Origin: a virus
Taxonomy: Duplodnaviria > Caudoviricetes
Virus record (IMG/VR): IMGVR_UViG_3300033066_001528
Coordinates: 32,001-96,000 of that record
Direction: 5' to 3' (one strand)
Length of the DNA stretch: 64,000 bases
Under the pieces are notes generated by a model. That model searched no databases, was not told the DNA's origin, and saw nothing but the letters and a program-made list of their open reading frames with translations. Numbering within the stretch: the first letter of the stretch is position 1; every line of letters begins with the position of its first letter. This document shows, piece by piece, positions 1 to 64,000 of the stretch. The translations under genes and the position numbers were made by a program.

Positions 1-443
1 GACTCCAGCGTCACCTCTCCCGTGGGTCCAAATACAGACGCTACCCTAGCCGGGACCCCATTGACATACACCAGAACATCGGATGAAGCATTTGCAGATA
101 CACCATTGGTTCTTGGTTTGAATATTGGATGGAGGGTTTTGAAAGTCCAACGTGCAAGATTGGGAGCGTCCCCCCTAGACTGCCATTCACCCCAAGGAAC
201 CACCTCGGATGCAATCAAAACAACATCGGTGTAATCCCGAAAAAACCCCCCTCCAACAGGATAAGCATTGACGCGACGATAGGGTCCTCGATCCGAGCTA
301 TCGGATCGATAGATATTTACACCCACTACCACCCGATCGGAATTAGAGCTCAACAGGGCCGGGTCGTCCCAGCGAAGGTCAAAGACTCCCTGGATGAAAG
401 GCGAGACGACCATCAAATTTTGAGGGGGTTGAGGATACACCAT
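1..443 (-). CDS. Putative virion structural (neck/head-closure-like) protein with an N-terminal FN3-like domain; runs off the window edge
   Basis: Missing from the ORF track because it has no stop in the window. Manual translation from ATG at 443 gives MVYPQPPQNLMVVSPFIQGVFDLRWDDP...VVGVNIYRSDS..., open to base 1. The PxPPxNL...LxW...GxNIYRS pattern is FN3-like. Confidence 0.6.
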   Translation of the reverse strand, partial: MVYPQPPQNLMVVSPFIQGVFDLRWDDPALLSSNSDRVVVGVNIYRSDSSDRGPYRRVNAYPVGGGFFRDYTDVVLIASEVVPWGEWQSRGDAPNLARWTFKTLHPIFKPRTNGVSANASSDVLVYVNGVPARVASVFGPTGEVTLE

Positions 444-457
444 AACCCTAAGTAGAA

Positions 458-1075
458 TCAGACTTCAACCGGAACGGTCAAGTCAAGAAGATCCATGACT
501 TTATTCCGAAGTTCCGCTTCCCAAGCCCCGGATCCCGTGCGAAATACGGAAACGGCATCCACAAACAAAGATGCCCTACCCGCAGAAATACGGCTAGAAT
601 CAGTGGTGCACTCCGAAGAAATAAGAATGGCTCTCGGCCCCCGCCCAATATCCAGAAGAAGGTTCAAGCCATTTGTGCTGTTGTCTAAGTTGATATCTAC
701 TACAACAACGGCAGAACGAACCTTCCGCCAAACTGATTCGGCCAGGGAAAAGTTAGGTACCAAATGAGGAGTAGCCCCTAATGAACGTAGAGTCGAATGA
801 AGATCAGGATCGGGATCGGTAGTTACAGCATGTAGGGGAACCCCTAGAACCGAAAGGGTAGATGCCAAAGCACATAAAGCTGGGGGCGAATCGTCAATGA
901 TTACAACGGAGCGTGTCAAAGGGTTGTAATCCAACCAACGAGTTATGACATCGGTAAGAATTTGAGCCGAATGCTCGGCCTTACCTAAAATAGACCCCAT
1001 GCGATACATACACATCTGAAGTGTATGGTCCGGGTAAGCACCACCAAAAGCTACGCTGTCCATATTTTCAATCAT
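458..1075 (-). CDS. Response-regulator receiver (REC)-like domain protein
   Basis: VVIIDDSP acidic pair, VVVVDINL phospho-acceptor-like Asp and ILISS strand; the conserved Lys is not evident. Confidence 0.5.
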   Translation of the reverse strand: MIENMDSVAFGGAYPDHTLQMCMYRMGSILGKAEHSAQILTDVITRWLDYNPLTRSVVIIDDSPPALCALASTLSVLGVPLHAVTTDPDPDLHSTLRSLGATPHLVPNFSLAESVWRKVRSAVVVVDINLDNSTNGLNLLLDIGRGPRAILISSECTTDSSRISAGRASLFVDAVSVFRTGSGAWEAELRNKVMDLLDLTVPVEV

Positions 1076-1371
1076 CGAACGATAATCCTCATGAGTAAAG
1101 CAATCAGTCCACTGAAAACAATGGACGAGATCCCACCGATTAATAACGCCTGAGACCTAAGGGTTTCCACGTCTCTCAGTCGCTTCTCCACGTCCAAAGA
1201 TTTCTCATTGAGAGTTTCTATCTTGGTGGCTAACCGGGCCAGGGTAGTTTCGGTGACCACGGTAGACTTCCGGTGTTCAGCCGAAAGCTCACCTAAAGCT
1301 TTATTCAGGCTGTCAATAGCACCTAGAATTGCCCTACGGTGCTCAAGGAATCCGTCACCACCATCACTCAT
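1072..1371 (-). CDS. Coiled-coil protein with a C-terminal transmembrane helix (holin/hemolysin-like)
   Basis: Heptad-rich segment followed by ALLIGGISSIVFSGLIALLM; likely start MSDGG at 1371; overlaps the next gene by 4 nt. Confidence 0.5.
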   Translation of the reverse strand: MSDGGDGFLEHRRAILGAIDSLNKALGELSAEHRKSTVVTETTLARLATKIETLNEKSLDVEKRLRDVETLRSQALLIGGISSIVFSGLIALLMRIIVR

Positions 1372-1639
1372 TGTACACCTTCCAGAACAACTCAAAAACT
1401 ATTGCGTCAAGTTGCTACAAGTAAAAAAAGATTAGGCAAACCAAACGAGACTAAATGCCCCGCACCATTCCACTAGTGAAATGCGAAACAAAATACGCAC
1501 CCAATAGCCAAAAGCAAAAAGCCACAGAAGGTGTCTTTTTGACACCCTAGACCATACCGATACATTTTTTGAGGTGGAAATAAAAAACTGGGAGGAACTG
1601 GAAAATGAGGTCCCCCCTAGGGTGGAGAGACGGGAAAAG

Positions 1640-1918
1640 TCAATCCCAATTAAACCGTTTCATCTCGACGGTTAGGTCATTAAAAGCAAATCGTAAAGCT
1701 AGCATCGCTCTATGCATCTTCCTGTCATCCGACATAGACGGTTCGTCTCTAACGGCACTCTGCAGTTTGTAAAACCCATCGCTCATCTTGTAATAAGCTT
1801 CCCGAATGTTCCCATTGGAGACGGGGATACCACCTTCTTTGAGAATAGGCAGGAGCTCTTTGCGGAGCTCAGGATTTTGGTGTGCTAATCTAATAAGACG
1901 GGAACGTAGAGATTCCAT
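1640..1918 (-). CDS. Small protein carrying the repeated LRSxLIRLAH leader
   Basis: MESLRSRLIRLAHQNPELRKELLPILKEGG. Confidence 0.8.
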   Translation of the reverse strand: MESLRSRLIRLAHQNPELRKELLPILKEGGIPVSNGNIREAYYKMSDGFYKLQSAVRDEPSMSDDRKMHRAMLALRFAFNDLTVEMKRFNWD

Positions 1919-1945
1919 ACCAACAACTTGGTATGGAATCTCTAC
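1906..1945. promoter_or_regulatory. Perfect 18-bp hairpin covering the start codon of 1640..1918
   Basis: gtagagattccataccaa-caac-ttggtatggaatctctac. Confidence 0.7.
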
Positions 1946-1954
1946 CGTTAACCT

Positions 1955-4381
1955 TCAGTTAACGCTGAAGTATTCACCCTTCATGTACACCGTAATGACG
2001 GCTCCATTTGGGAGGACATAGAAGACACCTTCTTCTTTTTCCGCCTTGTTGAGCTTCGCCTCCGGGTACGTCGTCGCGAAAGCATCTGCGTCGAAAGCAA
2101 CGGCGCCCAAGTTATCGGGAACCAGCCCGGATGCCCCGATGTAGAACGCTAGAGGGCTAAACTCAGCCCAAATATCCTCGATAGCTGCCGCAACGGACTT
2201 TGACGCGGCCGTAACTACGTCAACCATCTTGTCCCGGTTTAAGGTCAAAGCCTCAAGGAACTCGACATCATTCACACCGGCATCCCGAAGTGTAGACACC
2301 AAAGCGCTGGTGGATCCAACACCCAGAAGACCCTCATACAGAGGGTAGGACATGGTATCGGTTTCGTCCAACTTCGTTGCAGCCGTCAGCTTCTTCACAT
2401 CCCACACAACACCACCCATACCAACCAAATCCAAGGTAGGCTTGTCAACCTTAGATCCGTTGAGAGTGGCAGTGAACCGGCGTTGCAAACCATCGTTACC
2501 ACTTCGGAGTTTGGTCACACTCGTCAGGGCGGGATAACCAATATCGATCTTGTAGCTAACCCTAACATCAACGGACCCATTAGCCAGAGCCTGTTTGAGA
2601 TCGGTATATTCCGTCGTGGTAGGTGGGGAGAAGTTGAGAGACGGGGTGAGGTAATGCGTCTTGAGCGCCGCAACCTGCTCCTGAGTCAGAGAGGTTGACT
2701 CACCCTTCACCATCCCGGAGAGGATCTTCCCCAAAACCGTGAGACGAACCAATTTATGGATACCGTCCATCGTAGGGGCGGAGAAAGAGGCGCTGTAATC
2801 CACCAGAGGAAGACTCGAAAGGTCAACGGCAAAAGGTCCCCCTGGAGCGTAATCCCCGGTCACGAGACCCATGTCCTTAAGGTCCCGGTGCACCCGCTTG
2901 TCATTTGTTCGGAAGGTGATGCGGGCCACATTCAAGCTACCATCCCCAACAATGGTATAATTGTTGAAAGACTTAAGACCATCCAAAGCCACACCGGCCA
3001 CGGAAGCAATCCTAGTCTTGGAGTCGCGAGCATAAATACCTTGAGGCTGAGAGATGAGCATGTTGATAGTAGGGTTGGACCGATTGCGCTCAAAACCCAT
3101 CACCTGGGCCCACTGATCATCACCCTCTGTCTTTGACTCATAGGCTGGAAGCTCCAGGCTACCATCTTCCTTGCGAACCCCGGGCACGCGACGGACTCCA
3201 GTACGTCTGTAGTCTGACCGGAGCTTTTGCATGTCCACTTCAAGGCCCGGCCGAGAAAGAGCCGCAATCACCTTGAGGACCGAAGGACCCGAGATACCAT
3301 ATTCGACGTTGGGGGTGTAGGTCTGAGGATTGAACACCGCCTCATCCATCGCGGAAGAGAAAGCTGCAATCTCACTATTAACCAAAGCCTTCCCGTGAAC
3401 CCGAAGCAGATCCGGGTGACGAGAGCTAACCAGAGCATACTTTGCTTCATTTAGCTGGCCCATCGCCAGCCGGGCGCGGACATAAGCCAGAATAGGGGCG
3501 GGAGAATCCCCCTCCCCGTTAACAGGAACAGGCGAGGATTTGTAATCATCCGCGGAGACCTCGGTATATCGATACGCAACCTTGTCATCCGAGGGACGCA
3601 ATCCACGAACGGTCAGATTGTCTTCGGACCCCAGGCAAATCCGCCCGGTCTTAGACACAAACACAACAAAGGAAGCGGAACCCCGAGAAACTTCAATTGA
3701 CGGGCTCATAGAACCCGCAAGAAGAACCGTAGTGTCATGCAGGGCCTGATACACCTGTTGGATGTTTTGAGCTTGGAGGCATTTCCCACTCAACGAGTTA
3801 GCAATACGACTCAAAAGGGCAAAGTCGCACGAACTACGGTGACCAATTGTGTTCACGAAGATGTTGGGGTGGCGCTTAAGAGAGGTAACTGCGGCATCCA
3901 GGGAACGAACCTCGGCCGATGGGCTAGGGTCGTTTGCATACCCGTCGGTATGAAAAGAGATGGCGGTTACCTCACTATCATCAATCAGTTTCTCGGCCTC
4001 GGATAGTGCTTGGGATAGACAAGTGAGGTAGGTTGCTTGAATTGACCGAATGGCCTGAAGGTGCTTGGAGTTAGGGGCCATTACCGAGGTAATGGGCACC
4101 CGACGGCAATGAACAGTCACATCCCCACTCGATGAAGTGGAAATGATGCTAACCAGAAGGTTAGGATCAGCGAATTCCTGGAGTGTAAAGACCTTCTCCA
4201 CAGTTGCCTTCATGGCCCCCATATCACCGTACATGCTGCCGGAACGATCCAGACAGACAATGTGGTGAGAAGGAACCCTGGATTTCGTGGTCTCAGCCTC
4301 CCCCAAAACCTGGGTGTCGACTAGGAAATATCGGCGAGGAGATCCACTGAAAGACCGAGTACTGAATTTGGATTTTGACAT
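1955..4381 (-). CDS. Large vWA-domain protein
   Basis: MIDAS motif CLDRSGSM and FHTDGY; 808 aa. Confidence 0.8.
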   Translation of the reverse strand: MSKSKFSTRSFSGSPRRYFLVDTQVLGEAETTKSRVPSHHIVCLDRSGSMYGDMGAMKATVEKVFTLQEFADPNLLVSIISTSSSGDVTVHCRRVPITSVMAPNSKHLQAIRSIQATYLTCLSQALSEAEKLIDDSEVTAISFHTDGYANDPSPSAEVRSLDAAVTSLKRHPNIFVNTIGHRSSCDFALLSRIANSLSGKCLQAQNIQQVYQALHDTTVLLAGSMSPSIEVSRGSASFVVFVSKTGRICLGSEDNLTVRGLRPSDDKVAYRYTEVSADDYKSSPVPVNGEGDSPAPILAYVRARLAMGQLNEAKYALVSSRHPDLLRVHGKALVNSEIAAFSSAMDEAVFNPQTYTPNVEYGISGPSVLKVIAALSRPGLEVDMQKLRSDYRRTGVRRVPGVRKEDGSLELPAYESKTEGDDQWAQVMGFERNRSNPTINMLISQPQGIYARDSKTRIASVAGVALDGLKSFNNYTIVGDGSLNVARITFRTNDKRVHRDLKDMGLVTGDYAPGGPFAVDLSSLPLVDYSASFSAPTMDGIHKLVRLTVLGKILSGMVKGESTSLTQEQVAALKTHYLTPSLNFSPPTTTEYTDLKQALANGSVDVRVSYKIDIGYPALTSVTKLRSGNDGLQRRFTATLNGSKVDKPTLDLVGMGGVVWDVKKLTAATKLDETDTMSYPLYEGLLGVGSTSALVSTLRDAGVNDVEFLEALTLNRDKMVDVVTAASKSVAAAIEDIWAEFSPLAFYIGASGLVPDNLGAVAFDADAFATTYPEAKLNKAEKEEGVFYVLPNGAVITVYMKGEYFSVN

Positions 4382-4449
4382 TGATACCCCGTAATAGGTG
4401 GGATTGTTACCCTTCAGTTACGCCGGGAGAAGGAAAACTGACCCTCGAT

Positions 4450-5196
4450 TCAGATGGAGAATTTAGAGCCCCTAAGAACCCTACAATCGGGAAGAATACC
4501 TAGGGGATTGGGGGTACAATGCTTCTCCCACCACCCCCCCAATTTATTTGATACGACCCTAAAGAACTGACGGTCTTCAGAAAAAACCGAAGGTAGGGCT
4601 TCATGGGGTGTCCGGTCGGTCATCCAGTACAACTTGGAAGGCTCCATTTTCGAGGCTACCCCAAGGGGCTCTTTTTTCAAAGCCCCGAGTGCATCAACGT
4701 CCGTAGTGGTTGAGTCCCACACCCGGCAAGCGCCATTGGTGGAGGCCATGTAAACCCCGTCTTTACGATCGCAATGTCCATCCTGAAGAATACCTTGAAG
4801 GTACTCCAATCGTTGTCTCTGATCATAGGTCAGATCTTCCTTGCTGACCCGACGTAGTTCTGCGAGCTCCTCCAGAATGGATGTCCCACCACCAAACCTA
4901 CCAATGGATCCACCACCAAAGGTAAAACCACTCCCAAACGCGGACCAAAAAGATCCATTCCCGGCTTCGGTATGTACCCCACCCCTCCGCTGCGTTGTCC
5001 CCCCCTGAACCCGACCCTCTGTCACAGTAAGGTAAGCTACCTTTCCTGGGAGAATTGAATCACACATGGCAATGAGAGGAAGATACCCGTGTAGGTCTTC
5101 AGGAATTGTCGCCGGGTCGCCCATGATAAAAGGCATCATGTTGACGGACATAGCACGGGGTTTAGGGAACTGAACAAAATGAAGGGGTTGGTACAT
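4450..5196 (-). CDS. 2OG-Fe(II) oxygenase-like (DSBH) protein; untagged paralog of 18989..19726
   Basis: RRGGVHTE (HxE), RTPHEA (distal His), RQFFR; extensive identity with 18989..19726. Confidence 0.6.
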   Translation of the reverse strand: MYQPLHFVQFPKPRAMSVNMMPFIMGDPATIPEDLHGYLPLIAMCDSILPGKVAYLTVTEGRVQGGTTQRRGGVHTEAGNGSFWSAFGSGFTFGGGSIGRFGGGTSILEELAELRRVSKEDLTYDQRQRLEYLQGILQDGHCDRKDGVYMASTNGACRVWDSTTTDVDALGALKKEPLGVASKMEPSKLYWMTDRTPHEALPSVFSEDRQFFRVVSNKLGGWWEKHCTPNPLGILPDCRVLRGSKFSI

Positions 5197-5233
5197 ACCC
5201 CACTTACGAAAAGAGTTGGACAGAAGGGGAGAG

Positions 5234-6709
5234 TTACTGGGAAAGTTTCATTTTTTCAGCATAAAAAGAAATCACCTTTTCTGCCGTTGAAACATCTGAA
5301 CCGAAAAAGTTCAACCAATGGTCTCGAACCACGGTCAAAAGAGGTACGTGCGTCATCTTGGACCGCTTAATGAATTCCCGAATATGAGCTTGAACTTCAA
5401 GGGGATCCAGAGCATAGTCATTGACGGGGTCTCTTCCTTGAGGCAAAGAGGCGTTTTGCTTTGAGAATTGCACGCTATGAGTCAGCTCGTGGGCCAACAG
5501 TGATGCCAATTCTGCCTGTCCTTCGGATCTCTTGGGGGACAACCACACTTCCACACTCAAATCCCCATAATAGTTGTTACCATCATGATTTTTCCCGGTA
5601 CCTGGATTGTCGGAGTGTCGTGTGAGGACTGATAGGTCCGTAGTTCCGGTTGATTCTAACGAATCCAGAATCCATTGGTCTAAGTTAATGTGAATATGAT
5701 TGTATCTATCCTCCAACACATGAGAACCATCCCTCCATTTCAAACTGGCATCCCGTTTCTGCAGCTTGTAAACGGAGTTACACACAAGACTAGACAGTGC
5801 ATTAGCCAGCTTTGCTACATTGACTTTGGTCCCAAAAGAAGCTGATTTGTCGGATTTGTCATTAGCAGCTTCTAAAACCTTCTGCATGTCTTCATCGGAC
5901 AAACCCTCTGCCATGACATCGTGGATTGCTTGATAGACGTAGGTCAGTAGGATCTCCTGAAGCTCATCTTCGGAAGGACCATCCTCCCCAAATACATACC
6001 GCATCGCTACTCGCTCGGACGCCGGGCGTGCCGAGGCTAGGTGATCGGAGAAATGATGGAGACCGTGAAGAAAAGAGTGACCCACTTCAAAGTGAGTGAA
6101 CCCCTTATCCAGAATATGACTGACAGCTTTGAAGGCCACATGCTTGGCGAAAGAATTACCCAGAGTTCCGGCCATGGCCCCCAAGCCGCCTGTGGCCGCC
6201 ATCACAGTGCCAGCCACAACATAAACTCCAACTGCATAGAGAGCTTTTTTATCCGGTCCCGTCAGCTTCTCCGGTGGCTTCTTAAACACTTTCTTTACAG
6301 CCGATACGCCGTGTTTTATCTCATGAAGCTCTTCTTTGGTAGCGTTCTTCAAAAGAGTGGGGATAGCTTTGGTACCCTTCTTCATTAGCTGAACGGCTTT
6401 ATCTGTAGCCTCTTTGCGGTGATCCTTATCCACTATCAACCGCTGGACTTCTTTTGGAGCTTGTTTGAGGGCTTCCTTCGCTGCTGGGGCTAGGCTCTTG
6501 GCCTTCTCCAAAAATGACGATAGCATCCCTTTGAAGCCTTTGCTTCCACCATCATCTTTCGTGGGTTCGTCTTTTTTGGGCTTGGCATGGGCATCGGCTT
6601 GATCCTTTGTATCAAAGGATTTCGCCTCTCCAGCGGGACTTTGGGATCTCCATTTACCCTCGGGGGTCTTCCAGACCTCTCCGGGGTGTCTTTCTCGCGC
6701 TATCTTCAT
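5234..6709 (-). CDS. Multidomain protein with a C-terminal zincin (HExxH) domain; probably virion-associated
   Basis: LAHELTHSVQ...EVQA; internal RVAMRY motif; hydrophobic central segment; TGATG overlap with the upstream gene. Confidence 0.65.
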   Translation of the reverse strand: MKIARERHPGEVWKTPEGKWRSQSPAGEAKSFDTKDQADAHAKPKKDEPTKDDGGSKGFKGMLSSFLEKAKSLAPAAKEALKQAPKEVQRLIVDKDHRKEATDKAVQLMKKGTKAIPTLLKNATKEELHEIKHGVSAVKKVFKKPPEKLTGPDKKALYAVGVYVVAGTVMAATGGLGAMAGTLGNSFAKHVAFKAVSHILDKGFTHFEVGHSFLHGLHHFSDHLASARPASERVAMRYVFGEDGPSEDELQEILLTYVYQAIHDVMAEGLSDEDMQKVLEAANDKSDKSASFGTKVNVAKLANALSSLVCNSVYKLQKRDASLKWRDGSHVLEDRYNHIHINLDQWILDSLESTGTTDLSVLTRHSDNPGTGKNHDGNNYYGDLSVEVWLSPKRSEGQAELASLLAHELTHSVQFSKQNASLPQGRDPVNDYALDPLEVQAHIREFIKRSKMTHVPLLTVVRDHWLNFFGSDVSTAEKVISFYAEKMKLSQ

Positions 6710-7191
6710 CAAACACACTCCGGAATAGGAAGAGAACCAGCTACACCCATCTCTATGTCCAAGAGGGCAAAAAAATCATCTATGTCCTCATTGTCAAAAA
6801 ACACACAGTCCAGAAGGAATAAATCATAAGGAAGATGCAAAACACCCATACGAGTGGAAACTTGAACGATGGAATGGAAAATATCTGTAACCTCACCCCA
6901 CCCTAGTGACAGAGACCAGAAAGGAATCCCTAAAGAGGCTCGGATTCTCCGGTGCTGGTTGGGGTGCAAGTATCTGTGTTTTTGTTGACGGTGAAAAACA
7001 CCACTATGACGAACCCGACGGTATCGGCTTTTTGCCCGTCGTTTAATCTGGTTCCGGTGTCTCAGGTAGTTCAACCTAGAGCGCCTGCGAGCCATACCAT
7101 GCTGGATGTGTTGTCTTGCATTTATTTGCAGTGCCATACGTCTTAGCCTGGATATAGGACCGGAAGGGTTGTGATTGCCGTACACCGACAC
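6709..7191 (-). CDS. Arg-rich basic protein
   Basis: RRRSRLNYLRHRNQIKRRAKSRYRRVR segment, shared with 35903..37573; start uncertain (7191 or 7137). Confidence 0.6.
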   Translation of the reverse strand: MSVYGNHNPSGPISRLRRMALQINARQHIQHGMARRRSRLNYLRHRNQIKRRAKSRYRRVRHSGVFHRQQKHRYLHPNQHRRIRASLGIPFWSLSLGWGEVTDIFHSIVQVSTRMGVLHLPYDLFLLDCVFFDNEDIDDFFALLDIEMGVAGSLPIPECV

Positions 7192-7425
7192 GAAGCTATC
7201 CTGTATGGTTGCCCAAGATGTGGGAAACAGAAGGGATACATTTTAAGCACCAATACGGGAAGTGCGGTGTTCCAGTGCTCCCACTGCACTAAGTTATTCC
7301 TAATCGTTGATGATAGTCTATCCAGGTCCCTTATCCCGGTGGAAGAGAATGGGAGTTTCCATTACCCAGAGGTAGAGCCCCATCCTCTAGGATGTCATGC
7401 GAACGGGGGGGTCAGCGATTTTTGA
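7171..7425 (+). CDS. Small Zn-ribbon protein
   Basis: CPRC...CSHC pairs; fills the gap between two minus-strand genes. Confidence 0.5.
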   Translation: MIAVHRHEAILYGCPRCGKQKGYILSTNTGSAVFQCSHCTKLFLIVDDSLSRSLIPVEENGSFHYPEVEPHPLGCHANGGVSDF

Positions 7426-7894
7426 GATAACCGAGAAGAACCCTATTTTCTGAGGTGTCGTCCAAAAAAGATACGGACATCGTGAGCAGATAGGTACAAT
7501 ATGCGTCCCCCATCTCAAAATCCGCAACGGTCACTTCGGGATTCGATATCGCGGTAGAAGTAGGTGTGAATTTAGGAAGAAGGCTTTTTATGGATCGGAG
7601 GATTAACCTACTTCGGTTAGGTGGTAACCAATTTGGATTCGTTGTTGGGTCCGGGGTATCTTCCGGATAATAGAGAATTACGGAAACAACTCCCCCATCT
7701 CCTTTGCCGACAACAGTGACATCCCCGACAAGAACACCCCTTAAACCTCCAGATCTAATAATAGAACCCAGTCGCTCACGGGAAAAAGCAGACTCCAACC
7801 ATTGGACTTTCCGGCTTTTCGTATCCGGTGGCTTACGGTCAAAAAACCAAGCATGTCTAATCATATAACGTTCTGCTACTTTGCGAGATGGCAT
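7412..7894 (-). CDS. Hypothetical protein with an N-terminal RKVAERY motif
   Basis: Likely start MPSRKVAERYMIRHA at 7894. Confidence 0.6.
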   Translation of the reverse strand: MPSRKVAERYMIRHAWFFDRKPPDTKSRKVQWLESAFSRERLGSIIRSGGLRGVLVGDVTVVGKGDGGVVSVILYYPEDTPDPTTNPNWLPPNRSRLILRSIKSLLPKFTPTSTAISNPEVTVADFEMGDAYCTYLLTMSVSFLDDTSENRVLLGYLKNR

Positions 7895-7933
7895 TATGAA
7901 AGGAGAGTGGATAGAAACAAACAAATGAATACC

Positions 7934-8725
7934 TTAGCCAGTCTCCAAGACGGCCTGTAATTCAGGGTGTCTGTAAATCGCTGAACCGACAAAACAAACG
8001 AGGTTAGAGACCGGACGGTAAACGCGCTCACTGTGTGTGTGCCCGCACAGAACCATAAACTGAACATTAGGATATTCCCGAGCCAAACAAAGAAGCTCTT
8101 GCCCCAACCTCAAGTTGCAATAAAAAGGAAGGTACGAACTGGGGGTAGGAGAAGAGAAATGGAAACAGGATTGAGGGAACGGTGGGAAATGTGTTGCAAC
8201 CACAATCATCTTGGCTCGGGAAGCCACATCTTTGACTCTTTTCGATATCAAATGGGTGTGGTGATCCGCCCTTCGTTGATAGAGGGCCAGCCTATCAGAC
8301 GAGTTCATTGAATTAAGTCCTGGTATCTCCCCCAATTCCGCCATACGAATCCTAGACCCGGAATAATCCCCGGCCCTCCCATCGTACCAGCCATCCACCC
8401 CAAGCAAGTAAGATCCATCCCCAAAGTGAATGGGTTCCGAATTTGTCAAATAGGTAAGGTCCAACGAGTGATAGTCGGCCATCACCTTATCCGTGGCCTC
8501 AAAAGTCAGATGCCAGTAATCATGATTCCCGAGAACAAAATCAATGGGAATCCTAATCCTATTCTGAAGGCGGCCAAGGTCGGATAAAACTCGACGAGAG
8601 GTGGAGTTATCTCCAGTTAACAGGAGACGATCTACCTTTGCATTTTGAATGGATTGAACAAACCGAAAAAAAGAATCTTCGGATACACAATCCAAATGAA
8701 TATCGGTTGCCCAAGCTAATCGCAT
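7934..8725 (-). CDS. Calcineurin-like metallophosphoesterase (Icc/CpdA-like)
   Basis: DIH, TGD, GNHD, THFPP and GHTH motifs in canonical order. Confidence 0.9.
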   Translation of the reverse strand: MRLAWATDIHLDCVSEDSFFRFVQSIQNAKVDRLLLTGDNSTSRRVLSDLGRLQNRIRIPIDFVLGNHDYWHLTFEATDKVMADYHSLDLTYLTNSEPIHFGDGSYLLGVDGWYDGRAGDYSGSRIRMAELGEIPGLNSMNSSDRLALYQRRADHHTHLISKRVKDVASRAKMIVVATHFPPFPQSCFHFSSPTPSSYLPFYCNLRLGQELLCLAREYPNVQFMVLCGHTHSERVYRPVSNLVCFVGSAIYRHPELQAVLETG

Positions 8726-8730
8726 TGGAA

Positions 8731-9525
8731 TTATAGGCAGGCGCCAACGGATCGAGTGTAGGCTAAAGAAAGGTCCCGGTCCAAACGATCCTGATATTTC
8801 TCCCCGTAGAGGGGGTTATCAACGGCAACACGCACCCTACTCTCTACGTCTGTTGAAAAAGGATCTAGGGGACCATGATAATGGATCTCTAGAATTGTAG
8901 ACCCGCTATCCGGACCAAGACCCCCCGCCACACCAAGACCGAACCCATGCTCCCTGGCCATGGGCTCCAGGTGATGAAGGATTTCATACCATAAACCCGG
9001 ACTAGAAGGCTTGCCATTCCCACCGGAAAAGTCAATTAGAGCATAGTCCATAAGGCCGGTGTAGGAACGAAGGTACTGGGCCACATTCTCCGGAGTTCGT
9101 TTTGAACCAATTGAAGACCCATTCACCTGAAGGATGATTTTCACATTCGGGAACATATCCCTCACCAAACGAATACTAGAGGGATCCGGCTTAACCACAT
9201 TCAACTGGATGCCACCACTAAACCCCTTAAAAACCCCCAAAAGATCGCGGAGTTGGATCATAAGGGATCGGTCATCACCTCCCGTATTGTAGTGGATGGC
9301 GGGAAAGACCCCCCCAATCAGCGAAAGGGATTCGATCAACCGAACGGCCGTTCCAACTTTAGGGTAGCGACGGTTAGTGACGGGTACATGCTTGAGTGTT
9401 TTTCCACTCACCAAAACACCAGCCATCACCAAGTGAGAGGCCGGAGCAATAGCTCTGCACTCCCGGATAGTATCCACATCATCAGGGGTAACAACACCCG
9501 TGATACCTAAGTAGGGAAGAGTCAC
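8731..9525 (-). CDS. TIM-barrel protein, phosphoribosylanthranilate-isomerase (TrpF)-like
   Basis: GITG start, IQLN, LIDFSGGNG, VAGGLGP, DVESRVR phosphate-binding region. Confidence 0.65.
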   Translation of the reverse strand: MTLPYLGITGVVTPDDVDTIRECRAIAPASHLVMAGVLVSGKTLKHVPVTNRRYPKVGTAVRLIESLSLIGGVFPAIHYNTGGDDRSLMIQLRDLLGVFKGFSGGIQLNVVKPDPSSIRLVRDMFPNVKIILQVNGSSIGSKRTPENVAQYLRSYTGLMDYALIDFSGGNGKPSSPGLWYEILHHLEPMAREHGFGLGVAGGLGPDSGSTILEIHYHGPLDPFSTDVESRVRVAVDNPLYGEKYQDRLDRDLSLAYTRSVGACL

Positions 9526-9953
9526 ATCAAAGACCTTTCTCTGGTTTTACCACCCGAGGTGCAATCCAATCTCTCAAACACAAGGGGCCTATCCGTCACG
9601 TTCCACCCGTTCCCCACGAAGTAGTCTCGGATCTCAGACTCTGTAGCGGAGTCAGGAACCCCACCTTTGAATGCAGTTTTCGGATAATGGACCCACCTAT
9701 CACCTTCGCGGACAAAGGACACCGTGATAAGGGGCACATGCTTTATCACGAAAGCAGTCATGTCGCGGAACGCAAGGAAAGACCAATTATCACGAAGAGC
9801 CAGCTCCAAAGCTTCCACGGAAGTGGTGATACCCCGGGTGTTGGGAATAGAAATCTTCCCCCGGGCCGTTTGAACGAACCAGGACGGTGCATAATCAAAC
9901 TCAGGGGTAAGCTCCATTACAAGAGAACCAACGGCGGGTGCTGTATTCATCAC
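9522..9953 (-). CDS. Hypothetical protein
   Basis: 143-aa ORF with 4-nt overlaps to both neighbours. Confidence 0.6.
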   Translation of the reverse strand: MMNTAPAVGSLVMELTPEFDYAPSWFVQTARGKISIPNTRGITTSVEALELALRDNWSFLAFRDMTAFVIKHVPLITVSFVREGDRWVHYPKTAFKGGVPDSATESEIRDYFVGNGWNVTDRPLVFERLDCTSGGKTRERSLM

Positions 9954-11269
9954 GTCACCTTACGACGCTGAATGTTAGAGTAGCACACAGGAACCGCAAG
10001 ATTGATTTTGTCCGTGGAACGAGCCCCAAAAGAAGCAATACCTACCTTGGACCCAAGCATCGCACTCACCTTATCTACCACGGAATACGGATCCAGGAAA
10101 TCACCCGAAGCGATCATTGTTTCGATCTCAGGACGAGCCGTTCGGAGCAAAGCGGTATTGGAATCCTGATAAAGCATATCGTCTGCCGGAGTGGGAGACG
10201 CAACTAGACCGGGAAAATCCGGCCTATATGCATCAACATACTTCCAGGTATTTTTCACCGCATCTAGATGGGATAGTGCAATAGAATCAACCCCACCAAT
10301 AGCCTCCAGTGAGTACCGGAAGAGAACTGCATCAAAATGACCCTGACGAAACGGACCCTGCCAACCGGCCGGGCTGTTATGGTATTCGGGATTATTCAAC
10401 GAAGCCTCTGTCGGAAACGGACCCTCTCCGTGACGAGTCATGTATGTCCGAAGACAACCAATGACGTGCGTATTCCCCGAAAAGTCAACTTCATTTAGAA
10501 GTCGCATGGCATTTCTTGGTGTTGTGTCAGACCAAGTGGTATGAGGGTGAAACCCATGCCACTTATCCAGCAGAACCCCCTGTGCCCCCTCGAAAATAAG
10601 AGGCTTTCCAGAAGCCACCAGATTTTTCATATAGGAAGTTTCATCAACAGTGTGGAGATTCCGAAGAAAACCAGCCATCCTGTCTTTGTAAGCTTCGGGG
10701 TCGAACCGCACGGACTCAAACCCCATCTCCACGGCAAAAGCATTGGCAAGGTCCATCTGCAAACGGAGTTTACGGGACAATGTATCCGGTGTATGAAGAT
10801 CCACCACACGGATCGTGGCTTCAGGATTGGTGTAGGACATGGAGACGGACTCCCCAAAACCCATACCACAAGTACCATGACGATCTTCGCCGCGAGCCAG
10901 TTCGCGAGTTCGATTCATTGCTTGGTGGAGAGGGGTGATAACCAGGGCCCCCATCGAAACGTCCAAAAGAGAGAAAGGATCACGAACCCCCTTGGAGGAA
11001 AGGACTTCAGACTCTCGAATCATGGCTGTAGGGTGAATAGCCATGTATCGACTGAGGAAAGTTCGGCAACCATGAAAAGTTGCCGAACCCCACTGGGCAA
11101 AAGTGTGATGCCGACCATCACCAGAAATGACGTTGTGCCCAGCCTGGGCACCACCGTTGTGACGAATGACAGTAGACCCCGGGTTGACGGAGGCAAGGAA
11201 GTCAACCGTCCCCCCCTTACCCTCATCACCAAACGCCAGACCCGTAACGATGTATGCTGTTTGGTTCAT
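9950..11269 (-). CDS. Adenylosuccinate synthetase-like protein (divergent PurA paralog)
   Basis: GDEGKG, GGAQAGH, HGTCGMG, FEGAQGVLLD and TYMTRHGEGPFPTE present; the TTGRxR aspartate-binding loop is absent. Confidence 0.85.
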   Translation of the reverse strand: MNQTAYIVTGLAFGDEGKGGTVDFLASVNPGSTVIRHNGGAQAGHNVISGDGRHHTFAQWGSATFHGCRTFLSRYMAIHPTAMIRESEVLSSKGVRDPFSLLDVSMGALVITPLHQAMNRTRELARGEDRHGTCGMGFGESVSMSYTNPEATIRVVDLHTPDTLSRKLRLQMDLANAFAVEMGFESVRFDPEAYKDRMAGFLRNLHTVDETSYMKNLVASGKPLIFEGAQGVLLDKWHGFHPHTTWSDTTPRNAMRLLNEVDFSGNTHVIGCLRTYMTRHGEGPFPTEASLNNPEYHNSPAGWQGPFRQGHFDAVLFRYSLEAIGGVDSIALSHLDAVKNTWKYVDAYRPDFPGLVASPTPADDMLYQDSNTALLRTARPEIETMIASGDFLDPYSVVDKVSAMLGSKVGIASFGARSTDKINLAVPVCYSNIQRRKVT

Positions 11270-11304
11270 GGCCTCTCTTACGCGGAGGCCATGATAGTTG
11301 ATTT

Positions 11305-12243
11305 CTAAAAATTCTCTCGAAAATCGGGTGGGGGAGTACCGGACTTCCCAATACTATTTGCGTACGGAGTCAAAGACCGAACAATTGGCCCCAAGAGGTC
11401 CGATGGCACACCATTGGCCTTGAGGCTGTCCGCATAGGCAATGAGATCCGATACCTTTCCTTCGGTGAGAGCCACCAACCCTGCCGACACATATGAGGTA
11501 ATCCCATCGGCATAGAGTTGGATAACCCTATCCCCCAGAAGCTCACGCCAACGGGCAACTACTTTCTGATGACCATGGTTGTAGGGGATTAGGAAAAAAG
11601 TATGATACTTCTCCCCCAATTCTTGGAAGATATGACCCGTAGGGATATCCTTGTTGATTTTCGAGGACATCCAAGTTCGAACAAGATTGGCCTGAACAAA
11701 TGGAAAAGGATTGTCATCTCCAGTGAAAATGGCATAACCTTTTCTGCCCCGCCGAACAAAGTTGTCCGTCTCCGTGTGGCGGGATAGGAAATAGGCTGCA
11801 AGGTCGTAGCTTTCTCCACCATTACCACCACCCCCACCCTCCAGAAAGCACCACGTCAGCCACTGATCCATGCCGGATGCGGTGGACTCGAACTGACCAA
11901 CTTGAAGAGGGGCCTTTTCGTATCCAGTAATAGCGTCACCTACGGCCATAAAAAGAACCTGTGGGTCCGGTACCCCCACGTTCATTAAAACTTGCATGAA
12001 TTGGGGAAGCTCTTTTTTGGCAAGATCCTTAGGTATATCCCCCATGGATCCTGTCTCATCCAAAACAAAAGCAATGGGCAGTGAATTCGGATGATCCTCC
12101 GAATCCCTAGATTCACGGAGATTCACATTCCGGGGATCCATAAGCGAATGCAGGGAATGGTGGAAAACAGTCTCCACCGGAATAGCCGCGCGAGTAGAGA
12201 CAATCGCGGCATGGTCTTCCATACTATATCCACCGTAACCCAT
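11305..12243 (-). CDS. vWA-domain protein with an MGYGGYS N-terminus
   Basis: LDETGSM MIDAS, VGD, GGGGNGGESY, TGD; AAGGAG SD upstream of ATG 12243. Confidence 0.8.
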   Translation of the reverse strand: MGYGGYSMEDHAAIVSTRAAIPVETVFHHSLHSLMDPRNVNLRESRDSEDHPNSLPIAFVLDETGSMGDIPKDLAKKELPQFMQVLMNVGVPDPQVLFMAVGDAITGYEKAPLQVGQFESTASGMDQWLTWCFLEGGGGGNGGESYDLAAYFLSRHTETDNFVRRGRKGYAIFTGDDNPFPFVQANLVRTWMSSKINKDIPTGHIFQELGEKYHTFFLIPYNHGHQKVVARWRELLGDRVIQLYADGITSYVSAGLVALTEGKVSDLIAYADSLKANGVPSDLLGPIVRSLTPYANSIGKSGTPPPDFRENF

Positions 12244-12400
12244 ATCACGTCTCCTTCTTATCGTTTGAGGGAACGGAGTCATTGCACCCGTCCCCATATG
12301 AAATCTCACCGGGTGTGTTCACCACCCTGGTGATAGGTGTGTATTCCTGTACCCCATCGTCATCAGTGTCTTTTGAAGTATACAAACTCTGTCCCATGAT

Positions 12401-12616
12401 TCAAACCTCAACTTTCCAAGTAGTGAACACTACGTCTCCAGACGTACGAACAACGGGTTTCCCGAAGGTCCCAGGAACTGTTACGTGGGGCCATAGAGTA
12501 GTGACCACTTCCATTGGATCTATATCCGAGACATCCCCGAGACCCTCAAGGGATAGGAAAGTGGACACACCCACACGTGACCAAATGCCACCCAGAATTC
12601 TCTCTTTACTTGTCAT
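12401..12616 (-). CDS. Hypothetical small protein
   Basis: 71 aa; ATGA overlap with the kinase-like gene. Confidence 0.5.
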   Translation of the reverse strand: MTSKERILGGIWSRVGVSTFLSLEGLGDVSDIDPMEVVTTLWPHVTVPGTFGKPVVRTSGDVVFTTWKVEV

Positions 12617-13437
12617 TTACCACCCATAGTGAAGTTGTGGTATCTGTTACCCCCATAAAGGTTTTTAGCTAAGGTATCTACTTGGACCAAGAGATCCCAG
12701 GCGTCTTCCGACCATTTTCCTTGGGCGACATTGGTTATCAATGTCTCCAAACCCTTAGAAACGCCAGCAGGAAGCCCCTTCTCATCCCCACCCAGAACCC
12801 GATAGACACATCGGGCCGACATGATGATGTCCGTTGAAGGAGTGATCGAACCCCCATCCCACACGTCTTTGGGGTAGTAGAACTCATATCCGGGACTTCG
12901 AGCAACGAGTCTGCTACCAATTTTCGCAGTCCTAGACCATCCTGCCAATACAAGCCCGTGATCCCTAGGGTGAATCAGTAGATGCTGAGGGGTACACGAG
13001 GAATGAACATACCCCGCAAGATGAAGCCACCCCAAGAAGGAAAGAGCTCGCTTCCACATCCACAGAGCCGTCCTTTCATCTACTCCGCGGGGATACTCTC
13101 GAAATACATCCTCGAATGTGTACTGAAATCCAGTACGCCAAAGATATTTGTTTGCAAAGGTTGTTTCCGATTTCCGCTGAATTTTCACCGTGGTTAAAAA
13201 TGGAGGCAAAAAAGAACTGAAATAATCGGATCCTTTAACGGAAGAATTAGCAAGCTCACATACAACGGAAGCCTCACGCCTCAAAAGATCCACCGATTTG
13301 GTCTCCGTACCCCGGGGGATTTTCAGAACCACCATTTCCTTAGGCTCCTCCCGTTGAGTATAGAAAACGTCACAAAACTCCCCGTCCCCAACCTGACCTA
13401 GAATGGTATAAGAGTCACCATTGATTTGAACTCTCAT
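12613..13437 (-). CDS. Ser/Thr kinase-fold protein, probably degenerate
   Basis: GDGEFCDVF Gly-loop, VVLK, E of helix C; catalytic loop HSSCTPQHLL lacks Asp and the DFG position reads AGW; start 13437 from ATGA overlap. Confidence 0.7.
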   Translation of the reverse strand: MRVQINGDSYTILGQVGDGEFCDVFYTQREEPKEMVVLKIPRGTETKSVDLLRREASVVCELANSSVKGSDYFSSFLPPFLTTVKIQRKSETTFANKYLWRTGFQYTFEDVFREYPRGVDERTALWMWKRALSFLGWLHLAGYVHSSCTPQHLLIHPRDHGLVLAGWSRTAKIGSRLVARSPGYEFYYPKDVWDGGSITPSTDIIMSARCVYRVLGGDEKGLPAGVSKGLETLITNVAQGKWSEDAWDLLVQVDTLAKNLYGGNRYHNFTMGGK

Positions 13438-13811
13438 TGGGATATCCTTTCGAAAAAGTACAAAAGACCCATAGCCATCTCGATTGCTTGATCTTTTGTA
13501 CAAGACAATTTATCCTGAATCCACTGCTGAAGATGATGGAGTTTTGGGATCCCACCACCAGTAGAAAGGGTCATACTGATTCGTGGGCCCAAAGGCCCCG
13601 AACCAGCCTTAACGACCCCGGACACCTCCAGCCAAGTGATGAGGTATGTATGGGGTCCAAGACCATAGAGGCTAGCCGACAGCCAATCCATCGGAGCTAT
13701 ATGTAGGGTAAACCGAGGCCCTGCACTCCGTGTTTGCACCGTTCCGGAACACCCGTACAAAACTACAAGGAAGGTATCCGTGATAAAATGCTGGGATTCC
13801 ATACTGACCAT
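13434..13811 (-). CDS. Hypothetical protein
   Basis: Coupled to its neighbours by TAATG and ATGA overlaps. Confidence 0.55.
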   Translation of the reverse strand: MVSMESQHFITDTFLVVLYGCSGTVQTRSAGPRFTLHIAPMDWLSASLYGLGPHTYLITWLEVSGVVKAGSGPLGPRISMTLSTGGGIPKLHHLQQWIQDKLSCTKDQAIEMAMGLLYFFERISQ

Positions 13812-15547
13812 TACCCGCAAGTAACGATCAGGGTTTTGGCCTTCACATCATATTCGTGACCCAAGTACCTTGTGCGATGGCCCTGACGGAAAGCTACCTC
13901 GTGAGGCCACAAGTATTGAGGTACGGAACACATCTTGTCTCCAATTTTAACCTTCACTTTTACGGGGAAGTCAATTTGAGTGTCACTACCCTTGGGAAAC
14001 ATACCCACAATGCTCTCCACCCCCCAAGCCCGAAGAATGGATTGTGGTAGCATTTCCCGAATCCCCTCAAACCACCTATCTCTTAAGTAACCCCGGAGTT
14101 TGGTCCCATTAGCATCGATCAAGTACCCACAAAGAGACTGAGAAGTGAGAAATTCTCTGTCCTCCATGATAGGGGAAAGAAGCTCCCGAACTTCAGGGTT
14201 CCCACTTACAACAATCCGTACATTCTCCCACTCTGGAAGCATAAGAAAATGCATCCGATGGGTGGACAAATCAGAGTAGGGGGTGGGAAGAATATCAATT
14301 GAGTCCGGAGGGTAGCCAACGTCACTCAGGGCTACCCGAAGCATTTCGGCAACTACCCATTTGGGAAGAGGATCCTGGTCAGTCCAGGTATAGGATTTTT
14401 GAAGGGTGATAACGGGACGAAAACCCAGCTCAAGCACCCTAGCAATGAGGTTGATATGTCCCTTATGTGGAACCCCGCATCGCATTGGGAGTAGTGCTTT
14501 AGGTCTGCACGAAGTGGTGCGTGAAATGTAGAACTTCGTAGTAGAGAAATGACGAACCACGTCATCTGCAGTCGGGCGATCCGCGGGGTCTTTGGCCATC
14601 ATCCTACGGAGCAGACTAACCATAGTGGGGGGGATGCCCACCTTTGCCTCATACGGATCAGCTATGTGAGCAACAGCATGTTCCCTGGCGGCACCAAAAA
14701 ATTTGGTATTCTTGCCCACAAACGGGTGATCCCCAGTGAAAAGTTGGTGTGCCAGAACCCCCAGAGCCCAGATATCACTAGCTGGAGAAGCCTCTCGCCT
14801 GGAAAACGTCTCAGGAGCGGCATAGACGGGATCCACCAGATAGGTTCCAATCGTTGACCCTAGTCCGCATCTACGTGAATGACTGAAGTCAAACAGAGCC
14901 CCACTGGTAAGGACGTTGGATTTCGATAGATCCATGTACAAAACCCCAGCCTCGTGAAGGAAGCGAAGGTTTTCTGCCACTTTACGAACAATCTCTTCGG
15001 CAAACCGAGAGGAGGGGATAATATCGGAGAGGGTTTCCCCACGTTCAAATAGCCGAAGGATAACTTTACCTGAAAGGAGCTTATAGGGCCTGTGAAGACA
15101 ATCTAAAATACTATCCTCTCGATCAGCCCTATCCCCCAAGGGTCCCGAAGACTCGTCCCATAGCTCTTTTGCAATATGCACCCCACCATTAGTGTCACAC
15201 ACCGATGCCACTAAACGATCGGCCTTTGGGGAAGACAAAAGGGATAGGAAAGTTAGCCCATTTTGAGTTAGGCATTTGCGGAAAGACTCAATACCCATGG
15301 ACTTAGGTGCTGGGGCCCTCTTCCAGGGAGGAATATCCAGAATCATATCCGGGGGGCAAAGTCGATTGAAATCGACCAGAGCCTTTTCGTCCCGAAGAAC
15401 AGCCAGAACACTTCGAATATCCCTTAAGGATTTAGGGTCATGAAGTGCGACCACAATCGCTTCCTGGAATCGAAAAGGCTCGCTCTCAACCGTGGAGAGA
15501 AGGAAAGGGACGATGTAATCGGGGGGCATCGGGGGTATTACCCCCAT
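13811..15547 (-). CDS. Ser/Thr protein kinase fused to a HIGH-family nucleotidyltransferase (NMNAT-like)
   Basis: IAK, YMDLSKSNV, DFS, YAAPE, SDIWALG, DPADRP; then PHKGH (HxGH), VVSGNPEV, NGTKLR. Confidence 0.8.
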   Translation of the reverse strand: MGVIPPMPPDYIVPFLLSTVESEPFRFQEAIVVALHDPKSLRDIRSVLAVLRDEKALVDFNRLCPPDMILDIPPWKRAPAPKSMGIESFRKCLTQNGLTFLSLLSSPKADRLVASVCDTNGGVHIAKELWDESSGPLGDRADREDSILDCLHRPYKLLSGKVILRLFERGETLSDIIPSSRFAEEIVRKVAENLRFLHEAGVLYMDLSKSNVLTSGALFDFSHSRRCGLGSTIGTYLVDPVYAAPETFSRREASPASDIWALGVLAHQLFTGDHPFVGKNTKFFGAAREHAVAHIADPYEAKVGIPPTMVSLLRRMMAKDPADRPTADDVVRHFSTTKFYISRTTSCRPKALLPMRCGVPHKGHINLIARVLELGFRPVITLQKSYTWTDQDPLPKWVVAEMLRVALSDVGYPPDSIDILPTPYSDLSTHRMHFLMLPEWENVRIVVSGNPEVRELLSPIMEDREFLTSQSLCGYLIDANGTKLRGYLRDRWFEGIREMLPQSILRAWGVESIVGMFPKGSDTQIDFPVKVKVKIGDKMCSVPQYLWPHEVAFRQGHRTRYLGHEYDVKAKTLIVTCG

Positions 15548-15557
15548 TTGGATGAAT

Positions 15558-16628
15558 TTAGCTTAGGAGATCGGAGAGCATACCCTGAATTTCTTCCTCA
15601 GTCATGACTCCGGGAAGGTAGAGCTCGGCAAAAGCTCGAATCCTAATCTTCGCCATATCATCCGTTCGCACACCGAAGATAGGAGAAGAAAGCCATTTTG
15701 CATACAGGGCCGCCAGAAACATTTGGATGGACTGCTTCCCGGCATTACGGGCCATACAGAAGAGAACAGCGTTGGCCACGATGCCGTTCCGATGTGTGGC
15801 CTCTTTAATTGAAGAGAGATCAATGAAGTTACGAGCAACCTCAACGGAATCGAAAACACCAGGAGATGTCTCGAAAAACTGCTTCTGCAGGGGCACCATT
15901 TTTGGATCCGAACCGGATCCAATAAGGATGAACTTCCCATAGGTTCTGCGAATAGCCTCCATGGATCTCCGCCATGAAACCTGATCCGGACATCCATCAT
16001 CACTCTGAAGGCCCATCCCGTGACCCACCACATCGGTCACGAGAATAACCGTGCGATCCTGGACAGGAATTTCGCCAAAATCGATCTCGCTTGCTCGAAG
16101 GAGAGCACACTCTACGGCCTCTGCCTCATCATCACCGGAAGCGCCTCGGATCTTGAGAAAGCTATTGTAGAGCTGCTTATCCCCCTTCTCATTGGCAGAA
16201 GCGAAGTCCGCATATTGAAACAAAAGGTCCCCGTCGCAATGGTCACTGAAGTAAATGAAGGCCACCTCTGCACGGGCATCCACGGATTGAGCAAATGCAG
16301 TGAAATGACCGGAAGACTTCAGGAAATGCTCCGCAATAGCCCGGTTGCTACCGGAATTATCAACCAGAACCACCACGGCTCTTTTTGCCTCCTTAGAGGG
16401 AGAGGTAATGGTGTTCTTGGCTTGTGTGGAGTCGTACAACTCACGAGTGTCCCTTTCCGGAACGGAGGACTTTGACACACGGCCGTGAAGGATATCCTCC
16501 CTGGCCTTCGCCCGACCGGCACGATACTCCGCATAGGCTCGTGTTCTTGTTTCATAGTTACTGTCGGTAATATCCGACAGACTCTCAAGAGCACGAGAAG
16601 ACCCACCGAAACTGTTTCCAGATCCCAT
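15558..16628 (-). CDS. vWA-like protein with an MGSG N-terminus
   Basis: VDNSGSN, FSDH, GDDEAEA, VTD; start placed at 16628 because the longer ORF crosses a terminator hairpin. Confidence 0.7.
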   Translation of the reverse strand: MGSGNSFGGSSRALESLSDITDSNYETRTRAYAEYRAGRAKAREDILHGRVSKSSVPERDTRELYDSTQAKNTITSPSKEAKRAVVVLVDNSGSNRAIAEHFLKSSGHFTAFAQSVDARAEVAFIYFSDHCDGDLLFQYADFASANEKGDKQLYNSFLKIRGASGDDEAEAVECALLRASEIDFGEIPVQDRTVILVTDVVGHGMGLQSDDGCPDQVSWRRSMEAIRRTYGKFILIGSGSDPKMVPLQKQFFETSPGVFDSVEVARNFIDLSSIKEATHRNGIVANAVLFCMARNAGKQSIQMFLAALYAKWLSSPIFGVRTDDMAKIRIRAFAELYLPGVMTEEEIQGMLSDLLS

Positions 16629-16654
16629 TTTATTGAACTTTCTGAGGTTAGTAG

Positions 16655-16704
16655 AAAAGCAGGAAAGGGTGGATAACCCACAACTCGGGTTATCCACCCT
16701 TTCC
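16655..16704 (-). terminator. Intrinsic terminator after 16706..17929
   Basis: Perfect 18-bp stem ggaaagggtggataaccc/gggttatccaccctttcc followed by TGCTTTTC on the minus strand. Confidence 0.75.
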
Positions 16705-16705
16705 G

Positions 16706-17929
16706 TCAACGGCGAGCTTTTACCTCACCGGGGAAAGAACCGAAGGGTTCTTCCCGACGAACAGGGCTAACACGATCCGGTGTACCCGTGCGAAGGGCGA
16801 CAATAGACTGCGACCCCAGGAGGTAGAGGTGCTGTGCCATGGTAGCCAGGGTAGCATCCGGCACATTAGGAATGTCAAGAGCGTTGAGGACGAACTCACC
16901 GAGAGAGATGCTAGCGCGAGCTTCTGCCTCGGAAAGAGTCACCCCCAGCCCACGCTTCATCTCGTCCAGAGTCTTGAAACCAGCCGCATCCATGTATGTC
17001 GGGTCACGGAGGAGATCCACGAGGTCTACAGCATCCTTGGCCATGATACGAACGGAAGCGAGATAGTTAAGACCACGGAAAGTCTTGTTCACCGCGTCAG
17101 CAAATTCTGCCGCCGCCGAGCGAAGGGACGCAACTTCCACGGTATCGGGAACAAAACCACTGAGACGATTGGTGAGAGCGTCAATCAGATGGCTAGGGTC
17201 AGCCTTCTGGAGACGGACCTGATCGTACCAAGTAGCGAGGGCGTCGTAGAAACGAAGAACCCCTGGAACAAAAATGGTATCCAAACGGGCGAGGAGACGC
17301 TTACGGTCAGCCGCACCAACGGACTTCGCCGGAACCTTCATGGCACGGAACAGAGGAGCAAAGTCCTCCGCTTGAACGTCATCCATGAGCTTGTAAACCC
17401 GCTCGGCATCGGCCGGAACGTCAAGAGCCTCAGCCGCATCCCCGATCTTCTCCAGAAGTTTCGACCGGAGGGTGTAAAGGTTAGCCTTATTGGCAAAACT
17501 AACCCGAAGTGCAGCTACTGCATCAAGGTGCGTGACCTGACCATTAAGGGTACCACCAGAGATAAGGCCCGAAAGGAACGAAGCGTCATCCCCCAACCGC
17601 TTCAGAACACTTGTGGCCGGAACAACCGCCGGAACAACCGTCGAAACCGAAGGTGTAGACGGGACGATGGACTCACGAAGAGCTTTCACCGCGGCACGAA
17701 GAACCGGGGGCTTCGCCGTAGGAAAGGTCGCCACGGGGAACATACTTGACCAGTCGGCATCGGTTACCGTGGTAGAATCCCCGAGAATGGAAAGGGATGC
17801 GTCACTTCGATCATTGACTGACGAAGCAAGGACAATTTCGTCTACCTTTGCCAGATCAACACCGATCGCCGCAGCGAAGGTAGCCAGAACAGTCGAGAAC
17901 CGAGAGGTCGAAACAGTTGTATCACTCAT
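16706..17929 (-). CDS. Hypothetical helical protein
   Basis: 407-aa ORF with its own CGTAACTG upstream motif and a terminator. Confidence 0.75.
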   Translation of the reverse strand: MSDTTVSTSRFSTVLATFAAAIGVDLAKVDEIVLASSVNDRSDASLSILGDSTTVTDADWSSMFPVATFPTAKPPVLRAAVKALRESIVPSTPSVSTVVPAVVPATSVLKRLGDDASFLSGLISGGTLNGQVTHLDAVAALRVSFANKANLYTLRSKLLEKIGDAAEALDVPADAERVYKLMDDVQAEDFAPLFRAMKVPAKSVGAADRKRLLARLDTIFVPGVLRFYDALATWYDQVRLQKADPSHLIDALTNRLSGFVPDTVEVASLRSAAAEFADAVNKTFRGLNYLASVRIMAKDAVDLVDLLRDPTYMDAAGFKTLDEMKRGLGVTLSEAEARASISLGEFVLNALDIPNVPDATLATMAQHLYLLGSQSIVALRTGTPDRVSPVRREEPFGSFPGEVKARR

Positions 17930-18013
17930 ACAGTTTTCCTTAGTAAATGTTGGGTGGGGCCACTAACCCCGTGCAACCACAGTTACGACTAACCCAGAAA
18001 ACTGGAGAGGAAA

Positions 18014-18403
18014 TCAGGGGTATGAATTAGCGTTCTCAGACGGCATCAAATTCACAAAGTATCGGTGTGAGGCCACCGACCGACGTTCTGCTTCTTTCTT
18101 AAGGTCATCCAAGGCCACCCCCAGAAGCTGGTCCAATACCATAGCGTCCCCAAGAAGTCTGGCCCTAACGGTTTTTTCTGGTACTCCAGTAGCAAAACTA
18201 ATGCGACGCACGGACCCCTCAAGTGATCGGGTGAGGAGGCCACGGTAGGAATCCAGCCCCTTCTCCCACTGGCCCACGGAACGATAAAAAGGTTCTGCCG
18301 GGTTCATTCGTCCAGTATGAGCGGCTAGGATGGGGAGAAGATGCTTTCTTGTTTCCGGCTTATCATGGGCCAGACGTACAAGCTTTGAGTAAAGGCCCGG
18401 CAT
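18014..18403 (-). CDS. Leader-tagged small protein
   Basis: MPGLYSKLVRLAHDKPETRKHLLPILAAHTG. Confidence 0.75.
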   Translation of the reverse strand: MPGLYSKLVRLAHDKPETRKHLLPILAAHTGRMNPAEPFYRSVGQWEKGLDSYRGLLTRSLEGSVRRISFATGVPEKTVRARLLGDAMVLDQLLGVALDDLKKEAERRSVASHRYFVNLMPSENANSYP

Positions 18404-18407
18404 AGGG

Positions 18408-18956
18408 TTAGTCACCTATCCCAAAAGAGGAATCTTCCCAAATCCAGACGTTCGGCCCCCGAACACGCCACCCGGAACCCCTATAGCTGGTAGATCCAGG
18501 AACCCCACCCCCAGTAATCTGGAACAACTTTGGCATGACCAGAGCAATCGCCTCGGCAAAATTCGGGTCAACCTCGGACTTAACGACGTACCCACTGTTA
18601 TCAGACCAAGCTTCCTGTGTAGACCACATACCCATTTGTGCAAGGGCACCTTCTTGGAAGGTTTTAGAAGCTAAGTTTAGCCGTACCAAGCGAACGAATT
18701 CCTTTAAGGTACGGTACATACCACGAACACCATCCTTCATGTAGTCCGGAACGATGTTCGGATTCACCTGATCATTTTTCGCAGTAACAACTATCTCCCC
18801 ATTTGTGTATGTGAAAGTTAAGAGGAGGGTAGCCCGATTGATTCCGTTCCCAATCTGCATGGGAACCGCAGCTTCCTTAAGTATTGGTAGAAGATGCGGT
18901 CTGAGGGAAGGATTTTGATGGGCTAGGCGGATAACTTTGGATCTAAGGGTCGTCAT
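18408..18956 (-). CDS. Leader-tagged protein
   Basis: MTTLRSKVIRLAHQNPSLRPHLLPILKEAA. Confidence 0.8.
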   Translation of the reverse strand: MTTLRSKVIRLAHQNPSLRPHLLPILKEAAVPMQIGNGINRATLLLTFTYTNGEIVVTAKNDQVNPNIVPDYMKDGVRGMYRTLKEFVRLVRLNLASKTFQEGALAQMGMWSTQEAWSDNSGYVVKSEVDPNFAEAIALVMPKLFQITGGGVPGSTSYRGSGWRVRGPNVWIWEDSSFGIGD

Positions 18957-18988
18957 ACCATAAAAGAAGGAAACAACAAATTAACGAG

Positions 18989-19726
18989 TTAGAATTTTGA
19001 TCCTTCAATGATTGGGCAGTCCGGTAACACACCAAAAGGATTGGGGGTGTTGTGTTGCTTGAACCACCCACCAATCTTATTGGAAACCAACCTGAAAAAT
19101 TGACGGCGAGTGTCCTTAGACACTCGCAGGGCCTCATGAGGGGTTCGGTCGGTCATCCAATACAAGTAGTTGGGTCTCATCTTCTCACTCAACCCCGAAG
19201 GGGAAGTCATTAATGCTCCGTGCTTGTCTACTTTACCAGCAGAGCAGTCCCATATTCTACAAGATCCATCCGTTGAAGCCATGTAGATACCATCCCGAAT
19301 CGCACAACCCTCTTTTTGACCTTTACCCCAACCCCCGCCCCATCCTGAATGCAGAGAACCCTTCCCCCAGCCCCCACCCCATCCACCCTGCTTTGTGGAA
19401 TCGTAACTTTCCGTATGTATACCGCCACGTCTCTGAGAGTCTCCGGATTTAACTAAGCTCTCATGAACGGTAAGGTAAGCCACCTTACCTCTCTCAATCG
19501 AGGAACACTTATCAATCATCGGAAGGTAACCATGCAAATAACCAGGAATTGTTGCTGGGTCACCCATGATGAAAGGCATCATATTGATAGACCTACCTTG
19601 AAATTCGGGAAACTGAACTGATCCAATCCGTCGGTAATGTTGCGTTTCCAATAAAGGAAGAAGATCCTTTCGCAAGGAAGGATTTTGATGGGCCAGACGA
19701 ATAAGTTTGGATCTAAGGCTTTTCAT
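18989..19726 (-). CDS. Leader-tagged 2OG-Fe(II) oxygenase-like protein
   Basis: MKSLRSKLIRLAHQNPSLRKDLLPLL followed by a domain paralogous to 4450..5196 (GGIHTE, TPHEA, RQFFR). Confidence 0.75.
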   Translation of the reverse strand: MKSLRSKLIRLAHQNPSLRKDLLPLLETQHYRRIGSVQFPEFQGRSINMMPFIMGDPATIPGYLHGYLPMIDKCSSIERGKVAYLTVHESLVKSGDSQRRGGIHTESYDSTKQGGWGGGWGKGSLHSGWGGGWGKGQKEGCAIRDGIYMASTDGSCRIWDCSAGKVDKHGALMTSPSGLSEKMRPNYLYWMTDRTPHEALRVSKDTRRQFFRLVSNKIGGWFKQHNTPNPFGVLPDCPIIEGSKF

Positions 19727-19750
19727 ACCTGGAAAGCCACTAGAAAAAGT

Positions 19751-21121
19751 TTACCGGACAACACGAGCAAGCTCTGTCAGCGCCCGGCGGTATTTGGCCC
19801 GAGCGGAAGGAACCCTAGCCAACGTACCCATGAAAATGTCACGGTGGATGTTTGCATAAGGGTTCGAGTAGTCTCGAACGATCGGATCCAAAGCGGCGAA
19901 AATACGGAAGACTCTTTTGGGGTCCAAAGGGGGGCATGTACTACTCAATAAAGTCTTCAAATCGTGCTTGGAGTCTTCCATCCGTGTATGGAACTCCACA
20001 TCGTCTAGAGCATGGAGGCTGATTTTAGATGGATCTTCAATCCCTTGCTCCATCAAAGACCTAAGGGCCTTCCCCCTCTCCCCCAGCAGCAAACCATCCT
20101 GCGGCACTCTACCTGCGTCCAATTCCTGCCTGTAAAGAGGGGTCTGCTGTTTTATCGTCGGAAATCCACGACCGGAAGGGCGCTCACGTTCACTACCCAA
20201 ACCACCCAACGCAAGAGAGAGATACGTCTGAACCATGTGTTGCAACTCATGACGAACAGTCACACCAATCTCGTCTCTTGTTTTGTCAAATGCAAACATG
20301 AAATGAGCAAATGACGACACGAGAGGCGAAAGACGTACGCTTAGAACCCTTTTGGATGGGTTCCAGCTACCCTCGGATGAGTGTCCCGGGATGACTTTTA
20401 CGGTAATGAAATTCCAACGATCGATAGCATCTTTTACAGCTTCATCTACTGACCTAACAACCCCGTCATCCCCCTCGACGGACACCAAATCAGCCATGGG
20501 ACCCAAAAGATTCCTATACTTCTTGGTAAGCTCTGGAAGAAACTTACCCAAATCTTGAAATTTTGGGTAGGCCCAGCCTTGAGTATTAACAGGAAACTTT
20601 TTCTCAACCGTGTTATGGAGAGCAGACTCTGCCCCCACCGTCTTAGACCGATTGATAACCCCCAATTGTGCTGATAGATTAGACTTGAATCTATTTTCTT
20701 TGCCTAAGATAAGATCCAGGCGACGGTACACCAAAAAAATATCGGTGTCTAACGCATCCCACAGAGAACCATCAGACAAAAAGAGAAGGAAGTCCTTTTT
20801 GTCTATCGGGGTAGGCTGATCAATCTTGAATTTGCGGAGGTATTTAAGAAGAGTCTGATAGGAGTCCCAAGAAGCCTTAGGCTTCTTGGCTATGACTTTG
20901 GCCCTCAATTCCCCCGCAAGGTATTTCAGTGTTGATGGCGCCTCCTCCAAATCTCTAAGATCGTCCGCACCCATCAATGGCTGTGATAAGAGATATTCTC
21001 GGCGGCTTTCAAGGGTAACGGAAAAAACCCAATCAGAAATGTCCCTAAGCATCACTGGTGGAACCTGCAATGTCCCACCTTCCATATAGCGCCGGGCTAC
21101 AACGACAGGTCGAGTATACAT
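19751..21121 (-). CDS. Zincin-like (HExxH) protein with an N-terminal VARRY motif
   Basis: VRHELQHMVQ...DDVEF; MYTRPVVVARRYMEG. Confidence 0.7.
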   Translation of the reverse strand: MYTRPVVVARRYMEGGTLQVPPVMLRDISDWVFSVTLESRREYLLSQPLMGADDLRDLEEAPSTLKYLAGELRAKVIAKKPKASWDSYQTLLKYLRKFKIDQPTPIDKKDFLLFLSDGSLWDALDTDIFLVYRRLDLILGKENRFKSNLSAQLGVINRSKTVGAESALHNTVEKKFPVNTQGWAYPKFQDLGKFLPELTKKYRNLLGPMADLVSVEGDDGVVRSVDEAVKDAIDRWNFITVKVIPGHSSEGSWNPSKRVLSVRLSPLVSSFAHFMFAFDKTRDEIGVTVRHELQHMVQTYLSLALGGLGSERERPSGRGFPTIKQQTPLYRQELDAGRVPQDGLLLGERGKALRSLMEQGIEDPSKISLHALDDVEFHTRMEDSKHDLKTLLSSTCPPLDPKRVFRIFAALDPIVRDYSNPYANIHRDIFMGTLARVPSARAKYRRALTELARVVR

Positions 21122-21129
21122 AACAACCC

Positions 21130-21387
21130 TTAAGCGTCTACGATATAGCCTAAGTCTTCCAAAGTATCCAAAAGATCATCGTAGCCAATTGTGCGACCAA
21201 AAGAAACGGTCAGACGGTCATGCTTGGGTTTGGTGCGGATCCCTCTCTTGGAGAGATCGCGGAATAGCCTATCCAAGTCATCCGCATCTAGGAAAGCGTA
21301 CTCGTCCGCATTGGTAACGGTAACCAAATTTCCGGTGTTCCCGGACTTACGGAGGAAAGCTACAACAATTCTTCTTGCAAGGGTCAT
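21130..21387 (-). CDS. Small hypothetical protein (HMA-like C-terminal pattern)
   Basis: MTLARRIVVAFLRKSG...LLDTLEDLGY. Confidence 0.55.
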   Translation of the reverse strand: MTLARRIVVAFLRKSGNTGNLVTVTNADEYAFLDADDLDRLFRDLSKRGIRTKPKHDRLTVSFGRTIGYDDLLDTLEDLGYIVDA

Positions 21388-21417
21388 ACGACCGAAAGAA
21401 GATAGGAAAGGAATTGC

Positions 21418-21738
21418 TCAGATATCACGGGAAGGTGGGACACATGGAGTGTATCCAACCAGGGCATAACAGTCACCATCCACGTCACAGAAGCAATGGT
21501 CCTCGGAAGGCCAGCAGTGACGAATTCTTTCCGACTGAACACCAACGGGTTCACCACGGCCGTTAAGCCGTACATCCTCCGGGCAAACAGAGGGAGCGTC
21601 TGCGTCCACCTCTGGTAGATCAACGGATCCATCGGACCCCAAAGATGGAATCTCCAAACCAATGTCGGTTGGGGTTGCAGGAGAAGAACAATCCTTGCAA
21701 CCAAAAATGAAAGCAAGTATCAGAGCATATCGTTTCAT
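21418..21738 (-). CDS. Putative Cys-rich lipoprotein
   Basis: MKRYALILAFIFG-C signal/lipobox-like start; C-terminal Cys cluster. Confidence 0.55.
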   Translation of the reverse strand: MKRYALILAFIFGCKDCSSPATPTDIGLEIPSLGSDGSVDLPEVDADAPSVCPEDVRLNGRGEPVGVQSERIRHCWPSEDHCFCDVDGDCYALVGYTPCVPPSRDI

Positions 21739-21764
21739 GGTTCCCATGAGAAACCATAGGGTGA

Positions 21765-22007
21765 CTAACGGAGTTGAATCATGGATCTGGGGACTGCTAC
21801 TGCGGTCCAGCCCCAAAATTTTGAGTCCAACGGAGGACCCAAAGGAATATCCAGAGTGACGATGTAAGTACGCATAAGGTCGTCCATCGATAGACCCGAA
21901 ATGGAACCGAAAACTGATATTGGATCCCCCAACCCTGGATTCAGAGTGACGACAACTTTGGTGTCAATCTGTAAAGGATTTGGATCGAAGTGAGTTGGTT
22001 GAATCAT
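21765..22007 (-). CDS. Small hypothetical protein
   Basis: 80 aa; CGTAA motif 8 nt before the ATG. Confidence 0.5.
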   Translation of the reverse strand: MIQPTHFDPNPLQIDTKVVVTLNPGLGDPISVFGSISGLSMDDLMRTYIVTLDIPLGPPLDSKFWGWTAVAVPRSMIQLR

Positions 22008-22028
22008 GGAAGTGATTACGCTCGTACC

Positions 22029-24107
22029 TCATTCTTTGACAACACCCAGAATCCAATTTTTAACAGCATCCGAAGTCCCCGAGGGGTGCACGATATATGA
22101 AGTGAGTAATTCGGCCCACCACTCGGTCAGATTGGTTCTGGCATAGTCGGTAGGCATCCATTCATTCTCACGTCGTTCATAGCGTGTTTCATGCATGGTT
22201 TGGAAGCCATCAACGACTTCTTTGGACTTCACAAGAGCGCTGTATTCCTGCGAGATTCTTTCCTTTTCCTCTTGTAAATGCTTCAGACGGGATTTCACCG
22301 AATCAGGCATAACCCTCCAAGAAATCATGCGCGTCGGTTCTTCCATAACGAGTGGTATTTTCCGTGCCACATCCGAAGGGGAGGGGTTTAGTAATTCAAC
22401 CCTGCAAACTTTGACCCCCACGGACAAAACCTTGTAGGTACGAACGTAAGGGGTGTCCCGAAGATAAGGATTTACCCACCCCTCTACGGAATATGTCATC
22501 CCCCTCTTCAGACCGGACTTCTCCAGGGTCTCTATCTCTTGTTGAACATCATCTAGCTGTTTCTTAGCTAACGCAACAGTTACCTGAACGTCACTCTTTT
22601 GAACAACTCGTTGAAGTTGAAGTGCCATGCCGAACTGCTTTGAAATGTCCGAGTTAGTCACACCTAAAACAGCGTAGTGGTACCAATGAGCCAACTCATG
22701 CACCATGGTAGCAACACTCTGCGTCCGCAAAGTCTTCGGAACCAACCAAATAGCATTGTCGGAAGGGTAGTAGGCGGAGCGGGTAGACCCCCCTCGCGGG
22801 CCCAATACAATAGTAGCTTTAGATGAGCCAAAAGGGATGCCAGCAGCTATGTACATTCTTTCAACTCTATCCAACAGGGCCAACGTTGGTTCAAGGTAGG
22901 ATTTATTGGCAGGGGTGACTAGAATACGAAATCTACCATGATCCAAACTCTCTGTTCCAGCCGGAATAACAGGACGACGAGCAGCCACCAACGCTCTGGA
23001 AGCCACCCTAGCCTCCAACCCAAAATCTTTTGGTCCACAAATAAGGGGTAGGGGTGGGACATCTACATTATGGACCGTCACACGTACATCATCCCTCTCC
23101 AGAGCCGTTCTGGCAGTTTGGAGATAGGTGTTGTAGTTTGACATATTTTCGTTTTCCCAAACATCCACCCTATCGACAGTATTGTAGCTTGCCAGAAGAA
23201 CCCCGAGAACTTTCTTTTTGAAAGCAACGGCACTCATGCCGGGGTTGAAATACATACGGTCGAAATGGATCCCCATCTGGGATAAAAGCTCCTTCACTCG
23301 TGGCTCGTGGCTTTTTACTCTCCCGGTCACCAGAGCCGTGTAAGTCCCCGCATCACGCACGGCTTCTTTGGCTCCAGCAACGGATCCGTGGATCCAATAC
23401 TCGGAACCAGGGTGAGAAGGGACACATGGGTCATCCAAAGACACGGGTTGAATGAAAAAAGAGTACGGGGTTTGATCAGTCCACCAATCAGGTGTCTTCT
23501 CCCACGACCGGAAAAGTGTCCCGTCAAAGTCAAACATAGAGATACGGGTGTAGGATCGAGCTTCCTTGCTCGTCGCCACCCTCCCAAAGTATTCATCATC
23601 TGTCACGACATAGTTCACTTTCGAAGGGTCGTAGTTGAGATATTCGTCATACCTGTTCCCGTAAAGGATGTTGATTCTGCCTTTGACCGTCGAAAGCCAC
23701 TTCTGGTTGAGGAGTTTTCCGTCAGGCTCATGGGTCCCCAACTGAAACACGTCCCCAGGCTTGAGCATCCCCAGAACAGCATCATTGAGTTGAGTCCCCA
23801 ACCCCTTGCGACGATAGTCCGGATGGACTCCGATGTAAGCGCCCTGGTAGATGTCTCCCGTGATGATTTGGTGACCTTCCCTTTCCAACCAACGATTGAG
23901 GTCGTCTTTAACGTTTTTCCACTTGTAAAATTTGAATGCCGCGACGAGTTTTTTCCCGTTGAGGGCGACCCAATAGATACCGCGAAGTGAGGTGTCCTGC
24001 ATCCAATCGGTGTCATCTTTGTCCGCAAAAGGGACACCCGTTTTGCGCTTCTGAGCATTCAGGAGCTTGTAGAAGTCATCGGCGCTGACCAGTTTGATCG
24101 TGAGCAT
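22029..24107 (-). CDS. Polyprotein: GNAT acetyltransferase + HAD phosphatase + zincin
   Basis: GVHPDYRRKGLG (acetyl-CoA motif); MFDFDGTLF, TGR (HAD); VHELAH...YARTNLTEWWAE (zincin). Confidence 0.8.
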   Translation of the reverse strand: MLTIKLVSADDFYKLLNAQKRKTGVPFADKDDTDWMQDTSLRGIYWVALNGKKLVAAFKFYKWKNVKDDLNRWLEREGHQIITGDIYQGAYIGVHPDYRRKGLGTQLNDAVLGMLKPGDVFQLGTHEPDGKLLNQKWLSTVKGRINILYGNRYDEYLNYDPSKVNYVVTDDEYFGRVATSKEARSYTRISMFDFDGTLFRSWEKTPDWWTDQTPYSFFIQPVSLDDPCVPSHPGSEYWIHGSVAGAKEAVRDAGTYTALVTGRVKSHEPRVKELLSQMGIHFDRMYFNPGMSAVAFKKKVLGVLLASYNTVDRVDVWENENMSNYNTYLQTARTALERDDVRVTVHNVDVPPLPLICGPKDFGLEARVASRALVAARRPVIPAGTESLDHGRFRILVTPANKSYLEPTLALLDRVERMYIAAGIPFGSSKATIVLGPRGGSTRSAYYPSDNAIWLVPKTLRTQSVATMVHELAHWYHYAVLGVTNSDISKQFGMALQLQRVVQKSDVQVTVALAKKQLDDVQQEIETLEKSGLKRGMTYSVEGWVNPYLRDTPYVRTYKVLSVGVKVCRVELLNPSPSDVARKIPLVMEEPTRMISWRVMPDSVKSRLKHLQEEKERISQEYSALVKSKEVVDGFQTMHETRYERRENEWMPTDYARTNLTEWWAELLTSYIVHPSGTSDAVKNWILGVVKE

Positions 24108-24148
24108 GGGTCATTCATCCCAGGGTAAATAGTCATTATCGCCGAAGG

Positions 24149-24943
24149 GTGATGCCTATGAGTCAAGCGCAACGGGTTGCGTCGAGGGTTATGATGGCCG
24201 GGAGTGGAAGTGCGACTCCCCTAACCAGTCAGTATTGGAACAAGCTCCCAAAAGGTGATCGCTTTGAGTGGCTGGCAGGGTTCTTTGGGGATAAACCTGG
24301 AGGGAAAACTTTTGCCGCGAGCCATGAAACTACCAGCACCATTCAAACCATCCTGAATGAGGCTGGAGAATATTGGTCATGGAGGGCTGCGGAAGAGTTC
24401 GCGGATGCTGTAGACGAAGAGGCCAAAGAGTGGAAAGAACGAGGATACAAATTCGAGCAGAGAGAAACGGCAGACGAACTGAACCTAGAGACGGTGCTGG
24501 ACAAGTACATTGGGGACAGTCGGATGATGAGCTCAAAGGAGATTGTTTTCCTTCGAGGGGTGATTGAAGCCAGTCACGTAGCACCTGGGTTGAGGTTCCT
24601 GGAGAGGATCCAGGCGGATAACCCTGGATGGCAGGAAGGTGAGCATGTCAAATTCTCCATCGCTTCGTTCTCAGCCGTGGAGTTCTCCAAAGGCAAAAAT
24701 GCTGGGAACATTGGGTGGAAAAGCACGGATCAATGCATCGTCCGGGTCAACAACCCTTCCAGGGGACTCACCATCTCCTACGCTGCCAGGGATATGATGA
24801 CCATGCAGTTTGATGCTGCTTCCGAACGAGAGACCCTCCTGGGAGGGAATTACGTGGTGGAGTCGGTTGAGAAAATCGTGGAACCACACACAACCCCAGC
24901 CTATGGGTACCGCATTCCTATGTACGTTCTCCATGAGTCCTGA
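24149..24943 (+). CDS. Putative ADP-ribosyltransferase (R-S-E clade) with an N-terminal RVASR motif
   Basis: FLRG, ASFS and ERETLL in ART order and spacing. Confidence 0.6.
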   Translation: MMPMSQAQRVASRVMMAGSGSATPLTSQYWNKLPKGDRFEWLAGFFGDKPGGKTFAASHETTSTIQTILNEAGEYWSWRAAEEFADAVDEEAKEWKERGYKFEQRETADELNLETVLDKYIGDSRMMSSKEIVFLRGVIEASHVAPGLRFLERIQADNPGWQEGEHVKFSIASFSAVEFSKGKNAGNIGWKSTDQCIVRVNNPSRGLTISYAARDMMTMQFDAASERETLLGGNYVVESVEKIVEPHTTPAYGYRIPMYVLHES

Positions 24944-24974
24944 GCGGTAGAAGGTCACTATCCCCGGCTAGTGG

Positions 24975-26270
24975 ATGGATCCCCGCAGAGTAGCACACAG
25001 ATTCCTAATCGCTGACGCCTTGCTCTCCGAGGAGTGGGTAGAGACACAGCTTAGAACGGTGAGAGAGCTCACCACCAAACCCGTAGATGGAAGCGACTTC
25101 GAGGCCATCATCCAGGGGATTGAGAACCTCAATGCCTACATGAGAGGAATTCAGGAGCACATTGAGCGTGCTTCCAACTTTCACCCCTACTTTGCCAAGG
25201 AGGTTGATTGGGACAACAACTACACCCTGGATAGGATGGTCAAACCCCTCGGATACGTCGCTAGGGACTACAAAGAACTTGTCAAGCAACTGAAGGATCG
25301 ACGAAAGGCCCCTCTGTGGGATTTCACAGAACTTGTCATTCGGGCTCAGTACAAGAAGGACGTCAAATCAATCGGTGATGCTCCCCGGTTCTCCCCCAGC
25401 CTATGGCAATACAAAACAGACGCGGTACTCCAGGATGTGGAGTCCAAAATACCGGATGAAATTGACCAGACAACACTTAACCCACAGCTTGTGTCCTGGC
25501 TGAAGGCGAAGAAAGTCAAGGATAGGATTTTCCGTGTTGGTATGGACAGGAGTCGGTACACGGTAGACCCCTTGGGGACCCTAACGATGTGGTTCAATGA
25601 CCTGAGGGAGAAGCCACGAACGGATGAGCTCTATCAGGACAAAGGGGCATACAGGGAGGTGAGCATAGGTCGGGCCACCCTCGTTCTGTTGGACCCCGAA
25701 AACGAGGCGGTGTTTGACGCGGCATCGGTGAAAGCAATTGCAGGGGTGTACCGCAACCTACAGCAAGCAAGGTTGGGTGCGGTTTGGTACGGTCCCCTCT
25801 TCTACGTCTCCAAGGAGAACCCCAAGCTCACTGGGAAACTGCTCGAACTAGCGAAAAACATGGGGTACGACATCCAGAGCTATGGCGGTAGGTACAACCA
25901 CAAGAATGACCTCGTTGTGACTTCTGGGTACCCGGAGAACGCAGCCTCCACCCTGACCCACGAGCTTGGCCACCGGTACTGGTTCAAATTCATGAAACAG
26001 GAGCAGCGGGAGAGGTTCCAGAACATGGTCCGCACACGCCCTGCCGTGATCGAAGAGGGCAATGAGGCCAAAAAGAAGTACCTGGAGGAGATGGACTACC
26101 TACCGGGTGAGATCAACGATGATGGGGATCTGAAACCAGTCCTACCCGTGTCTGAATACGGAGGGACCAACATCGCCGAAGCTTTTGCCGAGGTGTTCTC
26201 CCACTATGTCCAGGGGAGAGAGATGACCCGAGACCAGAGAGTGAGCTTCAAATGGATCATTGGCCACTGA
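24975..26270 (+). CDS. Zincin metallopeptidase-like protein with an RVAHRF N-terminus
   Basis: THELGHRYW...VSEYGGTNIAEAFAEVF. Confidence 0.75.
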   Translation: MDPRRVAHRFLIADALLSEEWVETQLRTVRELTTKPVDGSDFEAIIQGIENLNAYMRGIQEHIERASNFHPYFAKEVDWDNNYTLDRMVKPLGYVARDYKELVKQLKDRRKAPLWDFTELVIRAQYKKDVKSIGDAPRFSPSLWQYKTDAVLQDVESKIPDEIDQTTLNPQLVSWLKAKKVKDRIFRVGMDRSRYTVDPLGTLTMWFNDLREKPRTDELYQDKGAYREVSIGRATLVLLDPENEAVFDAASVKAIAGVYRNLQQARLGAVWYGPLFYVSKENPKLTGKLLELAKNMGYDIQSYGGRYNHKNDLVVTSGYPENAASTLTHELGHRYWFKFMKQEQRERFQNMVRTRPAVIEEGNEAKKKYLEEMDYLPGEINDDGDLKPVLPVSEYGGTNIAEAFAEVFSHYVQGREMTRDQRVSFKWIIGH

Positions 26271-26361
26271 TACACGGTTTCAGTAACTTGATTGCTGAGT
26301 GACCCCACACCCGGGGCAAAAATGCTACCCACCAGAGGGGTAACCTGGGCAAGGAGCCAGC

Positions 26362-26724
26362 ATGATTGGTGGAGACGATATTGTGATTGCGTTGCGTCCT
26401 GGGTGGGGTGTTGACGTGATGCGGGAATTCCTTGTGGTGATGAAAGAAACTTGGTCCGAAGCAATAGCGGAGGAAATCAATGAATCCATCGCGGTCCCCA
26501 TTGGGGAGTTGACAGAGGACTTTCGCGAAGGTTTCATCTATGAAAACCACGATGCCTTGATTGATTGGGCGAAATCCGGAGCCAGTGTGCAAAATGCAAA
26601 CAGTATGGTTCATGTCATCATGAAACGGCGCAGCATGACTCTAGTCGTGGGGAACAAGTCATCCCCCCTGGGTCAAAAACTGTGTGCGTTCGCCAGGGTG
26701 TGGAGTGGTCCTATACACCCGTGA
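26362..26724 (+). CDS. Hypothetical protein
   Basis: 120-aa ORF between two plus-strand genes. Confidence 0.5.
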   Translation: MIGGDDIVIALRPGWGVDVMREFLVVMKETWSEAIAEEINESIAVPIGELTEDFREGFIYENHDALIDWAKSGASVQNANSMVHVIMKRRSMTLVVGNKSSPLGQKLCAFARVWSGPIHP

Positions 26725-26728
26725 GGGT

Positions 26729-27460
26729 ATGCCTTCCACAGTTACCGAAGCCTACTATCAATCTCTCCTCGAACAATCCATTCAAAACGATTTCCCTCAG
26801 GCCCTGACCCGGCTCCAATGGGGGAAACGAACCATCCTAGATCCCGACTTCCCCATGTCCGTTGACGACCTGTGGCTGTACCTGCGGGACCGGGAAGTGC
26901 CCCTGGAAGACATCCAGGCACTTCAACGGGTGAAGCCACCCAGAGCCCCACGCCCACCCAAAGGAATGTCACTGGTGGATTTTGGTGAGGCCATAGGGAA
27001 ACCTGTAGCCGTAGGGGTGAGTGACGCGGAGCTAGAATTGGTAGCCACACATCTCAAAATCATGGCAAAAGCCATCAACAGTCTGCCCGCCATCAGCCGT
27101 GGCCTATACCACTCGGAAGTGAAAAAAGTGCTTCTGGGTCGTCAAAGGAAAACCGAGGATGCATCATGGGAACCTGGGGGCGTTCTGCGATTGAACATGA
27201 GGCCCGGCACCACACCTGACCTGGGTATCTATCGGTCCAGGGTCATCCATGAACTCGGACACGCCTTGGAAGAGAAACTAGGGTTGGTGGTGACCCCGTG
27301 GGCCACCATTTATGGCAACCCACCTTTCATCTCCGACTATGCCAGAATGAATGCAACAGAGGATTTCGCGGAGACGTTCAGGGCGTGGGAGACGGAGAGA
27401 GGGGTGTTGCGTTCTGTTGCACCTGGGAAGTACGCGGACATGAAAAGTCGCGTGGGCTAG
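26729..27460 (+). CDS. Zincin metallopeptidase-like protein
   Basis: IHELGHALE...ISDYARMNATEDFAETF; likely start MPST at 26729. Confidence 0.75.
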   Translation: MPSTVTEAYYQSLLEQSIQNDFPQALTRLQWGKRTILDPDFPMSVDDLWLYLRDREVPLEDIQALQRVKPPRAPRPPKGMSLVDFGEAIGKPVAVGVSDAELELVATHLKIMAKAINSLPAISRGLYHSEVKKVLLGRQRKTEDASWEPGGVLRLNMRPGTTPDLGIYRSRVIHELGHALEEKLGLVVTPWATIYGNPPFISDYARMNATEDFAETFRAWETERGVLRSVAPGKYADMKSRVG

Positions 27461-27654
27461 AACCTACCGACATGGCACGGGTCGCAGTGTTCCAATGCAG
27501 CCAGAACGAACTCCCCGTGCTGTAGAAGCTCCCCCTCAAACCACAGGCATTTTGCCATGTCACCTGCATACACGGGTCCAACGGTCATCGGAGGCCCACC
27601 TGACTTCAAACGTACCACATCCCCAGACTTGATCTCAGTATTCTCGTCGCTCAT
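27457..27654 (-). CDS. YodC/DUF2158-like small protein
   Basis: GDVVRLKSGGPPMTV...CLWF. Confidence 0.75.
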   Translation of the reverse strand: MSDENTEIKSGDVVRLKSGGPPMTVGPVYAGDMAKCLWFEGELLQHGEFVLAALEHCDPCHVGRF

Positions 27655-27685
27655 GGGAGAACATTACCCCGCGACAGGGAGCGCC

Positions 27686-28357
27686 TCAAGAAAGAAGGCA
27701 GAAAGAGTGCATGTCATGATCCGAGAGGCTGTCATCCACCATCTCATGGGCCTGGAGAGCTCTGGGCTCTTCCATCGGGCAATCGGGATGCTGAAAGTTA
27801 GTCGTTGGGACCGACCTTGGGTTTCCCACGAGTACTTTGGTAACCATCCCAATGCCAGCCATGGGCCTTGTGTAGTGAACCCCATCTTCCTCGGCGTGAA
27901 CTTTCTTCCCTAGAACATTCGCCGCCCTCACGTCGTAACCCCGTGTAAGGAACCAAAACTCTTCCGCTGTTTCCGTGTCCCATCGAAAGGCACTGGACAT
28001 ACCCAAGACTTCCCCAAATAATTCGCTGAGAACATCAAAGACCGCTTGTCGAGCCATCTCCCTAACGGCTGGAAAGTCCCCCCGGTCGAAACTCACGTCG
28101 CCCACATAGGGAACCCAGTCCGGATCCAGACCAACCCCCCCCGCCATCAAAAACTCATAATTTGGGATAGTGTTTTCTAAAATGCTCTCAAATACCTTCC
28201 CGTCCACTTTTTGGGAGTTGTACATCTTCCGATAAGCGGCCTTCATCTCCCGAAGATATTTGAGCATGTGGTCGCGCACAGCCCTGGAGACTTCAGGCTC
28301 TAGGGCGGCATCAACAGATGCCATGTAGGAACGGGCCACGCGCTGAGATGGAGTCAT
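27686..28357 (-). CDS. Hypothetical protein with an RVARSY N-terminus
   Basis: Likely start MTPSQRVARSYMAS at 28357. Confidence 0.65.
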   Translation of the reverse strand: MTPSQRVARSYMASVDAALEPEVSRAVRDHMLKYLREMKAAYRKMYNSQKVDGKVFESILENTIPNYEFLMAGGVGLDPDWVPYVGDVSFDRGDFPAVREMARQAVFDVLSELFGEVLGMSSAFRWDTETAEEFWFLTRGYDVRAANVLGKKVHAEEDGVHYTRPMAGIGMVTKVLVGNPRSVPTTNFQHPDCPMEEPRALQAHEMVDDSLSDHDMHSFCLLS

Positions 28358-28365
28358 GTCACACC

Positions 28366-28387
28366 GGTAAGTTATCAATAACTTACC
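28366..28387. promoter_or_regulatory. Palindrome between divergent genes
   Basis: ggtaagttat-ca-ataacttacc. Confidence 0.55.
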
Positions 28388-28399
28388 AGAGAGAGAACC

Positions 28400-29041
28400 A
28401 TGTTCACCCCTACGAAAAATGCCCCGTTCCAACTGGCAACGGACACCATCATGTACAAACCTGGGAAGGGTAGTGGGAATGGTGACATGGATGATATCGC
28501 CAACACCCTCGGACCTAAGTCCAGGAAGGTTCTATTTTCGCGCGGGACCACCGTCACATGGAACGGCGTTCGATCTGGTGGCCTTCTCGTTGTCATCGTG
28601 AAGCTACCCCATGGCGGATCCATCGGGTGGTATGGGGTCAATGAAAAAGACCTAGAACCGCCTGTTCGGTCTCTACGATCGTCCATCATTCGTCTGGCTC
28701 ACGCCAACCCTAAACTCAGGGGCGACCTACTGCCGCTACTCAAAGAGGCCGCAGTGAGAAAAACCATGACCAGGGAACAGATCGAGGGCATGGGAGCCGC
28801 CGTGATCAACAAGGCTTTGGACACCCTCGACAAAGAGCAGAGCAAACTCAACGGCGCCCTCATCGAGGCGGGGTTCGGGCACGTTAGGCTCCAGGAGATC
28901 ATGAGGATGGACCACCCTGTGGCCCAGCAGTATGCCGTGGTGTCGGGTCAGATCGCCCTCCTCCACGAGGAGATCGAGCGCCGCTATGGTCCCGGTGCCC
29001 CCTCCAGACTCCCACGTGGGTTTGGCCCGATCAAGCGCTGA
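28400..29041 (+). CDS. Two-domain protein with an internal copy of the LRSxLIRLAH leader
   Basis: SLRSSIIRLAHANPKLRGDLLPLLKEAA at about 28670-28750. Confidence 0.7.
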   Translation: MFTPTKNAPFQLATDTIMYKPGKGSGNGDMDDIANTLGPKSRKVLFSRGTTVTWNGVRSGGLLVVIVKLPHGGSIGWYGVNEKDLEPPVRSLRSSIIRLAHANPKLRGDLLPLLKEAAVRKTMTREQIEGMGAAVINKALDTLDKEQSKLNGALIEAGFGHVRLQEIMRMDHPVAQQYAVVSGQIALLHEEIERRYGPGAPSRLPRGFGPIKR

Positions 29042-30299
29042 GAAAAGCCCTTAGCCTCTCTCGAACGGCCTCCGGATCTCGTTTGAGTTCTCCCTCCCAC
29101 ACCACCAGACACTGGATGCCAATATCTGCGTAGGCATCAATGAGCTCCTGCTCGTGGTCAAATGGTGCCCTGCCCGTGAACATACGGGAGTGCCAAAAAT
29201 CCCCAAATGCCTCAACTACTTTGGTCACCCCCTTCTTGGGGTTCTCCGGGTCTGGACCTGGGAGAATGAAATCAGGGTTCTTGTGGTGGTTGAGTTTTGG
29301 GAGCCATTTCCAATAGGAAAAATCGCCAGTATATGAAAGGATTGGAGCAAGAGCGTGCAACCGTTGCTCAAACTTGTTGGGTCCATTTTTTGTGCGACCA
29401 AGCTGAAATGGATAGGAAAAATCGGGATGGTTGAGTCTAAAGGTTGTGAGAGCTTTTTTCCAGAAACCATCGATCTGGGAAGGGAACGCCACACCATATC
29501 GCTCCATCAAAACTGCACGAACCTCCCGTTTCCCCTCATCACTGGCAAAATAGTATTCGTTCCCGTACCTAGCTAGAACCGTGTCCAACTGGCGACGCCT
29601 CACACCTGGGTCCTGGTTCGTCCAATCAACACCATATCGGGCAAGGTTGGTCTGGCGAATGCGTTCAACCACTTCAGGGGTGCGAGCGGGTTCCGTGGTG
29701 CCGTACCGGGCAAGATTGGTGTTGTTGACCTTCTCCCGAATAGTTGGGGAGCGCATGAGCTCTCCCCCATACCTATCCGTAGTAGTCTCCCGAGTGCGCT
29801 CTCGGATCTCTGGTACCTGTTGAGGGTTCTCCGCTCCGTACTTGGCAACCATGGACTGACGGACCTTCTCCTGGACTTCCGGGCGGGAGAATGGATTGTC
29901 GCTACCTTTGAGGATTGGACGCTTCCCTTCGAGGGAGTCTTGAACCTTCTGGAAAGTGCTAGCTCCCTTGGCAAACGGGTTCTCCGCCCCATAACGCTGA
30001 AGGTTGGTTGCCTTGCGACGTTCAACAACCTCGGGCGCATGGGTTGGGTCCTCAACCCCATATCGGACCAGTGAAGTGGCAGACCGCTTGGCCAGAGACT
30101 CTGCCTTAGCCGTTTCAGGGTCGCGAGATTGCCACAGGGAGCAATCTCGTTTGTGGCGTTTCATCTGAGTCCCAGAGGTGGAAATGTGACCACAAACACA
30201 CGGATCGGGCGATAGCGCCTTTGGCCACCCAGGACAGATGGCCTTGTGTCTGGAGGTGATGGAAGGGAGGGGTTTCTGGCAGTGTGGGCAGAGGATCAT
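29031..30299 (-). CDS. Free-standing putative homing endonuclease (Zn-ribbon + YGxxNP repeats + Vsr-like nuclease)
   Basis: CPHC and CVCGH; repeated T.L.RYG..NP units; PDF...VEAFGDFWH...LVVWE. Confidence 0.75.
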   Translation of the reverse strand: MILCPHCQKPLPSITSRHKAICPGWPKALSPDPCVCGHISTSGTQMKRHKRDCSLWQSRDPETAKAESLAKRSATSLVRYGVEDPTHAPEVVERRKATNLQRYGAENPFAKGASTFQKVQDSLEGKRPILKGSDNPFSRPEVQEKVRQSMVAKYGAENPQQVPEIRERTRETTTDRYGGELMRSPTIREKVNNTNLARYGTTEPARTPEVVERIRQTNLARYGVDWTNQDPGVRRRQLDTVLARYGNEYYFASDEGKREVRAVLMERYGVAFPSQIDGFWKKALTTFRLNHPDFSYPFQLGRTKNGPNKFEQRLHALAPILSYTGDFSYWKWLPKLNHHKNPDFILPGPDPENPKKGVTKVVEAFGDFWHSRMFTGRAPFDHEQELIDAYADIGIQCLVVWEGELKRDPEAVRERLRAFLSA

Positions 30300-30311
30300 A
30301 TCCCCGTTACG

Positions 30312-30352
30312 CCAAAACCGTAGACAGAGGGGGATGTGACCCCTCTGCCTAC
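30312..30352 (-). terminator. Probable intrinsic terminator
   Basis: Minus strand GTAGGCAGAGGGG-TCACATC-CCCCTCTGTCTAC followed by GGTTTT. Confidence 0.55.
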
Positions 30353-30359
30353 AGAGAGG

Positions 30360-31259
30360 TCAAACGAACCCCCTCGGGCTGGTCACACCCCGGCCCACAG
30401 CGGGACCGAAGGCTGAGCGAACACCCATTCCATAGCGGGACTGCTGAAGACCTCTTGTGAACTTCGTGGTAGCCAGCTTGGCCTCACCAGCTTTTTCCAC
30501 TTGACTCTCGGCACTTTGTCTGAGCTGCTCGTACTTGGATGATCGCTCAAGAGATAGAGATATCCCACCAATAGAGTAATCGAACTCATCCACCACCCAA
30601 TTTGCGGACAGTGCGAAAGTAGCATGAACAATGGCCTGCCACAAGACAGCAGTTCTCCATTCGGGTTTCTCAATCACAAGCTGGTCGATTGTTCTCAAAC
30701 CAGACGTGTTGGGTGGAAGCATGTTCCACCAGTTCAGAGCCATCTCCAGGTATTCGGCAAACTCGGCGTCTTCCCATACCTGACCAAACACCCGGTTATA
30801 GGCACCAATATTACCCTCAGCCTCGGGGGGGCGAAAGTGGTAGAATTTATCAGGGCAATTTCCCAGAACCCACCCCGTACCCTGGCATTTGAATCGGTGC
30901 CAATCTTCAACCGTGATATCGTACATGAACTGCCGGTGCGGCAGTTCAACCACGGACAGAACGGGTATGTAGAGAACGGAGTCCCCAGCTACTGTGAGAA
31001 TCATGTCCCCCGGTTTGAGGCTCTCAGCTTGTACCTTGTCACCTTGACCCAACCCAAAGTATACGGGGTGACCACCTGTGAGGACAACCGCCCCAACCGA
31101 GCTGGTTACGGAAAGAATTGTCTCCCATGGGACTTCGTTCCTGAAGGTCTTCAGAATTCGCTTCCACACCACATCCCCCGTGGGGGAGACAGACTGAACG
31201 GTCAAATTCCCTTTAAGGTAGGTGTTTCGGATTTTCTCTCGTTGTTCGCTAGTTAGCAT
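30360..31259 (-). CDS. C-terminal half of a split virion (head-completion-like) gene: 134-aa IntC + C-extein
   Basis: Block B VLTGGHP, block F MYDITVEDWHRF, block G VLGN/C; ATG at 31259 overlaps the stop of the endonuclease gene. Confidence 0.8.
   Translation of the reverse strand: MLTSEQREKIRNTYLKGNLTVQSVSPTGDVVWKRILKTFRNEVPWETILSVTSSVGAVVLTGGHPVYFGLGQGDKVQAESLKPGDMILTVAGDSVLYIPVLSVVELPHRQFMYDITVEDWHRFKCQGTGWVLGNCPDKFYHFRPPEAEGNIGAYNRVFGQVWEDAEFAEYLEMALNWWNMLPPNTSGLRTIDQLVIEKPEWRTAVLWQAIVHATFALSANWVVDEFDYSIGGISLSLERSSKYEQLRQSAESQVEKAGEAKLATTKFTRGLQQSRYGMGVRSAFGPAVGRGVTSPRGFV
30858..31259 (-). mobile_element. Split intein C-fragment (IntC)
   Basis: Ends in Gly-Asn followed by Cys+1 (CPDKFYHFRPP). 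Confidence 0.8.
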
Positions 31260-32152
31260 TCCAGATCCTTTTCGGTCCACACTTCAAAGGACCATCCCTG
31301 AGAGGCAGAATAGTCTCTAGCTACACGGAGGCGGTTTTGTTCCTTGCTGTCCCCCGGCAACCCCAACACCCACGCGGATTTGACTTCCACCAGGGTCACT
31401 ATCCCACCCTCTCTCAAAGCGATGAAATCGGGAAGCATCCATTTACCGTTGGGTAGGCAAATACGGCGTTCGTACTCATAGAGCAAAACGGTCGCGTCCG
31501 CCTCCAGTTTGGCAACTGCTTTCACCTCGTAGCTACTACGAACAAAAACGCGGCCCGTTGTGCCTTTGGGGGTGTCAACCCATTGAGATTTTCCGCGGGC
31601 GTACTTTTCAGGATTGGCCCTCATTCGGAGCGTTTGCGACTCCGATCGCTTTTGTCTTTGCTCAGTGGATCGGTGGAAAGAAAGGAGTCTGTCCCGAACT
31701 GCAGTGTCAGACCAGAGGTTCTTCGAATGTACACCAGCCCGCTGTCTGTGATCCTCCGTCCAGGACTCACGAAGGTGTTGTTTCTGGGCATCCGTCAATT
31801 TCCGGCCTTTGAAGAAATCAAACACACCGGACTCCCACTGGCGTTCAAGTTGACCCGGACGTTTTTTGCCTTTCCAGGAGGTGCCGACATTCTTTCCGAC
31901 ACGCCTCACGGTAAACCTGGATGCTGGGTTCCACATGGCGTCTGTAAGCCTTTGGATGCCCCCCTGGCTCAAACCCGTGATCGCAAGCATGTCGGCCCAG
32001 GACGTACCCCGTTCGTGGAGTTCGGTCACTATGGCCTTCCTCGCCTTCACGATGAACTCGGAAACCTCCTTTGGAAGACGCCCCCTCCGGGCGAAATCAT
32101 TGGGTGTGATGTTGTGTTTTTCGAGAAGTGGGAGAAGGTCTGGGTGGATCAC
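31253..32152 (-). CDS. Free-standing endonuclease with a TnsA-N/PD-(D/E)xK-like C-terminal domain
   Basis: RSSYE...YEYE...PDF...LVEVKS; N-terminal HTH and basic NUMOD-like segments; lies between the split-intein halves. Confidence 0.75.
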   Translation of the reverse strand: MIHPDLLPLLEKHNITPNDFARRGRLPKEVSEFIVKARKAIVTELHERGTSWADMLAITGLSQGGIQRLTDAMWNPASRFTVRRVGKNVGTSWKGKKRPGQLERQWESGVFDFFKGRKLTDAQKQHLRESWTEDHRQRAGVHSKNLWSDTAVRDRLLSFHRSTEQRQKRSESQTLRMRANPEKYARGKSQWVDTPKGTTGRVFVRSSYEVKAVAKLEADATVLLYEYERRICLPNGKWMLPDFIALREGGIVTLVEVKSAWVLGLPGDSKEQNRLRVARDYSASQGWSFEVWTEKDLEC

Positions 32153-32158
32153 GGAAGG

Positions 32159-32659
32159 TCACTCCGTAGGACAATCTTTGAGGATGTCATGTAGCTCTTC
32201 CAGGCTTACCACAATCCGCTCCCCACCAGCGTCTACCTCGATCGTCTCTTCCCCCCCAACACACTGATCCCTAAGTAGAACCCGAAGCTTGTTAATCATC
32301 CCCTGAACGTTAGGTGAGTAGACCACGGGAACAACACCTGGGGACCTAACGGACCACTCCTGTACCACAACCGAAACAGGAGCACCAGCAGTCTGGGTGA
32401 TAGACCAACGAATACGATAGGCCCCAACAGTAGCAGAAGGGGGTACTTGCAGAGAGGCGTAGTATTCCCCAATCTGAGGATTGACCGGAACACGAGCCGA
32501 AGGACCAATCAGAACTTCCGTCTCCGGTGGACCTGGATCCACGTAGTAAATAGCGTAGGTTACGGAATAAGCATTTGCGGCAAACCCCCCACCATCCACA
32601 AGGTAAAGGTCAAGGTCACCTTGACTGATAGTCTGCCCTGGTGTGAATGAAGTAGTCAT
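32159..32659 (-). CDS. N-terminal half of the split virion gene: N-extein + 34-aa IntN
   Basis: ...LRVLLRDQ/CVGGEETIEVDAGGERIVVSLEELHDILKDCPTE* (block A-like). Confidence 0.75.
   Translation of the reverse strand: MTTSFTPGQTISQGDLDLYLVDGGGFAANAYSVTYAIYYVDPGPPETEVLIGPSARVPVNPQIGEYYASLQVPPSATVGAYRIRWSITQTAGAPVSVVVQEWSVRSPGVVPVVYSPNVQGMINKLRVLLRDQCVGGEETIEVDAGGERIVVSLEELHDILKDCPTE
32162..32263 (-). mobile_element. Atypically short split intein N-fragment (IntN, 34 aa)
   Basis: Starts with Cys1, block-A pattern CVxGxxxIxV...V.LEEL, then a stop codon. Confidence 0.72.
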
Positions 32660-32747
32660 CTATAATCGTGAGGAATATAGGGCTAACCGTGCAAGAGAAC
32701 CGAGAAGTCTTGCACCAAAGCCTTCAACTTCTCAGAGGGCGGTACCA

Positions 32748-33038
32748 CTAGTCTTTCTGCGTGACATATTTGAGAAGGTCCCTCAGCCGACCCTCAAGAG
32801 CCTCTGACTCCCCAATTGCTCTTTCTACCACGCTCGCCCCAACAATCCCACCTAAAAGTTTCTGGTCTTCCTTGAGGGATTTTGTGGTCTTTTCTTGATT
32901 GGATAGTGCCTTTTGTGCTGCTCCCTTTGCTTTAGCAAAGTCACTATCCACTGCTTCTTTAAGCAATGGGAGGAGATCCTTGCGGAGCTCAGGATTAGTG
33001 TGGGCCAGTTTGATGATCGATGAGCGTAGGGATGACAT
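32748..33038 (-). CDS. Leader-tagged small helical protein
   Basis: MSSLRSSIIKLAHTNPELRKDLLPLLKEA. Confidence 0.8.
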   Translation of the reverse strand: MSSLRSSIIKLAHTNPELRKDLLPLLKEAVDSDFAKAKGAAQKALSNQEKTTKSLKEDQKLLGGIVGASVVERAIGESEALEGRLRDLLKYVTQKD

Positions 33039-33062
33039 ACCTACACTGAGAATAAAAAGTAT

Positions 33063-33299
33063 CTATCGAAGAAGGCCCTTCATTGACCTAACCTCTTTAG
33101 CATAAGGATAGGCCGGAACACGAGCTACCCCACCGTAGAAACCCTGCTTAAGGTCATGGATATTGGTTACGGGCTCGAAATTGAAAAAGCTCTTGCCCGT
33201 TGTGTCTTTGGTGACTCCCCGAAAGGGAACGTTGGCTACCGACAGGTAGGCCGCATAATAGGGGTCACTAGTGGTGTAGTAAGCACTCACAGTAACCAA
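33063..33299 (-). CDS. Small phage protein (DUF5659-like)
   Basis: YTTSDPYYAAYL...FFNF pattern. Confidence 0.5.
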   Translation of the reverse strand: MVTVSAYYTTSDPYYAAYLSVANVPFRGVTKDTTGKSFFNFEPVTNIHDLKQGFYGGVARVPAYPYAKEVRSMKGLLR

Positions 33300-33302
33300 C
33301 CT

Positions 33303-33623
33303 TTACAAATTCCCCCGCATAGCTCTTTTCAACTCAGATCGGAAGGCATCCCATATAGCCATGAGAGACTCGGAATCCCTGGTGCCCAAAGATGCATTTC
33401 GGGAGATGATTTTCGAAATCTTGTCATGTGCTTCTCGTACAGAGGATGCGGCGGCCAGGATCTCTACTGTGATCTGATGTGTGACATCCTCATGACCAAC
33501 GTACAACAAGAAAGGGTTGTCATCTTCAAAACCACCAGTCTTTGTGAGCATTGGAAGAAGATGGGGTCTAAGAATTGGGCTGGTATGAGCCAATCGGATC
33601 AACTTTGAGCGCAAGGAGGACAT
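33303..33623 (-). CDS. Leader-tagged small protein
   Basis: MSSLRSKLIRLAHTSPILRPHLLPMLTKTGG. Confidence 0.8.
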   Translation of the reverse strand: MSSLRSKLIRLAHTSPILRPHLLPMLTKTGGFEDDNPFLLYVGHEDVTHQITVEILAAASSVREAHDKISKIISRNASLGTRDSESLMAIWDAFRSELKRAMRGNL

Positions 33624-33646
33624 ACCCAAAGGACACAAACAACAGG

Positions 33647-33862
33647 TTATCGAACGGAGTTGACTAGTGGGGGGATGCGATTAACAAAAGAAGAGAGGTC
33701 TTCCCCTTTTTTCTGCTGATAGGAGGAGGTAAGAATGTGGCAAAACATCCAACGGTTAAACTCCGGGTCCAAATCGCCATCCTCTTCAGTCACGGCATCC
33801 CCCAAAGCATCCCAAAATCTTTTAGCTGCTTTGAAGTCTTTGAAGATATGATCTCCGGGCAT
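33647..33862 (-). CDS. Hypothetical small protein
   Basis: 71-aa ORF in operon orientation. Confidence 0.45.
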   Translation of the reverse strand: MPGDHIFKDFKAAKRFWDALGDAVTEEDGDLDPEFNRWMFCHILTSSYQQKKGEDLSSFVNRIPPLVNSVR

Positions 33863-33978
33863 AGGATCCGATGGATCCGTAGATAGGCCGGATTTGGAGA
33901 CTATGTCTCGTAGGTCAAGGGGTGATTCTAAGATGGAATTAGGGGAAGGGCGGAAGGTCGGAAGGGCGGAAACTTAAA

Positions 33979-34680
33979 TCAGAGAACGGAACCCGTATCG
34001 CTATAGACCACTAGGGCAGCACCCGTGGTATCCCGATAGGTAAAAGAGGATGAAGTGAACCCATTAAGCTGACCTTGGGCCAAACTAATGTAAAAGCTAG
34101 AGTCCATCGCCAACACATCGGTAAAGGTGTTGAAGTTGAAGTTAGCAGCGTTCCAAGCAGCCGCGCTGCTTTGGGGAGTAAACACAGTGCTGGTGTTCTG
34201 AATCACGGATCCGGAAGGAACCGTGTAGGTAGCACCGGCAAGAATGCGAAGGACATCCGAAACGGCACCAGTCGAAGCGGATCCGCCAAGGGAATTAAGC
34301 TCGGTGCCCGCACCCGCAGCGGCAACCAGAATTGTGTTGATATCCGCAAGGGTAAGGTCCGATCCGGCCCTCATTGCGGTGATAAGAGCGGCGGCGGCAG
34401 TGTCAGCCTGGGTAGGTGTCATCGCAGCACCACCGGCCCCATCCTGCTGAACGTTGGCAAGAAGATATGCGGCCAAACCAGAGTAAGCGGCAGCAAACTG
34501 CCGCTGGGCACCACCCGTTGAGGTCAACACAACGGTTGACGTGTTAGGGGCGTTGCAGTACCTAGGGCCCTGAGGCTTGGGGTCTACAACGGCATTGGCC
34601 TGGGTTTTGTTGGGCCAAAAGTCCGTAACCTGAAGGGTTCCGTTAGGGATATCCGTACGTCGAAGACAAATAAATGGCAT
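33979..34680 (-). CDS. Putative virion structural protein
   Basis: Ala/Gly/Thr-rich, head-module context; start MPFICLRR. Confidence 0.6.
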   Translation of the reverse strand: MPFICLRRTDIPNGTLQVTDFWPNKTQANAVVDPKPQGPRYCNAPNTSTVVLTSTGGAQRQFAAAYSGLAAYLLANVQQDGAGGAAMTPTQADTAAAALITAMRAGSDLTLADINTILVAAAGAGTELNSLGGSASTGAVSDVLRILAGATYTVPSGSVIQNTSTVFTPQSSAAAWNAANFNFNTFTDVLAMDSSFYISLAQGQLNGFTSSSFTYRDTTGAALVVYSDTGSVL

Positions 34681-34763
34681 GTTGAACCTTCTGTTCTTAC
34701 AAGGACCAGGACATCCGGTCCCATCACACAAAAGGGCTGAGGGATAGAGAAGGTATTGAGCCG

Positions 34764-35513
34764 TCAGGCGCTATTGATTACGGAAGCTCGAACTGTAAAC
34801 CATGGGTTCCCGTTAGGACAAGCCACAAACAACTCCGGGCTCCCACCACCATTCAAAGACATTTCCTGGTTAGGAAGAAGAACCGAGGGTGCCATCCCAG
34901 GATGAAGTGAAAAGAATAAAGGAAGAGTAGAGCTCAGGTTAACAATGGAGATTGTTGATAGATAGCCCGGCAAAAGGAAATTCATAACCTCCGGGGGCAT
35001 GATATCCGGAATGTTAGAGGGGAAAGCTCCTATTGCTAGGTTGGGGGCCTTCCCCGTAAGGGTGATAACGGGACCCCGAGTCGTGAAAAAGTCATAGGGT
35101 GGAAGCACCATTATGGGACCTTCCGACAGGTATGCAGCGCCAGCATCGTTATACCGCTGGATCCTCAAAAACGCCACGTTGTCATCCGAAGGAAGATAGG
35201 ATGCTACGGCCGAATTGGGAGTTGAATAATCATCGGGATCGTATACAACACGAGACAGATTGGTATTGCTCTCATCAACGGCTGGAAGCTTCCGGCTTAG
35301 GACGCTAGGAGATCGGAAAGTAGCGCCGGACATTACTTCAAACATCGAAATAGTGCCAAAACCACCAACGCCCGCTACGTTCCCATAGGCATCGTTGATA
35401 CGAGCGGCTCCATTCACCCTGAATTTGGAGCTACCTGGAACCACAGGGAAAGTCATGTTCACCATATTTGGTGACCTATATTGAATGGAAGGGAAATCTC
35501 TCTGACGGGTCAT
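34764..35513 (-). CDS. Putative virion structural protein
   Basis: Beta-rich 249-aa ORF in the structural region. Confidence 0.55.
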   Translation of the reverse strand: MTRQRDFPSIQYRSPNMVNMTFPVVPGSSKFRVNGAARINDAYGNVAGVGGFGTISMFEVMSGATFRSPSVLSRKLPAVDESNTNLSRVVYDPDDYSTPNSAVASYLPSDDNVAFLRIQRYNDAGAAYLSEGPIMVLPPYDFFTTRGPVITLTGKAPNLAIGAFPSNIPDIMPPEVMNFLLPGYLSTISIVNLSSTLPLFFSLHPGMAPSVLLPNQEMSLNGGGSPELFVACPNGNPWFTVRASVINSA

Positions 35514-35890
35514 GCTTTCTTCTCTTCTCTGATCTTAGCTTCGTAGCTAGTCGTGTCTTTGCCTTTGGAAGCGGCAAGTTTTTTTGCTTCAGACCAGGAG
35601 TCAACCCTTTCACCATCCACATTCGGGGCAAGTCTCACACCCGGGGCTTCTCGCTTCAATTGATCCTGACGTATAGAAGCTTTCCTGTTTCTTTCCGCCA
35701 TCTGGGATTTTATGCGAAGATTTTTCCCAACCCAATCATCACCCTTAAGGATGAAGCTTGGCATGGATATGATCCGACCCGCCGGATGACCGCATAGTCC
35801 GCACTCTTGAGGGCTATGGGATTCCGACATAGGGAGCCTAAGTTCGAATTGGTTAGAGCACTTCTGGCACAAAAACTCATAGGTTGGCAT
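35510..35890 (-). CDS. FmdB-family Zn-ribbon protein
   Basis: MPTYEFLCQKC...CGLCG...RIIS...FILKG..W. Confidence 0.8.
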   Translation of the reverse strand: MPTYEFLCQKCSNQFELRLPMSESHSPQECGLCGHPAGRIISMPSFILKGDDWVGKNLRIKSQMAERNRKASIRQDQLKREAPGVRLAPNVDGERVDSWSEAKKLAASKGKDTTSYEAKIREEKKA

Positions 35891-35902
35891 GGTTTATACC
35901 CC

Positions 35903-37573
35903 TCACCCTACCACCCTAAGACAAGCGATGGCATGTTTACACAAACGATGGTGACCTAAGGGGTCACGCTTAGTGGGCTTTGTCGCGGATCCGATGGGGT
36001 CACCAAAAAGATAACCTCCGGTCTTAGCCCAATATTCTGGACCCTGCCATCTCCAAAAGTTGCATGTGCAAGCGACTTTCAATCCAACCGTCAAATCAAC
36101 GATCACGTCATAATTCTGACCGTCACCCGATACGATGAATTTATGTAAGGACCCGTCTTTCTTGTGGCCCCTTGGGCGGATGTTCCTTGAGGAATGTAAA
36201 ATTTCCTTGCTCACCTTAGAAATAAGGTCGGAGATAGCAGAAGCCGTTTTAGGCTTCTTGGCGCTACCCGGAACCTCATTGACTTCATACGTGTCGTTTT
36301 GCACGGTCAACGGAGTTCTATCCGCATGATCATTTGGGTACTTAAGAGTAGGCGAAGTAGGTGCCGGGTGCCCCATATCTTGAGTACCCGGGCCTGGATC
36401 CATATTCCACCCCTTCGTAAAAACCTCGCGATAGAAACCCTGGACAACCCTTTGGGTAAGGGTAGCTTTCTTCTGATCTTTGCGATAATCCTTGGACCGT
36501 TCAGCTTGGCTTTTGTACCCGCCAGCGGGTAGCCGCCGGTAACGATCGGCGTACTTAGTATCTTGCCGAAGACTCCTAATCCTGCGGAATGAGGGTCTAT
36601 CTTTCACTTTTCGATATCTTCGGTTCGCCCTAGACTTAATCTGGGATTTGTTGCGTCGATAATACCTACGGGTATACCTTTTGGCATCACCCTTCTGATC
36701 CCTCTGTCTCTCCTCGAAGGAGGGGTAAAGATTACCCCCGGTCCTTCTAGGATAGACGTTGTCTTTATAGGGATGACCATACTCATCCCCAGGAACACTC
36801 GTAGTCCTAACAGGGGTATCCGTTTTCGGTGTGGGTCCTGTATCTGTTGAGATACCGGGCACGTTGTAGGACCCGTTGCCAGGAGGGGTCCGGGTTAGGT
36901 TTTTTTTTGAATCCGTTGGCTGGGGGGAGCTTCTTGCCCTGTCAGATTTATACCCCTCTCCCGGAGGGTGGTGAATACTATCCCCCGAGGGTCGGTTGAT
37001 TCCCTTGGATGGTTTTTCGCTAACATAGGTTTTTGGAGAGGTATCACCCACGGGTGGACGATATCCAGCCGTATGCGAACATCCTTCTGGGGGTACCTTG
37101 GGGTCACTTCCACCAACCCAATAGACGGTTACAACAATAGGGTCGCCGTTGTTGACTTTAAGCTTAATGAAAAGACCTTTTGAATCAACCCAACCTTCGG
37201 CTAGCCTCTTCCGAAGTTCAAATTGGAAGTCCCGATCGGACTTCCGACGAAGTGTCTGAAGGGTGGAGAAGAATTCCCCAATAGCTCTATTCAGGTCTTT
37301 GATAGATACCCGGCGCAAATCCATACGATATTGAGCATGAGATGTTATATCGTATGGAAGTATCGGGGAGACCGTAGTCCTCTCTCGCATGGGTTTGTAA
37401 ACATCCGAGGCACTAGGATTGTCTAGCGCCATATCGGACTCCACCTGACGAACAAGAGACTCCCTTGTTGCAGGGGTAACCCCCTTCAATCTAAGGATCC
37501 TATCCACAATTCTACACGGCCCACCACCCAAAGGCGGATATAAGTCTGCCTTTCTGATCCTCATAGAGCACAT
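35903..37573 (-). CDS. Multidomain protein with an Arg-rich segment and a C-terminal SWIM-type Zn finger
   Basis: CTCNFWRWQG...LCKH; ITSHAQYRMDLR (RelE/DUF4258-like start); basic segment shared with 6709..7191. Confidence 0.65.
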   Translation of the reverse strand: MCSMRIRKADLYPPLGGGPCRIVDRILRLKGVTPATRESLVRQVESDMALDNPSASDVYKPMRERTTVSPILPYDITSHAQYRMDLRRVSIKDLNRAIGEFFSTLQTLRRKSDRDFQFELRKRLAEGWVDSKGLFIKLKVNNGDPIVVTVYWVGGSDPKVPPEGCSHTAGYRPPVGDTSPKTYVSEKPSKGINRPSGDSIHHPPGEGYKSDRARSSPQPTDSKKNLTRTPPGNGSYNVPGISTDTGPTPKTDTPVRTTSVPGDEYGHPYKDNVYPRRTGGNLYPSFEERQRDQKGDAKRYTRRYYRRNKSQIKSRANRRYRKVKDRPSFRRIRSLRQDTKYADRYRRLPAGGYKSQAERSKDYRKDQKKATLTQRVVQGFYREVFTKGWNMDPGPGTQDMGHPAPTSPTLKYPNDHADRTPLTVQNDTYEVNEVPGSAKKPKTASAISDLISKVSKEILHSSRNIRPRGHKKDGSLHKFIVSGDGQNYDVIVDLTVGLKVACTCNFWRWQGPEYWAKTGGYLFGDPIGSATKPTKRDPLGHHRLCKHAIACLRVVG

Positions 37574-38139
37574 CAGTACTTAAGGTCCAAACCAAGTTTA
37601 GGGTTGTCTAGAGTAGGAACAAAGGAGCACAACCCAACTAAAACCACAGAAGTGCCCCCGGTAGCGGCCAACAAATTAGCGTCCGGATCATTGCACAAAA
37701 GACCATTCTCGCTAACTTTTAAGGGGTCCTGAACATTGTAAACCGCCGGACCCCCAGCCCTAACACCAAAAGCATTCAGGGCTATGGTTTCAAAATAGCG
37801 GAAAAGAAACTTGCCCCCACCAGCAACCATGGTAACAACACTGGCACCTGAAGCAGCGGCTGAAAAGCTACCGGCATTCTGATAAGAGGTGTAGTTCCGA
37901 TAGGTTGAGACACGGGGATTTGAATAATTTTCACTTCCGTACAACAAAAACCCTGCGGATGTAATTCCTGTCGATTTCTCTACGGTGAATTGATTCACAG
38001 GAGGTTGCTGCGTGGAAGTGTACTGAACCCACTGACCAGCTACCCAACCCGTAGACCGAAGAGATGTACCCGCATTCACGGAGAACCGATCTGCATGTTT
38101 GAGCACATCGAGGTCATTATCTGTTGGCATCATCGTCAT
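37573..38139 (-). CDS. Putative virion structural protein (decoration-like)
   Basis: Beta-rich; FETIAL...Y...L..SENG.L resembles YETNTL...Y...LIASRNGYL of 46199..46873. Confidence 0.5.
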   Translation of the reverse strand: MTMMPTDNDLDVLKHADRFSVNAGTSLRSTGWVAGQWVQYTSTQQPPVNQFTVEKSTGITSAGFLLYGSENYSNPRVSTYRNYTSYQNAGSFSAAASGASVVTMVAGGGKFLFRYFETIALNAFGVRAGGPAVYNVQDPLKVSENGLLCNDPDANLLAATGGTSVVLVGLCSFVPTLDNPKLGLDLKY

Positions 38140-38825
38140 GAAATGATCCTCGGGTGCTTAGGGACATCTTCCCGACCCTGTGGTACCTTGGCCGAGGTTT
38201 TTTGCTCGGTTTCAATCAAATAACGATTCAAGGTAGAGAAGTCTTTACCCCCTGGCTTCTTTACTATCTCCGTAGGAGTTGGGGGAGCTTTTTTAGAATC
38301 CCTCTCAGCCTCCCTTGGAGTCAAAGTGGAATTATCCATATTTTTGACGGCTACATTGGAAGCTCCCGGAACGTTGCTGATTGCATTGGACTCAGCAAAT
38401 TGCCGAACTTCCCTCTTCAAAGGCTGGTCCACAAAATAACCTTCGGCGCCGTGATTCAAGTACCTTGCGGCAACCCTAGTCGCTTGCGAGGACTTGTCTT
38501 CTCTGGGATGGGAAGTTACACCCAGATCCACAAGGAAACGATCATCCAAACTCAATCTCCCGCGAAGGAAATCTTCCCCCATGACAGTCAGGGCATAAGA
38601 AGTCCTATCCAGCACGTCCTCAATTTCACCCACACGTTCAGGAAAAGCCATCAATAGGTCTCCGGCCACTTGCCAGATGCGTTCTTTTTCTTGGGATTGT
38701 GATACAAGTTTGAGAACCCGATTCACCATGAGGTGTAATCGATGCACATCCACACGTGCACGTGTAACCCCTTCAGTGAGGAGAGCCCAAGAAACCTGAC
38801 TTGATCCTGATTTGGGTACTCCCAT
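38136..38825 (-). CDS. Hypothetical protein with an internal RVAARY motif
   Basis: Likely start MGVPKSG at 38825. Confidence 0.6.
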   Translation of the reverse strand: MGVPKSGSSQVSWALLTEGVTRARVDVHRLHLMVNRVLKLVSQSQEKERIWQVAGDLLMAFPERVGEIEDVLDRTSYALTVMGEDFLRGRLSLDDRFLVDLGVTSHPREDKSSQATRVAARYLNHGAEGYFVDQPLKREVRQFAESNAISNVPGASNVAVKNMDNSTLTPREAERDSKKAPPTPTEIVKKPGGKDFSTLNRYLIETEQKTSAKVPQGREDVPKHPRIIS

Positions 38826-38865
38826 GTTATCGGAAATGGGAAGGGAAAGAGGATTTACCGTAAAC

Positions 38866-39177
38866 TCAGAAAGGACCCGAAAAATCCCTAGACCTAAACT
38901 TACGCTCGTATTCACCAACCGTAGATGAGGTGCTGAGAATAGACTTTCGTATCTCATCAAGAGCGGAATAAGCCACACCGTATCGAGACGCGGATCCCAT
39001 TAAGGAATCAACTTCTCTCATAAGGTCCAGCAAAGAGTCATGCATTGCATCCAAAGAATTAGCTAAATCATCTGGATTCTTAAAACGAGCAGTTTTTTTG
39101 AGTAGAGGAAGGATATGTGGTCTAGCTTCACGGTTCTCATGGGCCAGACGGATAAGTTTGGTACGAAGGGTAGTCAT
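38866..39177 (-). CDS. Leader-tagged small helical protein
   Basis: MTTLRTKLIRLAHENREARPHILPLLKKTA. Confidence 0.8.
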   Translation of the reverse strand: MTTLRTKLIRLAHENREARPHILPLLKKTARFKNPDDLANSLDAMHDSLLDLMREVDSLMGSASRYGVAYSALDEIRKSILSTSSTVGEYERKFRSRDFSGPF

Positions 39178-39199
39178 GTAGGTGGAATTCTATTGATCG

Positions 39200-39751
39200 T
39201 TAACCCATTCGACCCGAACGCATCAATTGAATTTTCAAATCTTTGAATGCAGCATACATCCGTTCCCCTTCGGTAATGAATTTCCACAAAGGGGAGGCCA
39301 CTTTCTCACTGCCCCATCCTTCATTGGATACGGCTAAGTCAACAGCCCTAGAGCTATCCAGAAAGGATCGAATACCCTTGTGGACAAGGTCATAGGATGA
39401 CTGCATCCTCTCAGGATCAATCGGTGTTTGAGCCATTTTGGTTCCAAATTCAGGTTTAGTCCCCTTCATATATGTCCCACGAGGCCCCAAACCATCTTGG
39501 ATGTCACTAACCGATGTACGGATAGCAGCCAACTGCCTAATTGCAACGGATAGGTCCCTTGTTAATTCTCTATCAATGGAATCCCTACCGACCTTCCCCA
39601 GAAGAACCGAGACTTTTGACAAATAATCAAGAGCCTGAGTAAGAGTGTCAAAATTATCAGAGCTTGATTCCTTAAGTAAGGGCAAGAGATAATTTCTGAT
39701 CTTGGGGTTGTGATACGCCAGACGGATGACTTGAGATCGGAAAGGTACCAT
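39200..39751 (-). CDS. Leader-tagged helical protein
   Basis: MVPFRSQVIRLAYHNPKIRNYLLPLLKESS. Confidence 0.75.
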   Translation of the reverse strand: MVPFRSQVIRLAYHNPKIRNYLLPLLKESSSDNFDTLTQALDYLSKVSVLLGKVGRDSIDRELTRDLSVAIRQLAAIRTSVSDIQDGLGPRGTYMKGTKPEFGTKMAQTPIDPERMQSSYDLVHKGIRSFLDSSRAVDLAVSNEGWGSEKVASPLWKFITEGERMYAAFKDLKIQLMRSGRMG

Positions 39752-39775
39752 GGTCCTTGGGTACCTATCCAAAGA

Positions 39776-40897
39776 TTACTGAGCCGAGGAATCGCGACGA
39801 GTGAGTTGTTCAGCAATCAACTTAACTACGGATGGTTCTTCGTACGATCGGATGAGAGAGAGAGTTGATGGATCATCGGCATACTTCTCCACAGCTACTT
39901 TTGCTCTGGTTCTCCAATGGAGTTTCTTGTTCCAAGTAACCCCTGGAGCAATCTCCACATCATCCCCAGAAACAATGACTTCCTCCAAGGACGTTGGCAC
40001 CTTAGGTTTCACAACAACGGGTGCCTGGGGTGGTTCTGGTTCATCTTTCTTCGATGATTTTGCTTCACTACGGGCAATAGCTTCTTTCCGTTGTTTGGCA
40101 AGAAGAGCCGCTCTGGTTTCAGGGTCCAAAGCGGGAAGGATAGACTCCACAGTATCTCCTTCCGCCGCGTGAACCTCACCATCTGGTGTTGCAACTACAG
40201 CAACTTTTGATTGCTTCTTAGCTGCCTGAGTCTCCAACCGTCGGATTTCCTGCTCAACTTGGGAGGTATCAGTGACGGTCGTCTTCGAGGGTAAAATGGA
40301 AGCTATTTTCCCAACGGTTCTAGAATCATCCGATTCCGTACCGGAAGCCACCCTAGATGACGTTTTCTGGGCGGATACCTTTCCGTCTTCCCCAAGAACA
40401 AAACTTTGAGTAGCGGAGGGGAAGGTACCAACAACCTCTCCCTCTTCCGACCCACCAATATCTTTAGTGGAAGATTTTTTTGAGAATTCCCGCACGGTTA
40501 CATGGTCCCCCTCGTCCACTTTAACTACTGAAGCCGTGAACGCTTTCGGGGCCACTGTATCCTTTTTAGGGTCGGCAACTTTAGAGACCATGTTCTCTTC
40601 ACGGCTAAGAGCCATTTTGGTTTCCAGGGGGCCCCGAGCCTTACCTTGAACCAAAGCTTCTTGGGGTGATAAGTCTAACCACCCAGCCTTTACACTAGCC
40701 CGAAACTCTGGGTATTCAACAGATCGGCCATTGAACCGAAGTGTGACGCCGTCAAACTCTACGGTATCACCGGGTTTAATCTCCTGGGTTAATTTCCCCA
40801 AGTGGATATTCCGGTTAGGGTATAGGGGTTGAAATTGCCCGGCTACGAAATCTATTGTCATGATATCCTGTGGAGGGTGAAAGAATCTACCCCCCAC
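39776..40897 (-). CDS. Hypothetical protein
   Basis: 373-aa ORF with a low-complexity centre. Confidence 0.65.
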   Translation of the reverse strand: MGGRFFHPPQDIMTIDFVAGQFQPLYPNRNIHLGKLTQEIKPGDTVEFDGVTLRFNGRSVEYPEFRASVKAGWLDLSPQEALVQGKARGPLETKMALSREENMVSKVADPKKDTVAPKAFTASVVKVDEGDHVTVREFSKKSSTKDIGGSEEGEVVGTFPSATQSFVLGEDGKVSAQKTSSRVASGTESDDSRTVGKIASILPSKTTVTDTSQVEQEIRRLETQAAKKQSKVAVVATPDGEVHAAEGDTVESILPALDPETRAALLAKQRKEAIARSEAKSSKKDEPEPPQAPVVVKPKVPTSLEEVIVSGDDVEIAPGVTWNKKLHWRTRAKVAVEKYADDPSTLSLIRSYEEPSVVKLIAEQLTRRDSSAQ

Positions 40898-40912
40898 AGG
40901 ATACCCACAAAA

Positions 40913-41488
40913 TCAGTGTCCAGCGTTTGCCGGAGTCTGATAGGTGGAACCCCCGGAAAACGGATGAGCCCACATATAGCTCTTCAGAGAGCACCCACCG
41001 TGAACGACCTTTCGAGCGTGAATCTCGGATGAGACGAAACGGGTAGGATCCGGGGCCACACTGGAATCACCCGTAGACCGAGAGGCGATCTCGCGAAGGT
41101 GCACCATCTTCCCGGTAACCTTGACGACGACGTAGAAGTCCACGTTGGTCTGCTCGTAGCCCCAGGAACACGACCAGATGTCACCGACCTTGATGGTCGC
41201 CAGCAGGGCAGCAGCCTCAGTGGCCTCATTAGCCTTACGGTGGGCCTTATCGTGCGCCGCATTCAGAGCATTCTGCACAAGCTGATCCTTGGCTTCCTCC
41301 CGCTGGGTCTCCGTCCGGTAGTAGGTGTTCACGAACGGCTTGGTCTGCTTGCCCTGGAACGCGACCAGAGCATAGGTGCCCCGACCCGTAGTATAGGAGT
41401 GGAGCTCCAGGTTCGTACCCGCGGGGGTCTCGGTGACGACCTGGACGTTACTGGGGACGTAGAAACTACGGGGAAGTGCAAACTTCAT
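40913..41488 (-). CDS. Hypothetical early-type protein with an SH3-like C-terminal domain
   Basis: KVGDI...SWGYEQTNVDFYVVV; GC-rich codons; AAGGAG SD. Confidence 0.7.
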   Translation of the reverse strand: MKFALPRSFYVPSNVQVVTETPAGTNLELHSYTTGRGTYALVAFQGKQTKPFVNTYYRTETQREEAKDQLVQNALNAAHDKAHRKANEATEAAALLATIKVGDIWSCSWGYEQTNVDFYVVVKVTGKMVHLREIASRSTGDSSVAPDPTRFVSSEIHARKVVHGGCSLKSYMWAHPFSGGSTYQTPANAGH

Positions 41489-41508
41489 GGTCTGGGATCT
41501 CCTTCACC

Positions 41509-41538
41509 ACTATATGGATTGAGGCAGGAAGAAAACAA
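41509..41538 (-). promoter_or_regulatory. Sigma70-like promoter for 40913..41488
   Basis: TTGTTT-N18-TATAGT followed by an AAGGAG SD. Confidence 0.45.
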
Positions 41539-41551
41539 CCAGAAAACCAAC

Positions 41552-43111
41552 TCACCACCGAAACATACGGTAAATTTCCTCCTCCACGTCGTCCTGGATA
41601 TACTCCAATTGGAATACCCGCTCGATCTCCTTGAGCTCGTCTACCAACTTCTGATCCTTCGGAATGCGCCACCCCACGGACCCTGGGATGTTGTTGATCG
41701 ACCAGTCATCTCCATCGTGGCCATTGTTCCGCACGAACCACAGGGCATCGGGTTCCGCTACAAACCAGTTCCCACCGCCATAGGGGATGAACTTCTCACC
41801 CGTCGTACACAGATGGTCTCCCTTGGGGTGATGGCCGAGTTGCGGGGTTTCACCGTGCTGGCGGACGTATTTCTCGATATCATCCCTACGCTTGGATGCC
41901 TTGAGCTTGAGCTCCCGGAGCTTGCGCGCGGCCGTCTCCTTGGTCTCGAAAGTGGCAGCGTCCTGAGGTTGGGGTGGACCCGCGTAGATGGTGTGCATCC
42001 ACCCACGGTCATCACTCAACCCGAAAGACAAACCATCCTCAGGGTAGTACTGAGACTTGACATCCAGTACCGTCAGAACCTTCCCGGACTTTCGATCGCG
42101 GAAAACGTGACCGACCGGGAAATGGTCCCCACGAGCACGACCCTCCTGATAGATGATCACAATCCCCTTCCGCTCCCGTTCCAGACGAGCCTGCTCTGCT
42201 TTCTCTGCCCTCTCCCGCTCTTCTTTGATGTGACGCTCTGCAACCACCTTGGCAGCGGCTGCCTCCATCTCAGCTTTGAATTCTAGGATGGATCTCTTTG
42301 AGGTCTCATCGGGCATACACCACGCCCTAGCATCTGCATCCCACAGGCCACCGAGGTCTCTCGCCTTGTCCTTGAGCTCGAACGGGATAACCACACAGAG
42401 CTTTTCCTGTTTCCGACGAGCGATCTCCCGTTTGGCTACTGCCGCAGGCACGTTATCCGCCAGAACCTTCACTGCATCATAGGATGACTGATCCGGCATG
42501 CACCAAGTTTTGAACGTGTCATCCCAAAGGCCACCGAGGTCTCTCGCCTTGTCCTTGAGCTCAAAAGGAAGGGGGATACACCACCCTTTGGTCCGTCGGT
42601 TGAGCATCTCCTCTTTGATGAGGTCACCCTTGGAGCGAGTGTCCCCACCGCCACCCTCAATATAAGGCGCTACCAGTTTCTGGAGATTCTTTCGTTTGAG
42701 TGGGGTGAGATTCCGAGCAGGCGTAGACCACGTGCGACTGCTGGAGTCATACTCGAAACCCTGACTCTTCAGTCGCTTGTTGATGTGGTCAATCATGATG
42801 TGCGCCGGACCCGACACGTAGACAATCCCATTGGCTTCATCTACCTGAACATGCTTCGGGTTGGGCCGTGGGACAGGCTCATCTCTGGGGATGGAAGAAC
42901 CGCTATTCAGGTTCTCTACCAGTTTCTCCAGCCACAGTTTTTCCGTGGGGGTAGCCTCGGCAAAAGCCCACTTGGACCCGTCAACGGTTCGATCAGAACG
43001 AATGTAACCCCCCATCCCTTTGAGAGTGAGCTTGAGCTGATCGATACGTCGAGAGGGATCCGTCAGGAAAAGACGACCCGTTCCAGCTTCTTCCAGTGTT
43101 GCCAATGCCAT
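41552..43111 (-). CDS. Protein with tandem DUF5710-like repeats
   Basis: PFELKDKARDLGGLWD...WCMPD occurs twice, plus a degenerate third unit. Confidence 0.7.
   Translation of the reverse strand: MALATLEEAGTGRLFLTDPSRRIDQLKLTLKGMGGYIRSDRTVDGSKWAFAEATPTEKLWLEKLVENLNSGSSIPRDEPVPRPNPKHVQVDEANGIVYVSGPAHIMIDHINKRLKSQGFEYDSSSRTWSTPARNLTPLKRKNLQKLVAPYIEGGGGDTRSKGDLIKEEMLNRRTKGWCIPLPFELKDKARDLGGLWDDTFKTWCMPDQSSYDAVKVLADNVPAAVAKREIARRKQEKLCVVIPFELKDKARDLGGLWDADARAWCMPDETSKRSILEFKAEMEAAAAKVVAERHIKEERERAEKAEQARLERERKGIVIIYQEGRARGDHFPVGHVFRDRKSGKVLTVLDVKSQYYPEDGLSFGLSDDRGWMHTIYAGPPQPQDAATFETKETAARKLRELKLKASKRRDDIEKYVRQHGETPQLGHHPKGDHLCTTGEKFIPYGGGNWFVAEPDALWFVRNNGHDGDDWSINNIPGSVGWRIPKDQKLVDELKEIERVFQLEYIQDDVEEEIYRMFRW
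42345..42562. repeat. 35-nt exact direct repeat (42345-42379 and 42528-42562)
   Basis: aggccaccgaggtctctcgccttgtccttgagctc occurs twice. Confidence 0.85.
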
Positions 43112-43149
43112 GCAAGAGGTTACACGAAAGACTGACTATTTGGTTGCCA

Positions 43150-45102
43150 TCACGATTTTCGAAACACCAGAACAGGTTCAGTTGCATCCCCACGGTTGAG
43201 TTTCGCCAAGGGCATAAGAAGAGTAGTGTCTAGACGAAATCCCTCTTCACGGGCTACCCCCACTGTCATATCCACCAGAGGTACAACCTGACCCTTCCCG
43301 ACAGTCAGGTCAGCGATGTTGAGTATGAGGGGACCCCCCAAAGGGAGAGATTTGTGGGATGACCTCACCACGGGCCGAAGAAACCCCTCAACCCACTGAG
43401 TCACGGTCGCACCGTGCTTCAACCAGGATTGTCCTTGGCTACGGGAATATCTCTCTCGATCGAAATAGGGGGGGGAGGTGAACACAAGGTCTACAGGAGG
43501 AGGGTTGAAATCCTCCGCTGGCAGACAATGAAGTTCTGCTTCGTACCCAAGGGTAGCTGCCAATTTGCGGTTCCCATCTAGGGTGTCCGGCTCTACATCC
43601 GTCCCTACGTATTTGACCCCAGCAAGATATGCTCCAAGGAGGCGACCCCCATAACCTGAACATGGATCCCACACAACTCCACCTTTAGGGCAGAAATGCT
43701 GGTAGATGAACTTGGCAACCGAAGGACGGAAGATAGAGGGTGTTCGGTGTTGCATAGTCACAGCGCGAAGCACTCGATGGGGAAGCACTGGATCCCCTAC
43801 CTTGAACTGGAATCGGATCGCATACTTGAGCTTTTCCGCTTTGTGCCAAGCCTCAAAAGCACTTTCTGCCCTACCCGCCGATGCCTTGAACCGATTGGGA
43901 AAGAAAGGGTTGCAAGCACCGCAACCAACAGGAGACCAGGGCTCAATCCTGTTCTCCTTGAGACCTATCACCAACGCAGAGAGTCTCCGAAGCTCATCCT
44001 CCCACCGTTGTTCGGAATGTTGAGGGAAAGGGAATTCAATATTGGAGAGGATCTTGTATACGTCCTCTACCCACTGCTTCTGCTCCAACTCGGGTAGGCC
44101 AGACCACCGTTTTGAGTCATAGTTAGCCAGGGCCACCTCGGCTGAGGTGCGAGAGAACAGTCGCCTGGGACGACCCATCTTCCTGGCTGCAACACCCACA
44201 CTCTTCAATCGACGGTGAACAGTGGACGAGCCAACGTCATAGATGTCTGCAATCTCATTGAAACTCATCCCTCCCTCGTAGAGATCCTTGACCTTGTCAG
44301 GGGTGAGCTCTTTGGCATTCCGGTCCCTATCCCTTCTAGCAGATTCTACAGGAAGCTTGTAGCTCATACATTCAGGGATGAGTGGTCCCACCATCTCGAA
44401 GAACTGGTCACTCTGCCCTGGGAACGCAATCACCGTATCGGAGGATGTAGTTCCGTGAACTTCTGGTCGGAATCCCAACTTGCGAAGAGCTTTGATTGCT
44501 CTCTTGAGGGTGATGTCCCCCAGACCAAACGTGATCTGGGGGTGAAACCTGTGTGCTAACCGTCCATCATCCAGGTACCAGACAGCCAGAACCAATGGTG
44601 TCATCTCATCCGACAGAGACACGGGAAACCTCTTCTTCCGATCAGGTGGTGGATAGAACAAATCATAGTAGGATCGAAGGGTTGGACAACTAACTGTAGT
44701 GAACCCCCTGCCGTGGAAGACCTTCCCTTCCCGGTCCGTCTTCGTGGTGTCAAAAACAGAAGACACGTAAGGACCGAGGATGTTGACCTTCCATTCCAGG
44801 TATTCAGCCTGAGCGATGCAATGACCTTCGTTATAGCGCGCTGATTCCTGACTGGTGGCATCCATGGATCCGTCCCCCAAAAGGCTCCCAATGAGAAGCT
44901 GGTGCTGCTCAGATGTCAAAGGGGGGAGCTGGGAGGTGATCCTCTGGCCCTTTGTACGTGTGGGTATCCCCCACTTCTTGCGTAGCCTACCCACCCGCAC
45001 CTGATTGATACCATACTGAATCGCAATCTCGGTCTCCGTGAGATTGTCGACTTCGTAAAGCCGACGGAGAATCTCTGGTGTCAAATCGATAAGTGAGAGC
45101 AT
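43150..45102 (-). CDS. LAGLIDADG endonuclease-HTH-DNA amino-methyltransferase fusion
   Basis: LIGSLLGDGS and AVWYLDDG; two HTH segments; DPCSGYGGR SAM motif and FTSPPYF catalytic motif. Confidence 0.85.
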   Translation of the reverse strand: MLSLIDLTPEILRRLYEVDNLTETEIAIQYGINQVRVGRLRKKWGIPTRTKGQRITSQLPPLTSEQHQLLIGSLLGDGSMDATSQESARYNEGHCIAQAEYLEWKVNILGPYVSSVFDTTKTDREGKVFHGRGFTTVSCPTLRSYYDLFYPPPDRKKRFPVSLSDEMTPLVLAVWYLDDGRLAHRFHPQITFGLGDITLKRAIKALRKLGFRPEVHGTTSSDTVIAFPGQSDQFFEMVGPLIPECMSYKLPVESARRDRDRNAKELTPDKVKDLYEGGMSFNEIADIYDVGSSTVHRRLKSVGVAARKMGRPRRLFSRTSAEVALANYDSKRWSGLPELEQKQWVEDVYKILSNIEFPFPQHSEQRWEDELRRLSALVIGLKENRIEPWSPVGCGACNPFFPNRFKASAGRAESAFEAWHKAEKLKYAIRFQFKVGDPVLPHRVLRAVTMQHRTPSIFRPSVAKFIYQHFCPKGGVVWDPCSGYGGRLLGAYLAGVKYVGTDVEPDTLDGNRKLAATLGYEAELHCLPAEDFNPPPVDLVFTSPPYFDRERYSRSQGQSWLKHGATVTQWVEGFLRPVVRSSHKSLPLGGPLILNIADLTVGKGQVVPLVDMTVGVAREEGFRLDTTLLMPLAKLNRGDATEPVLVFRKS

Positions 45103-45204
45103 GTTTCACATTACGATATTGACACCGAACATATACAGAACACTGAGATGCACAACTCTGTAAGTTGGTAGATGTATGGGATTGTTGAGAGGATAGATTG
45201 TGAA

Positions 45205-45251
45205 ACACAAGAAAGACGAAGATCGGGTAACCTTCCGATTACCCGATCTTC
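45205..45251 (-). terminator. Terminator after the major capsid gene
   Basis: 13-bp stem gaagatcgggtaa/ttacccgatcttc followed by a T-rich tract on the minus strand. Confidence 0.7.
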
Positions 45252-45273
45252 TAGCTAGGTAAAAACCTATGGT

Positions 45274-46155
45274 TCAGCGAGTGACGGTGAGGCGAACGAG
45301 ACCCTTGGGGTTGTAGGCCCCAATACCGAGGTTCTCGAACATTGAGAAACCGATGGTGCGAGCCTTTGGATCGTCGGCACTCAGGACGGTCAGTTCGGTA
45401 CGAACGGGGATACGGCCAAACATCTCCGGTTCGCAACACACGTACACCGTTCCTGCGGGAACGAGACGCGAGGTGATAACCTGGGCTCCCCAGAGGGTAG
45501 CCTGAAGTCCGGTCTTGAGGAGAACAGCCTGCGATTCAATGTCGAGAATGTCCCGACCGAACTTACGGATGTCCGCGTAATCCCGTGCGTTCATAAAGAC
45601 GCGCGCAACCCGGAGGTCATGCCGCTCAATGAGTGCCCAAGCGTCAGCGAGAACTGCACCGTTAAGCGGAGCTACAACGGGGAGGTCTGGGTTGGTTCCA
45701 CCAGGAACGCTATCAAATCCGTTAACGGCGATAGCGTCAAGGACACCGAAGACACGTATATCTTCAGCGGCCTGAATGGAAGCCCGACCCAAATCTTGAG
45801 CGCGCTCGATCAAATCGAATCGACGCTCACGGATCTGGGTTAGTGGGATCTCTGGGTTCGAGGCAAGCTCAAACAGAGGGAAGATCACACGTCGTGGCTT
45901 GGTGATGGCGAGGATGTTCTCCCCTTCCTCACCGACCACGTATGCGGTTACATCCGGATCCTTGTCGTAGATTGGCAGAGCCCCATCGGGGAGCTGTTCA
46001 ACCAGGAAGGTCTTTCGACCAACGGACATATAGTCCCGACGAAGACGGAGTGGCTGAGTCATAGAAGCTGCCAGCTTCTGACGACCGGCTGCTGTCCGGA
46101 TGAAGTCACCAATCAAGGCTTGCTTGTTGGCGTTCTCAACATTAGGGTTAGTCAT
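45274..46155 (-). CDS. Major capsid protein (HK97 fold)
   Basis: Follows protease, scaffold and decoration genes; ED..VF, VFMN..Y.DIRK, LWGAQVITSR..P.G.VY, ENLGIG..NP.G pattern. Confidence 0.85.
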   Translation of the reverse strand: MTNPNVENANKQALIGDFIRTAAGRQKLAASMTQPLRLRRDYMSVGRKTFLVEQLPDGALPIYDKDPDVTAYVVGEEGENILAITKPRRVIFPLFELASNPEIPLTQIRERRFDLIERAQDLGRASIQAAEDIRVFGVLDAIAVNGFDSVPGGTNPDLPVVAPLNGAVLADAWALIERHDLRVARVFMNARDYADIRKFGRDILDIESQAVLLKTGLQATLWGAQVITSRLVPAGTVYVCCEPEMFGRIPVRTELTVLSADDPKARTIGFSMFENLGIGAYNPKGLVRLTVTR

Positions 46156-46198
46156 TGTAGTGTTCCTTGGTCCTTTTTGTGTACCTGTACGAGTCCTA

Positions 46199-46873
46199 TC
46201 AGATCCTCTGATCGTACACGATCTCGGTCTGTACCGAGTCCGGGGCCATCTTCAGGATGCCAATGACCGTGGAAGCGGTCGAACCACCCGCAACTTCTGC
46301 GGCGTTGTTTGCAACGTCAACCGTCACCCAAGCGCCACCGGAGAAAACTCTGGAAGGCATTAGGTAACCGTTGCGGCTTGCAATGAGACGGGAACCCGCC
46401 GTATAGGTAAATGCCGTACCAGCCGCAACACCACCCGTGAGGGCTAGGGTGTTGGTCTCATACAGCTTGTTCCCATAAGTTCCGCGAGCGGAAACATATG
46501 GTCCTTTGCCGGAAGCGGCAGCGGGAAGATTCTCATAAGCGTTCCCGCTCGCGTTGTTAATGAAAACACCGAGGGGGTTGATGAGAGTTCCGTCTACAGG
46601 AAGAACGAGACCCGCTTCGCGGGGCCCGCCAACGAAGTTCGTCCCGGCATCGGGACGAGAGAAAGCCACGGATCCGGAGAGAACTCCGAAAACTTCCGTA
46701 AGCGCACCGGGAGATGTCGAAACAGTTCCGGCAGTAGTAACAATTGGCGGGTTGGTCTGCGTAAATGCATCAGCAGTCAGAATCCCTACGGAGTTGCGAA
46801 CACCAACGTAGAGAATCCGAAGTGCCGAAGAACTTTCGGTCCAAGCACCGCTAGCCTGTCCAAGCAAAGGCAT
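46199..46873 (-). CDS. Putative head decoration/cement protein
   Basis: Gly/Ala/Thr-rich; immediately upstream of the MCP; PLGVFIN..G..YEN...ASGKGPY. Confidence 0.65.
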   Translation of the reverse strand: MPLLGQASGAWTESSSALRILYVGVRNSVGILTADAFTQTNPPIVTTAGTVSTSPGALTEVFGVLSGSVAFSRPDAGTNFVGGPREAGLVLPVDGTLINPLGVFINNASGNAYENLPAAASGKGPYVSARGTYGNKLYETNTLALTGGVAAGTAFTYTAGSRLIASRNGYLMPSRVFSGGAWVTVDVANNAAEVAGGSTASTVIGILKMAPDSVQTEIVYDQRI

Positions 46874-46991
46874 AATTTCTGTCCTAACCTTGTGCTCCCT
46901 GTTTTCAGGGTTAGCGTGTTTGTTCCCATCCTAATGCACCATTGCCAGGAGGGGGTTCAGCCGATAGGTGTGTGCTATTGGAACTCAAACG

Positions 46992-47035
46992 GAAAAAAGC
47001 TGAAGGGGGATGATATTTTCTATCATCCCCCTTCA
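46992..47035 (-). terminator. Intrinsic terminator after the scaffold gene
   Basis: 15-bp perfect stem tgaagggggatgata/tatcatcccccttca followed by GCTTTTTT. Confidence 0.8.
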
Positions 47036-47042
47036 CGTCCAA

Positions 47043-47063
47043 TTAGAGGATTGAATCCTCTAA
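47043..47063. promoter_or_regulatory. Perfect 10-1-10 palindrome
   Basis: ttagaggatt-g-aatcctctaa. Confidence 0.4.
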
Positions 47064-47070
47064 GCTAAAA

Positions 47071-48507
47071 TCACTTGAAGATTTCGCTGATGTTGGGAGC
47101 GGACTCCCAAAGCTTCGAGAGATTTTCCACGTCACGATCCGCGACAGCCGTTGGGACCGAACCAATGGCGCGAACACCATTGCTAGCCTTACGTGGCTGT
47201 GGCCTTACGGCAGCGGTCTTGTTGGAGCGGGCTTCTTTAGGTGTCTTCTCCTCTGCCTTCTCTTCCTTTACGTCGGATTTGGCAGCAGCATCTTCCTTCT
47301 TCTCGTCATCTCCGGCAAACTTGCTGCCGTAGAGGGAGTTGAGCTCCATGTCATCGAAACCACCATCATCAACGAGACCCATTGGGTCCTCATCAATTAC
47401 CACGTCCTCATCCACAACGGGAACACCATCGAGTACCGCATCATCAGCTAGCATGTCATCGAGCATCGCCTGCTCGTCGTCGCCCAGCATAGCTTCCTTG
47501 GCATCCTCCTTAGGGGCATCTTCCTTCAGCATTTCTGCCAGGAGAGCTTCGTCCTCGTCATCCTCATCCGAAGCCGTCATACCCTCATCAAGCATGGCCG
47601 CCAAAAGAGCCTCATCCTCATCATCTTCGGACGCACCCTTAGTCTCTTCGTCCAACATCGCAGCCAAAAGGGCTTCGTCCTCATCCCCAGCCAGATCCGC
47701 TAGTTTCCCCTGTTGACGGTAATTATAGTGCTTGGGGTCATTCTGGTCCCCGGGCATATCGGATGCCTTGCGTGAACGGGACCGTGCTTCCTTCTTGGTT
47801 TCGGACTTGTCCTCATCCTTGCTATCGGACTTGTCCTCATCCTTATCCCATTGCTTCTTAAAAGCCTCGGGAACCTCCCCGGCGGCTTTCGCAACACGAG
47901 TCCAATACTTAGCAAGACGTTGGAAGCGAGCTGCCTTCTTACCAGCAGTTTCCTCACCGGCTTCATCCTCATCGTCAGTATCTTCGTCTTCGTCAGCCTT
48001 TTTAGAAGAGGTCTTATCCTCGTCCTCTTCCACCATAAGGTCATCGGCTTCCTTGCCCTCTTCCTCGTCTTCGGCAAGGCGCTGAAGAGTGGCCTGGATC
48101 TGACGATCTGGGAGACTCATGAGATCAACGGCCTGATCTTCAATGGCAAGTTGAGGGGCACCCTGACCCAGCATGGCGCTAGCAATTCGAATGCACTTTG
48201 CAGCCTTCTTCTCCATCGCCTTAACGAGGCTAGCGGAAACACCACGTGGGAAATAGTGCTTTGGATCGGTGGCCGGATGGCCTTGAGGCTCATCGGTGCC
48301 AGGAAGAGCAGGGTGAGCGCTGTTCGGGTAAGGACCTTTGGTTGGGTCCTCCGCCCAGGAGGACGTGTCACCGTTCTCGTAATCATGAGGGCCGGGATCC
48401 TCATAAGCTGCAGGATGGTCTAACGTCTCCGGCTCATTATAGCCAGGAGTTGCTGGACCGGGGGAAGCTTTGCGATTGGTCTTGGCCCAGGTAAGTCTGG
48501 TTCTCAT
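47071..48507 (-). CDS. Putative capsid scaffolding protein (very acidic)
   Basis: Lies between protease and decoration/MCP; repeated DEDEALLAAML; many K/R-x-A motifs; ATGA overlap at 48507. Confidence 0.7.
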   Translation of the reverse strand: MRTRLTWAKTNRKASPGPATPGYNEPETLDHPAAYEDPGPHDYENGDTSSWAEDPTKGPYPNSAHPALPGTDEPQGHPATDPKHYFPRGVSASLVKAMEKKAAKCIRIASAMLGQGAPQLAIEDQAVDLMSLPDRQIQATLQRLAEDEEEGKEADDLMVEEDEDKTSSKKADEDEDTDDEDEAGEETAGKKAARFQRLAKYWTRVAKAAGEVPEAFKKQWDKDEDKSDSKDEDKSETKKEARSRSRKASDMPGDQNDPKHYNYRQQGKLADLAGDEDEALLAAMLDEETKGASEDDEDEALLAAMLDEGMTASDEDDEDEALLAEMLKEDAPKEDAKEAMLGDDEQAMLDDMLADDAVLDGVPVVDEDVVIDEDPMGLVDDGGFDDMELNSLYGSKFAGDDEKKEDAAAKSDVKEEKAEEKTPKEARSNKTAAVRPQPRKASNGVRAIGSVPTAVADRDVENLSKLWESAPNISEIFK

Positions 48508-49955
48508 TTGATTTCCTTCTGTTTCCCGTCGGCAAGCCGACTTTGATGTGCTGACATGACGGCTCCAATACGAATGATAGATTTGATTTCCGGTGATGTG
48601 GGTGCCCTGTTTAGGGCTTTGCCGCAAGCATCCAGAAATTGTTGGAAGCTACCATATCGATTAGAGGGTCCAACCCGTAGGGCGGCCGAATAGACAGTTT
48701 GTGGAACTGAAATACCAAAAACGGTATTAAGACCCTCTACCCGCCTCACAACATCGGCTGTTGTTTTAGCCGTAGCTACAATCATCCTAAGAGAAGACCG
48801 ATAGAGCCCACCCTGTTTGATGATAGTGTCATTGGGTGAATCTGAAGAAGGTATAGAAGGTACTGGACCCTGTAATTGGTCCCGCACCCGCTTCTTAACT
48901 CTATCCACAAGAGCGTTAGTTAGCTCCGTCTCCGCGTCATCAAGGATCCCCTTGGATGGCTTAGGTGATTCCTTTTTCTCACCATCCAAATTGGCGGGCT
49001 CCCCAAATGGGTTCTCGTCCGGCTGGTACCCCTCATCCTCGGACCCAATCTTCAAATCCCGAGCTACTTTCTGAAAAGCCGTATGGACCACTTCGGGAGG
49101 GGCGGTGGTAAAAATCTTCTCCAAAAGGGCAGCGGTACGAGCCGAGTCTTTAGAGCTTATTGAAATAACATTCCGTGCCACAGCCCCTTTGAAGGCCGGG
49201 ACTTCCACCCAGGAAGCCTCAATAAATTTAACCCCTCCGGTGGGCTCAATTCCCTCATAGCCGCAGAGCTCTGCAATTCTGTGCTTCCGACCCGACTCAT
49301 CAAAAAAAGTATTGCCCTTCTCGTGAAGAACATGTGTACACATTTCGGTTTCATCGGCCGCCCAATTACCGCATTTTGTGCATATGGAGCCGTCAATCGA
49401 GCAACCCATTGAAAGAGTGCTAATTCTCCCGCTCTCTATGTCTTCAATGAGTTGAGTATGCTTTCTGTCATTCGCGACGAGAATGTCAACATATAGGCTG
49501 TCACCTATATCTCTAGCAACGGCATCAAGGATTCTCCCCTTGGAGAGCTCCTCAATCTGGACATGCTCAAGAAACGAATGGCCACCGATGAAAGTTGGAT
49601 AAGACTTGAGGAGGACAGGACGGGAGAAAGCATCAAGGTTGTTGTTGATGTAAATATCACACTCTGGCTTCACCCGATAGGAAGCGGTTTTACGAACAAC
49701 CTTTTTTCCCCCAACAACAATAGACCCAATCTTCTCTCCCGGCACGGCTACTGTGTCTACGCTTGCGACAATAGTAGCGTGTGTCAGAAGGTACTTCGAG
49801 GGGTCAAATTCGGAGCCGAGAATTTTAGAGGCTTGGGTGACAAGATTGCGATCGGCTCTAACTTTTCCGCTAGCCACTCGAATATTGTCCCAACCCCCGT
49901 TGTTGAGATTGGTGGTTTTGACAACTCTTGCATTTGCATATCGCAGAAAAGGCAT
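48504..49955 (-). CDS. Prohead maturation protease with a Zn-ribbon insertion
   Basis: LEH...KGRILDA, LSMGC..CTKC..C.H, FIEASWVEVPAF (HK97/herpes-like protease pattern). Confidence 0.8.
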   Translation of the reverse strand: MPFLRYANARVVKTTNLNNGGWDNIRVASGKVRADRNLVTQASKILGSEFDPSKYLLTHATIVASVDTVAVPGEKIGSIVVGGKKVVRKTASYRVKPECDIYINNNLDAFSRPVLLKSYPTFIGGHSFLEHVQIEELSKGRILDAVARDIGDSLYVDILVANDRKHTQLIEDIESGRISTLSMGCSIDGSICTKCGNWAADETEMCTHVLHEKGNTFFDESGRKHRIAELCGYEGIEPTGGVKFIEASWVEVPAFKGAVARNVISISSKDSARTAALLEKIFTTAPPEVVHTAFQKVARDLKIGSEDEGYQPDENPFGEPANLDGEKKESPKPSKGILDDAETELTNALVDRVKKRVRDQLQGPVPSIPSSDSPNDTIIKQGGLYRSSLRMIVATAKTTADVVRRVEGLNTVFGISVPQTVYSAALRVGPSNRYGSFQQFLDACGKALNRAPTSPEIKSIIRIGAVMSAHQSRLADGKQKEIK

Positions 49956-49962
49956 GTAGAAC

Positions 49963-50484
49963 CTACTCCCCTAAACCCATGATGTCATCCCGGCGAACCA
50001 AAAACAGACATTCGGGACAACAGAACAACTTAACGGATTTACCGTCTTCTTTTTTGTAGACAACGTTGCGAAGAAGTGCCTCTTCGCAACGAGGGCAGCA
50101 ATACTCTCCGCTAGCAGTTTCCTGCTTTGTTGGTCGATATTGCCTGTTCTTTCCTGCCCAGTAGACGGCTTGCTTAAGAAATTTCGAGGCCACCCGTTGA
50201 GGACATGGCCCACCAGAAACGGATACGGTTGCTCCACCAGGAACGGGATCGTGGAGAGGGATTCTCTCCGGGCTATCCTTACCGATGAAAAGCTCTTCCA
50301 CCGGATATCTTGTAGCACCGTAGGGAAAAGCTACATCCACCATGCCGATAGCAGGCCAGACGGCAACAACCGTCCCCGCATAATGCGGATTGCCGGTTAA
50401 AACCGGATAAACCGTGTCGCCCACTTTGAAGTCACATGCGCGCTCCTGATAATGGACATCGGCTCTTCGATTGCTGCCGCCCAT
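49963..50484 (-). CDS. SH3-like + Zn-ribbon protein
   Basis: VGDTVYP...GTVVAV..., RVASKFLKQA linker, CPRC...CPEC. Confidence 0.65.
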   Translation of the reverse strand: MGGSNRRADVHYQERACDFKVGDTVYPVLTGNPHYAGTVVAVWPAIGMVDVAFPYGATRYPVEELFIGKDSPERIPLHDPVPGGATVSVSGGPCPQRVASKFLKQAVYWAGKNRQYRPTKQETASGEYCCPRCEEALLRNVVYKKEDGKSVKLFCCPECLFLVRRDDIMGLGE

Positions 50485-50498
50485 ATAGCCCCCAGCCC

Positions 50499-53400
50499 TT
50501 ATAGATAAAGACTAAAAAGGGAAGCTACCTTTTCCGCTTCATCGGACTCATCCGCTTCAGCAGCCTTCTCGTCTTCCTCTTTCTTCTCATCTTCCGCAGC
50601 CCTCCTGGACTTGGAAGCCTTCTTCTCTTCCTTTTTGTCCTCGGGCTTCTCTTCCGCTGCGTCAGACTTGTCACTCTCTTTTTCGCCCTCTTCCATTTCG
50701 GCAAGAACACGAAGAGTGGCTTCTTTCACAGCCTTGTTAAGAAGAGCCGCAAGCTTAGGATCCGCCTTATGTGCCGCCGCATTAGAGGCAAGCGACCCTG
50801 ATTCTTGTTTGGCGTCGAGTTGCTCGAAGTTGGCTTGGGTGAAATGACCTGCCATAAACTTCTGGGAAGGATCGTTTACGAGGGGGCCAGGAACCTTCTT
50901 CCCAATCGTAGAAGCATCAAATTGACCCTTCTTCTGGAGGAAATCGGAAACCCTGTCACAACGTTCCGCCATATCCATGGCGACCTTTGGGTGAATGCCA
51001 AGAGCTTCGTGATGCTCCTGGAAGAGAGTGGCCACGTTATCAAGTGTAGCAACAACGCGCCGAATACCTTCTGCTGATGCCTTTTTCTTCATGATTTGGT
51101 TCCTTGAGATAGGGAGTACCATCCGATAGCTTGGACGAATAGTCGAATGATTGAAAGCCATAATTTTCTTGCCGCGCATCTTCATGAGTTGAAGAAGCCA
51201 CCACGGAGTTTTCCCCTTGCTGGATCCTGGACCATTAGGGGTTTTTCCCCCTTTAGACCCTGGTACCTCGTCTCCCGGCTCACCCTCGGCATCGGCATCA
51301 TTCAGGATAGCATTAACCACACTTTGCCGTAAAAAAGCTGCCTGTTCATTAGAGAGGGCCGAACGACCACCCTTAGCCGGATCCTCATAGACCCCCGATT
51401 TCAGGGGCCCTAACATATCTTTCACTCTGTCCGGAGCATAGTCCTCTAAAGTGGCAACAAAATCATCGTCACTCATTGCCGCCATAGCATTATGAACTGC
51501 CTTCCGATATTTAGGAGACTCGGGACCCTCGGCCAGATCAAATATATAGTTGGACCCAGGGTCCACTTTACGAAGAGCCTTCACTAACCCCGTAGTCAAC
51601 CCTTTTTCTCCCCGTAGATGTTTGGAGACTTTCAGAGCCGACAACTCATCCGCCAAATCCTGACGTTGAGACTTCAAGTCATCGGATACCTCATCCCCGG
51701 CTTCCTGGATCTGCTTGTCTAAAGCAGCCAGATCGGATTCCAGTTTACCGCCAAGGGTATCTACAATATCTGGAGGAAGATATTCAAACTTATCCAAAGC
51801 CCTATGGCGAAACCCATCCCCCTCGTCCTTTTTTCGAGTCAAAGGGGATGTCATTTTTGCAAGCACTGACAAAGCGGCATGGTGCCTTGCAACACTTGCG
51901 ATAATATCCTCATTAGCCTTATCCAGCTCTTTACGGGCATCGTCCAAACCATCGTAAGTCTCCTGGGCTTTTGCCAAGTCGTCTTGAGCTTCCTGCAAGT
52001 CCTCTTCAGAAGACTCATATTTGGATTGCATGTCCTGAACCAACTTCTGAAGCTTCTTCAACCGTCCTTTCACGGCATCGGTGTTTTTACTTTCCTCATC
52101 CAGGAGGTCGTCTACCTCCTTCTGAGTTGTTTTCAGCACATCCTCGGCTTCTTTCAAGTCATTAAGAGCTTTGTCCCGACGTTGCTGAGAGGACTGAAAT
52201 GCCTTCTTAGACTTTTTGAGTTGGGATTTAGCCCCCTCGATCTCTTTGTGGAGACTATCCCTATCCCGGATGGCGGTTTCAATCTCCTTCTTTGATTTTT
52301 CGGGGGAGAAACCCTCTTTCCCCAACCATTTTACAACGGAACGAAAGTCCCCAGTGTCCAAGGCTCTTGCAACGTCGTCTTGGGCTCTTTGGCTTTCTTC
52401 TTTGATGGCATCAACCACCCTACGCCCAAGATCGGGATCCCCATCCGATACTTGACCGTGAAGCTTCTGCAAATCTCTGGCATCCTCTACGGATAGTCCT
52501 TTTTTAAGGTCACCAAGGTCCCGAGACCCATCGTCTCCCTTTGGTTTGGGAGCATCCTTTTTAGGTGAGTCCCCGTTACCGGAATCCTTTTTGTCACCAG
52601 ATGAGTCACTATCCTTAGGGGGGGAACCATCCGGGGTTTTGTCCCCCTTTCCTTTGGTGTCACCATCGTCAGACTCACCGTCATCCTTTTTAGGATTTTT
52701 CACGGAGTGGTTTTTTGGGTCAGCGTCTGGATGGTCCTTAAGGTAGGCATCCAAATCCTCCTGCGTTGGAAACTCCAATGCTCGAAGATATCGTGAAGCA
52801 ACCCTTTTATAGTTGAGACTTAGATCCCTATCCTCGCTAGATGTGTCCGGGTCACTATCTACAATTTGATGTTTTTGAAGGTCCTTACGGGGTGGCTTTT
52901 TCTTCGGAGCAGAGTTGACCATATCCGCGACTTGGTCATCCTCTTTCTCAGCCTGAGTCTTTGTCCCGTAAACAAGAACTGATCCCTTCTTATTCAGTTC
53001 CTTAAGGATGGTACCATCGTGGACGTAGGACTCTTCTAAGTTGGGAACAAGATACTGGCTCTTAAGGGTTGATGCCCCGTGCCCAACAATCTCAGCCACG
53101 GTCTCCAAAGCCTTTTTGAACTCGGCCTTGAGAATCTTATCTTTCTCTTTTCGATCACGTGGTAGGTTCTTGGGGCCATTTTTCCGCACTTCGGTCAGAG
53201 CCTTACACATTTCCTGGTTTGCCCTGAAACCGCGGATATCCTTAGCCGTGATGTCAAACTCTTTAAGGTAAGCGTTGACATCCTCTGGATCAACACCCAC
53301 ATCACCATCCTCCAAGAGACGATCCGTACCTTTCTTTCCCTTAAGGGCCTTTTTGAGAGCCGTTAAAGTTGGGCCGGATTCAACAACTTTCTCGTGATCT

Positions 53401-53792
53401 ACGCCTGATTTCCCAACATACGTGATCGTGGCTTTGTCGCCTCTAACTTTAATATGATCCGCGGTCCACCCTGTCACCCCATAATGACCATCCTCTGCAC
53501 TATCATGGTTACCAACGCGCTCCATTGTGCAGTCCATAAGGGCAACGGCCAAAGCCGTAAGTCTCTTGTGTGGGTCTTCACAAGTCAAATCCTTTTTGAC
53601 TTTTGCCCGTAAGTCAGAAATACTCTTACGGAGACCCTCCACTCTGTCAGCCTTTTCTCGATTCCTATTGGAAACCTGACGGTCGGAATAGACATAGACA
53701 ATTGTCTCTCCCCCGTCCTGGGACTTGACCTTCTTCTTTTCTTTGTACTGGGCGTACCGAAGGGCCACCACTGCTGATAGGGGAATACCCAT
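50499..53792 (-). CDS. Type IB DNA topoisomerase catalytic domain fused to long charged/coiled-coil regions
   Basis: RVGN, YVGKSGV, KDIRGFRAN and VGH...KSQYL give the R-K-R-H-Y pentad; about 800-aa C-terminal extension. Confidence 0.85.
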   Translation of the reverse strand: MGIPLSAVVALRYAQYKEKKKVKSQDGGETIVYVYSDRQVSNRNREKADRVEGLRKSISDLRAKVKKDLTCEDPHKRLTALAVALMDCTMERVGNHDSAEDGHYGVTGWTADHIKVRGDKATITYVGKSGVDHEKVVESGPTLTALKKALKGKKGTDRLLEDGDVGVDPEDVNAYLKEFDITAKDIRGFRANQEMCKALTEVRKNGPKNLPRDRKEKDKILKAEFKKALETVAEIVGHGASTLKSQYLVPNLEESYVHDGTILKELNKKGSVLVYGTKTQAEKEDDQVADMVNSAPKKKPPRKDLQKHQIVDSDPDTSSEDRDLSLNYKRVASRYLRALEFPTQEDLDAYLKDHPDADPKNHSVKNPKKDDGESDDGDTKGKGDKTPDGSPPKDSDSSGDKKDSGNGDSPKKDAPKPKGDDGSRDLGDLKKGLSVEDARDLQKLHGQVSDGDPDLGRRVVDAIKEESQRAQDDVARALDTGDFRSVVKWLGKEGFSPEKSKKEIETAIRDRDSLHKEIEGAKSQLKKSKKAFQSSQQRRDKALNDLKEAEDVLKTTQKEVDDLLDEESKNTDAVKGRLKKLQKLVQDMQSKYESSEEDLQEAQDDLAKAQETYDGLDDARKELDKANEDIIASVARHHAALSVLAKMTSPLTRKKDEGDGFRHRALDKFEYLPPDIVDTLGGKLESDLAALDKQIQEAGDEVSDDLKSQRQDLADELSALKVSKHLRGEKGLTTGLVKALRKVDPGSNYIFDLAEGPESPKYRKAVHNAMAAMSDDDFVATLEDYAPDRVKDMLGPLKSGVYEDPAKGGRSALSNEQAAFLRQSVVNAILNDADAEGEPGDEVPGSKGGKTPNGPGSSKGKTPWWLLQLMKMRGKKIMAFNHSTIRPSYRMVLPISRNQIMKKKASAEGIRRVVATLDNVATLFQEHHEALGIHPKVAMDMAERCDRVSDFLQKKGQFDASTIGKKVPGPLVNDPSQKFMAGHFTQANFEQLDAKQESGSLASNAAAHKADPKLAALLNKAVKEATLRVLAEMEEGEKESDKSDAAEEKPEDKKEEKKASKSRRAAEDEKKEEDEKAAEADESDEAEKVASLFSLYL

Positions 53793-53822
53793 GTCGGAGT
53801 GGGGTTTATGGGGGGAATACCG

Positions 53823-54170
53823 CTAGAGACTGAGATCAATTCGGTATCTAAACAAAGCGTCCGGACGCTTTGCAAAAGTAATGGACCCACCTTCGCCCAT
53901 ATCATAAACAATCACCGATCCACCATTGGCGACATTTGAGGACACCTGTTTGAACCCCAAAGCCTTCACCGTTTGAAGGACACGAACGAAAGAAGCGGTG
54001 ACATTCCCCTCCCAATGAGCTTGGTTCGATTCCACAATAGTCCCCACGGGGAATTCTAGTGTTTTCAAGAACTCATGGGTGAGGGAGGAGGTTTTGAGTA
54101 GGGGTAAAAGGTGTGGCCTAAGGGAAGGTTTTTGGTAAGCCAATCGAATAAGGTTAGATCGGAGAGTCAT
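53823..54170 (-). CDS. Leader-tagged small protein
   Basis: MTLRSNLIRLAYQKPSLRPHLLPLLKTSS. Confidence 0.8.
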   Translation of the reverse strand: MTLRSNLIRLAYQKPSLRPHLLPLLKTSSLTHEFLKTLEFPVGTIVESNQAHWEGNVTASFVRVLQTVKALGFKQVSSNVANGGSVIVYDMGEGGSITFAKRPDALFRYRIDLSL

Positions 54171-54196
54171 GAGGGGCTACCAACTAGGTACTTGAA

Positions 54197-55288
54197 TCAG
54201 GGGCGGGTTTTAATGTAGAACTTACCCTGGTACTTCTCGATGGCGGAAACAGGAGCACCCATAGTTGTTAGGTGTTCAAAAGCCTTTATATAACTATCCA
54301 GGGGCTCGTAATGAGTAACGAAAGACCAGCGAGACACCCCCTTTGGGACGGCGAAGTCTCTTTTTCGGACCATTGATGGGGTCACAGGGGGGGTGGATAA
54401 CTCTGGAACCTTGGATTCATACTCCATCAAGTGATCAAAAGCCCGATCTTTAGCTTTCTCCAAAGCATCAGCATAACGGTAAACATTGGTCTCGGACCCC
54501 ATCAGCAATTTTGACTGAAAAAAGACGAAACGTCGAAGGTCAGACGGATCCATAATGCGGGATAAAAACTTAAGCCTTGGCTCCTCATTTGCTTTCTGCA
54601 AATTCCAATCAAGAAAGCAACGCCACTTCTGACCGTAGATATCCGGCATATTATCGGAGAGTGTTTTTGAGGATCGAGCTAAAGCCACGTAAGCAACGTC
54701 AGGACCATATTTGTCCAGATCACCCCAAGAGACAAGAATGATGTTTTCCTGTCCTCTAGACCGATTGATTCTAGTCTTTACTTTGCGGGGTAGCCATTGC
54801 CTGGAAACACATTCCTTGAGAAACCCAACGGCATCGAACCAAACAGCCCCATCTTTTTGCGTTACAAACTCATCACCCAAAGTCTTTGAGGCAACATGAT
54901 TTGAATGGCCAAACATGACCCTACATGCAATTTTTGAAGCAAGCCTAGATTCGGCTGTCATGTCTCTTAGGTCAAAACATTTGTCAATAAGTTTTTTTCT
55001 CAGGGCTCGTAATTCCTGGGCTACCGATCTCGGATCATCGCCATCAATCCAACGAATCTGCAACTGACGAAGCTCATCATCCTTACCATCCATGAGGGAG
55101 AACCACTTACCCTTGTTGTCAAGAGAAACACCCTCTTCAAACAGCGCCTCAATTGTGAGAAAATGCTTACGAATACAATCCTCGCATCTTTTTCGAGGAT
55201 TATTCAAATGGTCCTCTAGAAGAGCCAACTGCTTGCAAACCTCTCTCATATTATAGAGAGGGTGCATGACGGGTAAAAGGTCAGCCAT
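54197..55288 (-). CDS. Hypothetical protein with an N-terminal Cys/His metal-binding-like domain
   Basis: REVCKQLALLEDHL...RCEDCIRKHF. Confidence 0.7.
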   Translation of the reverse strand: MADLLPVMHPLYNMREVCKQLALLEDHLNNPRKRCEDCIRKHFLTIEALFEEGVSLDNKGKWFSLMDGKDDELRQLQIRWIDGDDPRSVAQELRALRKKLIDKCFDLRDMTAESRLASKIACRVMFGHSNHVASKTLGDEFVTQKDGAVWFDAVGFLKECVSRQWLPRKVKTRINRSRGQENIILVSWGDLDKYGPDVAYVALARSSKTLSDNMPDIYGQKWRCFLDWNLQKANEEPRLKFLSRIMDPSDLRRFVFFQSKLLMGSETNVYRYADALEKAKDRAFDHLMEYESKVPELSTPPVTPSMVRKRDFAVPKGVSRWSFVTHYEPLDSYIKAFEHLTTMGAPVSAIEKYQGKFYIKTRP

Positions 55289-55915
55289 TCATCGTCTCGT
55301 ATTGCGTGTCACATAATTGCCAACAGCATAAGACAGGTCTTCGAAAGCAGACCTCAATTTCTCCCGAGCATCTTCTACCTGTTCGATCTCCTTGAGTATT
55401 TTTGGATCCATGGTTCCGCGAACATCCTGTAAGTATTGAAAAGTGGCTCCGGAGAAACTCTGGTACAGCCTCTTAAACCGAGATTCGGAAGAAATCAAAT
55501 CAGCAAGGGACCCGGCGAATTTTTCCATGAATACATTGATCTGCCTTCTCATGGACACAAGGCTAGCGTTATAGGCCGTAGGCACCCGACCCCCGGTCTG
55601 ATCAACGTTACGTTTGAAGATTTCTAGGACTTTATCAAGGTCACTGTTTGCCTGGATCAAAAGCTTCCTGACATCTTGAAGATTATCCTCATCAATGTCG
55701 GCAAGCCCCACTAGCCCATCCAGCCCTTTACGGAACCCTGACCCATAGGCATCCACGTATTCCAAAATACCGGAGGATGAAAGGGACAACATCCGAACGG
55801 AATGTACGAGATCATCTTCGGCATCCGAAGACTTTTTCAAAATCGGTAGTAGATGGGGCCGAAGCTCCGGATTAGAACGGGCTAGTTTGATAAGCTTAGA
55901 GCGGAGAGAAGGCAT
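55289..55915 (-). CDS. Leader-tagged helical protein
   Basis: MPSLRSKLIKLARSNPELRPHLLPILKKSS. Confidence 0.8.
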   Translation of the reverse strand: MPSLRSKLIKLARSNPELRPHLLPILKKSSDAEDDLVHSVRMLSLSSSGILEYVDAYGSGFRKGLDGLVGLADIDEDNLQDVRKLLIQANSDLDKVLEIFKRNVDQTGGRVPTAYNASLVSMRRQINVFMEKFAGSLADLISSESRFKRLYQSFSGATFQYLQDVRGTMDPKILKEIEQVEDAREKLRSAFEDLSYAVGNYVTRNTRR

Positions 55916-56119
55916 ACCCCCCACAGGCTATTGCAAAAAAAACGTCAGGAGTTGGAGGCCAACAAACCGATAACCAACCTCGGTGCCTATCCGTGGTAGG
56001 GGTCGATTTAAATACCCCTATATCCGAATTCGCTAAACCAATTCTCAAACTTGGTTGGATGTTCTCCAACCGAATTAAGTTGGACCGGAGGGAAGACCTA
56101 ACGTCGTCCCGGTATCAAC

Positions 56120-59100
56120 TCAAAACCTACCTTCCGGCTCCTCTTCCTTGGGCTTATATTTGAGCCCGAGATACCCGGCAATTTTCCCAACCACATCAGT
56201 ATTTTCAGCTAGGGCTCGACCAACCTCACTGTAAAGACCCCTGAGAACCTCGTTGAAAGACGAATCTTGAAGAGTGAGAACGTCGCGCTTGAGCTTCTCG
56301 GATGTAGTGAGAGGATCTATGTTGAGCAACTCAAGAATGACATCCACGTCCAGAGAGCCTTTCTGGTAAAGGTTGAAAAGGGCATCGAAAGTGTCACTGT
56401 TGTCCCGCAGGGCAAGGCGGGTGAAAGACAACGTAGGGGTGATGACTTCCTCGTTACCATCCTCATCAACCTCAATAAAACCCATTCGGCGACACATGGG
56501 TTCAAGCAACTTGTTCTGAACCATATCTTGGAGCTCCTCCCGAAGAAGCATGTATCTGGTGTTGATGACCTCCAGATTGATCCTGTCACCAGAATAAGAG
56601 GATTCACCAGAGAGAAGTGACTCTGTCACACCCAACCCTGCGTAAAGCTGCCTGTCGGTGATTTCGTACTCGGTCGAAAGTTCAAGGAGCCTCTGCTGGG
56701 AACCCATCTCTTCCCATCGAAGTTCAAAGTTTACAATGATAGAGTAATCAGGATCCTGGAGAGCATAGTCCACCTGTTCCCGAACCTCGTCCAGTTGGTC
56801 TGCGGAAGCCCCCTCCGCCATCACAATACGAATGGGAGTCATGTGTCTAGATGCAATGGAAGTTTGGGATTGCCTTAGCTTGTCGCGGTACACCAGAGTG
56901 TGAAGACAGTTCTTTATCATCACTTTGGAGGTAACAAGAGAGTGATCCCCTTTCACATCGAAGGAATAGACATCACCTGTATACGGAACTGAATCGATTT
57001 TTTCAACTTTCCGGGTTAAAAAACCGCTCCTAAACCTGGATTTCCATCCATTCACTTCTCGCCATTGGATCCGAGAACCTTTGATCGAACCCCTCTCGGC
57101 CCACTTGCGCACTCCCTCATAACGAGTGCACTCCAACACGGGGAAGGATTTATCGGGGTACTCGTAAGTCTTCTCAACCCAATCGTTCTTGACCTTGGAC
57201 CACCAGCGACGGGTCCAGCTATGTGCCTTCTTGTGGGTCCAACGTGTATGGGTAGGAATACCCACCCGATTACAAAGGAGATGTAGCTGGTGGATGAGGT
57301 TATGGTTGTCCAGGGTGACGGAGATGACGGATTGTCTACCGTGGGAGAGGTACCCATCCGTATCCAAAACCCCACGAAGGAGTGCTAGGATGTGACCCTC
57401 TGGCAGATCGAATACCCACCGTGGAATCCTCTTCGTCGTGCAGTCCCCCCCCATGGTATCCAGGAACCACCGAGCTAGCAATTGGTCTTTGAACCGAACT
57501 GACAGGTTGGATTGTTTCGTCCCCGTCCCATAGGGGGGCTCTATGATGGCCGCTCCAAAGTAGAGGGTAGCCAGTTTCAGGACCAGGGCATGGAGTTGGG
57601 GGTCTCCCTTCCCGAAGGTCCACCCAATGGATGCGACGTTCAGTCCATCGGTCGTTGTCCACACGTCCCCGTCTCCCAACCACGTACCAAGGAGGTAACA
57701 GAAAGCTTCATCCAGGGGGATGGTGTTCACGGGTGAGGTATAGGTCACCGTCTTAGGGGATGGTGGAGTGAGAGCATCCCCCATGGGATACCAACGGGTA
57801 GATTTACCCTTGCCTCTGGGGGAATCTTGGAGGATGATCTCCTCGGTCCTCAGTCCGTGGGTCTCCCTAAGCTGGTTGGCATATAGGATGACCGTTGATC
57901 GGGTCAGACCTGTCTGATTTGCAACTTCCTGGTAGGTAGCCACCGTTGATTCCGTGAGGTTGGTGAGCCATGTGGCCAGAGATTGCTTTTTACGCTTCGC
58001 TTTCCCAATGGACTTGTGGTCATTGGGGTAGGAGAAAGTGACACTCAGTCCGTTGTCCGTACTCACACTTTGAACCGTGAGGGTCCGGATTGGGGACCGT
58101 CGGGGTTGTGTGGTGAGGGTTCTTCCCTGCCACCAATGAGATAGATTGATCTCCGTGGGTGGTGGACCCTCTGGAATCACATGAGACTCCAACATGGTAT
58201 CCCCTGGTTGTAGTTTACCGGACTCTAACCAGACATCCTGGTCGCCCCGAACGCACAGGACTTTATGATCAGATGTCAACCGCAGTGGTGTCTCCTCCCC
58301 TTCCAGGTAGAGGTGGGTGACTGTCTCATCAACGGGCCGGGATCCTTTGGTAGCAGGTTGGAACCTACCCTTGTGGGTGAGCAGTAGATCCGTGGCCGTA
58401 TCGACCCCCTCCACAGGAACCTCCTGGATGACCCCATCTCTCTCAATCGTTACCGGGGTACCAGGGAGAAGGCACCTTTCCAGGATGGAGTGCCCATGTG
58501 GCTCATACTGGCTTTTTTTACGAGCCATACAATAGACAAAAGATCCGGCGTCCGGATCCGTATTTAGAGGAATGTTTCCCCCTTCCACGATGGCACCAAC
58601 GACATCTTGGGGCATGGAACGAACGATTCTCTCAGCATTTTCGTCTCCAGCAATGGCCCTGTTGACAATGTCTTTAGTTTTCGAGTCCGGGATAAGCTGA
58701 ACTAAAACCTCATCGGTAAAAGGGAATGCCTCCATGTGAATCTGCTCAGGAGGCATAACCCGGAGAGCCGTCCACCCCTTGTAATTCCTCCGCAACCATT
58801 TTTCAGCCCGTTCATCAGCGTCCGGATAAGGGACCTTTTTTTCAGTTGGGTCCCCGTTAGCGTCCAACTCTTGAATGGTCTCATGAGTAACGGATTCTGG
58901 CATATCCGGAGAAGTGTCCTCGGCAAAAACCCACACTTCACCTAAAAGATGGTAGTCATGTACAATCTCAATCAACCGATGTAGAAGACCTACTTTTTTC
59001 GCCCATTTTGTGCAGAAGTCAAGGGACTTGAGTGCAATGTCACGATTTTTCGCTTTGGGCATCCCAAGACGGATTTTGGAGAGTGGTAGTTCTGTATGTA

Positions 59101-59407
59101 AGTCCACCGCCTGACCAACAAAAGGATCGTAGGTATAAAAGTGGCGGAAAAAATTCCGCTTCTCATCAATAGATTGAGGGAGCTCTAAAAAGTCGGTGCT
59201 TAATTGAGGACTATAGAAGTTGCCACCCATACCCCCAACGGTGTTTCCCGTGGAGGGGTACGCAACTTTAGAGCGAAGCTTGTCTGTGGCCACCCTACGG
59301 GGCCTACCATTCTGAACGTGCTTCTTTGGAGGTATCTTCGCTACCTCCACTGCCTCTTCGGATGGCTTTGGTCTCCCGTTATGGATTATTTTCTTGGGGG
59401 TAGTCAT
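56120..59407 (-). CDS. Portal protein containing an intein
   Basis: Lies downstream of the terminase; FY..DPFVGQAVDLHTELPLS, DYHLLGEV, G.SILER, LGVTESLLSGE; about 570 aa after splicing. Confidence 0.85.
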   Translation of the reverse strand: MTTPKKIIHNGRPKPSEEAVEVAKIPPKKHVQNGRPRRVATDKLRSKVAYPSTGNTVGGMGGNFYSPQLSTDFLELPQSIDEKRNFFRHFYTYDPFVGQAVDLHTELPLSKIRLGMPKAKNRDIALKSLDFCTKWAKKVGLLHRLIEIVHDYHLLGEVWVFAEDTSPDMPESVTHETIQELDANGDPTEKKVPYPDADERAEKWLRRNYKGWTALRVMPPEQIHMEAFPFTDEVLVQLIPDSKTKDIVNRAIAGDENAERIVRSMPQDVVGAIVEGGNIPLNTDPDAGSFVYCMARKKSQYEPHGHSILERCLLPGTPVTIERDGVIQEVPVEGVDTATDLLLTHKGRFQPATKGSRPVDETVTHLYLEGEETPLRLTSDHKVLCVRGDQDVWLESGKLQPGDTMLESHVIPEGPPPTEINLSHWWQGRTLTTQPRRSPIRTLTVQSVSTDNGLSVTFSYPNDHKSIGKAKRKKQSLATWLTNLTESTVATYQEVANQTGLTRSTVILYANQLRETHGLRTEEIILQDSPRGKGKSTRWYPMGDALTPPSPKTVTYTSPVNTIPLDEAFCYLLGTWLGDGDVWTTTDGLNVASIGWTFGKGDPQLHALVLKLATLYFGAAIIEPPYGTGTKQSNLSVRFKDQLLARWFLDTMGGDCTTKRIPRWVFDLPEGHILALLRGVLDTDGYLSHGRQSVISVTLDNHNLIHQLHLLCNRVGIPTHTRWTHKKAHSWTRRWWSKVKNDWVEKTYEYPDKSFPVLECTRYEGVRKWAERGSIKGSRIQWREVNGWKSRFRSGFLTRKVEKIDSVPYTGDVYSFDVKGDHSLVTSKVMIKNCLHTLVYRDKLRQSQTSIASRHMTPIRIVMAEGASADQLDEVREQVDYALQDPDYSIIVNFELRWEEMGSQQRLLELSTEYEITDRQLYAGLGVTESLLSGESSYSGDRINLEVINTRYMLLREELQDMVQNKLLEPMCRRMGFIEVDEDGNEEVITPTLSFTRLALRDNSDTFDALFNLYQKGSLDVDVILELLNIDPLTTSEKLKRDVLTLQDSSFNEVLRGLYSEVGRALAENTDVVGKIAGYLGLKYKPKEEEPEGRF
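56909..58474 (-). mobile_element. Intein (522 aa) with LAGLIDADG homing endonuclease in the portal
   Basis: CLLPGT start, LTSDH block B, LGTWLGDG and LRGVLDTDG, VYSFDV, IKN/C end. Confidence 0.9.
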
Positions 59408-59703
59408 TCGGATTCAGCCTCGGGTACTAGCGGTGTATCTTGCACTTTTGGCTTCCTTTCTTTAAGGACAGGCTTTTCTTCCTCTATAATCGATTGAATC
59501 CTTCGAACTCGATCCATGGAATAGAGAGTACGGGTTAAGTCATCCCTTGTGGACCTTGAAGAACGAGCTAGAAGAGGTTCTTTTCTCGCAACCTCGTCAC
59601 ACAACCGTAAGGCATCAATAAGAATCCTTCTGGCATCATCAACCTTCCGTTGAATGAGCTTATCCATAGGGTGGGTTGAAAGGGTGGACCTAAGTCTACT
59701 CAT
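59404..59703 (-). CDS. Hypothetical small protein
   Basis: Overlaps both neighbours; lies between terminase and portal. Confidence 0.6.
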   Translation of the reverse strand: MSRLRSTLSTHPMDKLIQRKVDDARRILIDALRLCDEVARKEPLLARSSRSTRDDLTRTLYSMDRVRRIQSIIEEEKPVLKERKPKVQDTPLVPEAESE

Positions 59704-59941
59704 TGGATTTAGTCAGATGACCCGTCTTATAGGCTACACGGAGGACCCTCTTCAAGAGCCCCAAATCCTTAGCGGACCCCAAAAAAAGCTTCTCCCAAGA
59801 TCCACCAGCTTTAGCAAATACCGAAGCCACCTTCAAATATTCGTCCCCTTTGGGGGTCACGTCACCACCATAGGTAGCCGTAAGAAGTCGTCTGATAACT
59901 CTGTGGTCGGCTCGGATAGGACTTTCCACTGTAACCTTCAT
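59696..59941 (-). CDS. Hypothetical small basic protein
   Basis: ATGA overlap with the terminase stop. Confidence 0.6.
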   Translation of the reverse strand: MKVTVESPIRADHRVIRRLLTATYGGDVTPKGDEYLKVASVFAKAGGSWEKLFLGSAKDLGLLKRVLRVAYKTGHLTKSNE

Positions 59942-62900
59942 CGGAACCTCCCCCGAGTGAACCCTCCCGGCCTACGGGGAATCATTCTTGATTCATGAGA
60001 TCCGGAGCGAAGAAGTTTCTGACGAAGAGATAATGCAGGGGCAATCATCGGAAGGTGAGCCCCATGACCTTGGGCTTTACCAAAGGCTACCAGTCTAGAC
60101 ATTTTGTTGCTGGCCAACCACACCATACGGACCAAAGCATCGGATCTGTCATCATGCTTCCCTTCCATATTAGGAGCTTCAACTACTGTCACATATTTGC
60201 TCACGTATTGGGCTTGAAGCTCAGTGAGCTCTTTGAGGTAATCACAGAAGTCCTCCCCTTGAGGGATAGGCCAGTTATACAGAGCAAGCCTCTTATCCCA
60301 CATCATATCCTTGAAATTCTGATACATTTGAGAAGCAAGAATCTTTGTCATGGGAGTGGCCTTCATTTGATTCAAGCCACGTTTCATTAGAGCCTGTTCA
60401 AATGGAATGCCCGCCCACTGGTCAAAAATACCTTCCTGGATATAGAATTTCTTAGACAGATCCAGAACCCAATCAGCCACCTCGTCAAATTCAAGGCGCT
60501 CTCTATCCGAGTACTTGCCCTCACCAGCCTTCATCTGTTCCACCATATCAAGGTGGATAACACCGTCACTATCATTGTGTCCTATTGCAACCGCGGTCCC
60601 GTCGCCTACCAGACCCAAGTCTAAGCCAAGGAAATGGGGGTATCGGGGAGCACCGCGAACAACGGGTCTGGCATCTAACCTAACACATGCTTTCAAATCA
60701 TCCTTGCGCTCAATCCAGCCTCGTGTACGGTCGCTGAACTCTGCCCCGAACTCAGTAGCAAATACAGTAGCCCCTTTGGCATAGCTTGATTCGAGGAAGG
60801 AAGCCTCGATTGAAGAGTTGACCTCCCAGGTTGGTGCCTGGATGCATAACATATCTTCGGCGGGTTTGCCCCCGGACATTCCAATCTGGAACATCTTGTA
60901 GAAAAACCCCTGACATCCCATGGGGCTGCTAATAAGAATCATCCGGGCCTCTACGGGCCCTAAAGCCTTGGTCTTATCTTTAGGGTCCTTTGGGGAGTAG
61001 GCGGCTTGAGATGGGTACACCGCGTCGTACACGGATTCAGCCGAAGACTGTCCGTTATCCGTAAAGTGCGCAACCTCATCTAAAACAACAACAATGTTAC
61101 CTGCACCACGCAAACCTTTAGCAACGCAAGATCGGAAAGTGACCTTCAAAGTAGCTTTGGCGCCCGGGTTGTCGGCATAACTGCCATACTTAGCAATGTC
61201 CGAAGGTGTTTGAAATCTAGCGTAAGATTGTGTGTTGTTAGCTGTATAGGGAGCAAAAAAATTGCAGGATCGAAAGTGACCGCTAGCCTCTTGATAAAGA
61301 AGACCCGCCTGATCTTTGTCCGTAGCAACCGCAATTAACTGGATGTTGTTAATTGCAGGCAGACCATAATATTTCTGAGGATCCCCTTTTAGGATGAGCT
61401 TGTAAACCTCATACCCGAAAATACAAGCACTAATCGTAGTGTTGTGATTTGTCAACCCATTAGCTACAAAGCTTTCCCCCTCCGGAACATTCAAATCATA
61501 TACCCTTGCTTCTCCAGAGGATACATTGACCACGGGGTCAAAGAAATAATCTGACTCCAAAATCTTCCAGAAATGAGATACAACGGAAGAGTCTAGACCC
61601 CAAACCTTAGCAAGTGGAAGGATCTTTTGGATTCTATTGTAAGTAGCTTCTTCGGAGCTCCCTGGCTTGATGATATTGCCAAAAGCCTTTCGAAACATAC
61701 CAACAGTTCCCTTTGGACTATCCTCTGGTATAGACTTCAATAATCGAAGAAACCATTCACGTTGATAAGGAACGGATTCGGTATCCCCCCCCTCCCTATC
61801 TACGTCCAATAAACCTATGTGTAAAGGAACACTCTTTTTGGCAGAGCGGAATCCAATCTCCCGAGCGAAGGTTTTTCGAGATCGGAGGCCCAGCAAAATA
61901 AGTTCGTAGTATGTCCGGTTATATTTTTTGACATATTTGTGACGAATTCTGGAAATAACCCCAAAATTCAATAAGAGAACCTGAGTCTCTTTCGCAAGAG
62001 TTTCGGAAGCTGTGCAGAATGAGACGGTTTTTCCATTTTTGGTGACAGATCCATCAGTCTCAAACAACCCTTGAAGGTAAGCCTTAACCACATCCCTAGG
62101 AGACCGTAAAATAACCCAAGGAGTCTTTTTTGTGTCGGCCTTAGAACCCCAATCAAATCCAAGATTATGGAGAAATTCCCTCATTGCCTTATCATGGGTG
62201 CGAAGGGAACCCGTCTGCTTCGTTCTCTTATCCGGCTGGAAAGAAACTTTGCCAAAAAGATCCTGAAAAAGACCGCTAACTTCTTGACGAGTTTCTGGAT
62301 GCTCGACAGTAACGGCCATGCCACTGCGCGCAGTCCAAGACCCATCCCCAACCAAATACCCCATAAGCAAACCCCACTTGGCACCAAACATTTCTGGCTG
62401 GGGGCAAAATTTATTCCTCACCGACCCTACCATATAAGGTCGGGTGTCAACGTAATTAGAGGCCCAAAAATCAGTATTCCGGTGGACGGCTAAAAAGTCA
62501 CCAACCTGAATTTGGTCTAATCTTTTCCAATCAACCACACCATTGGGTCCAAGAACCCTGACTCGGTGATTCCCCGTCCCCTCTACCCCCATTCCACAAT
62601 AGGAACCAATTTTAATTGTTGGACGAACTCCGCCATTATAGAAGTAAGCCGACCGAGACCTGGAAGACCCCTCTTGGGAAACCCCTATGGACAAAGGCTG
62701 CACTTCAGGTCCCAAGGGGTCACCTAGAGAAGCAAGGGGGAAGATACCGGAATCCGTAAGGACCAGGGTATCACCCACCACACATTTCCCGGACCTCCTA
62801 CCCAAACTCAGACACATCTTTGGTAGTTGCTTGCCCGGGATGACCTCCTTGATATTGGAACGGCTCTCACTATAAAGGTACTCAAGGTATTGCTTTTCAG

Positions 62901-63120
62901 TCATCTGTCTTGGGTTCTGTCGTCTCCAATCAGTGACGGTAAAAGTATCCTTGTCATCTAGGGGTATGCCGTAGTGAGCTTTGATAATGATTCGCTGGAC
63001 GGGGAAGAGTTTCATCTTCAACCCCCAGTCACTCTCCATGAATTCCAATGGGCCAACCGGAACATTGCTCATAGGCGTTGCCGCCCGAGCTCCGGCTAAT
63101 ATTGCGCTCCCAAGAGTCAT
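59938..63120 (-). CDS. terL: Terminase large subunit containing an intein
   Basis: Walker A GRRSGK/TT split by the intein; Walker B VVVLDE, ISSP, nuclease LGLDLG...DQW...HDDRSDA. Confidence 0.92.
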   Translation of the reverse strand: MTLGSAILAGARAATPMSNVPVGPLEFMESDWGLKMKLFPVQRIIIKAHYGIPLDDKDTFTVTDWRRQNPRQMTEKQYLEYLYSESRSNIKEVIPGKQLPKMCLSLGRRSGKCVVGDTLVLTDSGIFPLASLGDPLGPEVQPLSIGVSQEGSSRSRSAYFYNGGVRPTIKIGSYCGMGVEGTGNHRVRVLGPNGVVDWKRLDQIQVGDFLAVHRNTDFWASNYVDTRPYMVGSVRNKFCPQPEMFGAKWGLLMGYLVGDGSWTARSGMAVTVEHPETRQEVSGLFQDLFGKVSFQPDKRTKQTGSLRTHDKAMREFLHNLGFDWGSKADTKKTPWVILRSPRDVVKAYLQGLFETDGSVTKNGKTVSFCTASETLAKETQVLLLNFGVISRIRHKYVKKYNRTYYELILLGLRSRKTFAREIGFRSAKKSVPLHIGLLDVDREGGDTESVPYQREWFLRLLKSIPEDSPKGTVGMFRKAFGNIIKPGSSEEATYNRIQKILPLAKVWGLDSSVVSHFWKILESDYFFDPVVNVSSGEARVYDLNVPEGESFVANGLTNHNTTISACIFGYEVYKLILKGDPQKYYGLPAINNIQLIAVATDKDQAGLLYQEASGHFRSCNFFAPYTANNTQSYARFQTPSDIAKYGSYADNPGAKATLKVTFRSCVAKGLRGAGNIVVVLDEVAHFTDNGQSSAESVYDAVYPSQAAYSPKDPKDKTKALGPVEARMILISSPMGCQGFFYKMFQIGMSGGKPAEDMLCIQAPTWEVNSSIEASFLESSYAKGATVFATEFGAEFSDRTRGWIERKDDLKACVRLDARPVVRGAPRYPHFLGLDLGLVGDGTAVAIGHNDSDGVIHLDMVEQMKAGEGKYSDRERLEFDEVADWVLDLSKKFYIQEGIFDQWAGIPFEQALMKRGLNQMKATPMTKILASQMYQNFKDMMWDKRLALYNWPIPQGEDFCDYLKELTELQAQYVSKYVTVVEAPNMEGKHDDRSDALVRMVWLASNKMSRLVAFGKAQGHGAHLPMIAPALSLRQKLLRSGSHESRMIPRRPGGFTRGRFR
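61441..62784 (-). mobile_element. Intein (448 aa) with LAGLIDADG endonuclease in the terminase P-loop
   Basis: CVVGDT start, TGNH, MGYLVGDG and LQGLFETDG, VYDLNV, HN/T end. Confidence 0.93.
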
Positions 63121-63121
63121 A

Positions 63122-63844
63122 TCAGCTTTCCTTCATTCTGGACTTGAGCTCATTTTTCCAGGAAGGGTCATCCATTGCCTTCACCAGATGATTGAAAACA
63201 GAGTTAATCATCGCCTCATGAAGCCCGGCAGATTGCATAGCCCCGGAAAAAGTCTCCGACATAAATCTCAAAACAGCTTCAAAAACCGGAGATTCAATAT
63301 CGATGGATCTGCTTTGAAGTTGCTCTTTCCGCTTGATCCAAGAGTCCCCAAGGGCTTTGAGCACCTGAGCTCGCCTCATAGATAGAGTGCTTGTATCCTG
63401 CCCCTGACGTTCGGCTTCCATTCGTTCAAACCTCATGGAAGCCTGCTCCTCGGCCAAACCCATAATAACCTGATGCAGAACATCAGTTGATTCAGGAGTA
63501 TCCTGGGCTACCTGTACGATAGCATCCGAGCGGATTGTGGCGGCTTTGACCTTAATCAGGTCCCCAACTGCCGGAGTGGCTGGTGGTAGAACATCAGACA
63601 ACTCCACTTTAGGTGGGCGACCAATTTTGGAAATGAAAGTTGGCTTACCAGACCTGTCTAGGTCTGGTGTATCGGTAGTGAAAATCTCATCGAGTTTTCT
63701 CCAGCGAACAGCCCCCTTTTCGTCAATGACTTTAATTCGAGTGCTGCCCGGTGGGACAAGAAACCCGAACACTTTTTGAGTTGGGGTCTCTAGCGGCTCA
63801 AGATCCTCAATAGGAAGAAGTCCGGGATCTTTCTGTGAACTCAT
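63122..63844 (-). CDS. Putative terminase small subunit
   Basis: Directly upstream of terL; GRP motif and helical C-terminal half; positional inference. Confidence 0.45.
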   Translation of the reverse strand: MSSQKDPGLLPIEDLEPLETPTQKVFGFLVPPGSTRIKVIDEKGAVRWRKLDEIFTTDTPDLDRSGKPTFISKIGRPPKVELSDVLPPATPAVGDLIKVKAATIRSDAIVQVAQDTPESTDVLHQVIMGLAEEQASMRFERMEAERQGQDTSTLSMRRAQVLKALGDSWIKRKEQLQSRSIDIESPVFEAVLRFMSETFSGAMQSAGLHEAMINSVFNHLVKAMDDPSWKNELKSRMKES

Positions 63845-63870
63845 ACCCCACCCATTTTATAGGTGGGGTA
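63844..63870. promoter_or_regulatory. 9-bp hairpin at the translation start of 63122..63844
   Basis: taccccacc-cattttata-ggtggggta. Confidence 0.45.
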
Positions 63871-64000
63871 ATGGGGGATTTTAGAACGAAATGGGTGGGG
63901 ACTGGGTTTTCACTGGTTTCACAACGAAGTAGGTTCTTCGTTGTATTGGGGCGGTTGTTAGTGTTATAGCCCCAGGGGCTATAACACTAAAGTCATACCC

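Follow-up and report, generated by a model that had tools for sequence, protein, structure and literature searches.

What role does a short peptide play when it is carried by many proteins that are otherwise unrelated to one another? This question is raised by the 64,000-nucleotide window (the whole stretch of DNA analysed here) of a 123,912-bp viral record, in which 11 ORFs encode copies of one tag, whose 24-residue core has the consensus LRSxLIRLAHxNPxLRxxLLPLLK. An HMM built from these copies gave exactly 11 matches on all six frames of the window, each at E ≤ 2e-15 (next best E = 0.011), and all 11 sites listed in the preliminary description were thereby recovered. The wider HMM scan proposed there brought the count to 13 copies in the record, and the 17 other large tag-bearing contigs have 2–15 tags each. 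The density of tagged genes is about 5 per 100 kb of genome.

Ten of the window copies directly follow the start methionine of minus-strand genes, the ATG of each being at the higher coordinate. These genes are located at 1640–1918 (92 aa; tag residues 4–27, core at 1838–1909), 18014–18403 (129 aa; the most divergent copy, LYSKLVRLAHDKPETRKHLLPILA), 18408–18956 (182 aa; no Pfam or PHROG family), 18989–19726 (245 aa), 32748–33038 (96 aa), 33303–33623 (106 aa), 38866–39177 (103 aa), 39200–39751 (183 aa), 53823–54170 (115 aa) and 55289–55915 (208 aa, helical). The remaining copy is internal to a 213-aa protein encoded on the plus strand at 28400–29041 (tag residues 92–115, DNA 28673–28762), where it lies between parts of 89 aa (N-terminal) and 96 aa (C-terminal). 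As this copy is preceded by a GTT codon and an alternative start is absent nearby, we consider it genuine. The cargo parts of the window proteins are mutually unrelated (best pairwise BLASTP E = 0.9), as the preliminary description had claimed of the domains downstream of the tag.

A natural control for portability is provided by an untagged 248-aa paralogue (4450–5196, minus strand) of the 18989–19726 cargo. The two proteins are 43% identical by BLASTP (E = 2e-59), with the alignment starting at residue 2 of the untagged protein and at residue 31 of the tagged protein, and phrog_8970 likewise covers the tagged protein only from residue 31. This cargo is cupin/PhyH-like, with PhyH/cupin clusters of the Atlas as a structural lead (TM 0.50); an ESM Atlas search with the cargo of the 208-aa tagged protein returned no usable match. 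In addition, the protein P0064 consists of a tag and a homologue of the untagged protein of 5234–6709, aligned from residue 2 of the latter, and P0041 is a fusion of two units that are separately tagged genes in this window. The whole 1640–1918 unit recurs in two other proteins: P0041, where it follows an internal tag, and P0060, where it is N-terminal. Together, these cases support the earlier proposal that the tag is a portable add-on to unrelated proteins, with homologous cargos occurring both with and without it, as expected for the modularity of a transferable address peptide.

The cargos, which number in the dozens in this phage clade, are folded proteins of 60–400 aa that are small and fast-changing, and those tested had no orthologues in related loci. 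T4 internal proteins show a similar turnover of cargo (PMC9026906). The domains recognised in the tagged proteins were ART-PolyVal (three members), pentapeptide repeats, DUF5710, DUF2958 and WGR, and one cargo had a weak RelA/SpoT match. Pentapeptide repeats, DUF5710, DUF2958 and WGR are presumably also of the polyvalent or head-packaged type, as ARTs and RelA/SpoT domains are. The latter two are named among such phage domains in published work (PMC5512222, PMC9503650). The recognisable cargos thus resemble injected effectors, in keeping with the diverse effectors that had been suggested from the sequence.

The earlier term "leader" is apt for 10 of the 11 window ORFs, but elsewhere the tag is also internal, C-terminal and present in multiple copies. 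The 150 best global hits had 114 N-terminal, 54 C-terminal and 178 internal matched stretches, and the counts in related viral contigs were 107, 6 and 27, respectively. Multi-tag proteins have two to five confident copies (up to seven matched stretches) spaced on disordered acidic linkers. An AF2 model of the three-tag protein P0013, made from a single sequence, folded each tag as a helix-kink-helix (pLDDT 70–86) joined by linkers with pLDDT below 50, and from the fifth residue after K24 onward the information content of the tag alignment is at most 0.7 bit. Both the linker pLDDT and the low information content point to a flexible, poorly conserved linker to the cargo, as in an address peptide, and the tag is predicted to be an independent helix-kink-helix module on flexible tethers.

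Position independence and multiple copies on disordered linkers would also suit a docking or co-assembly handle for a hub other than the capsid, either a conserved phage or host protein or other tags. In that case a single complex, body or condensate would collect the tagged proteins, and the multi-tag proteins would serve as multivalent cross-linkers. We regard this role, including the cross-linking, as possible but doubtful. A candidate hub was not found, and there was no confident tag-tag packing in the P0013 model, although with a pTM of 0.20 from a single sequence this is weak counter-evidence.

The codon positions of the tag copies provided information on what is conserved. Identity across copies was 0.85 at codon position 2 and averaged 0.33 at position 3, and only 31% of identical tag residues were encoded by the same codon. 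The near-random third positions and the low codon sharing indicate that the copies are old and are maintained by selection on the peptide. The preliminary description had instead envisaged a DNA cassette copied onto new genes, based in part on the starts at 18956 and 19726; recent copying of this kind did not hold, as the tags of that pair have only 76% DNA identity. A related explanation holds that no protein function is conserved and that the copies instead represent a nucleic-acid or translation-initiation element placed at gene starts, or a DNA cassette that has spread recently. The placement of 10 of the 11 window copies at gene starts, six of them with GGT just before the ATG, would fit such an element. 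However, this explanation is refuted by the codon-position pattern, true internal and C-terminal copies exist, and a search upstream of the tagged genes for a common promoter or Shine-Dalgarno motif found none. We consider it scarcely credible.

At the protein level, conservation across unrelated cargos is 90% or higher at 14 of the 24 core positions, including A9, H10, P13, R16 and P21, and tags on non-orthologous cargos in related loci are 68–74% identical. The mean net charge of the tag is +3.6 and it has two amphipathic helical segments with a hydrophobic moment of about 1.5, properties that would be appropriate for a cationic membrane- or envelope-targeting helix placing accessory proteins at the host membrane. 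Lipid-binding helices, however, tolerate wide sequence variation, and the tag is far more sequence-specific than those known. Internal copies between folded domains and the strict clade restriction described below also fit a protein partner better, and membrane targeting is therefore unlikely.

Worldwide, the tag was found on 3,375 protein clusters. It is not covered by any Pfam or PHROG family, has no sequence relative in the PDB (best match E = 0.78), and searching the literature for the motif as text returned only unrelated matches and no paper on it; a 24-residue module this widespread is thus unannotated. Tags were absent from cultured phages, and the sole GenBank match was an unannotated metagenomic record, LR745208.1. 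A search of 185,579 cellular genomes gave a single stray relative, which was on a MAG contig of 1.3 kb. A word-indexed homologue search with the leader alone gave only four candidates. The preliminary description had allowed that the motif might correspond to a DNA-binding or oligomerisation domain that is already known and common in non-phage proteins; the single cellular relative and the PDB result speak against this. Based on these searches, the tag is effectively confined to phages, and to one clade of uncultured huge phages.

By eye, the tag has some likeness to LRV/HEAT-type repeats. No tagged protein in the window matched LRV (PF01816) at E ≤ 1, and LRV repeats were identified in 2 of 106 tag-bearing proteins (P0020 and P0050 are not those two). 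An LRV solenoid protein as the tag receptor was not supported, as neither G000 nor G001 encodes a PF01816 protein.

All genes of the head module described here are on the minus strand. The portal protein (56120–59407, 1095 aa; phrog_16240, E = 1.8e-26) probably has an intein, as it matches intein-containing proteins, and the 208-aa tagged gene is directly downstream of it. The 115-aa tagged gene is directly upstream of a gene for a multidomain protein with a topoisomerase-IB domain (50499–53792, 1097 aa; Pfam Topoisom_I, E = 4.8e-24). The topo-IB gene is between those of the portal and protease, a position conserved in L084 and L085, and its product has modules that also occur after the tag in tagged proteins of other phages. 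In L084, too, a tagged gene (99 aa) is found upstream of the topo-IB gene, from which it is separated by a 225-aa gene. The candidate processing enzyme is a head-maturation-protease-like protein (48504–49955, 483 aa; phrog_18299, E = 6e-11; phrog_2774, E = 2.5e-21) that had no match in Pfam, NCBIfam or the PDB, and whose AF2 model from a four-sequence alignment had a mean pLDDT of 38.8. It is followed by an acidic, K-x-A-rich protein in the scaffold position (47071–48507, 478 aa, pI 4.3) and by an HK97-fold major capsid protein (MCP) (45274–46155, 293 aa; phrog_2522, E = 3e-48; PF25209). Among the head proteins, the MCP has the highest conservation (86–89%, versus 43–68% for the others); the same MCP, at 83–91% identity, is present in 12 of the 17 other large tag-bearing contigs, and it is seen on up to 49 contigs per cluster. 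Judged from sequence, the tag is coupled to a single conserved HK97 capsid lineage. A co-fold of the tag and MCP alignments, run without controls, scored 0.00, below the mark, and weighs neither way on binding.

We also considered a degenerate tag in the scaffold-position protein, which was rejected (hhalign probability 0.65%; BLAST only E = 0.009 over 21 residues). With the scaffold-position protein untagged and unrelated to the tag, the tag is not simply the scaffold's own capsid-binding element.

The junction after the tag had been described as K-x-A/G/S, and this holds as a family consensus: K-[KETSQ]-A follows the tag, with K24 in 60% and A26 in 54% of 117 distinct tags. In proteins from elsewhere, tag copies are usually flanked by K-x-A-(S/A), and internal copies have K-x-A on both sides at 3–5 times background. 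Each of the four scaffold-position proteins was also enriched in K-x-A, by 3–6 fold (P ≤ 0.01), and this enrichment was not found in the portal, terminase, protease or p363; it may partly stem from repeat duplication inside low-complexity proteins. The parallel drawn earlier with prohead proteolysis was supported to the extent that both a head-maturation-protease-like gene and the K-x-A motif are present in the window.

Based on these data, the best reading of the tag is as an address label loading proteins into the capsid, which we hold tentatively and at somewhat less than an even chance. Capsid targeting is favoured by the single conserved HK97 capsid lineage, by the presence of a head protease and an acidic scaffold-like protein along with the portal and MCP, by K-x-A being common to tag junctions and the scaffold-position protein, and by cargo that is typical of injected effectors and turns over rapidly. 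The cargo repertoire and the K-x-A link to the scaffold-position protein also fit virion loading better than a non-capsid hub. Against capsid targeting, the prohead proteases of T4-type and giant phages cut at motifs that end in Glu, unlike K-x-A; Glu was at position 25 in 36 of the 117 tags, giving L-K-E in that minority only.

The location of the tagged genes also counts against capsid targeting and is more in keeping with a non-capsid hub. Clustering with head genes was rejected: tagged genes are scattered across the genome, with 18 within 12 kb of the MCP versus 19.1 expected (permutation P = 0.58). The multi-tag P0005 and P0013 genes adjoin signalling-type genes (kinase, NUDIX and PP2C) rather than head genes; they are not between protease and MCP, and a role for these proteins as the main scaffold was rejected.

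A kinase gene is 2.5 kb from the tagged gene trio and another adjoins P0005; at the same position beside P0013 is a 565-aa gene without a Pfam match. These neighbours raised a further role for the tag, as the recognition leader of a phage-encoded modifying enzyme (e.g., a Ser/Thr kinase), either as a substrate-docking motif or as a RiPP-type leader, since in RiPP logic one leader serves many different substrates. However, only 2 of the 18 tag-bearing records had a Pkinase match. About 6.5 matches were expected from completeness in the other 16 and none was seen (chance roughly 1e-4), and in a 92%-complete genome Pkinase is about 100 kb from the nearest tag. Kinase docking was thus disfavoured and, with cargos that are folded proteins and not peptides, the modifying-enzyme role is very unlikely.

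Known systems provide several precedents for a capsid address. The P22 scaffolding protein has a C-terminal coat-binding helix-loop-helix, a small basic two-helix module that docks inside an HK97-fold shell, and the tag may be likened to it. The P22 module, however, is part of the scaffold itself. Encapsulation peptides of encapsulins and bacterial microcompartments are short helices, attached through flexible linkers to either end of a protein or between its domains, that recruit diverse enzymes into a protein shell, which in encapsulins is HK97-fold. They are shorter and less conserved than the tag and act in cellular compartments, whereas the tag sits in tailed-phage genomes with portal and terminase genes.

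The T4 capsid-targeting sequence (CTS) of IPI-III and Alt is an N-terminal peptide of about 10 residues, transferable to other cargo, whose targeting and cleavage after Leu/Ile-x-Glu have been demonstrated; Alt has propeptides at both termini (PMC9026906). The tag resembles it as a short, transferable N-terminal peptide (13 copies in the record) common to unrelated, fast-evolving, often basic accessory proteins, and a prohead protease and acidic scaffold are present, here as predicted from genes. Unlike the CTS, the tag has a 24-residue core predicted as helix-kink-helix, is not restricted to the N-terminus, has no sequence similarity to the CTS and has a K-x-A junction.

Phage polyvalent proteins (Iyer et al. 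2017, PMC5512222) overlap with the tagged proteins in cargo domains (ART-PolyVal, weak RelA/SpoT) and in effector-unit fusion and fission, and packaging and processing into units is predicted for both. Pfam's LPD families include none that matches the tag. Iyer et al. propose processing by embedded metallopeptidase (MPTase) domains, and a term search of that paper found no mention of a common address or boundary peptide. Many head and ejection proteins of the giant phages SPN3US and phiKZ have removable propeptides of 20–254 residues that are cut after an X-Glu-ending motif, and in the part of that source used here these are not described as one common portable sequence (PMC10052503). The tag is similar in being a peptide on many proteins, although its removal is putative.

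For the tag's binding partner, capsid entry, cleavage and injection, we infer the following sequence of events. The tag would be a self-contained basic docking peptide, fused via flexible junctions to many unrelated accessory proteins. During prohead assembly it would bind a single phage component that is highly conserved, either in the interior of the capsid shell or in the core. Tagged proteins would be enclosed in the prohead and later delivered along with the DNA. The cargo may be released by the head-maturation protease, cutting at the K-x-A-(S/A) brackets on the sides of the tag that face the cargo; the same cuts would split multi-tag fusions into units. That the huge-phage clade uses such a position-independent, protease-bracketed plug-in address to load dozens of interchangeable effectors is conceivable, but we rate it well short of probable; such a cargo system would be unrelated in sequence to the T4 CTS.

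Were the tag a capsid address, it would mark, by sequence alone, the proteins delivered into cells by a large, abundant clade of uncultured huge phages, so that early anti-defence effectors could be searched for systematically in metagenomes. Foreign proteins could likewise be loaded into HK97-type shells with a tag that is compact, structured and usable at either terminus. If its destination is not the capsid, the tag would still be an unannotated organising principle of huge-phage proteomes that deserves definition as a family.

The eleven tag copies in the window translate to the consensus LRSKLIRLAHxNPxLRxHLLPLLK. Ten are on minus-strand open reading frames, with the tag starting two to three residues past the start Met (ATGs at 1918, 18403, 18956, 19726, 33038, 33623, 39177, 39751, 54170 and 55915), and one occupies residues 92–115 of a plus-strand frame (28400–29041). 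This internal copy is genuine, as it is preceded by a GTT codon and has no alternative start nearby. The preliminary description had placed the tag on eleven otherwise unrelated proteins, and a tag profile run against the six frames of the window recovered every site and no others (all E ≤ 2e-15; next best match, E = 0.011). With the tag removed, no pair of cargo parts was related (best BLASTP E = 0.9), and only one cargo matched a Pfam or PHROG family. Extending the scan to the full genome and related phages, as had been proposed, identified 13 copies in the whole 123,912-bp IMG/VR virus record, of which the window makes up bases 32001–96000 and which CheckV estimates to be 29% complete, and 113 tag-bearing stretches in IMG/VR, the longest contig among them measuring 485 kb. 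Gene starts across the window lack an obvious Shine-Dalgarno sequence, and GGT lies directly 5' of the ATG in six of the ten genes whose tag is N-terminal.

Among GenBank phage records the tag was found only in the unannotated metagenomic LR745208.1, and 185,579 cellular genomes, scanned with a strict pattern, yielded a single relative, on a 1.3-kb MAG contig. All 17 large contigs tested had 2–15 tags each, at a density of about 4.9 per 100 kb; in twelve the major capsid protein (MCP) of this record is present at 83–91% identity, and the remaining five are 18–38%-complete fragments. The record represents a large tailed phage and has genes for a clamp loader, a UvsX-like recombinase and a Dda-like helicase. 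A complete head module lies on the minus strand of the window, in the order terminase large subunit (59938–63120), 1095-residue portal (56120–59407), tagged 208-residue protein (55289–55915), the 363-residue unknown p363, tagged 115-residue protein (53823–54170), 1097-residue topoisomerase-IB protein (50499–53792), a 173-residue protein, head-maturation-protease-like protein (48504–49955), very acidic 478-residue protein in the scaffold position (47071–48507, pI 4.3), a 224-residue protein and HK97-fold MCP (45274–46155). This order is kept in three related contigs. Relative to the three related loci the MCP is 86–89% identical and other head proteins 43–68%; tags on non-orthologous cargos are 68–74% identical, and no orthologues of the two head-module cargos were found in those loci.

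Several features of this region were observed in passing. Residues about 650–840 of the portal match intein-containing proteins (Tes, Pol II large subunit, RNR), so the portal probably carries an intein. The scaffold-position protein is 26% Asp+Glu with repeated DEDEALLAAMLDE segments, and its C-terminal motif, DLSKLWESAPxxSxxF, is conserved across the clade. A protein of about 1100 residues lies between portal and protease throughout the clade; the topoisomerase-IB domain of the window copy is of eukaryotic type, and the counterparts at loci L084 and L085 of related contigs combine HAD_SAK_1 with topoisomerase-IB. We consider the window protein a candidate packaged enzyme. Directly downstream of the MCP gene is a gene for a 650-residue LAGLIDADG/HNH/HTH protein (43150–45102, minus strand); L084 and L086 also have LAGLIDADG genes at this site, L085 has none there, and the site is an insertion hot spot for mobile endonucleases. 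Elsewhere on the minus strand, an untagged 692-residue multidomain protein (22029–24107) has a polyvalent-type architecture of GNAT, HAD_SAK_1 and DUF6782 metallopeptidase-like domains.

Portability of the tag was demonstrated by homologous proteins that differ in having it. The tagged 245-residue protein at 18989–19726 and an untagged 248-residue paralogue at 4450–5196 (both minus strand) are 43% identical (E = 2e-59), in an alignment that begins at residue 31 of the former and residue 2 of the latter; phrog_8970, a family from sequenced phages, likewise covers the tagged protein only from residue 31 on. This pair belongs to a family typical of phages, with a predicted cupin/PhyH-like fold (TM 0.50 to PhyH clusters), and an "oxygenase-like" identity is only a lead. 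In P0064, from another phage, a tag precedes a homologue of the untagged 491-residue protein at 5234–6709, aligned from residue 2 of the latter, and homologues of the untagged p191 (40913–41488) sit behind tags in P0015, P0016, P0052 and P0068. Because such tagged and untagged homologues exist, tags have been gained and lost on homologous cargo. P0041, also from another phage, consists of an N-terminal tag with a homologue of the record's tagged 425-residue protein (E = 4e-59), and behind these an internal tag with a homologue of the tagged 92-residue protein at 1640–1918; internal tags mark the joints of fused units.

Pairwise identity among the 13 copies at codon positions 1, 2 and 3 was 0.63, 0.85 and 0.33, and the same codon was used at only 31% of identical residues. 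Since position 2 is conserved, position 3 is not and codons mostly differ, selection acts on the peptide, which removes a promoter, ribosome-binding site or recombination site as the explanation and refutes a nucleic-acid element as the cause of conservation. No shared motif was found upstream of the tagged genes. The suggestion of a recently copied DNA cassette did not hold, as the 18956/19726 pair is only 76% identical in DNA, somewhat over the 60% mean.

In a set of 53 tags from unrelated cargos, conservation reaches at least 90% at 14 of the 24 core positions and collapses four residues past K24 (the last core residue); the mean net charge is +3.6, with two helical halves, each amphipathic. 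A membrane helix is unlikely given that conservation is position-specific. When P0013, a natural protein with three tags, was modelled with AlphaFold2 from its single sequence, each tag formed a helix-kink-helix (pLDDT 70–86), inter-tag linkers had pLDDT < 50, and there was no confident tag-tag packing (pTM 0.20); this weakly suggests, from one sequence without an alignment, that tags may be independent modules on tethers. No PDB sequence resembled the tag (best E = 0.78). A likeness to one LRV repeat, in its length of 24 residues and the pattern L-x-x-L-A-x-(D/N)-P-x-(L/V)-R, is by eye only and no test supports membership: LRV matched no tagged window protein and no protein of the record or a 485-kb relative. 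Two of the 106 proteins in the census of tag-bearing proteins are LRV-positive.

The tag had been described as an N-terminal leader, which is true of the ten window copies and of 107 copies in 78 loci from related contigs, but these loci also have 27 internal and 6 C-terminal copies. Against 1.84 billion representative proteins the profile matched 3,375 clusters (E ≤ 0.001); the 150 best hits, which are biased to multi-copy proteins, contained 114 N-terminal, 54 C-terminal and 178 internal stretches, with a per-protein maximum of five confident copies, or seven stretches by the search's own count. Proteins with C-terminal copies typically stop a few residues from LLPLL(K), and non-N-terminal copies are mostly preceded by G-K-K-A-S or similar rather than Met. 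Both flanks carry the same bracket pattern at 3–5 times background frequency: K(-4) 42%, A(-2) 41% and S(-1) 43% upstream, and K24 43–60%, A26 43–54% and A27 about 38% downstream.

Portable, position-flexible, conserved and clade-bound, the tag has the features of a transferable address peptide. Targeting to the capsid, the mechanism originally proposed, is the best available reading; it draws on analogy and circumstantial evidence and we hold it tentatively, as something short of probable. The maturation-protease-like gene and the acidic scaffold-position protein are both present, and the rapid replacement of cargos while the peptide stays constant has a parallel in the T4 internal proteins (PMC9026906). 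The post-tag junction, K-[KETSQ]-A, shows 3–6 fold enrichment over composition in all four scaffold-position proteins (P ≤ 0.01 each, with counts possibly inflated by internal repeats) and no enrichment in portal, terminase, protease or p363. A shared motif is expected if one protease acts on both; a single enzyme would then shred the scaffold and free the cargo. The T4 and SPN3US protease sites (PMC9026906, PMC10052503) end in Glu, unlike the K-x-A junction. The protease-like protein of the window gave no match in Pfam, NCBIfam or the PDB that would place it in a protease family.

Of the 83 N-tagged cargos taken from related phages, most are orphans; the recognizable domains are ART-PolyVal (three members), pentapeptide repeats, DUF5710, DUF2958 and WGR. 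The last four are linked with injected effectors. A homologue of the tagged 425-residue protein has a weak RelA/SpoT match, and segments of the head-module topoisomerase-IB protein match what follows the tag in tagged proteins elsewhere. According to PMC5512222 and PMC9503650, head packaging and injection are likely for phage ARTs and for polyvalent-protein domains, among them RelA/SpoT.

Tagged genes are not enriched within 12 kb of the MCP gene (18 observed, 19.1 expected, P = 0.58), and therefore the pair of tagged genes lying between portal and protease does not count as positional evidence. The scatter is not evidence against capsid targeting either, given that the genes for T4 internal proteins are likewise dispersed. 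The scaffold-position protein has neither a tag nor profile similarity to one, and the genes for the multi-tag proteins P0005 and P0013 adjoin kinase, NUDIX and PP2C genes. A handle that docks on a hub outside the capsid, or that self-assembles, is the serious alternative, if a less likely one. A tag docking proteins to a kinase is disfavoured by test: Pkinase occurs in only two of 18 tag-bearing records, is separated from the nearest tag by about 100 kb in the 92%-complete genome, and had about 6.5 hits expected from completeness in the other 16 records with none seen (chance roughly 1e-4).

The record also contains six occurrences of another short motif, R[VIL]A.R[YFW], where shuffles lead one to expect 0.2; these include residue 330 of the topoisomerase-IB protein, at a domain boundary, residue 5 of 24975–26270 (plus strand), residue 233 of 5234–6709 and residue 161 of 38136–38957 (both minus strand). 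This motif may represent a second tag or a shortened one. Seven of 116 tags in related phages (loci L035, L039, L037, L044, L043 and L073) are followed by a recurrent module, about 25 residues long and similar to EFPTQEALDKYLKEHPDADKSKHTV, which resembles residues 334–396 of the topoisomerase-IB protein, immediately past its RVASRY motif.

No text matching the tag was found in the searchable literature. Together, these data confirm and extend the original observation: the tag is an undescribed, phage-restricted, portable 24-residue module, and the accessory proteins that it defines make up a large set in a single abundant clade of huge phages.

Follow-up and report, generated by a model that had tools for sequence, protein, structure and literature searches.

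Introduction

A described parallel to the locus reported here comes from phage T4, where related enzymes of a single phage differ in their route: Alt has an N-terminus that targets it to the head, and it is packaged, injected and active at injection, whereas ModA and ModB are made after infection and work early in the cytoplasm (PMC2988021; PMC3012670). Among phages, the placing of one N-terminal tag on many unrelated proteins has been well studied only for the T4 CTS (PMC3012670). Here, we describe two paralogous oxygenase-like genes of an uncultured huge phage, one of which opens with a leader peptide that heads a series of other ORFs of the same contig. Both genes lie in the window, i.e. 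the whole stretch of 64,000 nucleotides that was analysed, and derive from one contig of 123,912 bp; as this contig corresponds to approximately 29% of the genome, additional copies of the family may exist in the phage. All genes and features given below with their coordinates are on the minus strand.

Results

The untagged paralog (P0001; 4450..5196) encodes a DSBH oxygenase-like protein of 248 amino acids belonging to phrog_8970, and the tagged paralog (P0002; 18989..19726) encodes 245 amino acids, consisting of the leader and a DSBH oxygenase-like core. The two proteins share 107 identities over 249 positions (43%; BLASTP E 2e-58). An earlier note on this DNA had paired the two ORFs by their shared stretches and had assigned the leader to the second copy only, and we can confirm both points: the coordinates are right, every shared motif that was quoted is found, and the leader heads 18989-19726 and is missing from 4450-5196. 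The Gly-aromatic loops also differ, as had been claimed, but the exact repeat in the tagged copy proved to be the 9-mer GWGGGWGKG rather than GGWGGGWGKG. By direct inspection this 9-mer occurs at residues 115-123 and 128-136, within a Gly/Trp loop (residues 115-136; 19319..19384) that is disordered in the model; the two repeats are identical at 23 of 27 nucleotides, with every difference at a third codon position, and the gene yielded no array in Tandem Repeats Finder. In the untagged copy the Gly-aromatic loop (residues 82-104; 4885..4953) is a Phe-rich variant with a pLDDT below 50.

A feature that the earlier note had missed is an insert of approximately 35-40 amino acids that follows the loop of the untagged copy (around residues 105-140; 4777..4884). 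It is modelled as a helical hairpin, with helices at 107-116 and 124-138, and is clade-specific, being common to the untagged copy and its orthologs P0011, P0012 and P0055 and absent from the tagged copy. Because both the loop and this insert differ, P0001 and P0002 do not form a pure plus/minus-tag pair, and a functional difference between them would not be attributable to the tag alone.

Both paralogs match the phrog_8970 HMM, P0001 over residues 1-217 (E 2.1e-26) and P0002 over residues 31-217 (E 4.8e-34). The family comprises about 1,140 clusters at 50% identity and is hosted by huge phages, giant viruses and (marine) protists, while being near-absent from bacterial genomes. Pfam gave no match for either paralog, nor for 79 members, at E values up to 10; NCBIfam gave none for the family, the PF05721 (PhyH) HMM none in the genome, and neither single-sequence nor profile searches of PDB sequences returned anything. 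In 28 other records of leader-using phages, one of which is 92% complete, no family member was found (0/28), the phage's own genome returning its two members as a control; the phrog_8970 enzyme is sporadic among leader-using phages.

AF2 models of the two paralogs were obtained with pLDDT values of 87.9 and 89.1. The top Foldseek matches in the PDB were FtmOx1, KanJ and AusE (probability 0.9-0.97, E ~1e-3), and all 50 of the 50 matches listed by VIA for each model were Fe(II)/2OG oxygenases or cupins, the best being EvdO2 (Z 9.0, 154-160 aligned residues, rmsd 4.2-4.5), with KanJ at 8.4 and PhyH at 7.9, where Z 8-9 is in the ‘middling’ range by the tool's own scale. For both models the top structural matches are 2OG oxygenases, with 154-176 aligned residues, and the nearest named clusters in the Atlas are PhyH (TM 0.50) and JmjC.

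PhyH/TauD-type enzymes classically pair the H-x-[ED]...H spacing with an Arg on the strand that follows the distal His, at +11 from it. In the tagged copy, H104-T-E106 (19409..19417) supplies the predicted proximal His and acid of the facial triad (His in 302 and Glu or Asp in 302 of 305 members). The segment from H197 through R208 (19103..19138) then provides the distal His at the start of a strand and an Arg at +11 on the consecutive strand of the model, each present in 304/305 members; R212, at +15 from H197 and found in 303/305, shares strand 206-214 with R208, which is the predicted binder of the 2OG C5-carboxylate. The predicted metal and 2OG residues of the untagged copy are H75, E77, H198, R209 and R213, so that the whole predicted catalytic set is kept in both paralogs. 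Since the DSBH fold and the H-x-E/D...H...R pattern are retained, both copies are most likely active hydroxylase-type enzymes, and the many invariant Arg and Lys residues hint at an anionic substrate. The assignment to a 2OG-Fe(II) type with a DSBH fold, proposed in the earlier note, is thus supported by the modelled fold, for which Foldseek and VIA returned 2OG oxygenases as all top matches, and by the motif; as no curated 2OG sequence model recognises the family, its modelled membership in the Fe(II)/2OG oxygenase superfamily is by fold and motif only, and within that superfamily it belongs to no described family.

A leader with the consensus MxxLRSKLIRLAHxNPxLRxxLLPLL heads 13 ORFs of the contig, 11 of them within the window. 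It is basic and 27-29 residues long, and an L-x-E-like ending is seen in 6 of the 13. The N-terminus of the tagged paralog reads M-K-S-LRSKLIRLAHQNPSLRKDLLPLL, and its leader (residues 1-29; 19640..19726) is modelled as helix-Pro-helix, with helices at 4-14 and 16-27. All invariant and nearly invariant leader positions are retained except the Lys after LLPLL, which is present in most other leaders, and the GGT ATG context of the start codon is that of the other leader genes. At the joint with the core, H30-Y31 aligns with the M-Y start of homologs (MY -> HY). There is no stop codon between leader and core, and the product would therefore be a leader-enzyme fusion if the leader is translated. 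A wastewater contig from a different study (2017) independently spans the same junction with 0 differences, which argues that the fusion is not an assembly artefact. In public data the tagged copy is called as a protein of 197 amino acids (P0003) that starts at Met49, which is too short: this call drops the leader together with a family-conserved strand (F39, P40, N48). The Met49 start must be wrong, since conservation across the family extends over residues 31-48, which are confidently modelled as a strand.

Among 305 members of the phrog_8970 family, only the tagged paralog carries the leader, and none was seen at 16 + 68 + 3 family loci inspected with their flanks. A stretch reading ...RLIRLGRNPV... 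in frame upstream of the untagged-copy ortholog in L151 was taken for 5'-region sequence that resembles a leader by chance. A search of the literature for the leader motif yielded nothing relevant. The next gene downstream of the tagged paralog (18408..18956; 182 amino acids, no known family) is itself leader-bearing, as is a third gene of the same tandem array (18014..18415; 133 amino acids, no known family). At the DNA level, no leader is closer to that of the tagged copy than the leader of 18408..18956, the two having 75% identity over 81 nucleotides and 39 of 43 nucleotides in the core; 12 of 20 identical residues use identical codons in this comparison, against 2-10 with other leaders. 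This suggests the adjoining gene as the probable source, from which the leader would have been copied by local recombination. With one carrier among 305 members, a joint at the ancestral start codon and leader DNA resembling that of the neighbour, the leader of the tagged copy is a derived, secondary and modular gain; the modularity claimed in the earlier note stands, and the opposite case, a leader ancestral to the family, is contradicted by the 304 members without it.

Leader genes are scattered over structural and non-structural regions, several of them inside the portal-protease-scaffold-capsid block. The head-assembly block in the window (45274..49955) encodes the major head protein (45274-46155), an acidic scaffold-like protein (47071-48627) and the head maturation protease (48504-49955), any of which might receive or process the leader. 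Modelled docking of the leader onto the acidic repeat region of this scaffold-like protein (47413-47727) scored 0.02 (mark 0.32), which weighs neither for nor against binding. When the ORFs flanking 35 family loci were compared all against all, none recurred as a neighbour, and the annotated neighbourhoods of the family gene in Noxifer and SCTP-2 consist of hypothetical proteins throughout.

With respect to the origin of the pair, the untagged copy is approximately 70% identical to leaderless orthologs in other contigs, one of which is syntenic in a relative, and groups with them at 100/99 support in a careful tree, while the tagged copy falls with other leaderless proteins at weak support (80/28). 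An AU test did not reject sisterhood of the two lineages (p 0.76); the tree constrained to it was in fact the more likely one. A quick tree of 83 rows had placed the tagged copy in a leaderless clade (SH-aLRT 93); the reading that the copies are not sisters was dropped after the AU test and the careful tree. The earlier proposal of duplication plus leader capture is borne out as regards paralogy and capture, but a recent in-genome duplication is excluded, judging from the sequences, with the untagged copy nearer to its orthologs than to its paralog. Given this proximity, the outcome of the AU test and the weak node of the tagged copy, the pair may stem from an old duplication or from two separate acquisitions.

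Discussion

We favour, with a probability of roughly 0.6, the reading that these are long-diverged oxygenase paralogs, one of which gained a leader at its old start codon, and that this copy docks by its leader to a receptor, likely for delivery in the virion. In this phage lineage one paralog acquired the portable leader exactly at the old start codon; through it the tagged copy would bind a receptor common to leader-bearing proteins, for which the assembling head is the most plausible candidate, and the tagged enzyme would be carried in the virion and act on entry, while the untagged copy would act only once expressed. An extension of this scheme that we offer tentatively, and regard as unlikely in its full form, is that the leader loads the tagged copy into the capsid for injection with the DNA, that the hydroxylase modifies a host macromolecule within seconds, and that the untagged paralog continues or broadens this modification later.

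The two copies could instead have diverged in function, acting on different substrates or with different partners and perhaps having entered the phage by separate horizontal transfers, so that the leader would be one difference of several. Their 43% identity, the different Gly-aromatic loops, the helical insert of the untagged copy, the separate and, for the tagged copy, weak groupings in the tree and the absence of the family from 28 other leader-using records are all consistent with this; however, every invariant and near-invariant family residue is kept in both copies and a one-clade tree is not rejected, and we consider such divergence possible without finding it probable. If the leader does confer docking, its destination may also lie elsewhere, e.g. 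a hub protein, an unfoldase or protease, the membrane or a compartment, the tagged copy then being relocated or regulated in the infected cell. No datum ties the leader to head proteins and its genes are scattered, but several of them sit in the portal-protease-scaffold-capsid block, and the sole well-studied precedent of a shared N-terminal phage tag is the T4 CTS (PMC3012670); a destination outside the capsid therefore seems to us rather unlikely.

Doubt may likewise be cast on the enzyme itself, as a non-oxygenase cupin or DSBH protein, whether a metal or ligand binder or another enzyme, could use H...H...R for different chemistry. By sequence the family is linked to no 2OG family, Z scores of 8-9 may mean no more than a common fold, and YhcH/YjgK-type cupins are among the lower-ranked structural matches; yet the top-ranked matches are all Fe(II)/2OG oxygenases and the H-x-[ED]...H layout with Arg at +11 is the classic one, which makes this alternative improbable. 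Least of all do we expect that the leader lies outside the enzyme, as a remnant or separate element upstream of an internal start at the TTG of Leu26 or at Met49. The database call from Met49 and in-frame TTG codons at positions 18 and 26 speak for such a start, but the conserved strand at residues 31-48, the preserved leader positions, differences from the nearest relative that are largely synonymous, the shared GGT ATG context and the open frame into the core all speak against it.

If the tagged copy is indeed delivered in this way, it would be the first oxygenase to be carried by a virion, and it would show directly that the helix-Pro-helix tag of huge phages can be transferred as a cargo signal. 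Tagged and untagged enzymes occur in the same phage, and the Gly/Trp repeat and the helical insert offer paralog-specific peptides to tell them apart. Irrespective of destination, the locus holds the cleanest evolutionary evidence in this genome for portability of the leader, with more than 300 leaderless members inspected and one gain beside a likely donor. It also draws attention to a large family without a Pfam or NCBIfam model, probable Fe(II)/2OG oxygenases that marine protists have in common with huge phages and giant viruses.

By sequence and model, the same family includes gp264 of Pseudomonas phage Noxifer, gp479 of Salicola phage SCTP-2, a protein of Erwinia phage Caitlin and A0A1V0S8Z7 of Catovirus CTV1, all annotated as hypothetical or uncharacterized; unlike in the present phage, these members are without a leader and none is reported as duplicated. 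The PhyH-like oxygenases (EvdO2, 4XAC; KanJ, 7CL2; human PAHX, 2A1X; EctD; FtmOx1) are the best structural matches of the paralogs (Z 9.0-7.9 over 154-162 aligned residues) and share the DSBH core, with H-x-D/E on an early strand or loop, the distal His on a late strand and, on the strand after that, an Arg about 11 residues on. In contrast to them, the phrog_8970 paralogs show no detectable sequence relationship; their core is smaller (~195 amino acids), their N-terminus carries the conserved, family-specific NMMP motif, the loop following H-x-E is rich in Gly/Trp and disordered, and the invariant residues are very basic.

Compared with Alt, ModA and ModB of T4, the present pair is oxygenase-like rather than ART. 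The leader, at about 27 amino acids, basic and helix-Pro-helix, also differs from the T4 CTS of roughly 10 amino acids, and judging by length and composition we take the two to be unrelated. Nevertheless, like the CTS of IPI-III, the leader is a short N-terminal peptide on otherwise unrelated proteins of one phage, and like T4 the present phage possesses a gene for a head maturation protease.

Capture of the leader

P0002 (18989-19726, minus strand; 245 aa, with the leader at its start) combines a tag with an enzyme in a new architecture whose two parts are of partly known kinds: a head-cargo-like tag, and a new family within the 2OG-oxygenase superfamily. It is 43% identical (BLASTP, E 2e-58) to its paralog P0001 (4450-5196, minus strand; 248 aa), which is without the leader. 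The earlier note had described the pair accurately: all the motifs it quoted as shared were found in both ORFs, P0002 alone of the two carries the leader, beginning M-K-S-LRSKLIRLAHQNPSLRKDLLPLL, and the Gly-aromatic loops are as unlike as it said. P0002 also holds an exact nine-residue internal repeat, GWGGGWGKG (residues 115-123 and 128-136), whose copies differ at 4 of 27 nucleotides, all of them third codon positions. An insert of about 35-40 aa that follows the Gly-aromatic loop of P0001, and is extra relative to P0002, had escaped the earlier note; such other differences further weaken the pair as a clean experiment on the tag.

A six-frame scan placed the leader at the head of 13 ORFs of the 123,912-bp contig, 11 of them within the window (bases 32001-96000 of that contig). 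Alignment of the leaders yields MxSLRSKLIRLAHxNPxLRxHLLPLLK as consensus, in which L11, A12, R19, L23, P24 and L26 are invariant; the leader of P0002 keeps all invariant and nearly invariant positions except the Lys after LLPLL, which is present in most others. In the public gene call (P0003, 197 aa) this ORF begins at Met49 and thereby loses the leader and residues 31-48, which form a confident strand in the model and are conserved family-wide (F39 in 283 of 305 members, P40 in 293, N48 in 295); because the call misses both the leader and this conserved N-terminal strand, the fusion has been hidden by automatic annotation. Upstream of the core the frame is open, with no stop, as far as an ATG in the GGT-ATG context of other leader genes, and the leader, if translated, must give a fusion protein. 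An assembly chimera at the leader-core junction is ruled out by a 415-bp wastewater contig (2017) from a different study, which covers 19342-19756 with 0 differences; a third study's riverine metagenomes contain the stretch too.

The earlier note proposed that the leader is modular and was captured secondarily, the alternative being that it is ancestral to the enzyme family. All other 304 family members inspected lack the leader, and none was seen near family genes at 16 viral, 68 metagenomic and 3 genomic loci (within 10 kb, or 6 kb for genome contigs). Homologs begin M-Y at the position of H30-Y31 in P0002, which means that the leader was joined on at the former start codon. With the leader missing from the other 304 members and the junction lying at that codon, secondary capture is supported and the leader is not ancestral. 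Among 28 leader-using IMG/VR phage records, one of them 485 kb and 92% complete, no family member was found by a search that, as a control, recovered both copies in their own genome; in such phages, then, the enzyme has been acquired sporadically, and its tag is derived.

As to the source of the leader, P0002 is followed 33 nt downstream by a 182-aa gene and then by a 133-aa gene, all three being leader genes arranged in tandem. When the DNA of its leader is compared with the genome's 12 others, that of the adjacent 182-aa gene is closest (75% identity over 81 nt; 39 of 43 nt in the core). The two use the same codon at 12 of 20 identical residues, compared with 2-10 for the other leaders, a value that ties for top among all 78 leader pairs. 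This suggests capture by local copying or recombination, although statistically the match is not compelling when taken by itself.

Predicted fold and active site

Both paralogs match phrog_8970 (E 2e-26 and 5e-34), a family with no assigned function. With E values up to 10 allowed, Pfam gave no match for P0001, P0002 or 79 family members; NCBIfam gave none, nor did PDB sequences by single-sequence or profile search. AlphaFold2 models built from input alignments of 79-81 rows reached a pLDDT of 87.9 (P0002) and 89.1 (P0001), and the first Foldseek matches in the PDB were FtmOx1, KanJ, AusE, OkaE and ColD (E about 1e-3, probability 0.9-0.97). The VIA search, which is independent of Foldseek, listed 50 matches that were almost exclusively Fe(II)/2OG oxygenases; its Z values, all in what the tool regards as a middling range, were for P0002 9.0 with EvdO2 (160 aligned residues, rmsd 4.2), 8.4 with KanJ, 8.3 with ThoJ, 7.9 with human PhyH and about 7.5 with prolyl hydroxylases, and P0001 gave the same picture (EvdO2, 9.0). 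In the ESM Atlas the nearest named clusters were PhyH (TM 0.50) and JmjC or cupin families.

Across 305 aligned members, H104 is kept in 302, Glu or Asp at position 106 in 302, H197 in 304, R208 in 304 and R212 in 303, and both paralogs retain all five. In the P0002 model H197 begins one strand and R208, 11 residues on, lies on the next; a His followed at +11 by an Arg on the following strand is the arrangement of PhyH/TauD-type 2OG oxygenases. The weight of the fold evidence lies in the uniform match list and the residue pattern together. The triad geometry is predicted, and we put the probability that the family is an Fe(II)/2OG oxygenase at roughly 0.7. The earlier note's reading of a 2OG-Fe(II)-type enzyme is thus supported by fold and motif, and the Foldseek check of the DSBH fold that it had suggested brings 2OG oxygenases first.

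The invariant basic residues are numerous (R99, R100, R208, R212 and K244), and in the alignment so many invariant Arg and Lys hint at an anionic substrate. No neighbouring gene recurs across 35 family loci, and the annotated neighbourhoods in cultured phages consist of hypothetical proteins only. Four minus-strand ORFs listed as lying between the paralogs encode an adenylosuccinate-synthetase homolog (9950-11269; E 1e-62), a Ser/Thr protein kinase domain protein (13811-15547; E 6e-26), a calcineurin-like phosphoesterase (7934-8725) and a vWA protein (1955-4381), none of which recurs beside family members at other loci.

Origin of the pair

An exhaustive HMMER search (E below 0.001) sized the family at 1,143 clusters at 50% identity, with members in the cultured jumbo phages Salicola SCTP-2, Pseudomonas Noxifer and Erwinia Caitlin, in IMG/VR huge-phage contigs and giant-virus MAGs, and in Catovirus and Orpheovirus. 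Protist transcriptomes (Paramoeba, Ditylum and others) hold longer forms, some fused to UQ_con, WWE, villin-headpiece or ankyrin domains; the fusions with ubiquitin-system and WWE domains lean weakly towards a protein target. Since just three MAG contigs have a member among 185,579 prokaryote species (one genome each), the family is essentially viral and protist.

Of the duplication invoked by the earlier note, the paralogy is supported, and a recent in-genome duplication of the pair is excluded. P0001 has leaderless orthologs (P0011, P0012 and P0055) of about 70% identity, all with the helical insert, and in a careful 30-row tree they form a clade with it at 100/99; P0002, to which P0004 and P0007 are nearest, joins other leaderless proteins weakly (80/28), the deeper nodes being unsettled, and a quick 83-row tree places it inside a leaderless clade (SH-aLRT 93). 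Grouping P0001, P0011 and P0002 in a single clade was not rejected by an AU test (p 0.76), and the tree so constrained even had the higher likelihood. An old duplication in the lineage and two separate acquisitions are equally open.

In a related contig (L151), homologs of the two ORFs that neighbour P0001 in the window are found upstream of one P0001 ortholog. There a 490-aa ORF (122-1591) covers homologs of window ORFs 6709-7191 (58% identity) and 5234-6718 (75%, residues 1-294 only), both on the minus strand, and ends short of the HExxH part, immediately upstream of this ortholog. The two window ORFs overlap by 10 nt, and one ORF in L151 versus two in the window could be a fusion/split or frameshift difference.

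Genomic context

Of the 120 genes predicted on the contig, 9 have GGT directly before the ATG (sites upstream of 5196, 19726, 18956, 33038, 55915, 1918 and others), often after a T-rich tract and a G-run, e.g. aagtggggtATG. One of them is P0001, and five belong to the 9 predicted genes that were counted as leader genes. Another first-reader note had assigned the paralogs different upstream motifs; on the contrary, both share the GGT-ATG 5' context.

At least five window ORFs (5234-6718, 19751-21121, 22029-24107, 24975-26270 and 26684-27460) contain an H-E-L-x-H motif (AHELTHS, RHELQHM, VHELAHW, THELGHR and IHELGHA), a pattern suggestive of zincin-like metallopeptidase domains in a multigene set; for one of these ORFs Pfam gave a weak match to DUF6782, a putative metallopeptidase.

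Destination of the leader

Head genes of the genome encode a major head protein (45274-46155; E 3e-48), a homolog of head maturation proteases (48504-49955; E 6e-11) and a portal, and several leader genes sit inside this block. The portal ORF (56120-59407, minus strand; 1,095 aa), which portal PHROGs match at about residues 835-1040 only, and the large-terminase ORF (59938-63120, minus strand; 1,060 aa) are both unusually long, and by eye both appear to hold intein or homing-endonuclease-like inserts.

Between the protease and capsid genes, an acidic, scaffold-like ORF (47071-48627, minus strand) carries three or more DEDEALLAAMLDE-type repeats. Of the 28 leader-using records, 13 contain homologs of it, each with 1-4 E-x-[LM]-L-x-x-M-[LMV] motifs and a conserved, LSKLWESAPDVSKIFG-like C-terminus. 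The basic amphipathic leader could plausibly dock at the repeats, a candidate multivalent site.

A tagged copy delivered by the virion, set against an untagged cytoplasmic copy, as the earlier note had it, would by analogy be a reasonable model. The closest precedent is phage T4, whose diverse internal cargo proteins are loaded into the scaffolding core by means of a conserved capsid targeting sequence (PMC3012670). Of the three T4 ADP-ribosyltransferases, Alt is the one that is packaged and injected; ModA and ModB are made early in the cell (PMC2988021).

Follow-up and report, generated by a model that had tools for sequence, protein, structure and literature searches.

“Fractured genes”, in which the halves of a split intein are parted by a free-standing homing endonuclease gene, are known from gp41-1, NrdJ-1, IMPDH-1, TerL and other loci (PMC2677866). 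The published hosts are DNA-metabolism enzymes and the terminase, the endonucleases belong to the GIY-YIG or Vsr-like (EDxHD) types, and most of the inteins have the canonical split between blocks B and F (PMC2677866). Natural split inteins with a short IntN are few, and four are named: AceL-TerL, GOS-TerL, VidaL and PolB16 (PMC13014065, PMC10189870). A short IntN is sought because, in protein semisynthesis and labelling, a piece of this size can be made as a synthetic peptide (PMC13014065, PMC10189870). In AceL-TerL and GOS-TerL, the IntN comprises 25 and 37 aa and the split follows helix alpha1, at the S2 site (PMC13014065, PMC11766414); in VidaL and PolB16 OarG, it comprises 16 and 15 aa and the split is at the S1 site (PMC10189870).

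The locus presented here, carried by a 124 kb record of a huge phage (estimated to be 29% complete), is very probably a fractured gene with an S2-type atypical split intein in a putative head-to-tail adaptor; its splicing activity, the endonuclease target and mobility are inferred. With the fractured genes of Dassa et al. (2009), it shares the three-ORF phage layout with overlapping or coupled ORFs on the same strand, the occurrence of allelic uninterrupted and contiguous-intein forms, and the evolutionary model of an intein invaded by a free-standing endonuclease gene. It differs from them in its host, a putative virion adaptor, and in its endonuclease, which is TnsA-N-like rather than GIY-YIG or Vsr-like.

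The features common to this intein and to AceL-TerL and GOS-TerL are a short IntN (34 aa here) that probably ends after the first helix, a long IntC (134 aa here versus 104–115), the phage origin and the discovery in metagenomes; Cys1 and Cys+1 are shared with AceL-TerL. The extein, however, is a putative adaptor and not a terminase, the penultimate residue is Gly, and PDB searches gave no significant sequence match to a solved TerL or Cat intein. VidaL and PolB16 OarG are also naturally split close to the N-terminus, but after strand beta2 (S1) and with an IntN half as long, and PolB16 uses Ser1/Ser+1. The closest solved sequences to IntC are the mini-inteins Mja KlbA and Pho RadA (2jmz and 4e2u), with which blocks B, F and G align; both are contiguous archaeal inteins in unrelated hosts.

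This kind of element is already known but rare; new are the host protein and the type of the associated endonuclease. No split intein in an adaptor or connector gene is described in the literature searched, whose coverage left out many subscription papers, and a large family of such split inteins is apparently undescribed.

Organisation of the Locus

The window, i.e. the whole analysed stretch of 64,000 nucleotides, contains three coupled minus-strand ORFs encoding the N-extein with IntN, the endonuclease, and IntC with the C-extein. The N half ORF (32659..32159, 166 aa) ends in ...LRVLLRDQ followed by CVGGEETIEVDAGGERIVVSLEELHDILKDCPTE and the stop. It is composed of the N-extein (32264..32659, minus strand, 132 aa, ending ...KLRVLLRDQ) and of IntN (32159..32263, minus strand, 34 aa plus TGA), which contains Cys1 and block A. 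The free-standing endonuclease gene (32152..31253, minus strand) encodes 299 aa. The C half ORF (31259..30360, minus strand) also encodes 299 aa when counted from its ATG: the 134-aa IntC (30858..31259, minus strand), which begins MLTSEQREK, carries TGGH and MYDITVED and ends ...VLGN directly before CPDKFYHFRPP, and the 165-aa C-extein (30360..30857 including the stop, minus strand), which reads C+1-PDKFYHFRPPEAEGNIG... The three ORFs agree with the original prediction.

The tight coupling it had claimed is evident at both borders. The endonuclease GTG lies 6 nt past the TGA of the N half, with GGAG about 8 nt upstream of the GTG, and the start codon of IntC and the endonuclease stop share letters in ATGCTAA, AAGGA lying upstream. 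The ORF listing prolongs the C half to a GTG at 31280, but the likely start codon is ATG 31259, since all 44 aligned relatives begin with M-L-(S/T). The gap between the IntN stop and this conserved ATG is 900 nt. N half and endonuclease share a reading frame in the window and in the relative L001 but not in L003; the window's IntC lies in another frame. A promoter and terminator scan of the stretch found nothing beyond chance.

Near-identical DNA turned up in 14 or more DNA runs, which belong to several studies. The whole stretch is spanned by two DNA contigs of other studies, which differ from it by 8 and 16 substitutions and contain no indels. A joint seen in DNA run X3 (30733 to 31919, sides of 21–28 nt, 1194 other letters between) was set aside as belonging to a different relative.

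The Interrupted Putative Virion Protein

Contiguous homologues of the joined exteins exist, and they fix the junction exactly after LLRDQ, where the original prediction had placed it. These uninterrupted proteins (P0086–P0091 and others) are about 295–301 aa long, read LLRDQ/NPDKFYHF across the proposed junction (marked by the slash), and are 73–77% identical to the C-extein and 51–79% identical to the N-extein; among relatives, the junction takes the form LLRDQ/(N/C/S)PDKFYHF. The profile of the uninterrupted family matches the record only twice, with positions 1–133 on the N half and 133–298 on the C half, and a split at position 133 is far beyond chance. The isolated phage Tunturi_5 has the counterpart of both halves in a single 283-aa protein, gp319, annotated as “head-tail connector protein”, and in a 485-kb relative the exteins are matched at 60–68% identity. 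A profile search of the 124-kb record, itself 29% of the genome, found no second copy of the adaptor gene. The predicted spliced adaptor would carry the junction peptide ...LLRDQCPDKFYHFR...

An AF2 model of the host protein, made with a 46-sequence alignment, has a pLDDT of 84. It replaced a first model built from 20 close sequences (pLDDT 63.5), in which Ig-like matches dominated and the adaptor fold was only hinted at. The N-extein is predicted to fold as a beta-sandwich of Ig-like or macroglobulin-like type and to contribute the first adaptor-domain helix; in the model, which is that of an uninterrupted homologue, the sandwich occupies residues 1–105 and the helix residues 114–126. The C-extein would complete the adaptor domain and would include a beta-hairpin at DYSIGGISLS and a flexible C-terminal arm. 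In VIA-align, residues 113–277 resemble some 18 chains of phage portal-tail adaptors or necks, with matches that are mutually consistent but of middling score (Z 7.3–10.6), including 9nwi_A (Z 10.6, rmsd 4.4, 113 aligned), 9k09_d (Z 10.6, rmsd 3.6, 113 aligned), 8jov_2 (Z 9.9) and the T4 gp13/14 chain 9lu4_D (Z 9.7). The adaptor matches came from VIA-align; Foldseek with the better model returned mostly Ig-like matches.

The profile phrog_17327, “head-tail connector”, is matched weakly by 7 of the 46 family members (best E 8.6e-6). Neither Pfam nor PHROGs had a match for the N half, the uninterrupted P0087, Tunturi_5 gp319 or eight neighbouring ORFs, and a PDB sequence search with the extein profile gave no match at E <= 10. 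The gene lies downstream of those for TerL, portal, protease and MCP. The fold matches of middling Z (about 10), the weak PHROG link and the annotation of another record support a host composed of an Ig-like domain and a head-to-tail adaptor (neck) fold, and together with the position in the head module they are consistent with the neck-type virion protein that had been proposed. The C-terminal fold of helical bundle, beta-hairpin and C-terminal arm appears to be that of T7 gp11, P22 gp4 and T4 gp13-type adaptors (Z 9.7–10.6), but the protein modelled here has an extra N-terminal Ig-like domain, and sequence similarity to them is not detectable.

The Intein Pieces

IntN and IntC are encoded by separate ORFs, each fused to one extein, and the intein is naturally split. 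Cys133 of the N half stands directly after ...LLRDQ, and Cys1 is present in all 93 N halves of the family. Measured by regex, the IntN is 29–43 aa long in 92 of these 93 (median 33), with one outlier of 66 aa. In the window it consists of block A followed by a probable first helix, with a variable tail (DCPTE), and its acidity, part of the initial description, amounts to a net charge of -8, against +4 for the first 45 aa of IntC. On the Pab PolII intein, IntN aligns to residues 5–38 and position 18 of IntC to residue 54.

All of the blocks expected in the C half were located: block B is T61-G-G-H64, block F is MYDITVEDWHRF, which contains MYDITV, and block G is VLGN134 followed by C135. T61, H64 and N134 do not vary among 44 sequences; of 100 relatives, all retain TxxH, the terminal Asn and either Cys (32) or Ser (68) at +1. 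IntC matches Pfam PT-HINT (E 3.7e-5), the Pfam Hint matches lying below their curated cut-offs, as well as the PDB inteins 2jmz (Mja KlbA, E 1.1e-7) and 4e2u (Pho RadA, E 2.4e-4), and its family profile matches 17 solved inteins at E <= 0.01. Since the PDB matches cover approximately residues 62–166, the missing 61 or so intein residues correspond to IntN and the first 27 aa of IntC. Judged by sequence, IntN and IntC together are a Hint domain that has the residues of class 1 inteins and would splice. It is a putative S2-type atypical split intein of the AceL/GOS-TerL kind, its placement after helix alpha1 being suggested by the sequence pattern.

A penultimate residue other than His slows Asn cyclisation in some inteins. 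The penultimate Gly, which had been singled out as non-canonical, is indeed present, but it is not special, as 78 of 100 relatives are also without His at this position (Ser 58, His 22, Gly 11, Lys 8, Asp 1).

Modelling of the complex points to a complete Hint fold formed from the two pieces, as anticipated. The model of IntN with IntC reached an ipSAE of 0.87 in three runs, the best of three controls 0.02; the 0.87 mark is attained by 58 of 80 solved complexes and by 2 of 110 mismatched pairs. Partner pLDDT is at least 87, and at least 90% of the contacts are common to the runs. In the modelled interface, residues 130–135 of the N half, with Cys133, face T61–H64, block F and N134/C135. Inteins are well represented among solved structures, and this result may partly reflect the predictor's memory of such folds; it supports tight association, saying nothing on chemistry.

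The Intervening Endonuclease

The middle ORF, which had been called an endonuclease, is by its invariant motif a PD-(D/E)xK nuclease resembling the N-terminal domain of TnsA. The protein has an N-terminal conserved region of helix-turn-helix appearance and a C-terminal TnsA-N-like nuclease domain with RSSYE ... PD ... EVK. Its match to PF08722 (E 1.5e-4) scores 22.6 bits, below the curated cut-off of 26.5; there are 64 homologue clusters, many with a precomputed PF08722 match, and R205, S206, E209, P241, D242, E256, V257 and K258 are invariant in 23 diverse members. A match to phrog_218, “head closure” (E 1.2e-5), was dismissed as a label inherited from adjacent genes and not a function. With this protein and with the neighbouring DUF7487 protein, phmmer searches of the PDB yielded nothing meaningful.

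The gene stands between the halves in L001, L003, L007 and L008, relatives reaching down to about 50% identity. In L006 and L009, it is shortened to 129 or 176 aa and the split intein persists, which is what a homing cycle predicts. The position of the gene, its presence/absence polymorphism and these shortened copies are circumstantial pointers to a homing role.

Alternative Explanations

It could be imagined that the intein pieces are splicing-dead and that IntN and IntC serve as a non-covalent dimerisation module of a two-chain adaptor. The penultimate Gly instead of His would fit this, as would a complex model that reports tight association and is silent on chemistry, and fractured genes without inteins are known (PMC2677866). 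However, none of the 93–100 diverged relatives has lost Cys1, TxxH, the terminal Asn or the nucleophile at +1, and a mere docking module would not need these catalytic residues; in addition, a 168-residue Hint domain within the helical bundle would, according to the model, probably disturb ring assembly. We therefore consider such a module improbable. It is highly improbable that the gene is a pseudogene broken by the homing endonuclease, with the adaptor provided by another copy or the phage being defective. A second copy might lie elsewhere, as the record holds only 29% of the genome, but none is found in its 124 kb, both halves are intact conserved ORFs, and more than 100 clusters and many independent assemblies show the layout, with near-identical DNA in at least 14 DNA runs.

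Phage homing endonucleases often reside in group I introns. Removal of the endonuclease interval as RNA (group I or II intron, or other splicing), which would restore a contiguous intein or gene, had been raised in the original prediction, but it finds no support and we regard it as less credible still. An Rfam scan of 28500–33500 returned no family even at E <= 1, IntN is followed by a stop and the conserved IntC ATG has its own ribosome-binding site, and the frames of the three ORFs differ between relatives (the window and L001 versus L003). RNA-library contigs run colinear over both gene borders without a joint (X15, 31673–32490 and 31165–31315; X16, 31886–32380), a weaker point given possible DNA carry-over and the fact that contigs hide rare spliced forms; their cover is absent at 31353–31514 in both RNA runs and over further parts in one or the other, gaps that favour neither view. 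The least credible explanation, practically negligible in our view, is an assembly or sequencing artefact producing a false stop or frameshift in a maxi-intein, because the three-ORF layout recurs in the independent assemblies of L001, L003, L007 and L008 and the two outside DNA contigs lack indels. The related model of read-through into a maxi-intein was rejected, as IntC is out of frame with the N half and the frames in L003 differ.

Proposed Origin and Splicing Pathway

For the fractured gene that we favour, the following scenario can be suggested. The adaptor gene would once have held a mini-intein after ...LLRDQ, and a free-standing PD-(D/E)xK homing endonuclease gene would then have entered the intein coding sequence directly behind the first helix (S2), leaving the 34-aa IntN on the upstream ORF and the 134-aa IntC on the downstream one. 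The three ORFs are probably co-transcribed and translated by coupling. The acidic IntN (-8) may dock on the basic N-terminal segment of IntC, completing the Hint fold, and the class 1 pathway would proceed from the Cys1 thioester through the attack of Cys+1 and the cyclisation of Asn134 to the S-to-N shift. The expected products are a 297-aa adaptor with the junction LLRDQ-CPDKF and the free intein pieces. In co-infecting relatives, alleles that lack the intein or the endonuclease gene are the probable targets of the endonuclease, and by cutting them it would spread the whole cassette.

With such an arrangement, fractured genes would reach beyond replication and packaging enzymes and include a stoichiometric virion part, and the adaptor would need to be ligated in time for head-tail joining. 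The range of endonucleases known from within split inteins would also gain a TnsA-like PD-(D/E)xK enzyme.

Allelic States, Second Site and Neighbouring Gene

The split allele is represented by at least 100 N half clusters and about 85 C half clusters, and the three-ORF layout is seen in L001, L003, L007 and L008, which come from independent assemblies and studies. At the same site, P0049 (450 aa) and P0071 (477 aa) carry a contiguous mini-intein in which the IntN-like part runs straight into the IntC-like part. A contiguous-intein allele is located at 6001–7353 of L005, and the uninterrupted allele of L004 at 6001–6888. The expectation of a “new atypical split intein” is borne out as to the atypical type with its short IntN, but not as to a one-off: the locus is one among the alleles of a widespread family that counts more than 100 clusters, which lowers the uniqueness of the locus and raises the value of the family. 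If active, this family would provide more than 100 natural variants of a short-IntN intein, and with its catalytic residues conserved across diverged members it is a ready set for screening of activity and orthogonality. The empty, contiguous, split and endonuclease-decayed alleles together make a clean data set for the homing cycle.

A second intein site, DEF/DYSIGG, is empty in the window's C-extein, and the second-site cassette in L003, whose putative Ser1/Ser(Thr)+1 split intein is encoded at 6001–6825 and 7692–8321, carries a DUF559/Vsr-like enzyme. We give even chances to a broader reading, in which the adaptor gene of this huge-phage clade has two intein sites (RDQ and DEF), each being empty, contiguous or split after the first helix, in every combination. 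These combinations may include three-piece genes rebuilt by two orthogonal split inteins, and site 1 may be Cys-dependent, whereas site 2 may combine Ser1 with a Ser or Thr in the +1 position. An active site-2 family would be a second natural Cys-independent atypical split intein, after PolB16. If the two-site reading is true, free-standing endonucleases can split inteins repeatedly at the S2 loop and not only at the canonical endonuclease site.

Downstream, the C half is adjoined by a homing-endonuclease-like gene (29031..30299, minus strand, 422 aa) matching Pfam DUF7487 (E 2.6e-34) and phrog_3339, “homing endonuclease” (E 2e-27). A hairpin lies ahead of this gene at about 30320–30345. In L004 the same gene follows the uninterrupted allele, and in L001 and L003 it follows the split alleles; it borders the fractured gene and does not belong to the intein.

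Results

The three ORFs on the minus strand within window positions 30360-32659 are arranged exactly as the original prediction described. The N half (32659..32159, minus strand, 166 aa) ends in ...KLRVLLRDQ, followed by CVGGEETIEVDAGGERIVVSLEELHDILKDCPTE and a TGA stop. The GTG start of the endonuclease ORF (32152..31253, minus strand, 299 aa) lies six bases past this stop and is preceded by GGAG at a distance of about 8 nt. The C half runs from ATG 31259 (minus strand), which overlaps the endonuclease stop (ATGCTAA) and has AAGGA upstream, to residue 299; the ORF call reaches GTG 31280, and an M-L-[ST] start occupies the chosen position in 44/44 aligned relatives. Its first 134 residues (IntC) contain T61-G-G-H64, MYDITVEDWHRF and the terminal ...VLGN134, while the C-extein extends from C135-PDKFYHFRPP to residue 299.

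A fourth ORF (30299..29031, minus strand, 422 aa) encodes a DUF7487 / phrog_3339 homing-endonuclease-like protein. This gene (window 29031-30299) is located downstream of the split host gene in the window and in L001 and L003, two loci of related phages, and also downstream of the uninterrupted gene in the related locus L004. Upstream of it (~30320-30345) there is a GC-rich hairpin, CAGAGGGG-TCACAT-CCCCTCTG, with a short T run; hairpins upstream of free-standing endonuclease genes were noted by Dassa et al. (PMC2677866).

Contiguous homologues of the joined exteins, named at the outset as a check, do exist. The search with the C half returned 943 proteins, and among the best 120, from which the classification was made, 22 are uninterrupted (295-320 aa), cover both exteins (identity 51-79% for the N-extein and 71-77% for the C-extein) and share the LLRDQ junction, ...LRxLLRDQ|NPDKFYHFRPP. 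The proteins P0049 (450 aa) and P0071 (477 aa) have a contiguous mini-intein at exactly the same site, with the pattern LLRDQ|C[IV]GGEE ... [HS]N|[CS]PDKFYHF, in which the IntN-like part is directly continuous with the IntC-like part. A contiguous homologue of 283 aa, annotated as "head-tail connector protein", is encoded by Tunturi_5, a cultured Tunturiibacter phage. The profile of the uninterrupted family gave two matches in the 124-kb record, its positions 1-133 falling in the N half and 133-298 in the C half, and revealed no additional copy of the gene in this record. Judging by these homologues, intein excision would indeed restore a real protein.

IntC matches Pfam PT-HINT below the cut-off (E 3.7e-5) and the solved inteins Mja KlbA (2jmz, E 1.1e-7) and Pho RadA (4e2u, E 2.4e-4), its residues 28-134 being aligned to intein residues 62-166. 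The profile built from 44 C halves matches 17 solved inteins (E <= 0.01). The Pab PolII intein is matched by the IntC profile from intein residue 54 on, and weakly (E 0.25) by the IntN profile over intein residues 5-38. From these alignments, the 34 residues of IntN together with the first ~27 of IntC represent the N-terminal part of a mini-intein. Since IntN is short and blocks B, F and G are all within IntC, the split arrangement is "atypical". The window IntN is strongly acidic, with a net charge of -8 (family median -7), and the first 45 IntC residues are basic (+4; median +3).

The suggested modelling of the IntN-IntC complex was performed with N-half residues 129-166 and IntC residues 1-140, each with its own alignment. 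The ipSAE was 0.87 in three runs, compared with 0.02 for the best of three controls; the mark for this score is reached by 58/80 solved complexes and 2/110 mismatched pairs. Partner pLDDT was 87 or higher, and 90% or more of the contacts recurred between runs. In the modelled interface, N-half residues 130-135 (including Cys133) face T61-H64, block F (109-115) and residues 132-135 of IntC. Because the solved structures include many inteins, the model speaks for likeness to the complete Hint fold and is not proof of binding or chemistry.

The split at this position (site 1, after LLRDQ) is widespread. LR745208.1, a 485-kb uncultured phage, has the same four-gene layout, and among the best 120 of the 133 proteins found with the N half, at least 100 consist of an N-extein and a short IntN. 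In the 93 N halves measured by regex, Cys1 is present in 93/93, and IntN is 29-43 aa long (median 33), plus one outlier of 66 aa. TxxH and the terminal Asn are found in 100/100 IntC-bearing proteins, followed by Cys (32/100) or Ser (68/100) at +1. The penultimate residue in these proteins is S in 58, H in 22, G in 11, K in 8 and D in 1; the Gly of the window, originally called non-canonical, is thus present and ordinary for the family. Near-identical DNA is present in two wastewater metatranscriptomes and, across several studies, in at least 14 metagenome runs from wastewater, activated sludge and rivers. The whole IMG/VR record (123,912 bp), of which the window covers 32001-96000, has a CheckV completeness of 29%, implying a genome of about 430 kb.

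The endonuclease ORF resembles Pfam TnsA-like N PF08722 (E 1.5e-4, 22.6 bits vs the cut-off of 26.5). Its homologues form 64 clusters of ~300 aa, and for many of these a PF08722 match had been precomputed; one of them, A2Y38_19460, has the locus tag next to that of an N half (A2Y38_19455). R205-S206-x-x-E209, P241-D242 and E256-V257-K258 are invariant in 23 diverse members and, by sequence, constitute the classical E...PD...ExK motif; the N-terminal half is conserved and resembles a helix-turn-helix region. L001, L003, L007 and L008 all have this gene between the N half and the C half. In the distant relatives L006 (3634-4023) and L009 (3238-3768), the interval holds only shorter ORFs, of 129 aa and 176 aa, beside a retained split intein. 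These look like decaying endonuclease genes, as the homing cycle predicts. In P0282 (493 aa), 81% of the endonuclease is fused with lyase_1/ASL_C2 domains (adenylosuccinate or argininosuccinate lyase type), which may reflect invasion of a lyase gene or a gene-calling fusion.

A second insertion site (site 2, ...NWVxDEF|...|[ST]YSIGG) was found in the family, and the 150 listed representatives include every combination of states: both sites empty, a contiguous intein at site 1 or site 2, contiguous inteins at both (P0311), a split at site 1, at site 2 or at both, and mixed forms. In L003, a close relative of the window's phage in which the last ~60 C-extein residues are identical, the gene (6001-8321) is in three pieces: the N half, IntC1 with the middle extein and IntN2, and IntC2 with the C-extein. 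A TnsA-like endonuclease lies between the first two pieces, a DUF559/Vsr-like one (7283-7717) precedes the third, and the second split intein reads DEF|S...HN|T-YSIGG. Site 2 of the window is empty (VVDEF-DYSIGG, about 30588-30590); therefore, an entire split-intein cassette is present in one of the two phages and absent from the other. With Ser1, ...HN, Ser or Thr in the +1 position and a short IntN (about 33-45 aa), the site-2 intein is a candidate Cys-independent atypical split intein of natural origin; in the literature found, only PolB16 is named as such.

Direct searches of the host protein in Pfam, PHROG and PDB sequences gave no match, and a profile search of 1.84 billion representatives gave 479 clusters. 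The AF2 model of P0087, an uninterrupted homologue (46-sequence alignment, pLDDT 84.2, pTM 0.62), has an Ig-like or macroglobulin-like sandwich in residues 1-105 (4u48_A, Z 9.4, rmsd 2.4, 89 aligned), then a helix (114-126), the site-1 loop (after residue 130), a helical bundle, a beta-hairpin (222-233) with site 2 at its start, a long helix and a C-terminal arm that is flexible. The top 50 structural matches include ~18 phage portal-tail adaptor/neck chains aligned to residues 113-277, among them 9nwi_A (Z 10.6, rmsd 4.4, 113 aligned), 9k09_d (Z 10.6, rmsd 3.6, 113 aligned), 8jov_2 (Z 9.9, rmsd 2.9, 98 aligned), T4 gp13/gp14 9lu4_D (Z 9.7, rmsd 4.0, 112 aligned), and also 7wmp_m, 7z47_A, 9d80_B, 8zkk_B, 8ck1_F, 9bgm_b, 8q01_b, 8vb4_M and 5ydn_A. 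phrog_17327 ("head-tail connector protein") is matched by 7/46 family members (best E 8.6e-6). The gene is downstream of TerL (59938-63120), portal (56120-59407), protease (48504-49955) and major head protein (45274-46155) genes on the same strand. With fold matches of middling Z, the PHROG and the gene position taken together, a head-to-tail adaptor is the best assignment and quite probably the right one, in line with the neck-type virion host proposed originally.

Discussion

Removal of the interval at the RNA level, as an intron, would be an alternative to protein splicing. No Rfam family was found over 28500-33500 at E <= 1, and the relative reading frames of the three ORFs vary among relatives. 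In two wastewater metatranscriptome runs that contain the stretch, contigs are colinear with DNA across the IntN/endonuclease border (31673-32490; 31886-32380) and the endonuclease/IntC border (31165-31315), and no spliced joint across either border occurs in them; this evidence is weak, since contigs lose rare forms and DNA carry-over is possible. An intron finds no support in these data.

The window intein is predicted to splice. In the natural atypical inteins described, the split follows either strand beta2 (S1; IntN of 16 aa in VidaL and 15 aa in PolB16) or helix alpha1 (S2; 25 aa in AceL-TerL and 37 aa in GOS-TerL) (PMC13014065, PMC11766414). The pattern of two strands followed by LEELHDILKD suggests the S2 type, the IntN of 34 aa compared with 25 and 37 aa in the two S2 inteins.

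The fractured gene, split intein, free-standing endonuclease and atypical S2 split are of a known kind, and the finding does not upset specialist expectations. Dassa et al. (PMC2677866) described fractured genes with GIY-YIG and Vsr-like enzymes in hosts representing DNA-metabolism enzymes and terminase. The present locus extends this repertoire by a TnsA-like enzyme and by a host that is a virion protein. The stoichiometric virion host, the endonuclease type, and the family size and combinatorial variety are new; no description of them was found in the literature searched, a search that is incomplete and not proof of absence. We consider the find well supported and of practical value for protein engineering, and the family well suited to studying how inteins and endonucleases evolve.

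Selfish nuclease elements are dense in the head module, which contains inteins, a LAGLIDADG_2 ORF and the two adaptor-gene endonucleases. The TerL ORF (59938-63120, minus strand, 1060 aa) carries a LAGLIDADG maxi-intein (LAGLIDADG_3 E 8e-22, aa 343-423; Intein_splicing E 1.3e-8, aa 169-560), also found by the whole-record search. A second maxi-intein is probable in the ORF of the portal, a virion protein (56120-59407, minus strand, 1095 aa), where the matches to LAGLIDADG_3 (E 6.7e-5, aa 673-724) and to Intein_splicing (E 0.006, aa 373-830) are weak. Immediately following the major head gene, the ORF 43150-45102 (minus strand, 650 aa) has LAGLIDADG_2 (E 6e-21) and HTH domains, and its C-terminal part matches DNA-methyltransferase PHROGs. 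Elsewhere, the ORF 9950-11269 (minus strand) matches phrog_1211, "2-aminooxy adenylosuccinate synthetase" (a PurZ-like label, E 4e-77), which hints at a modified-base pathway in the window's phage.
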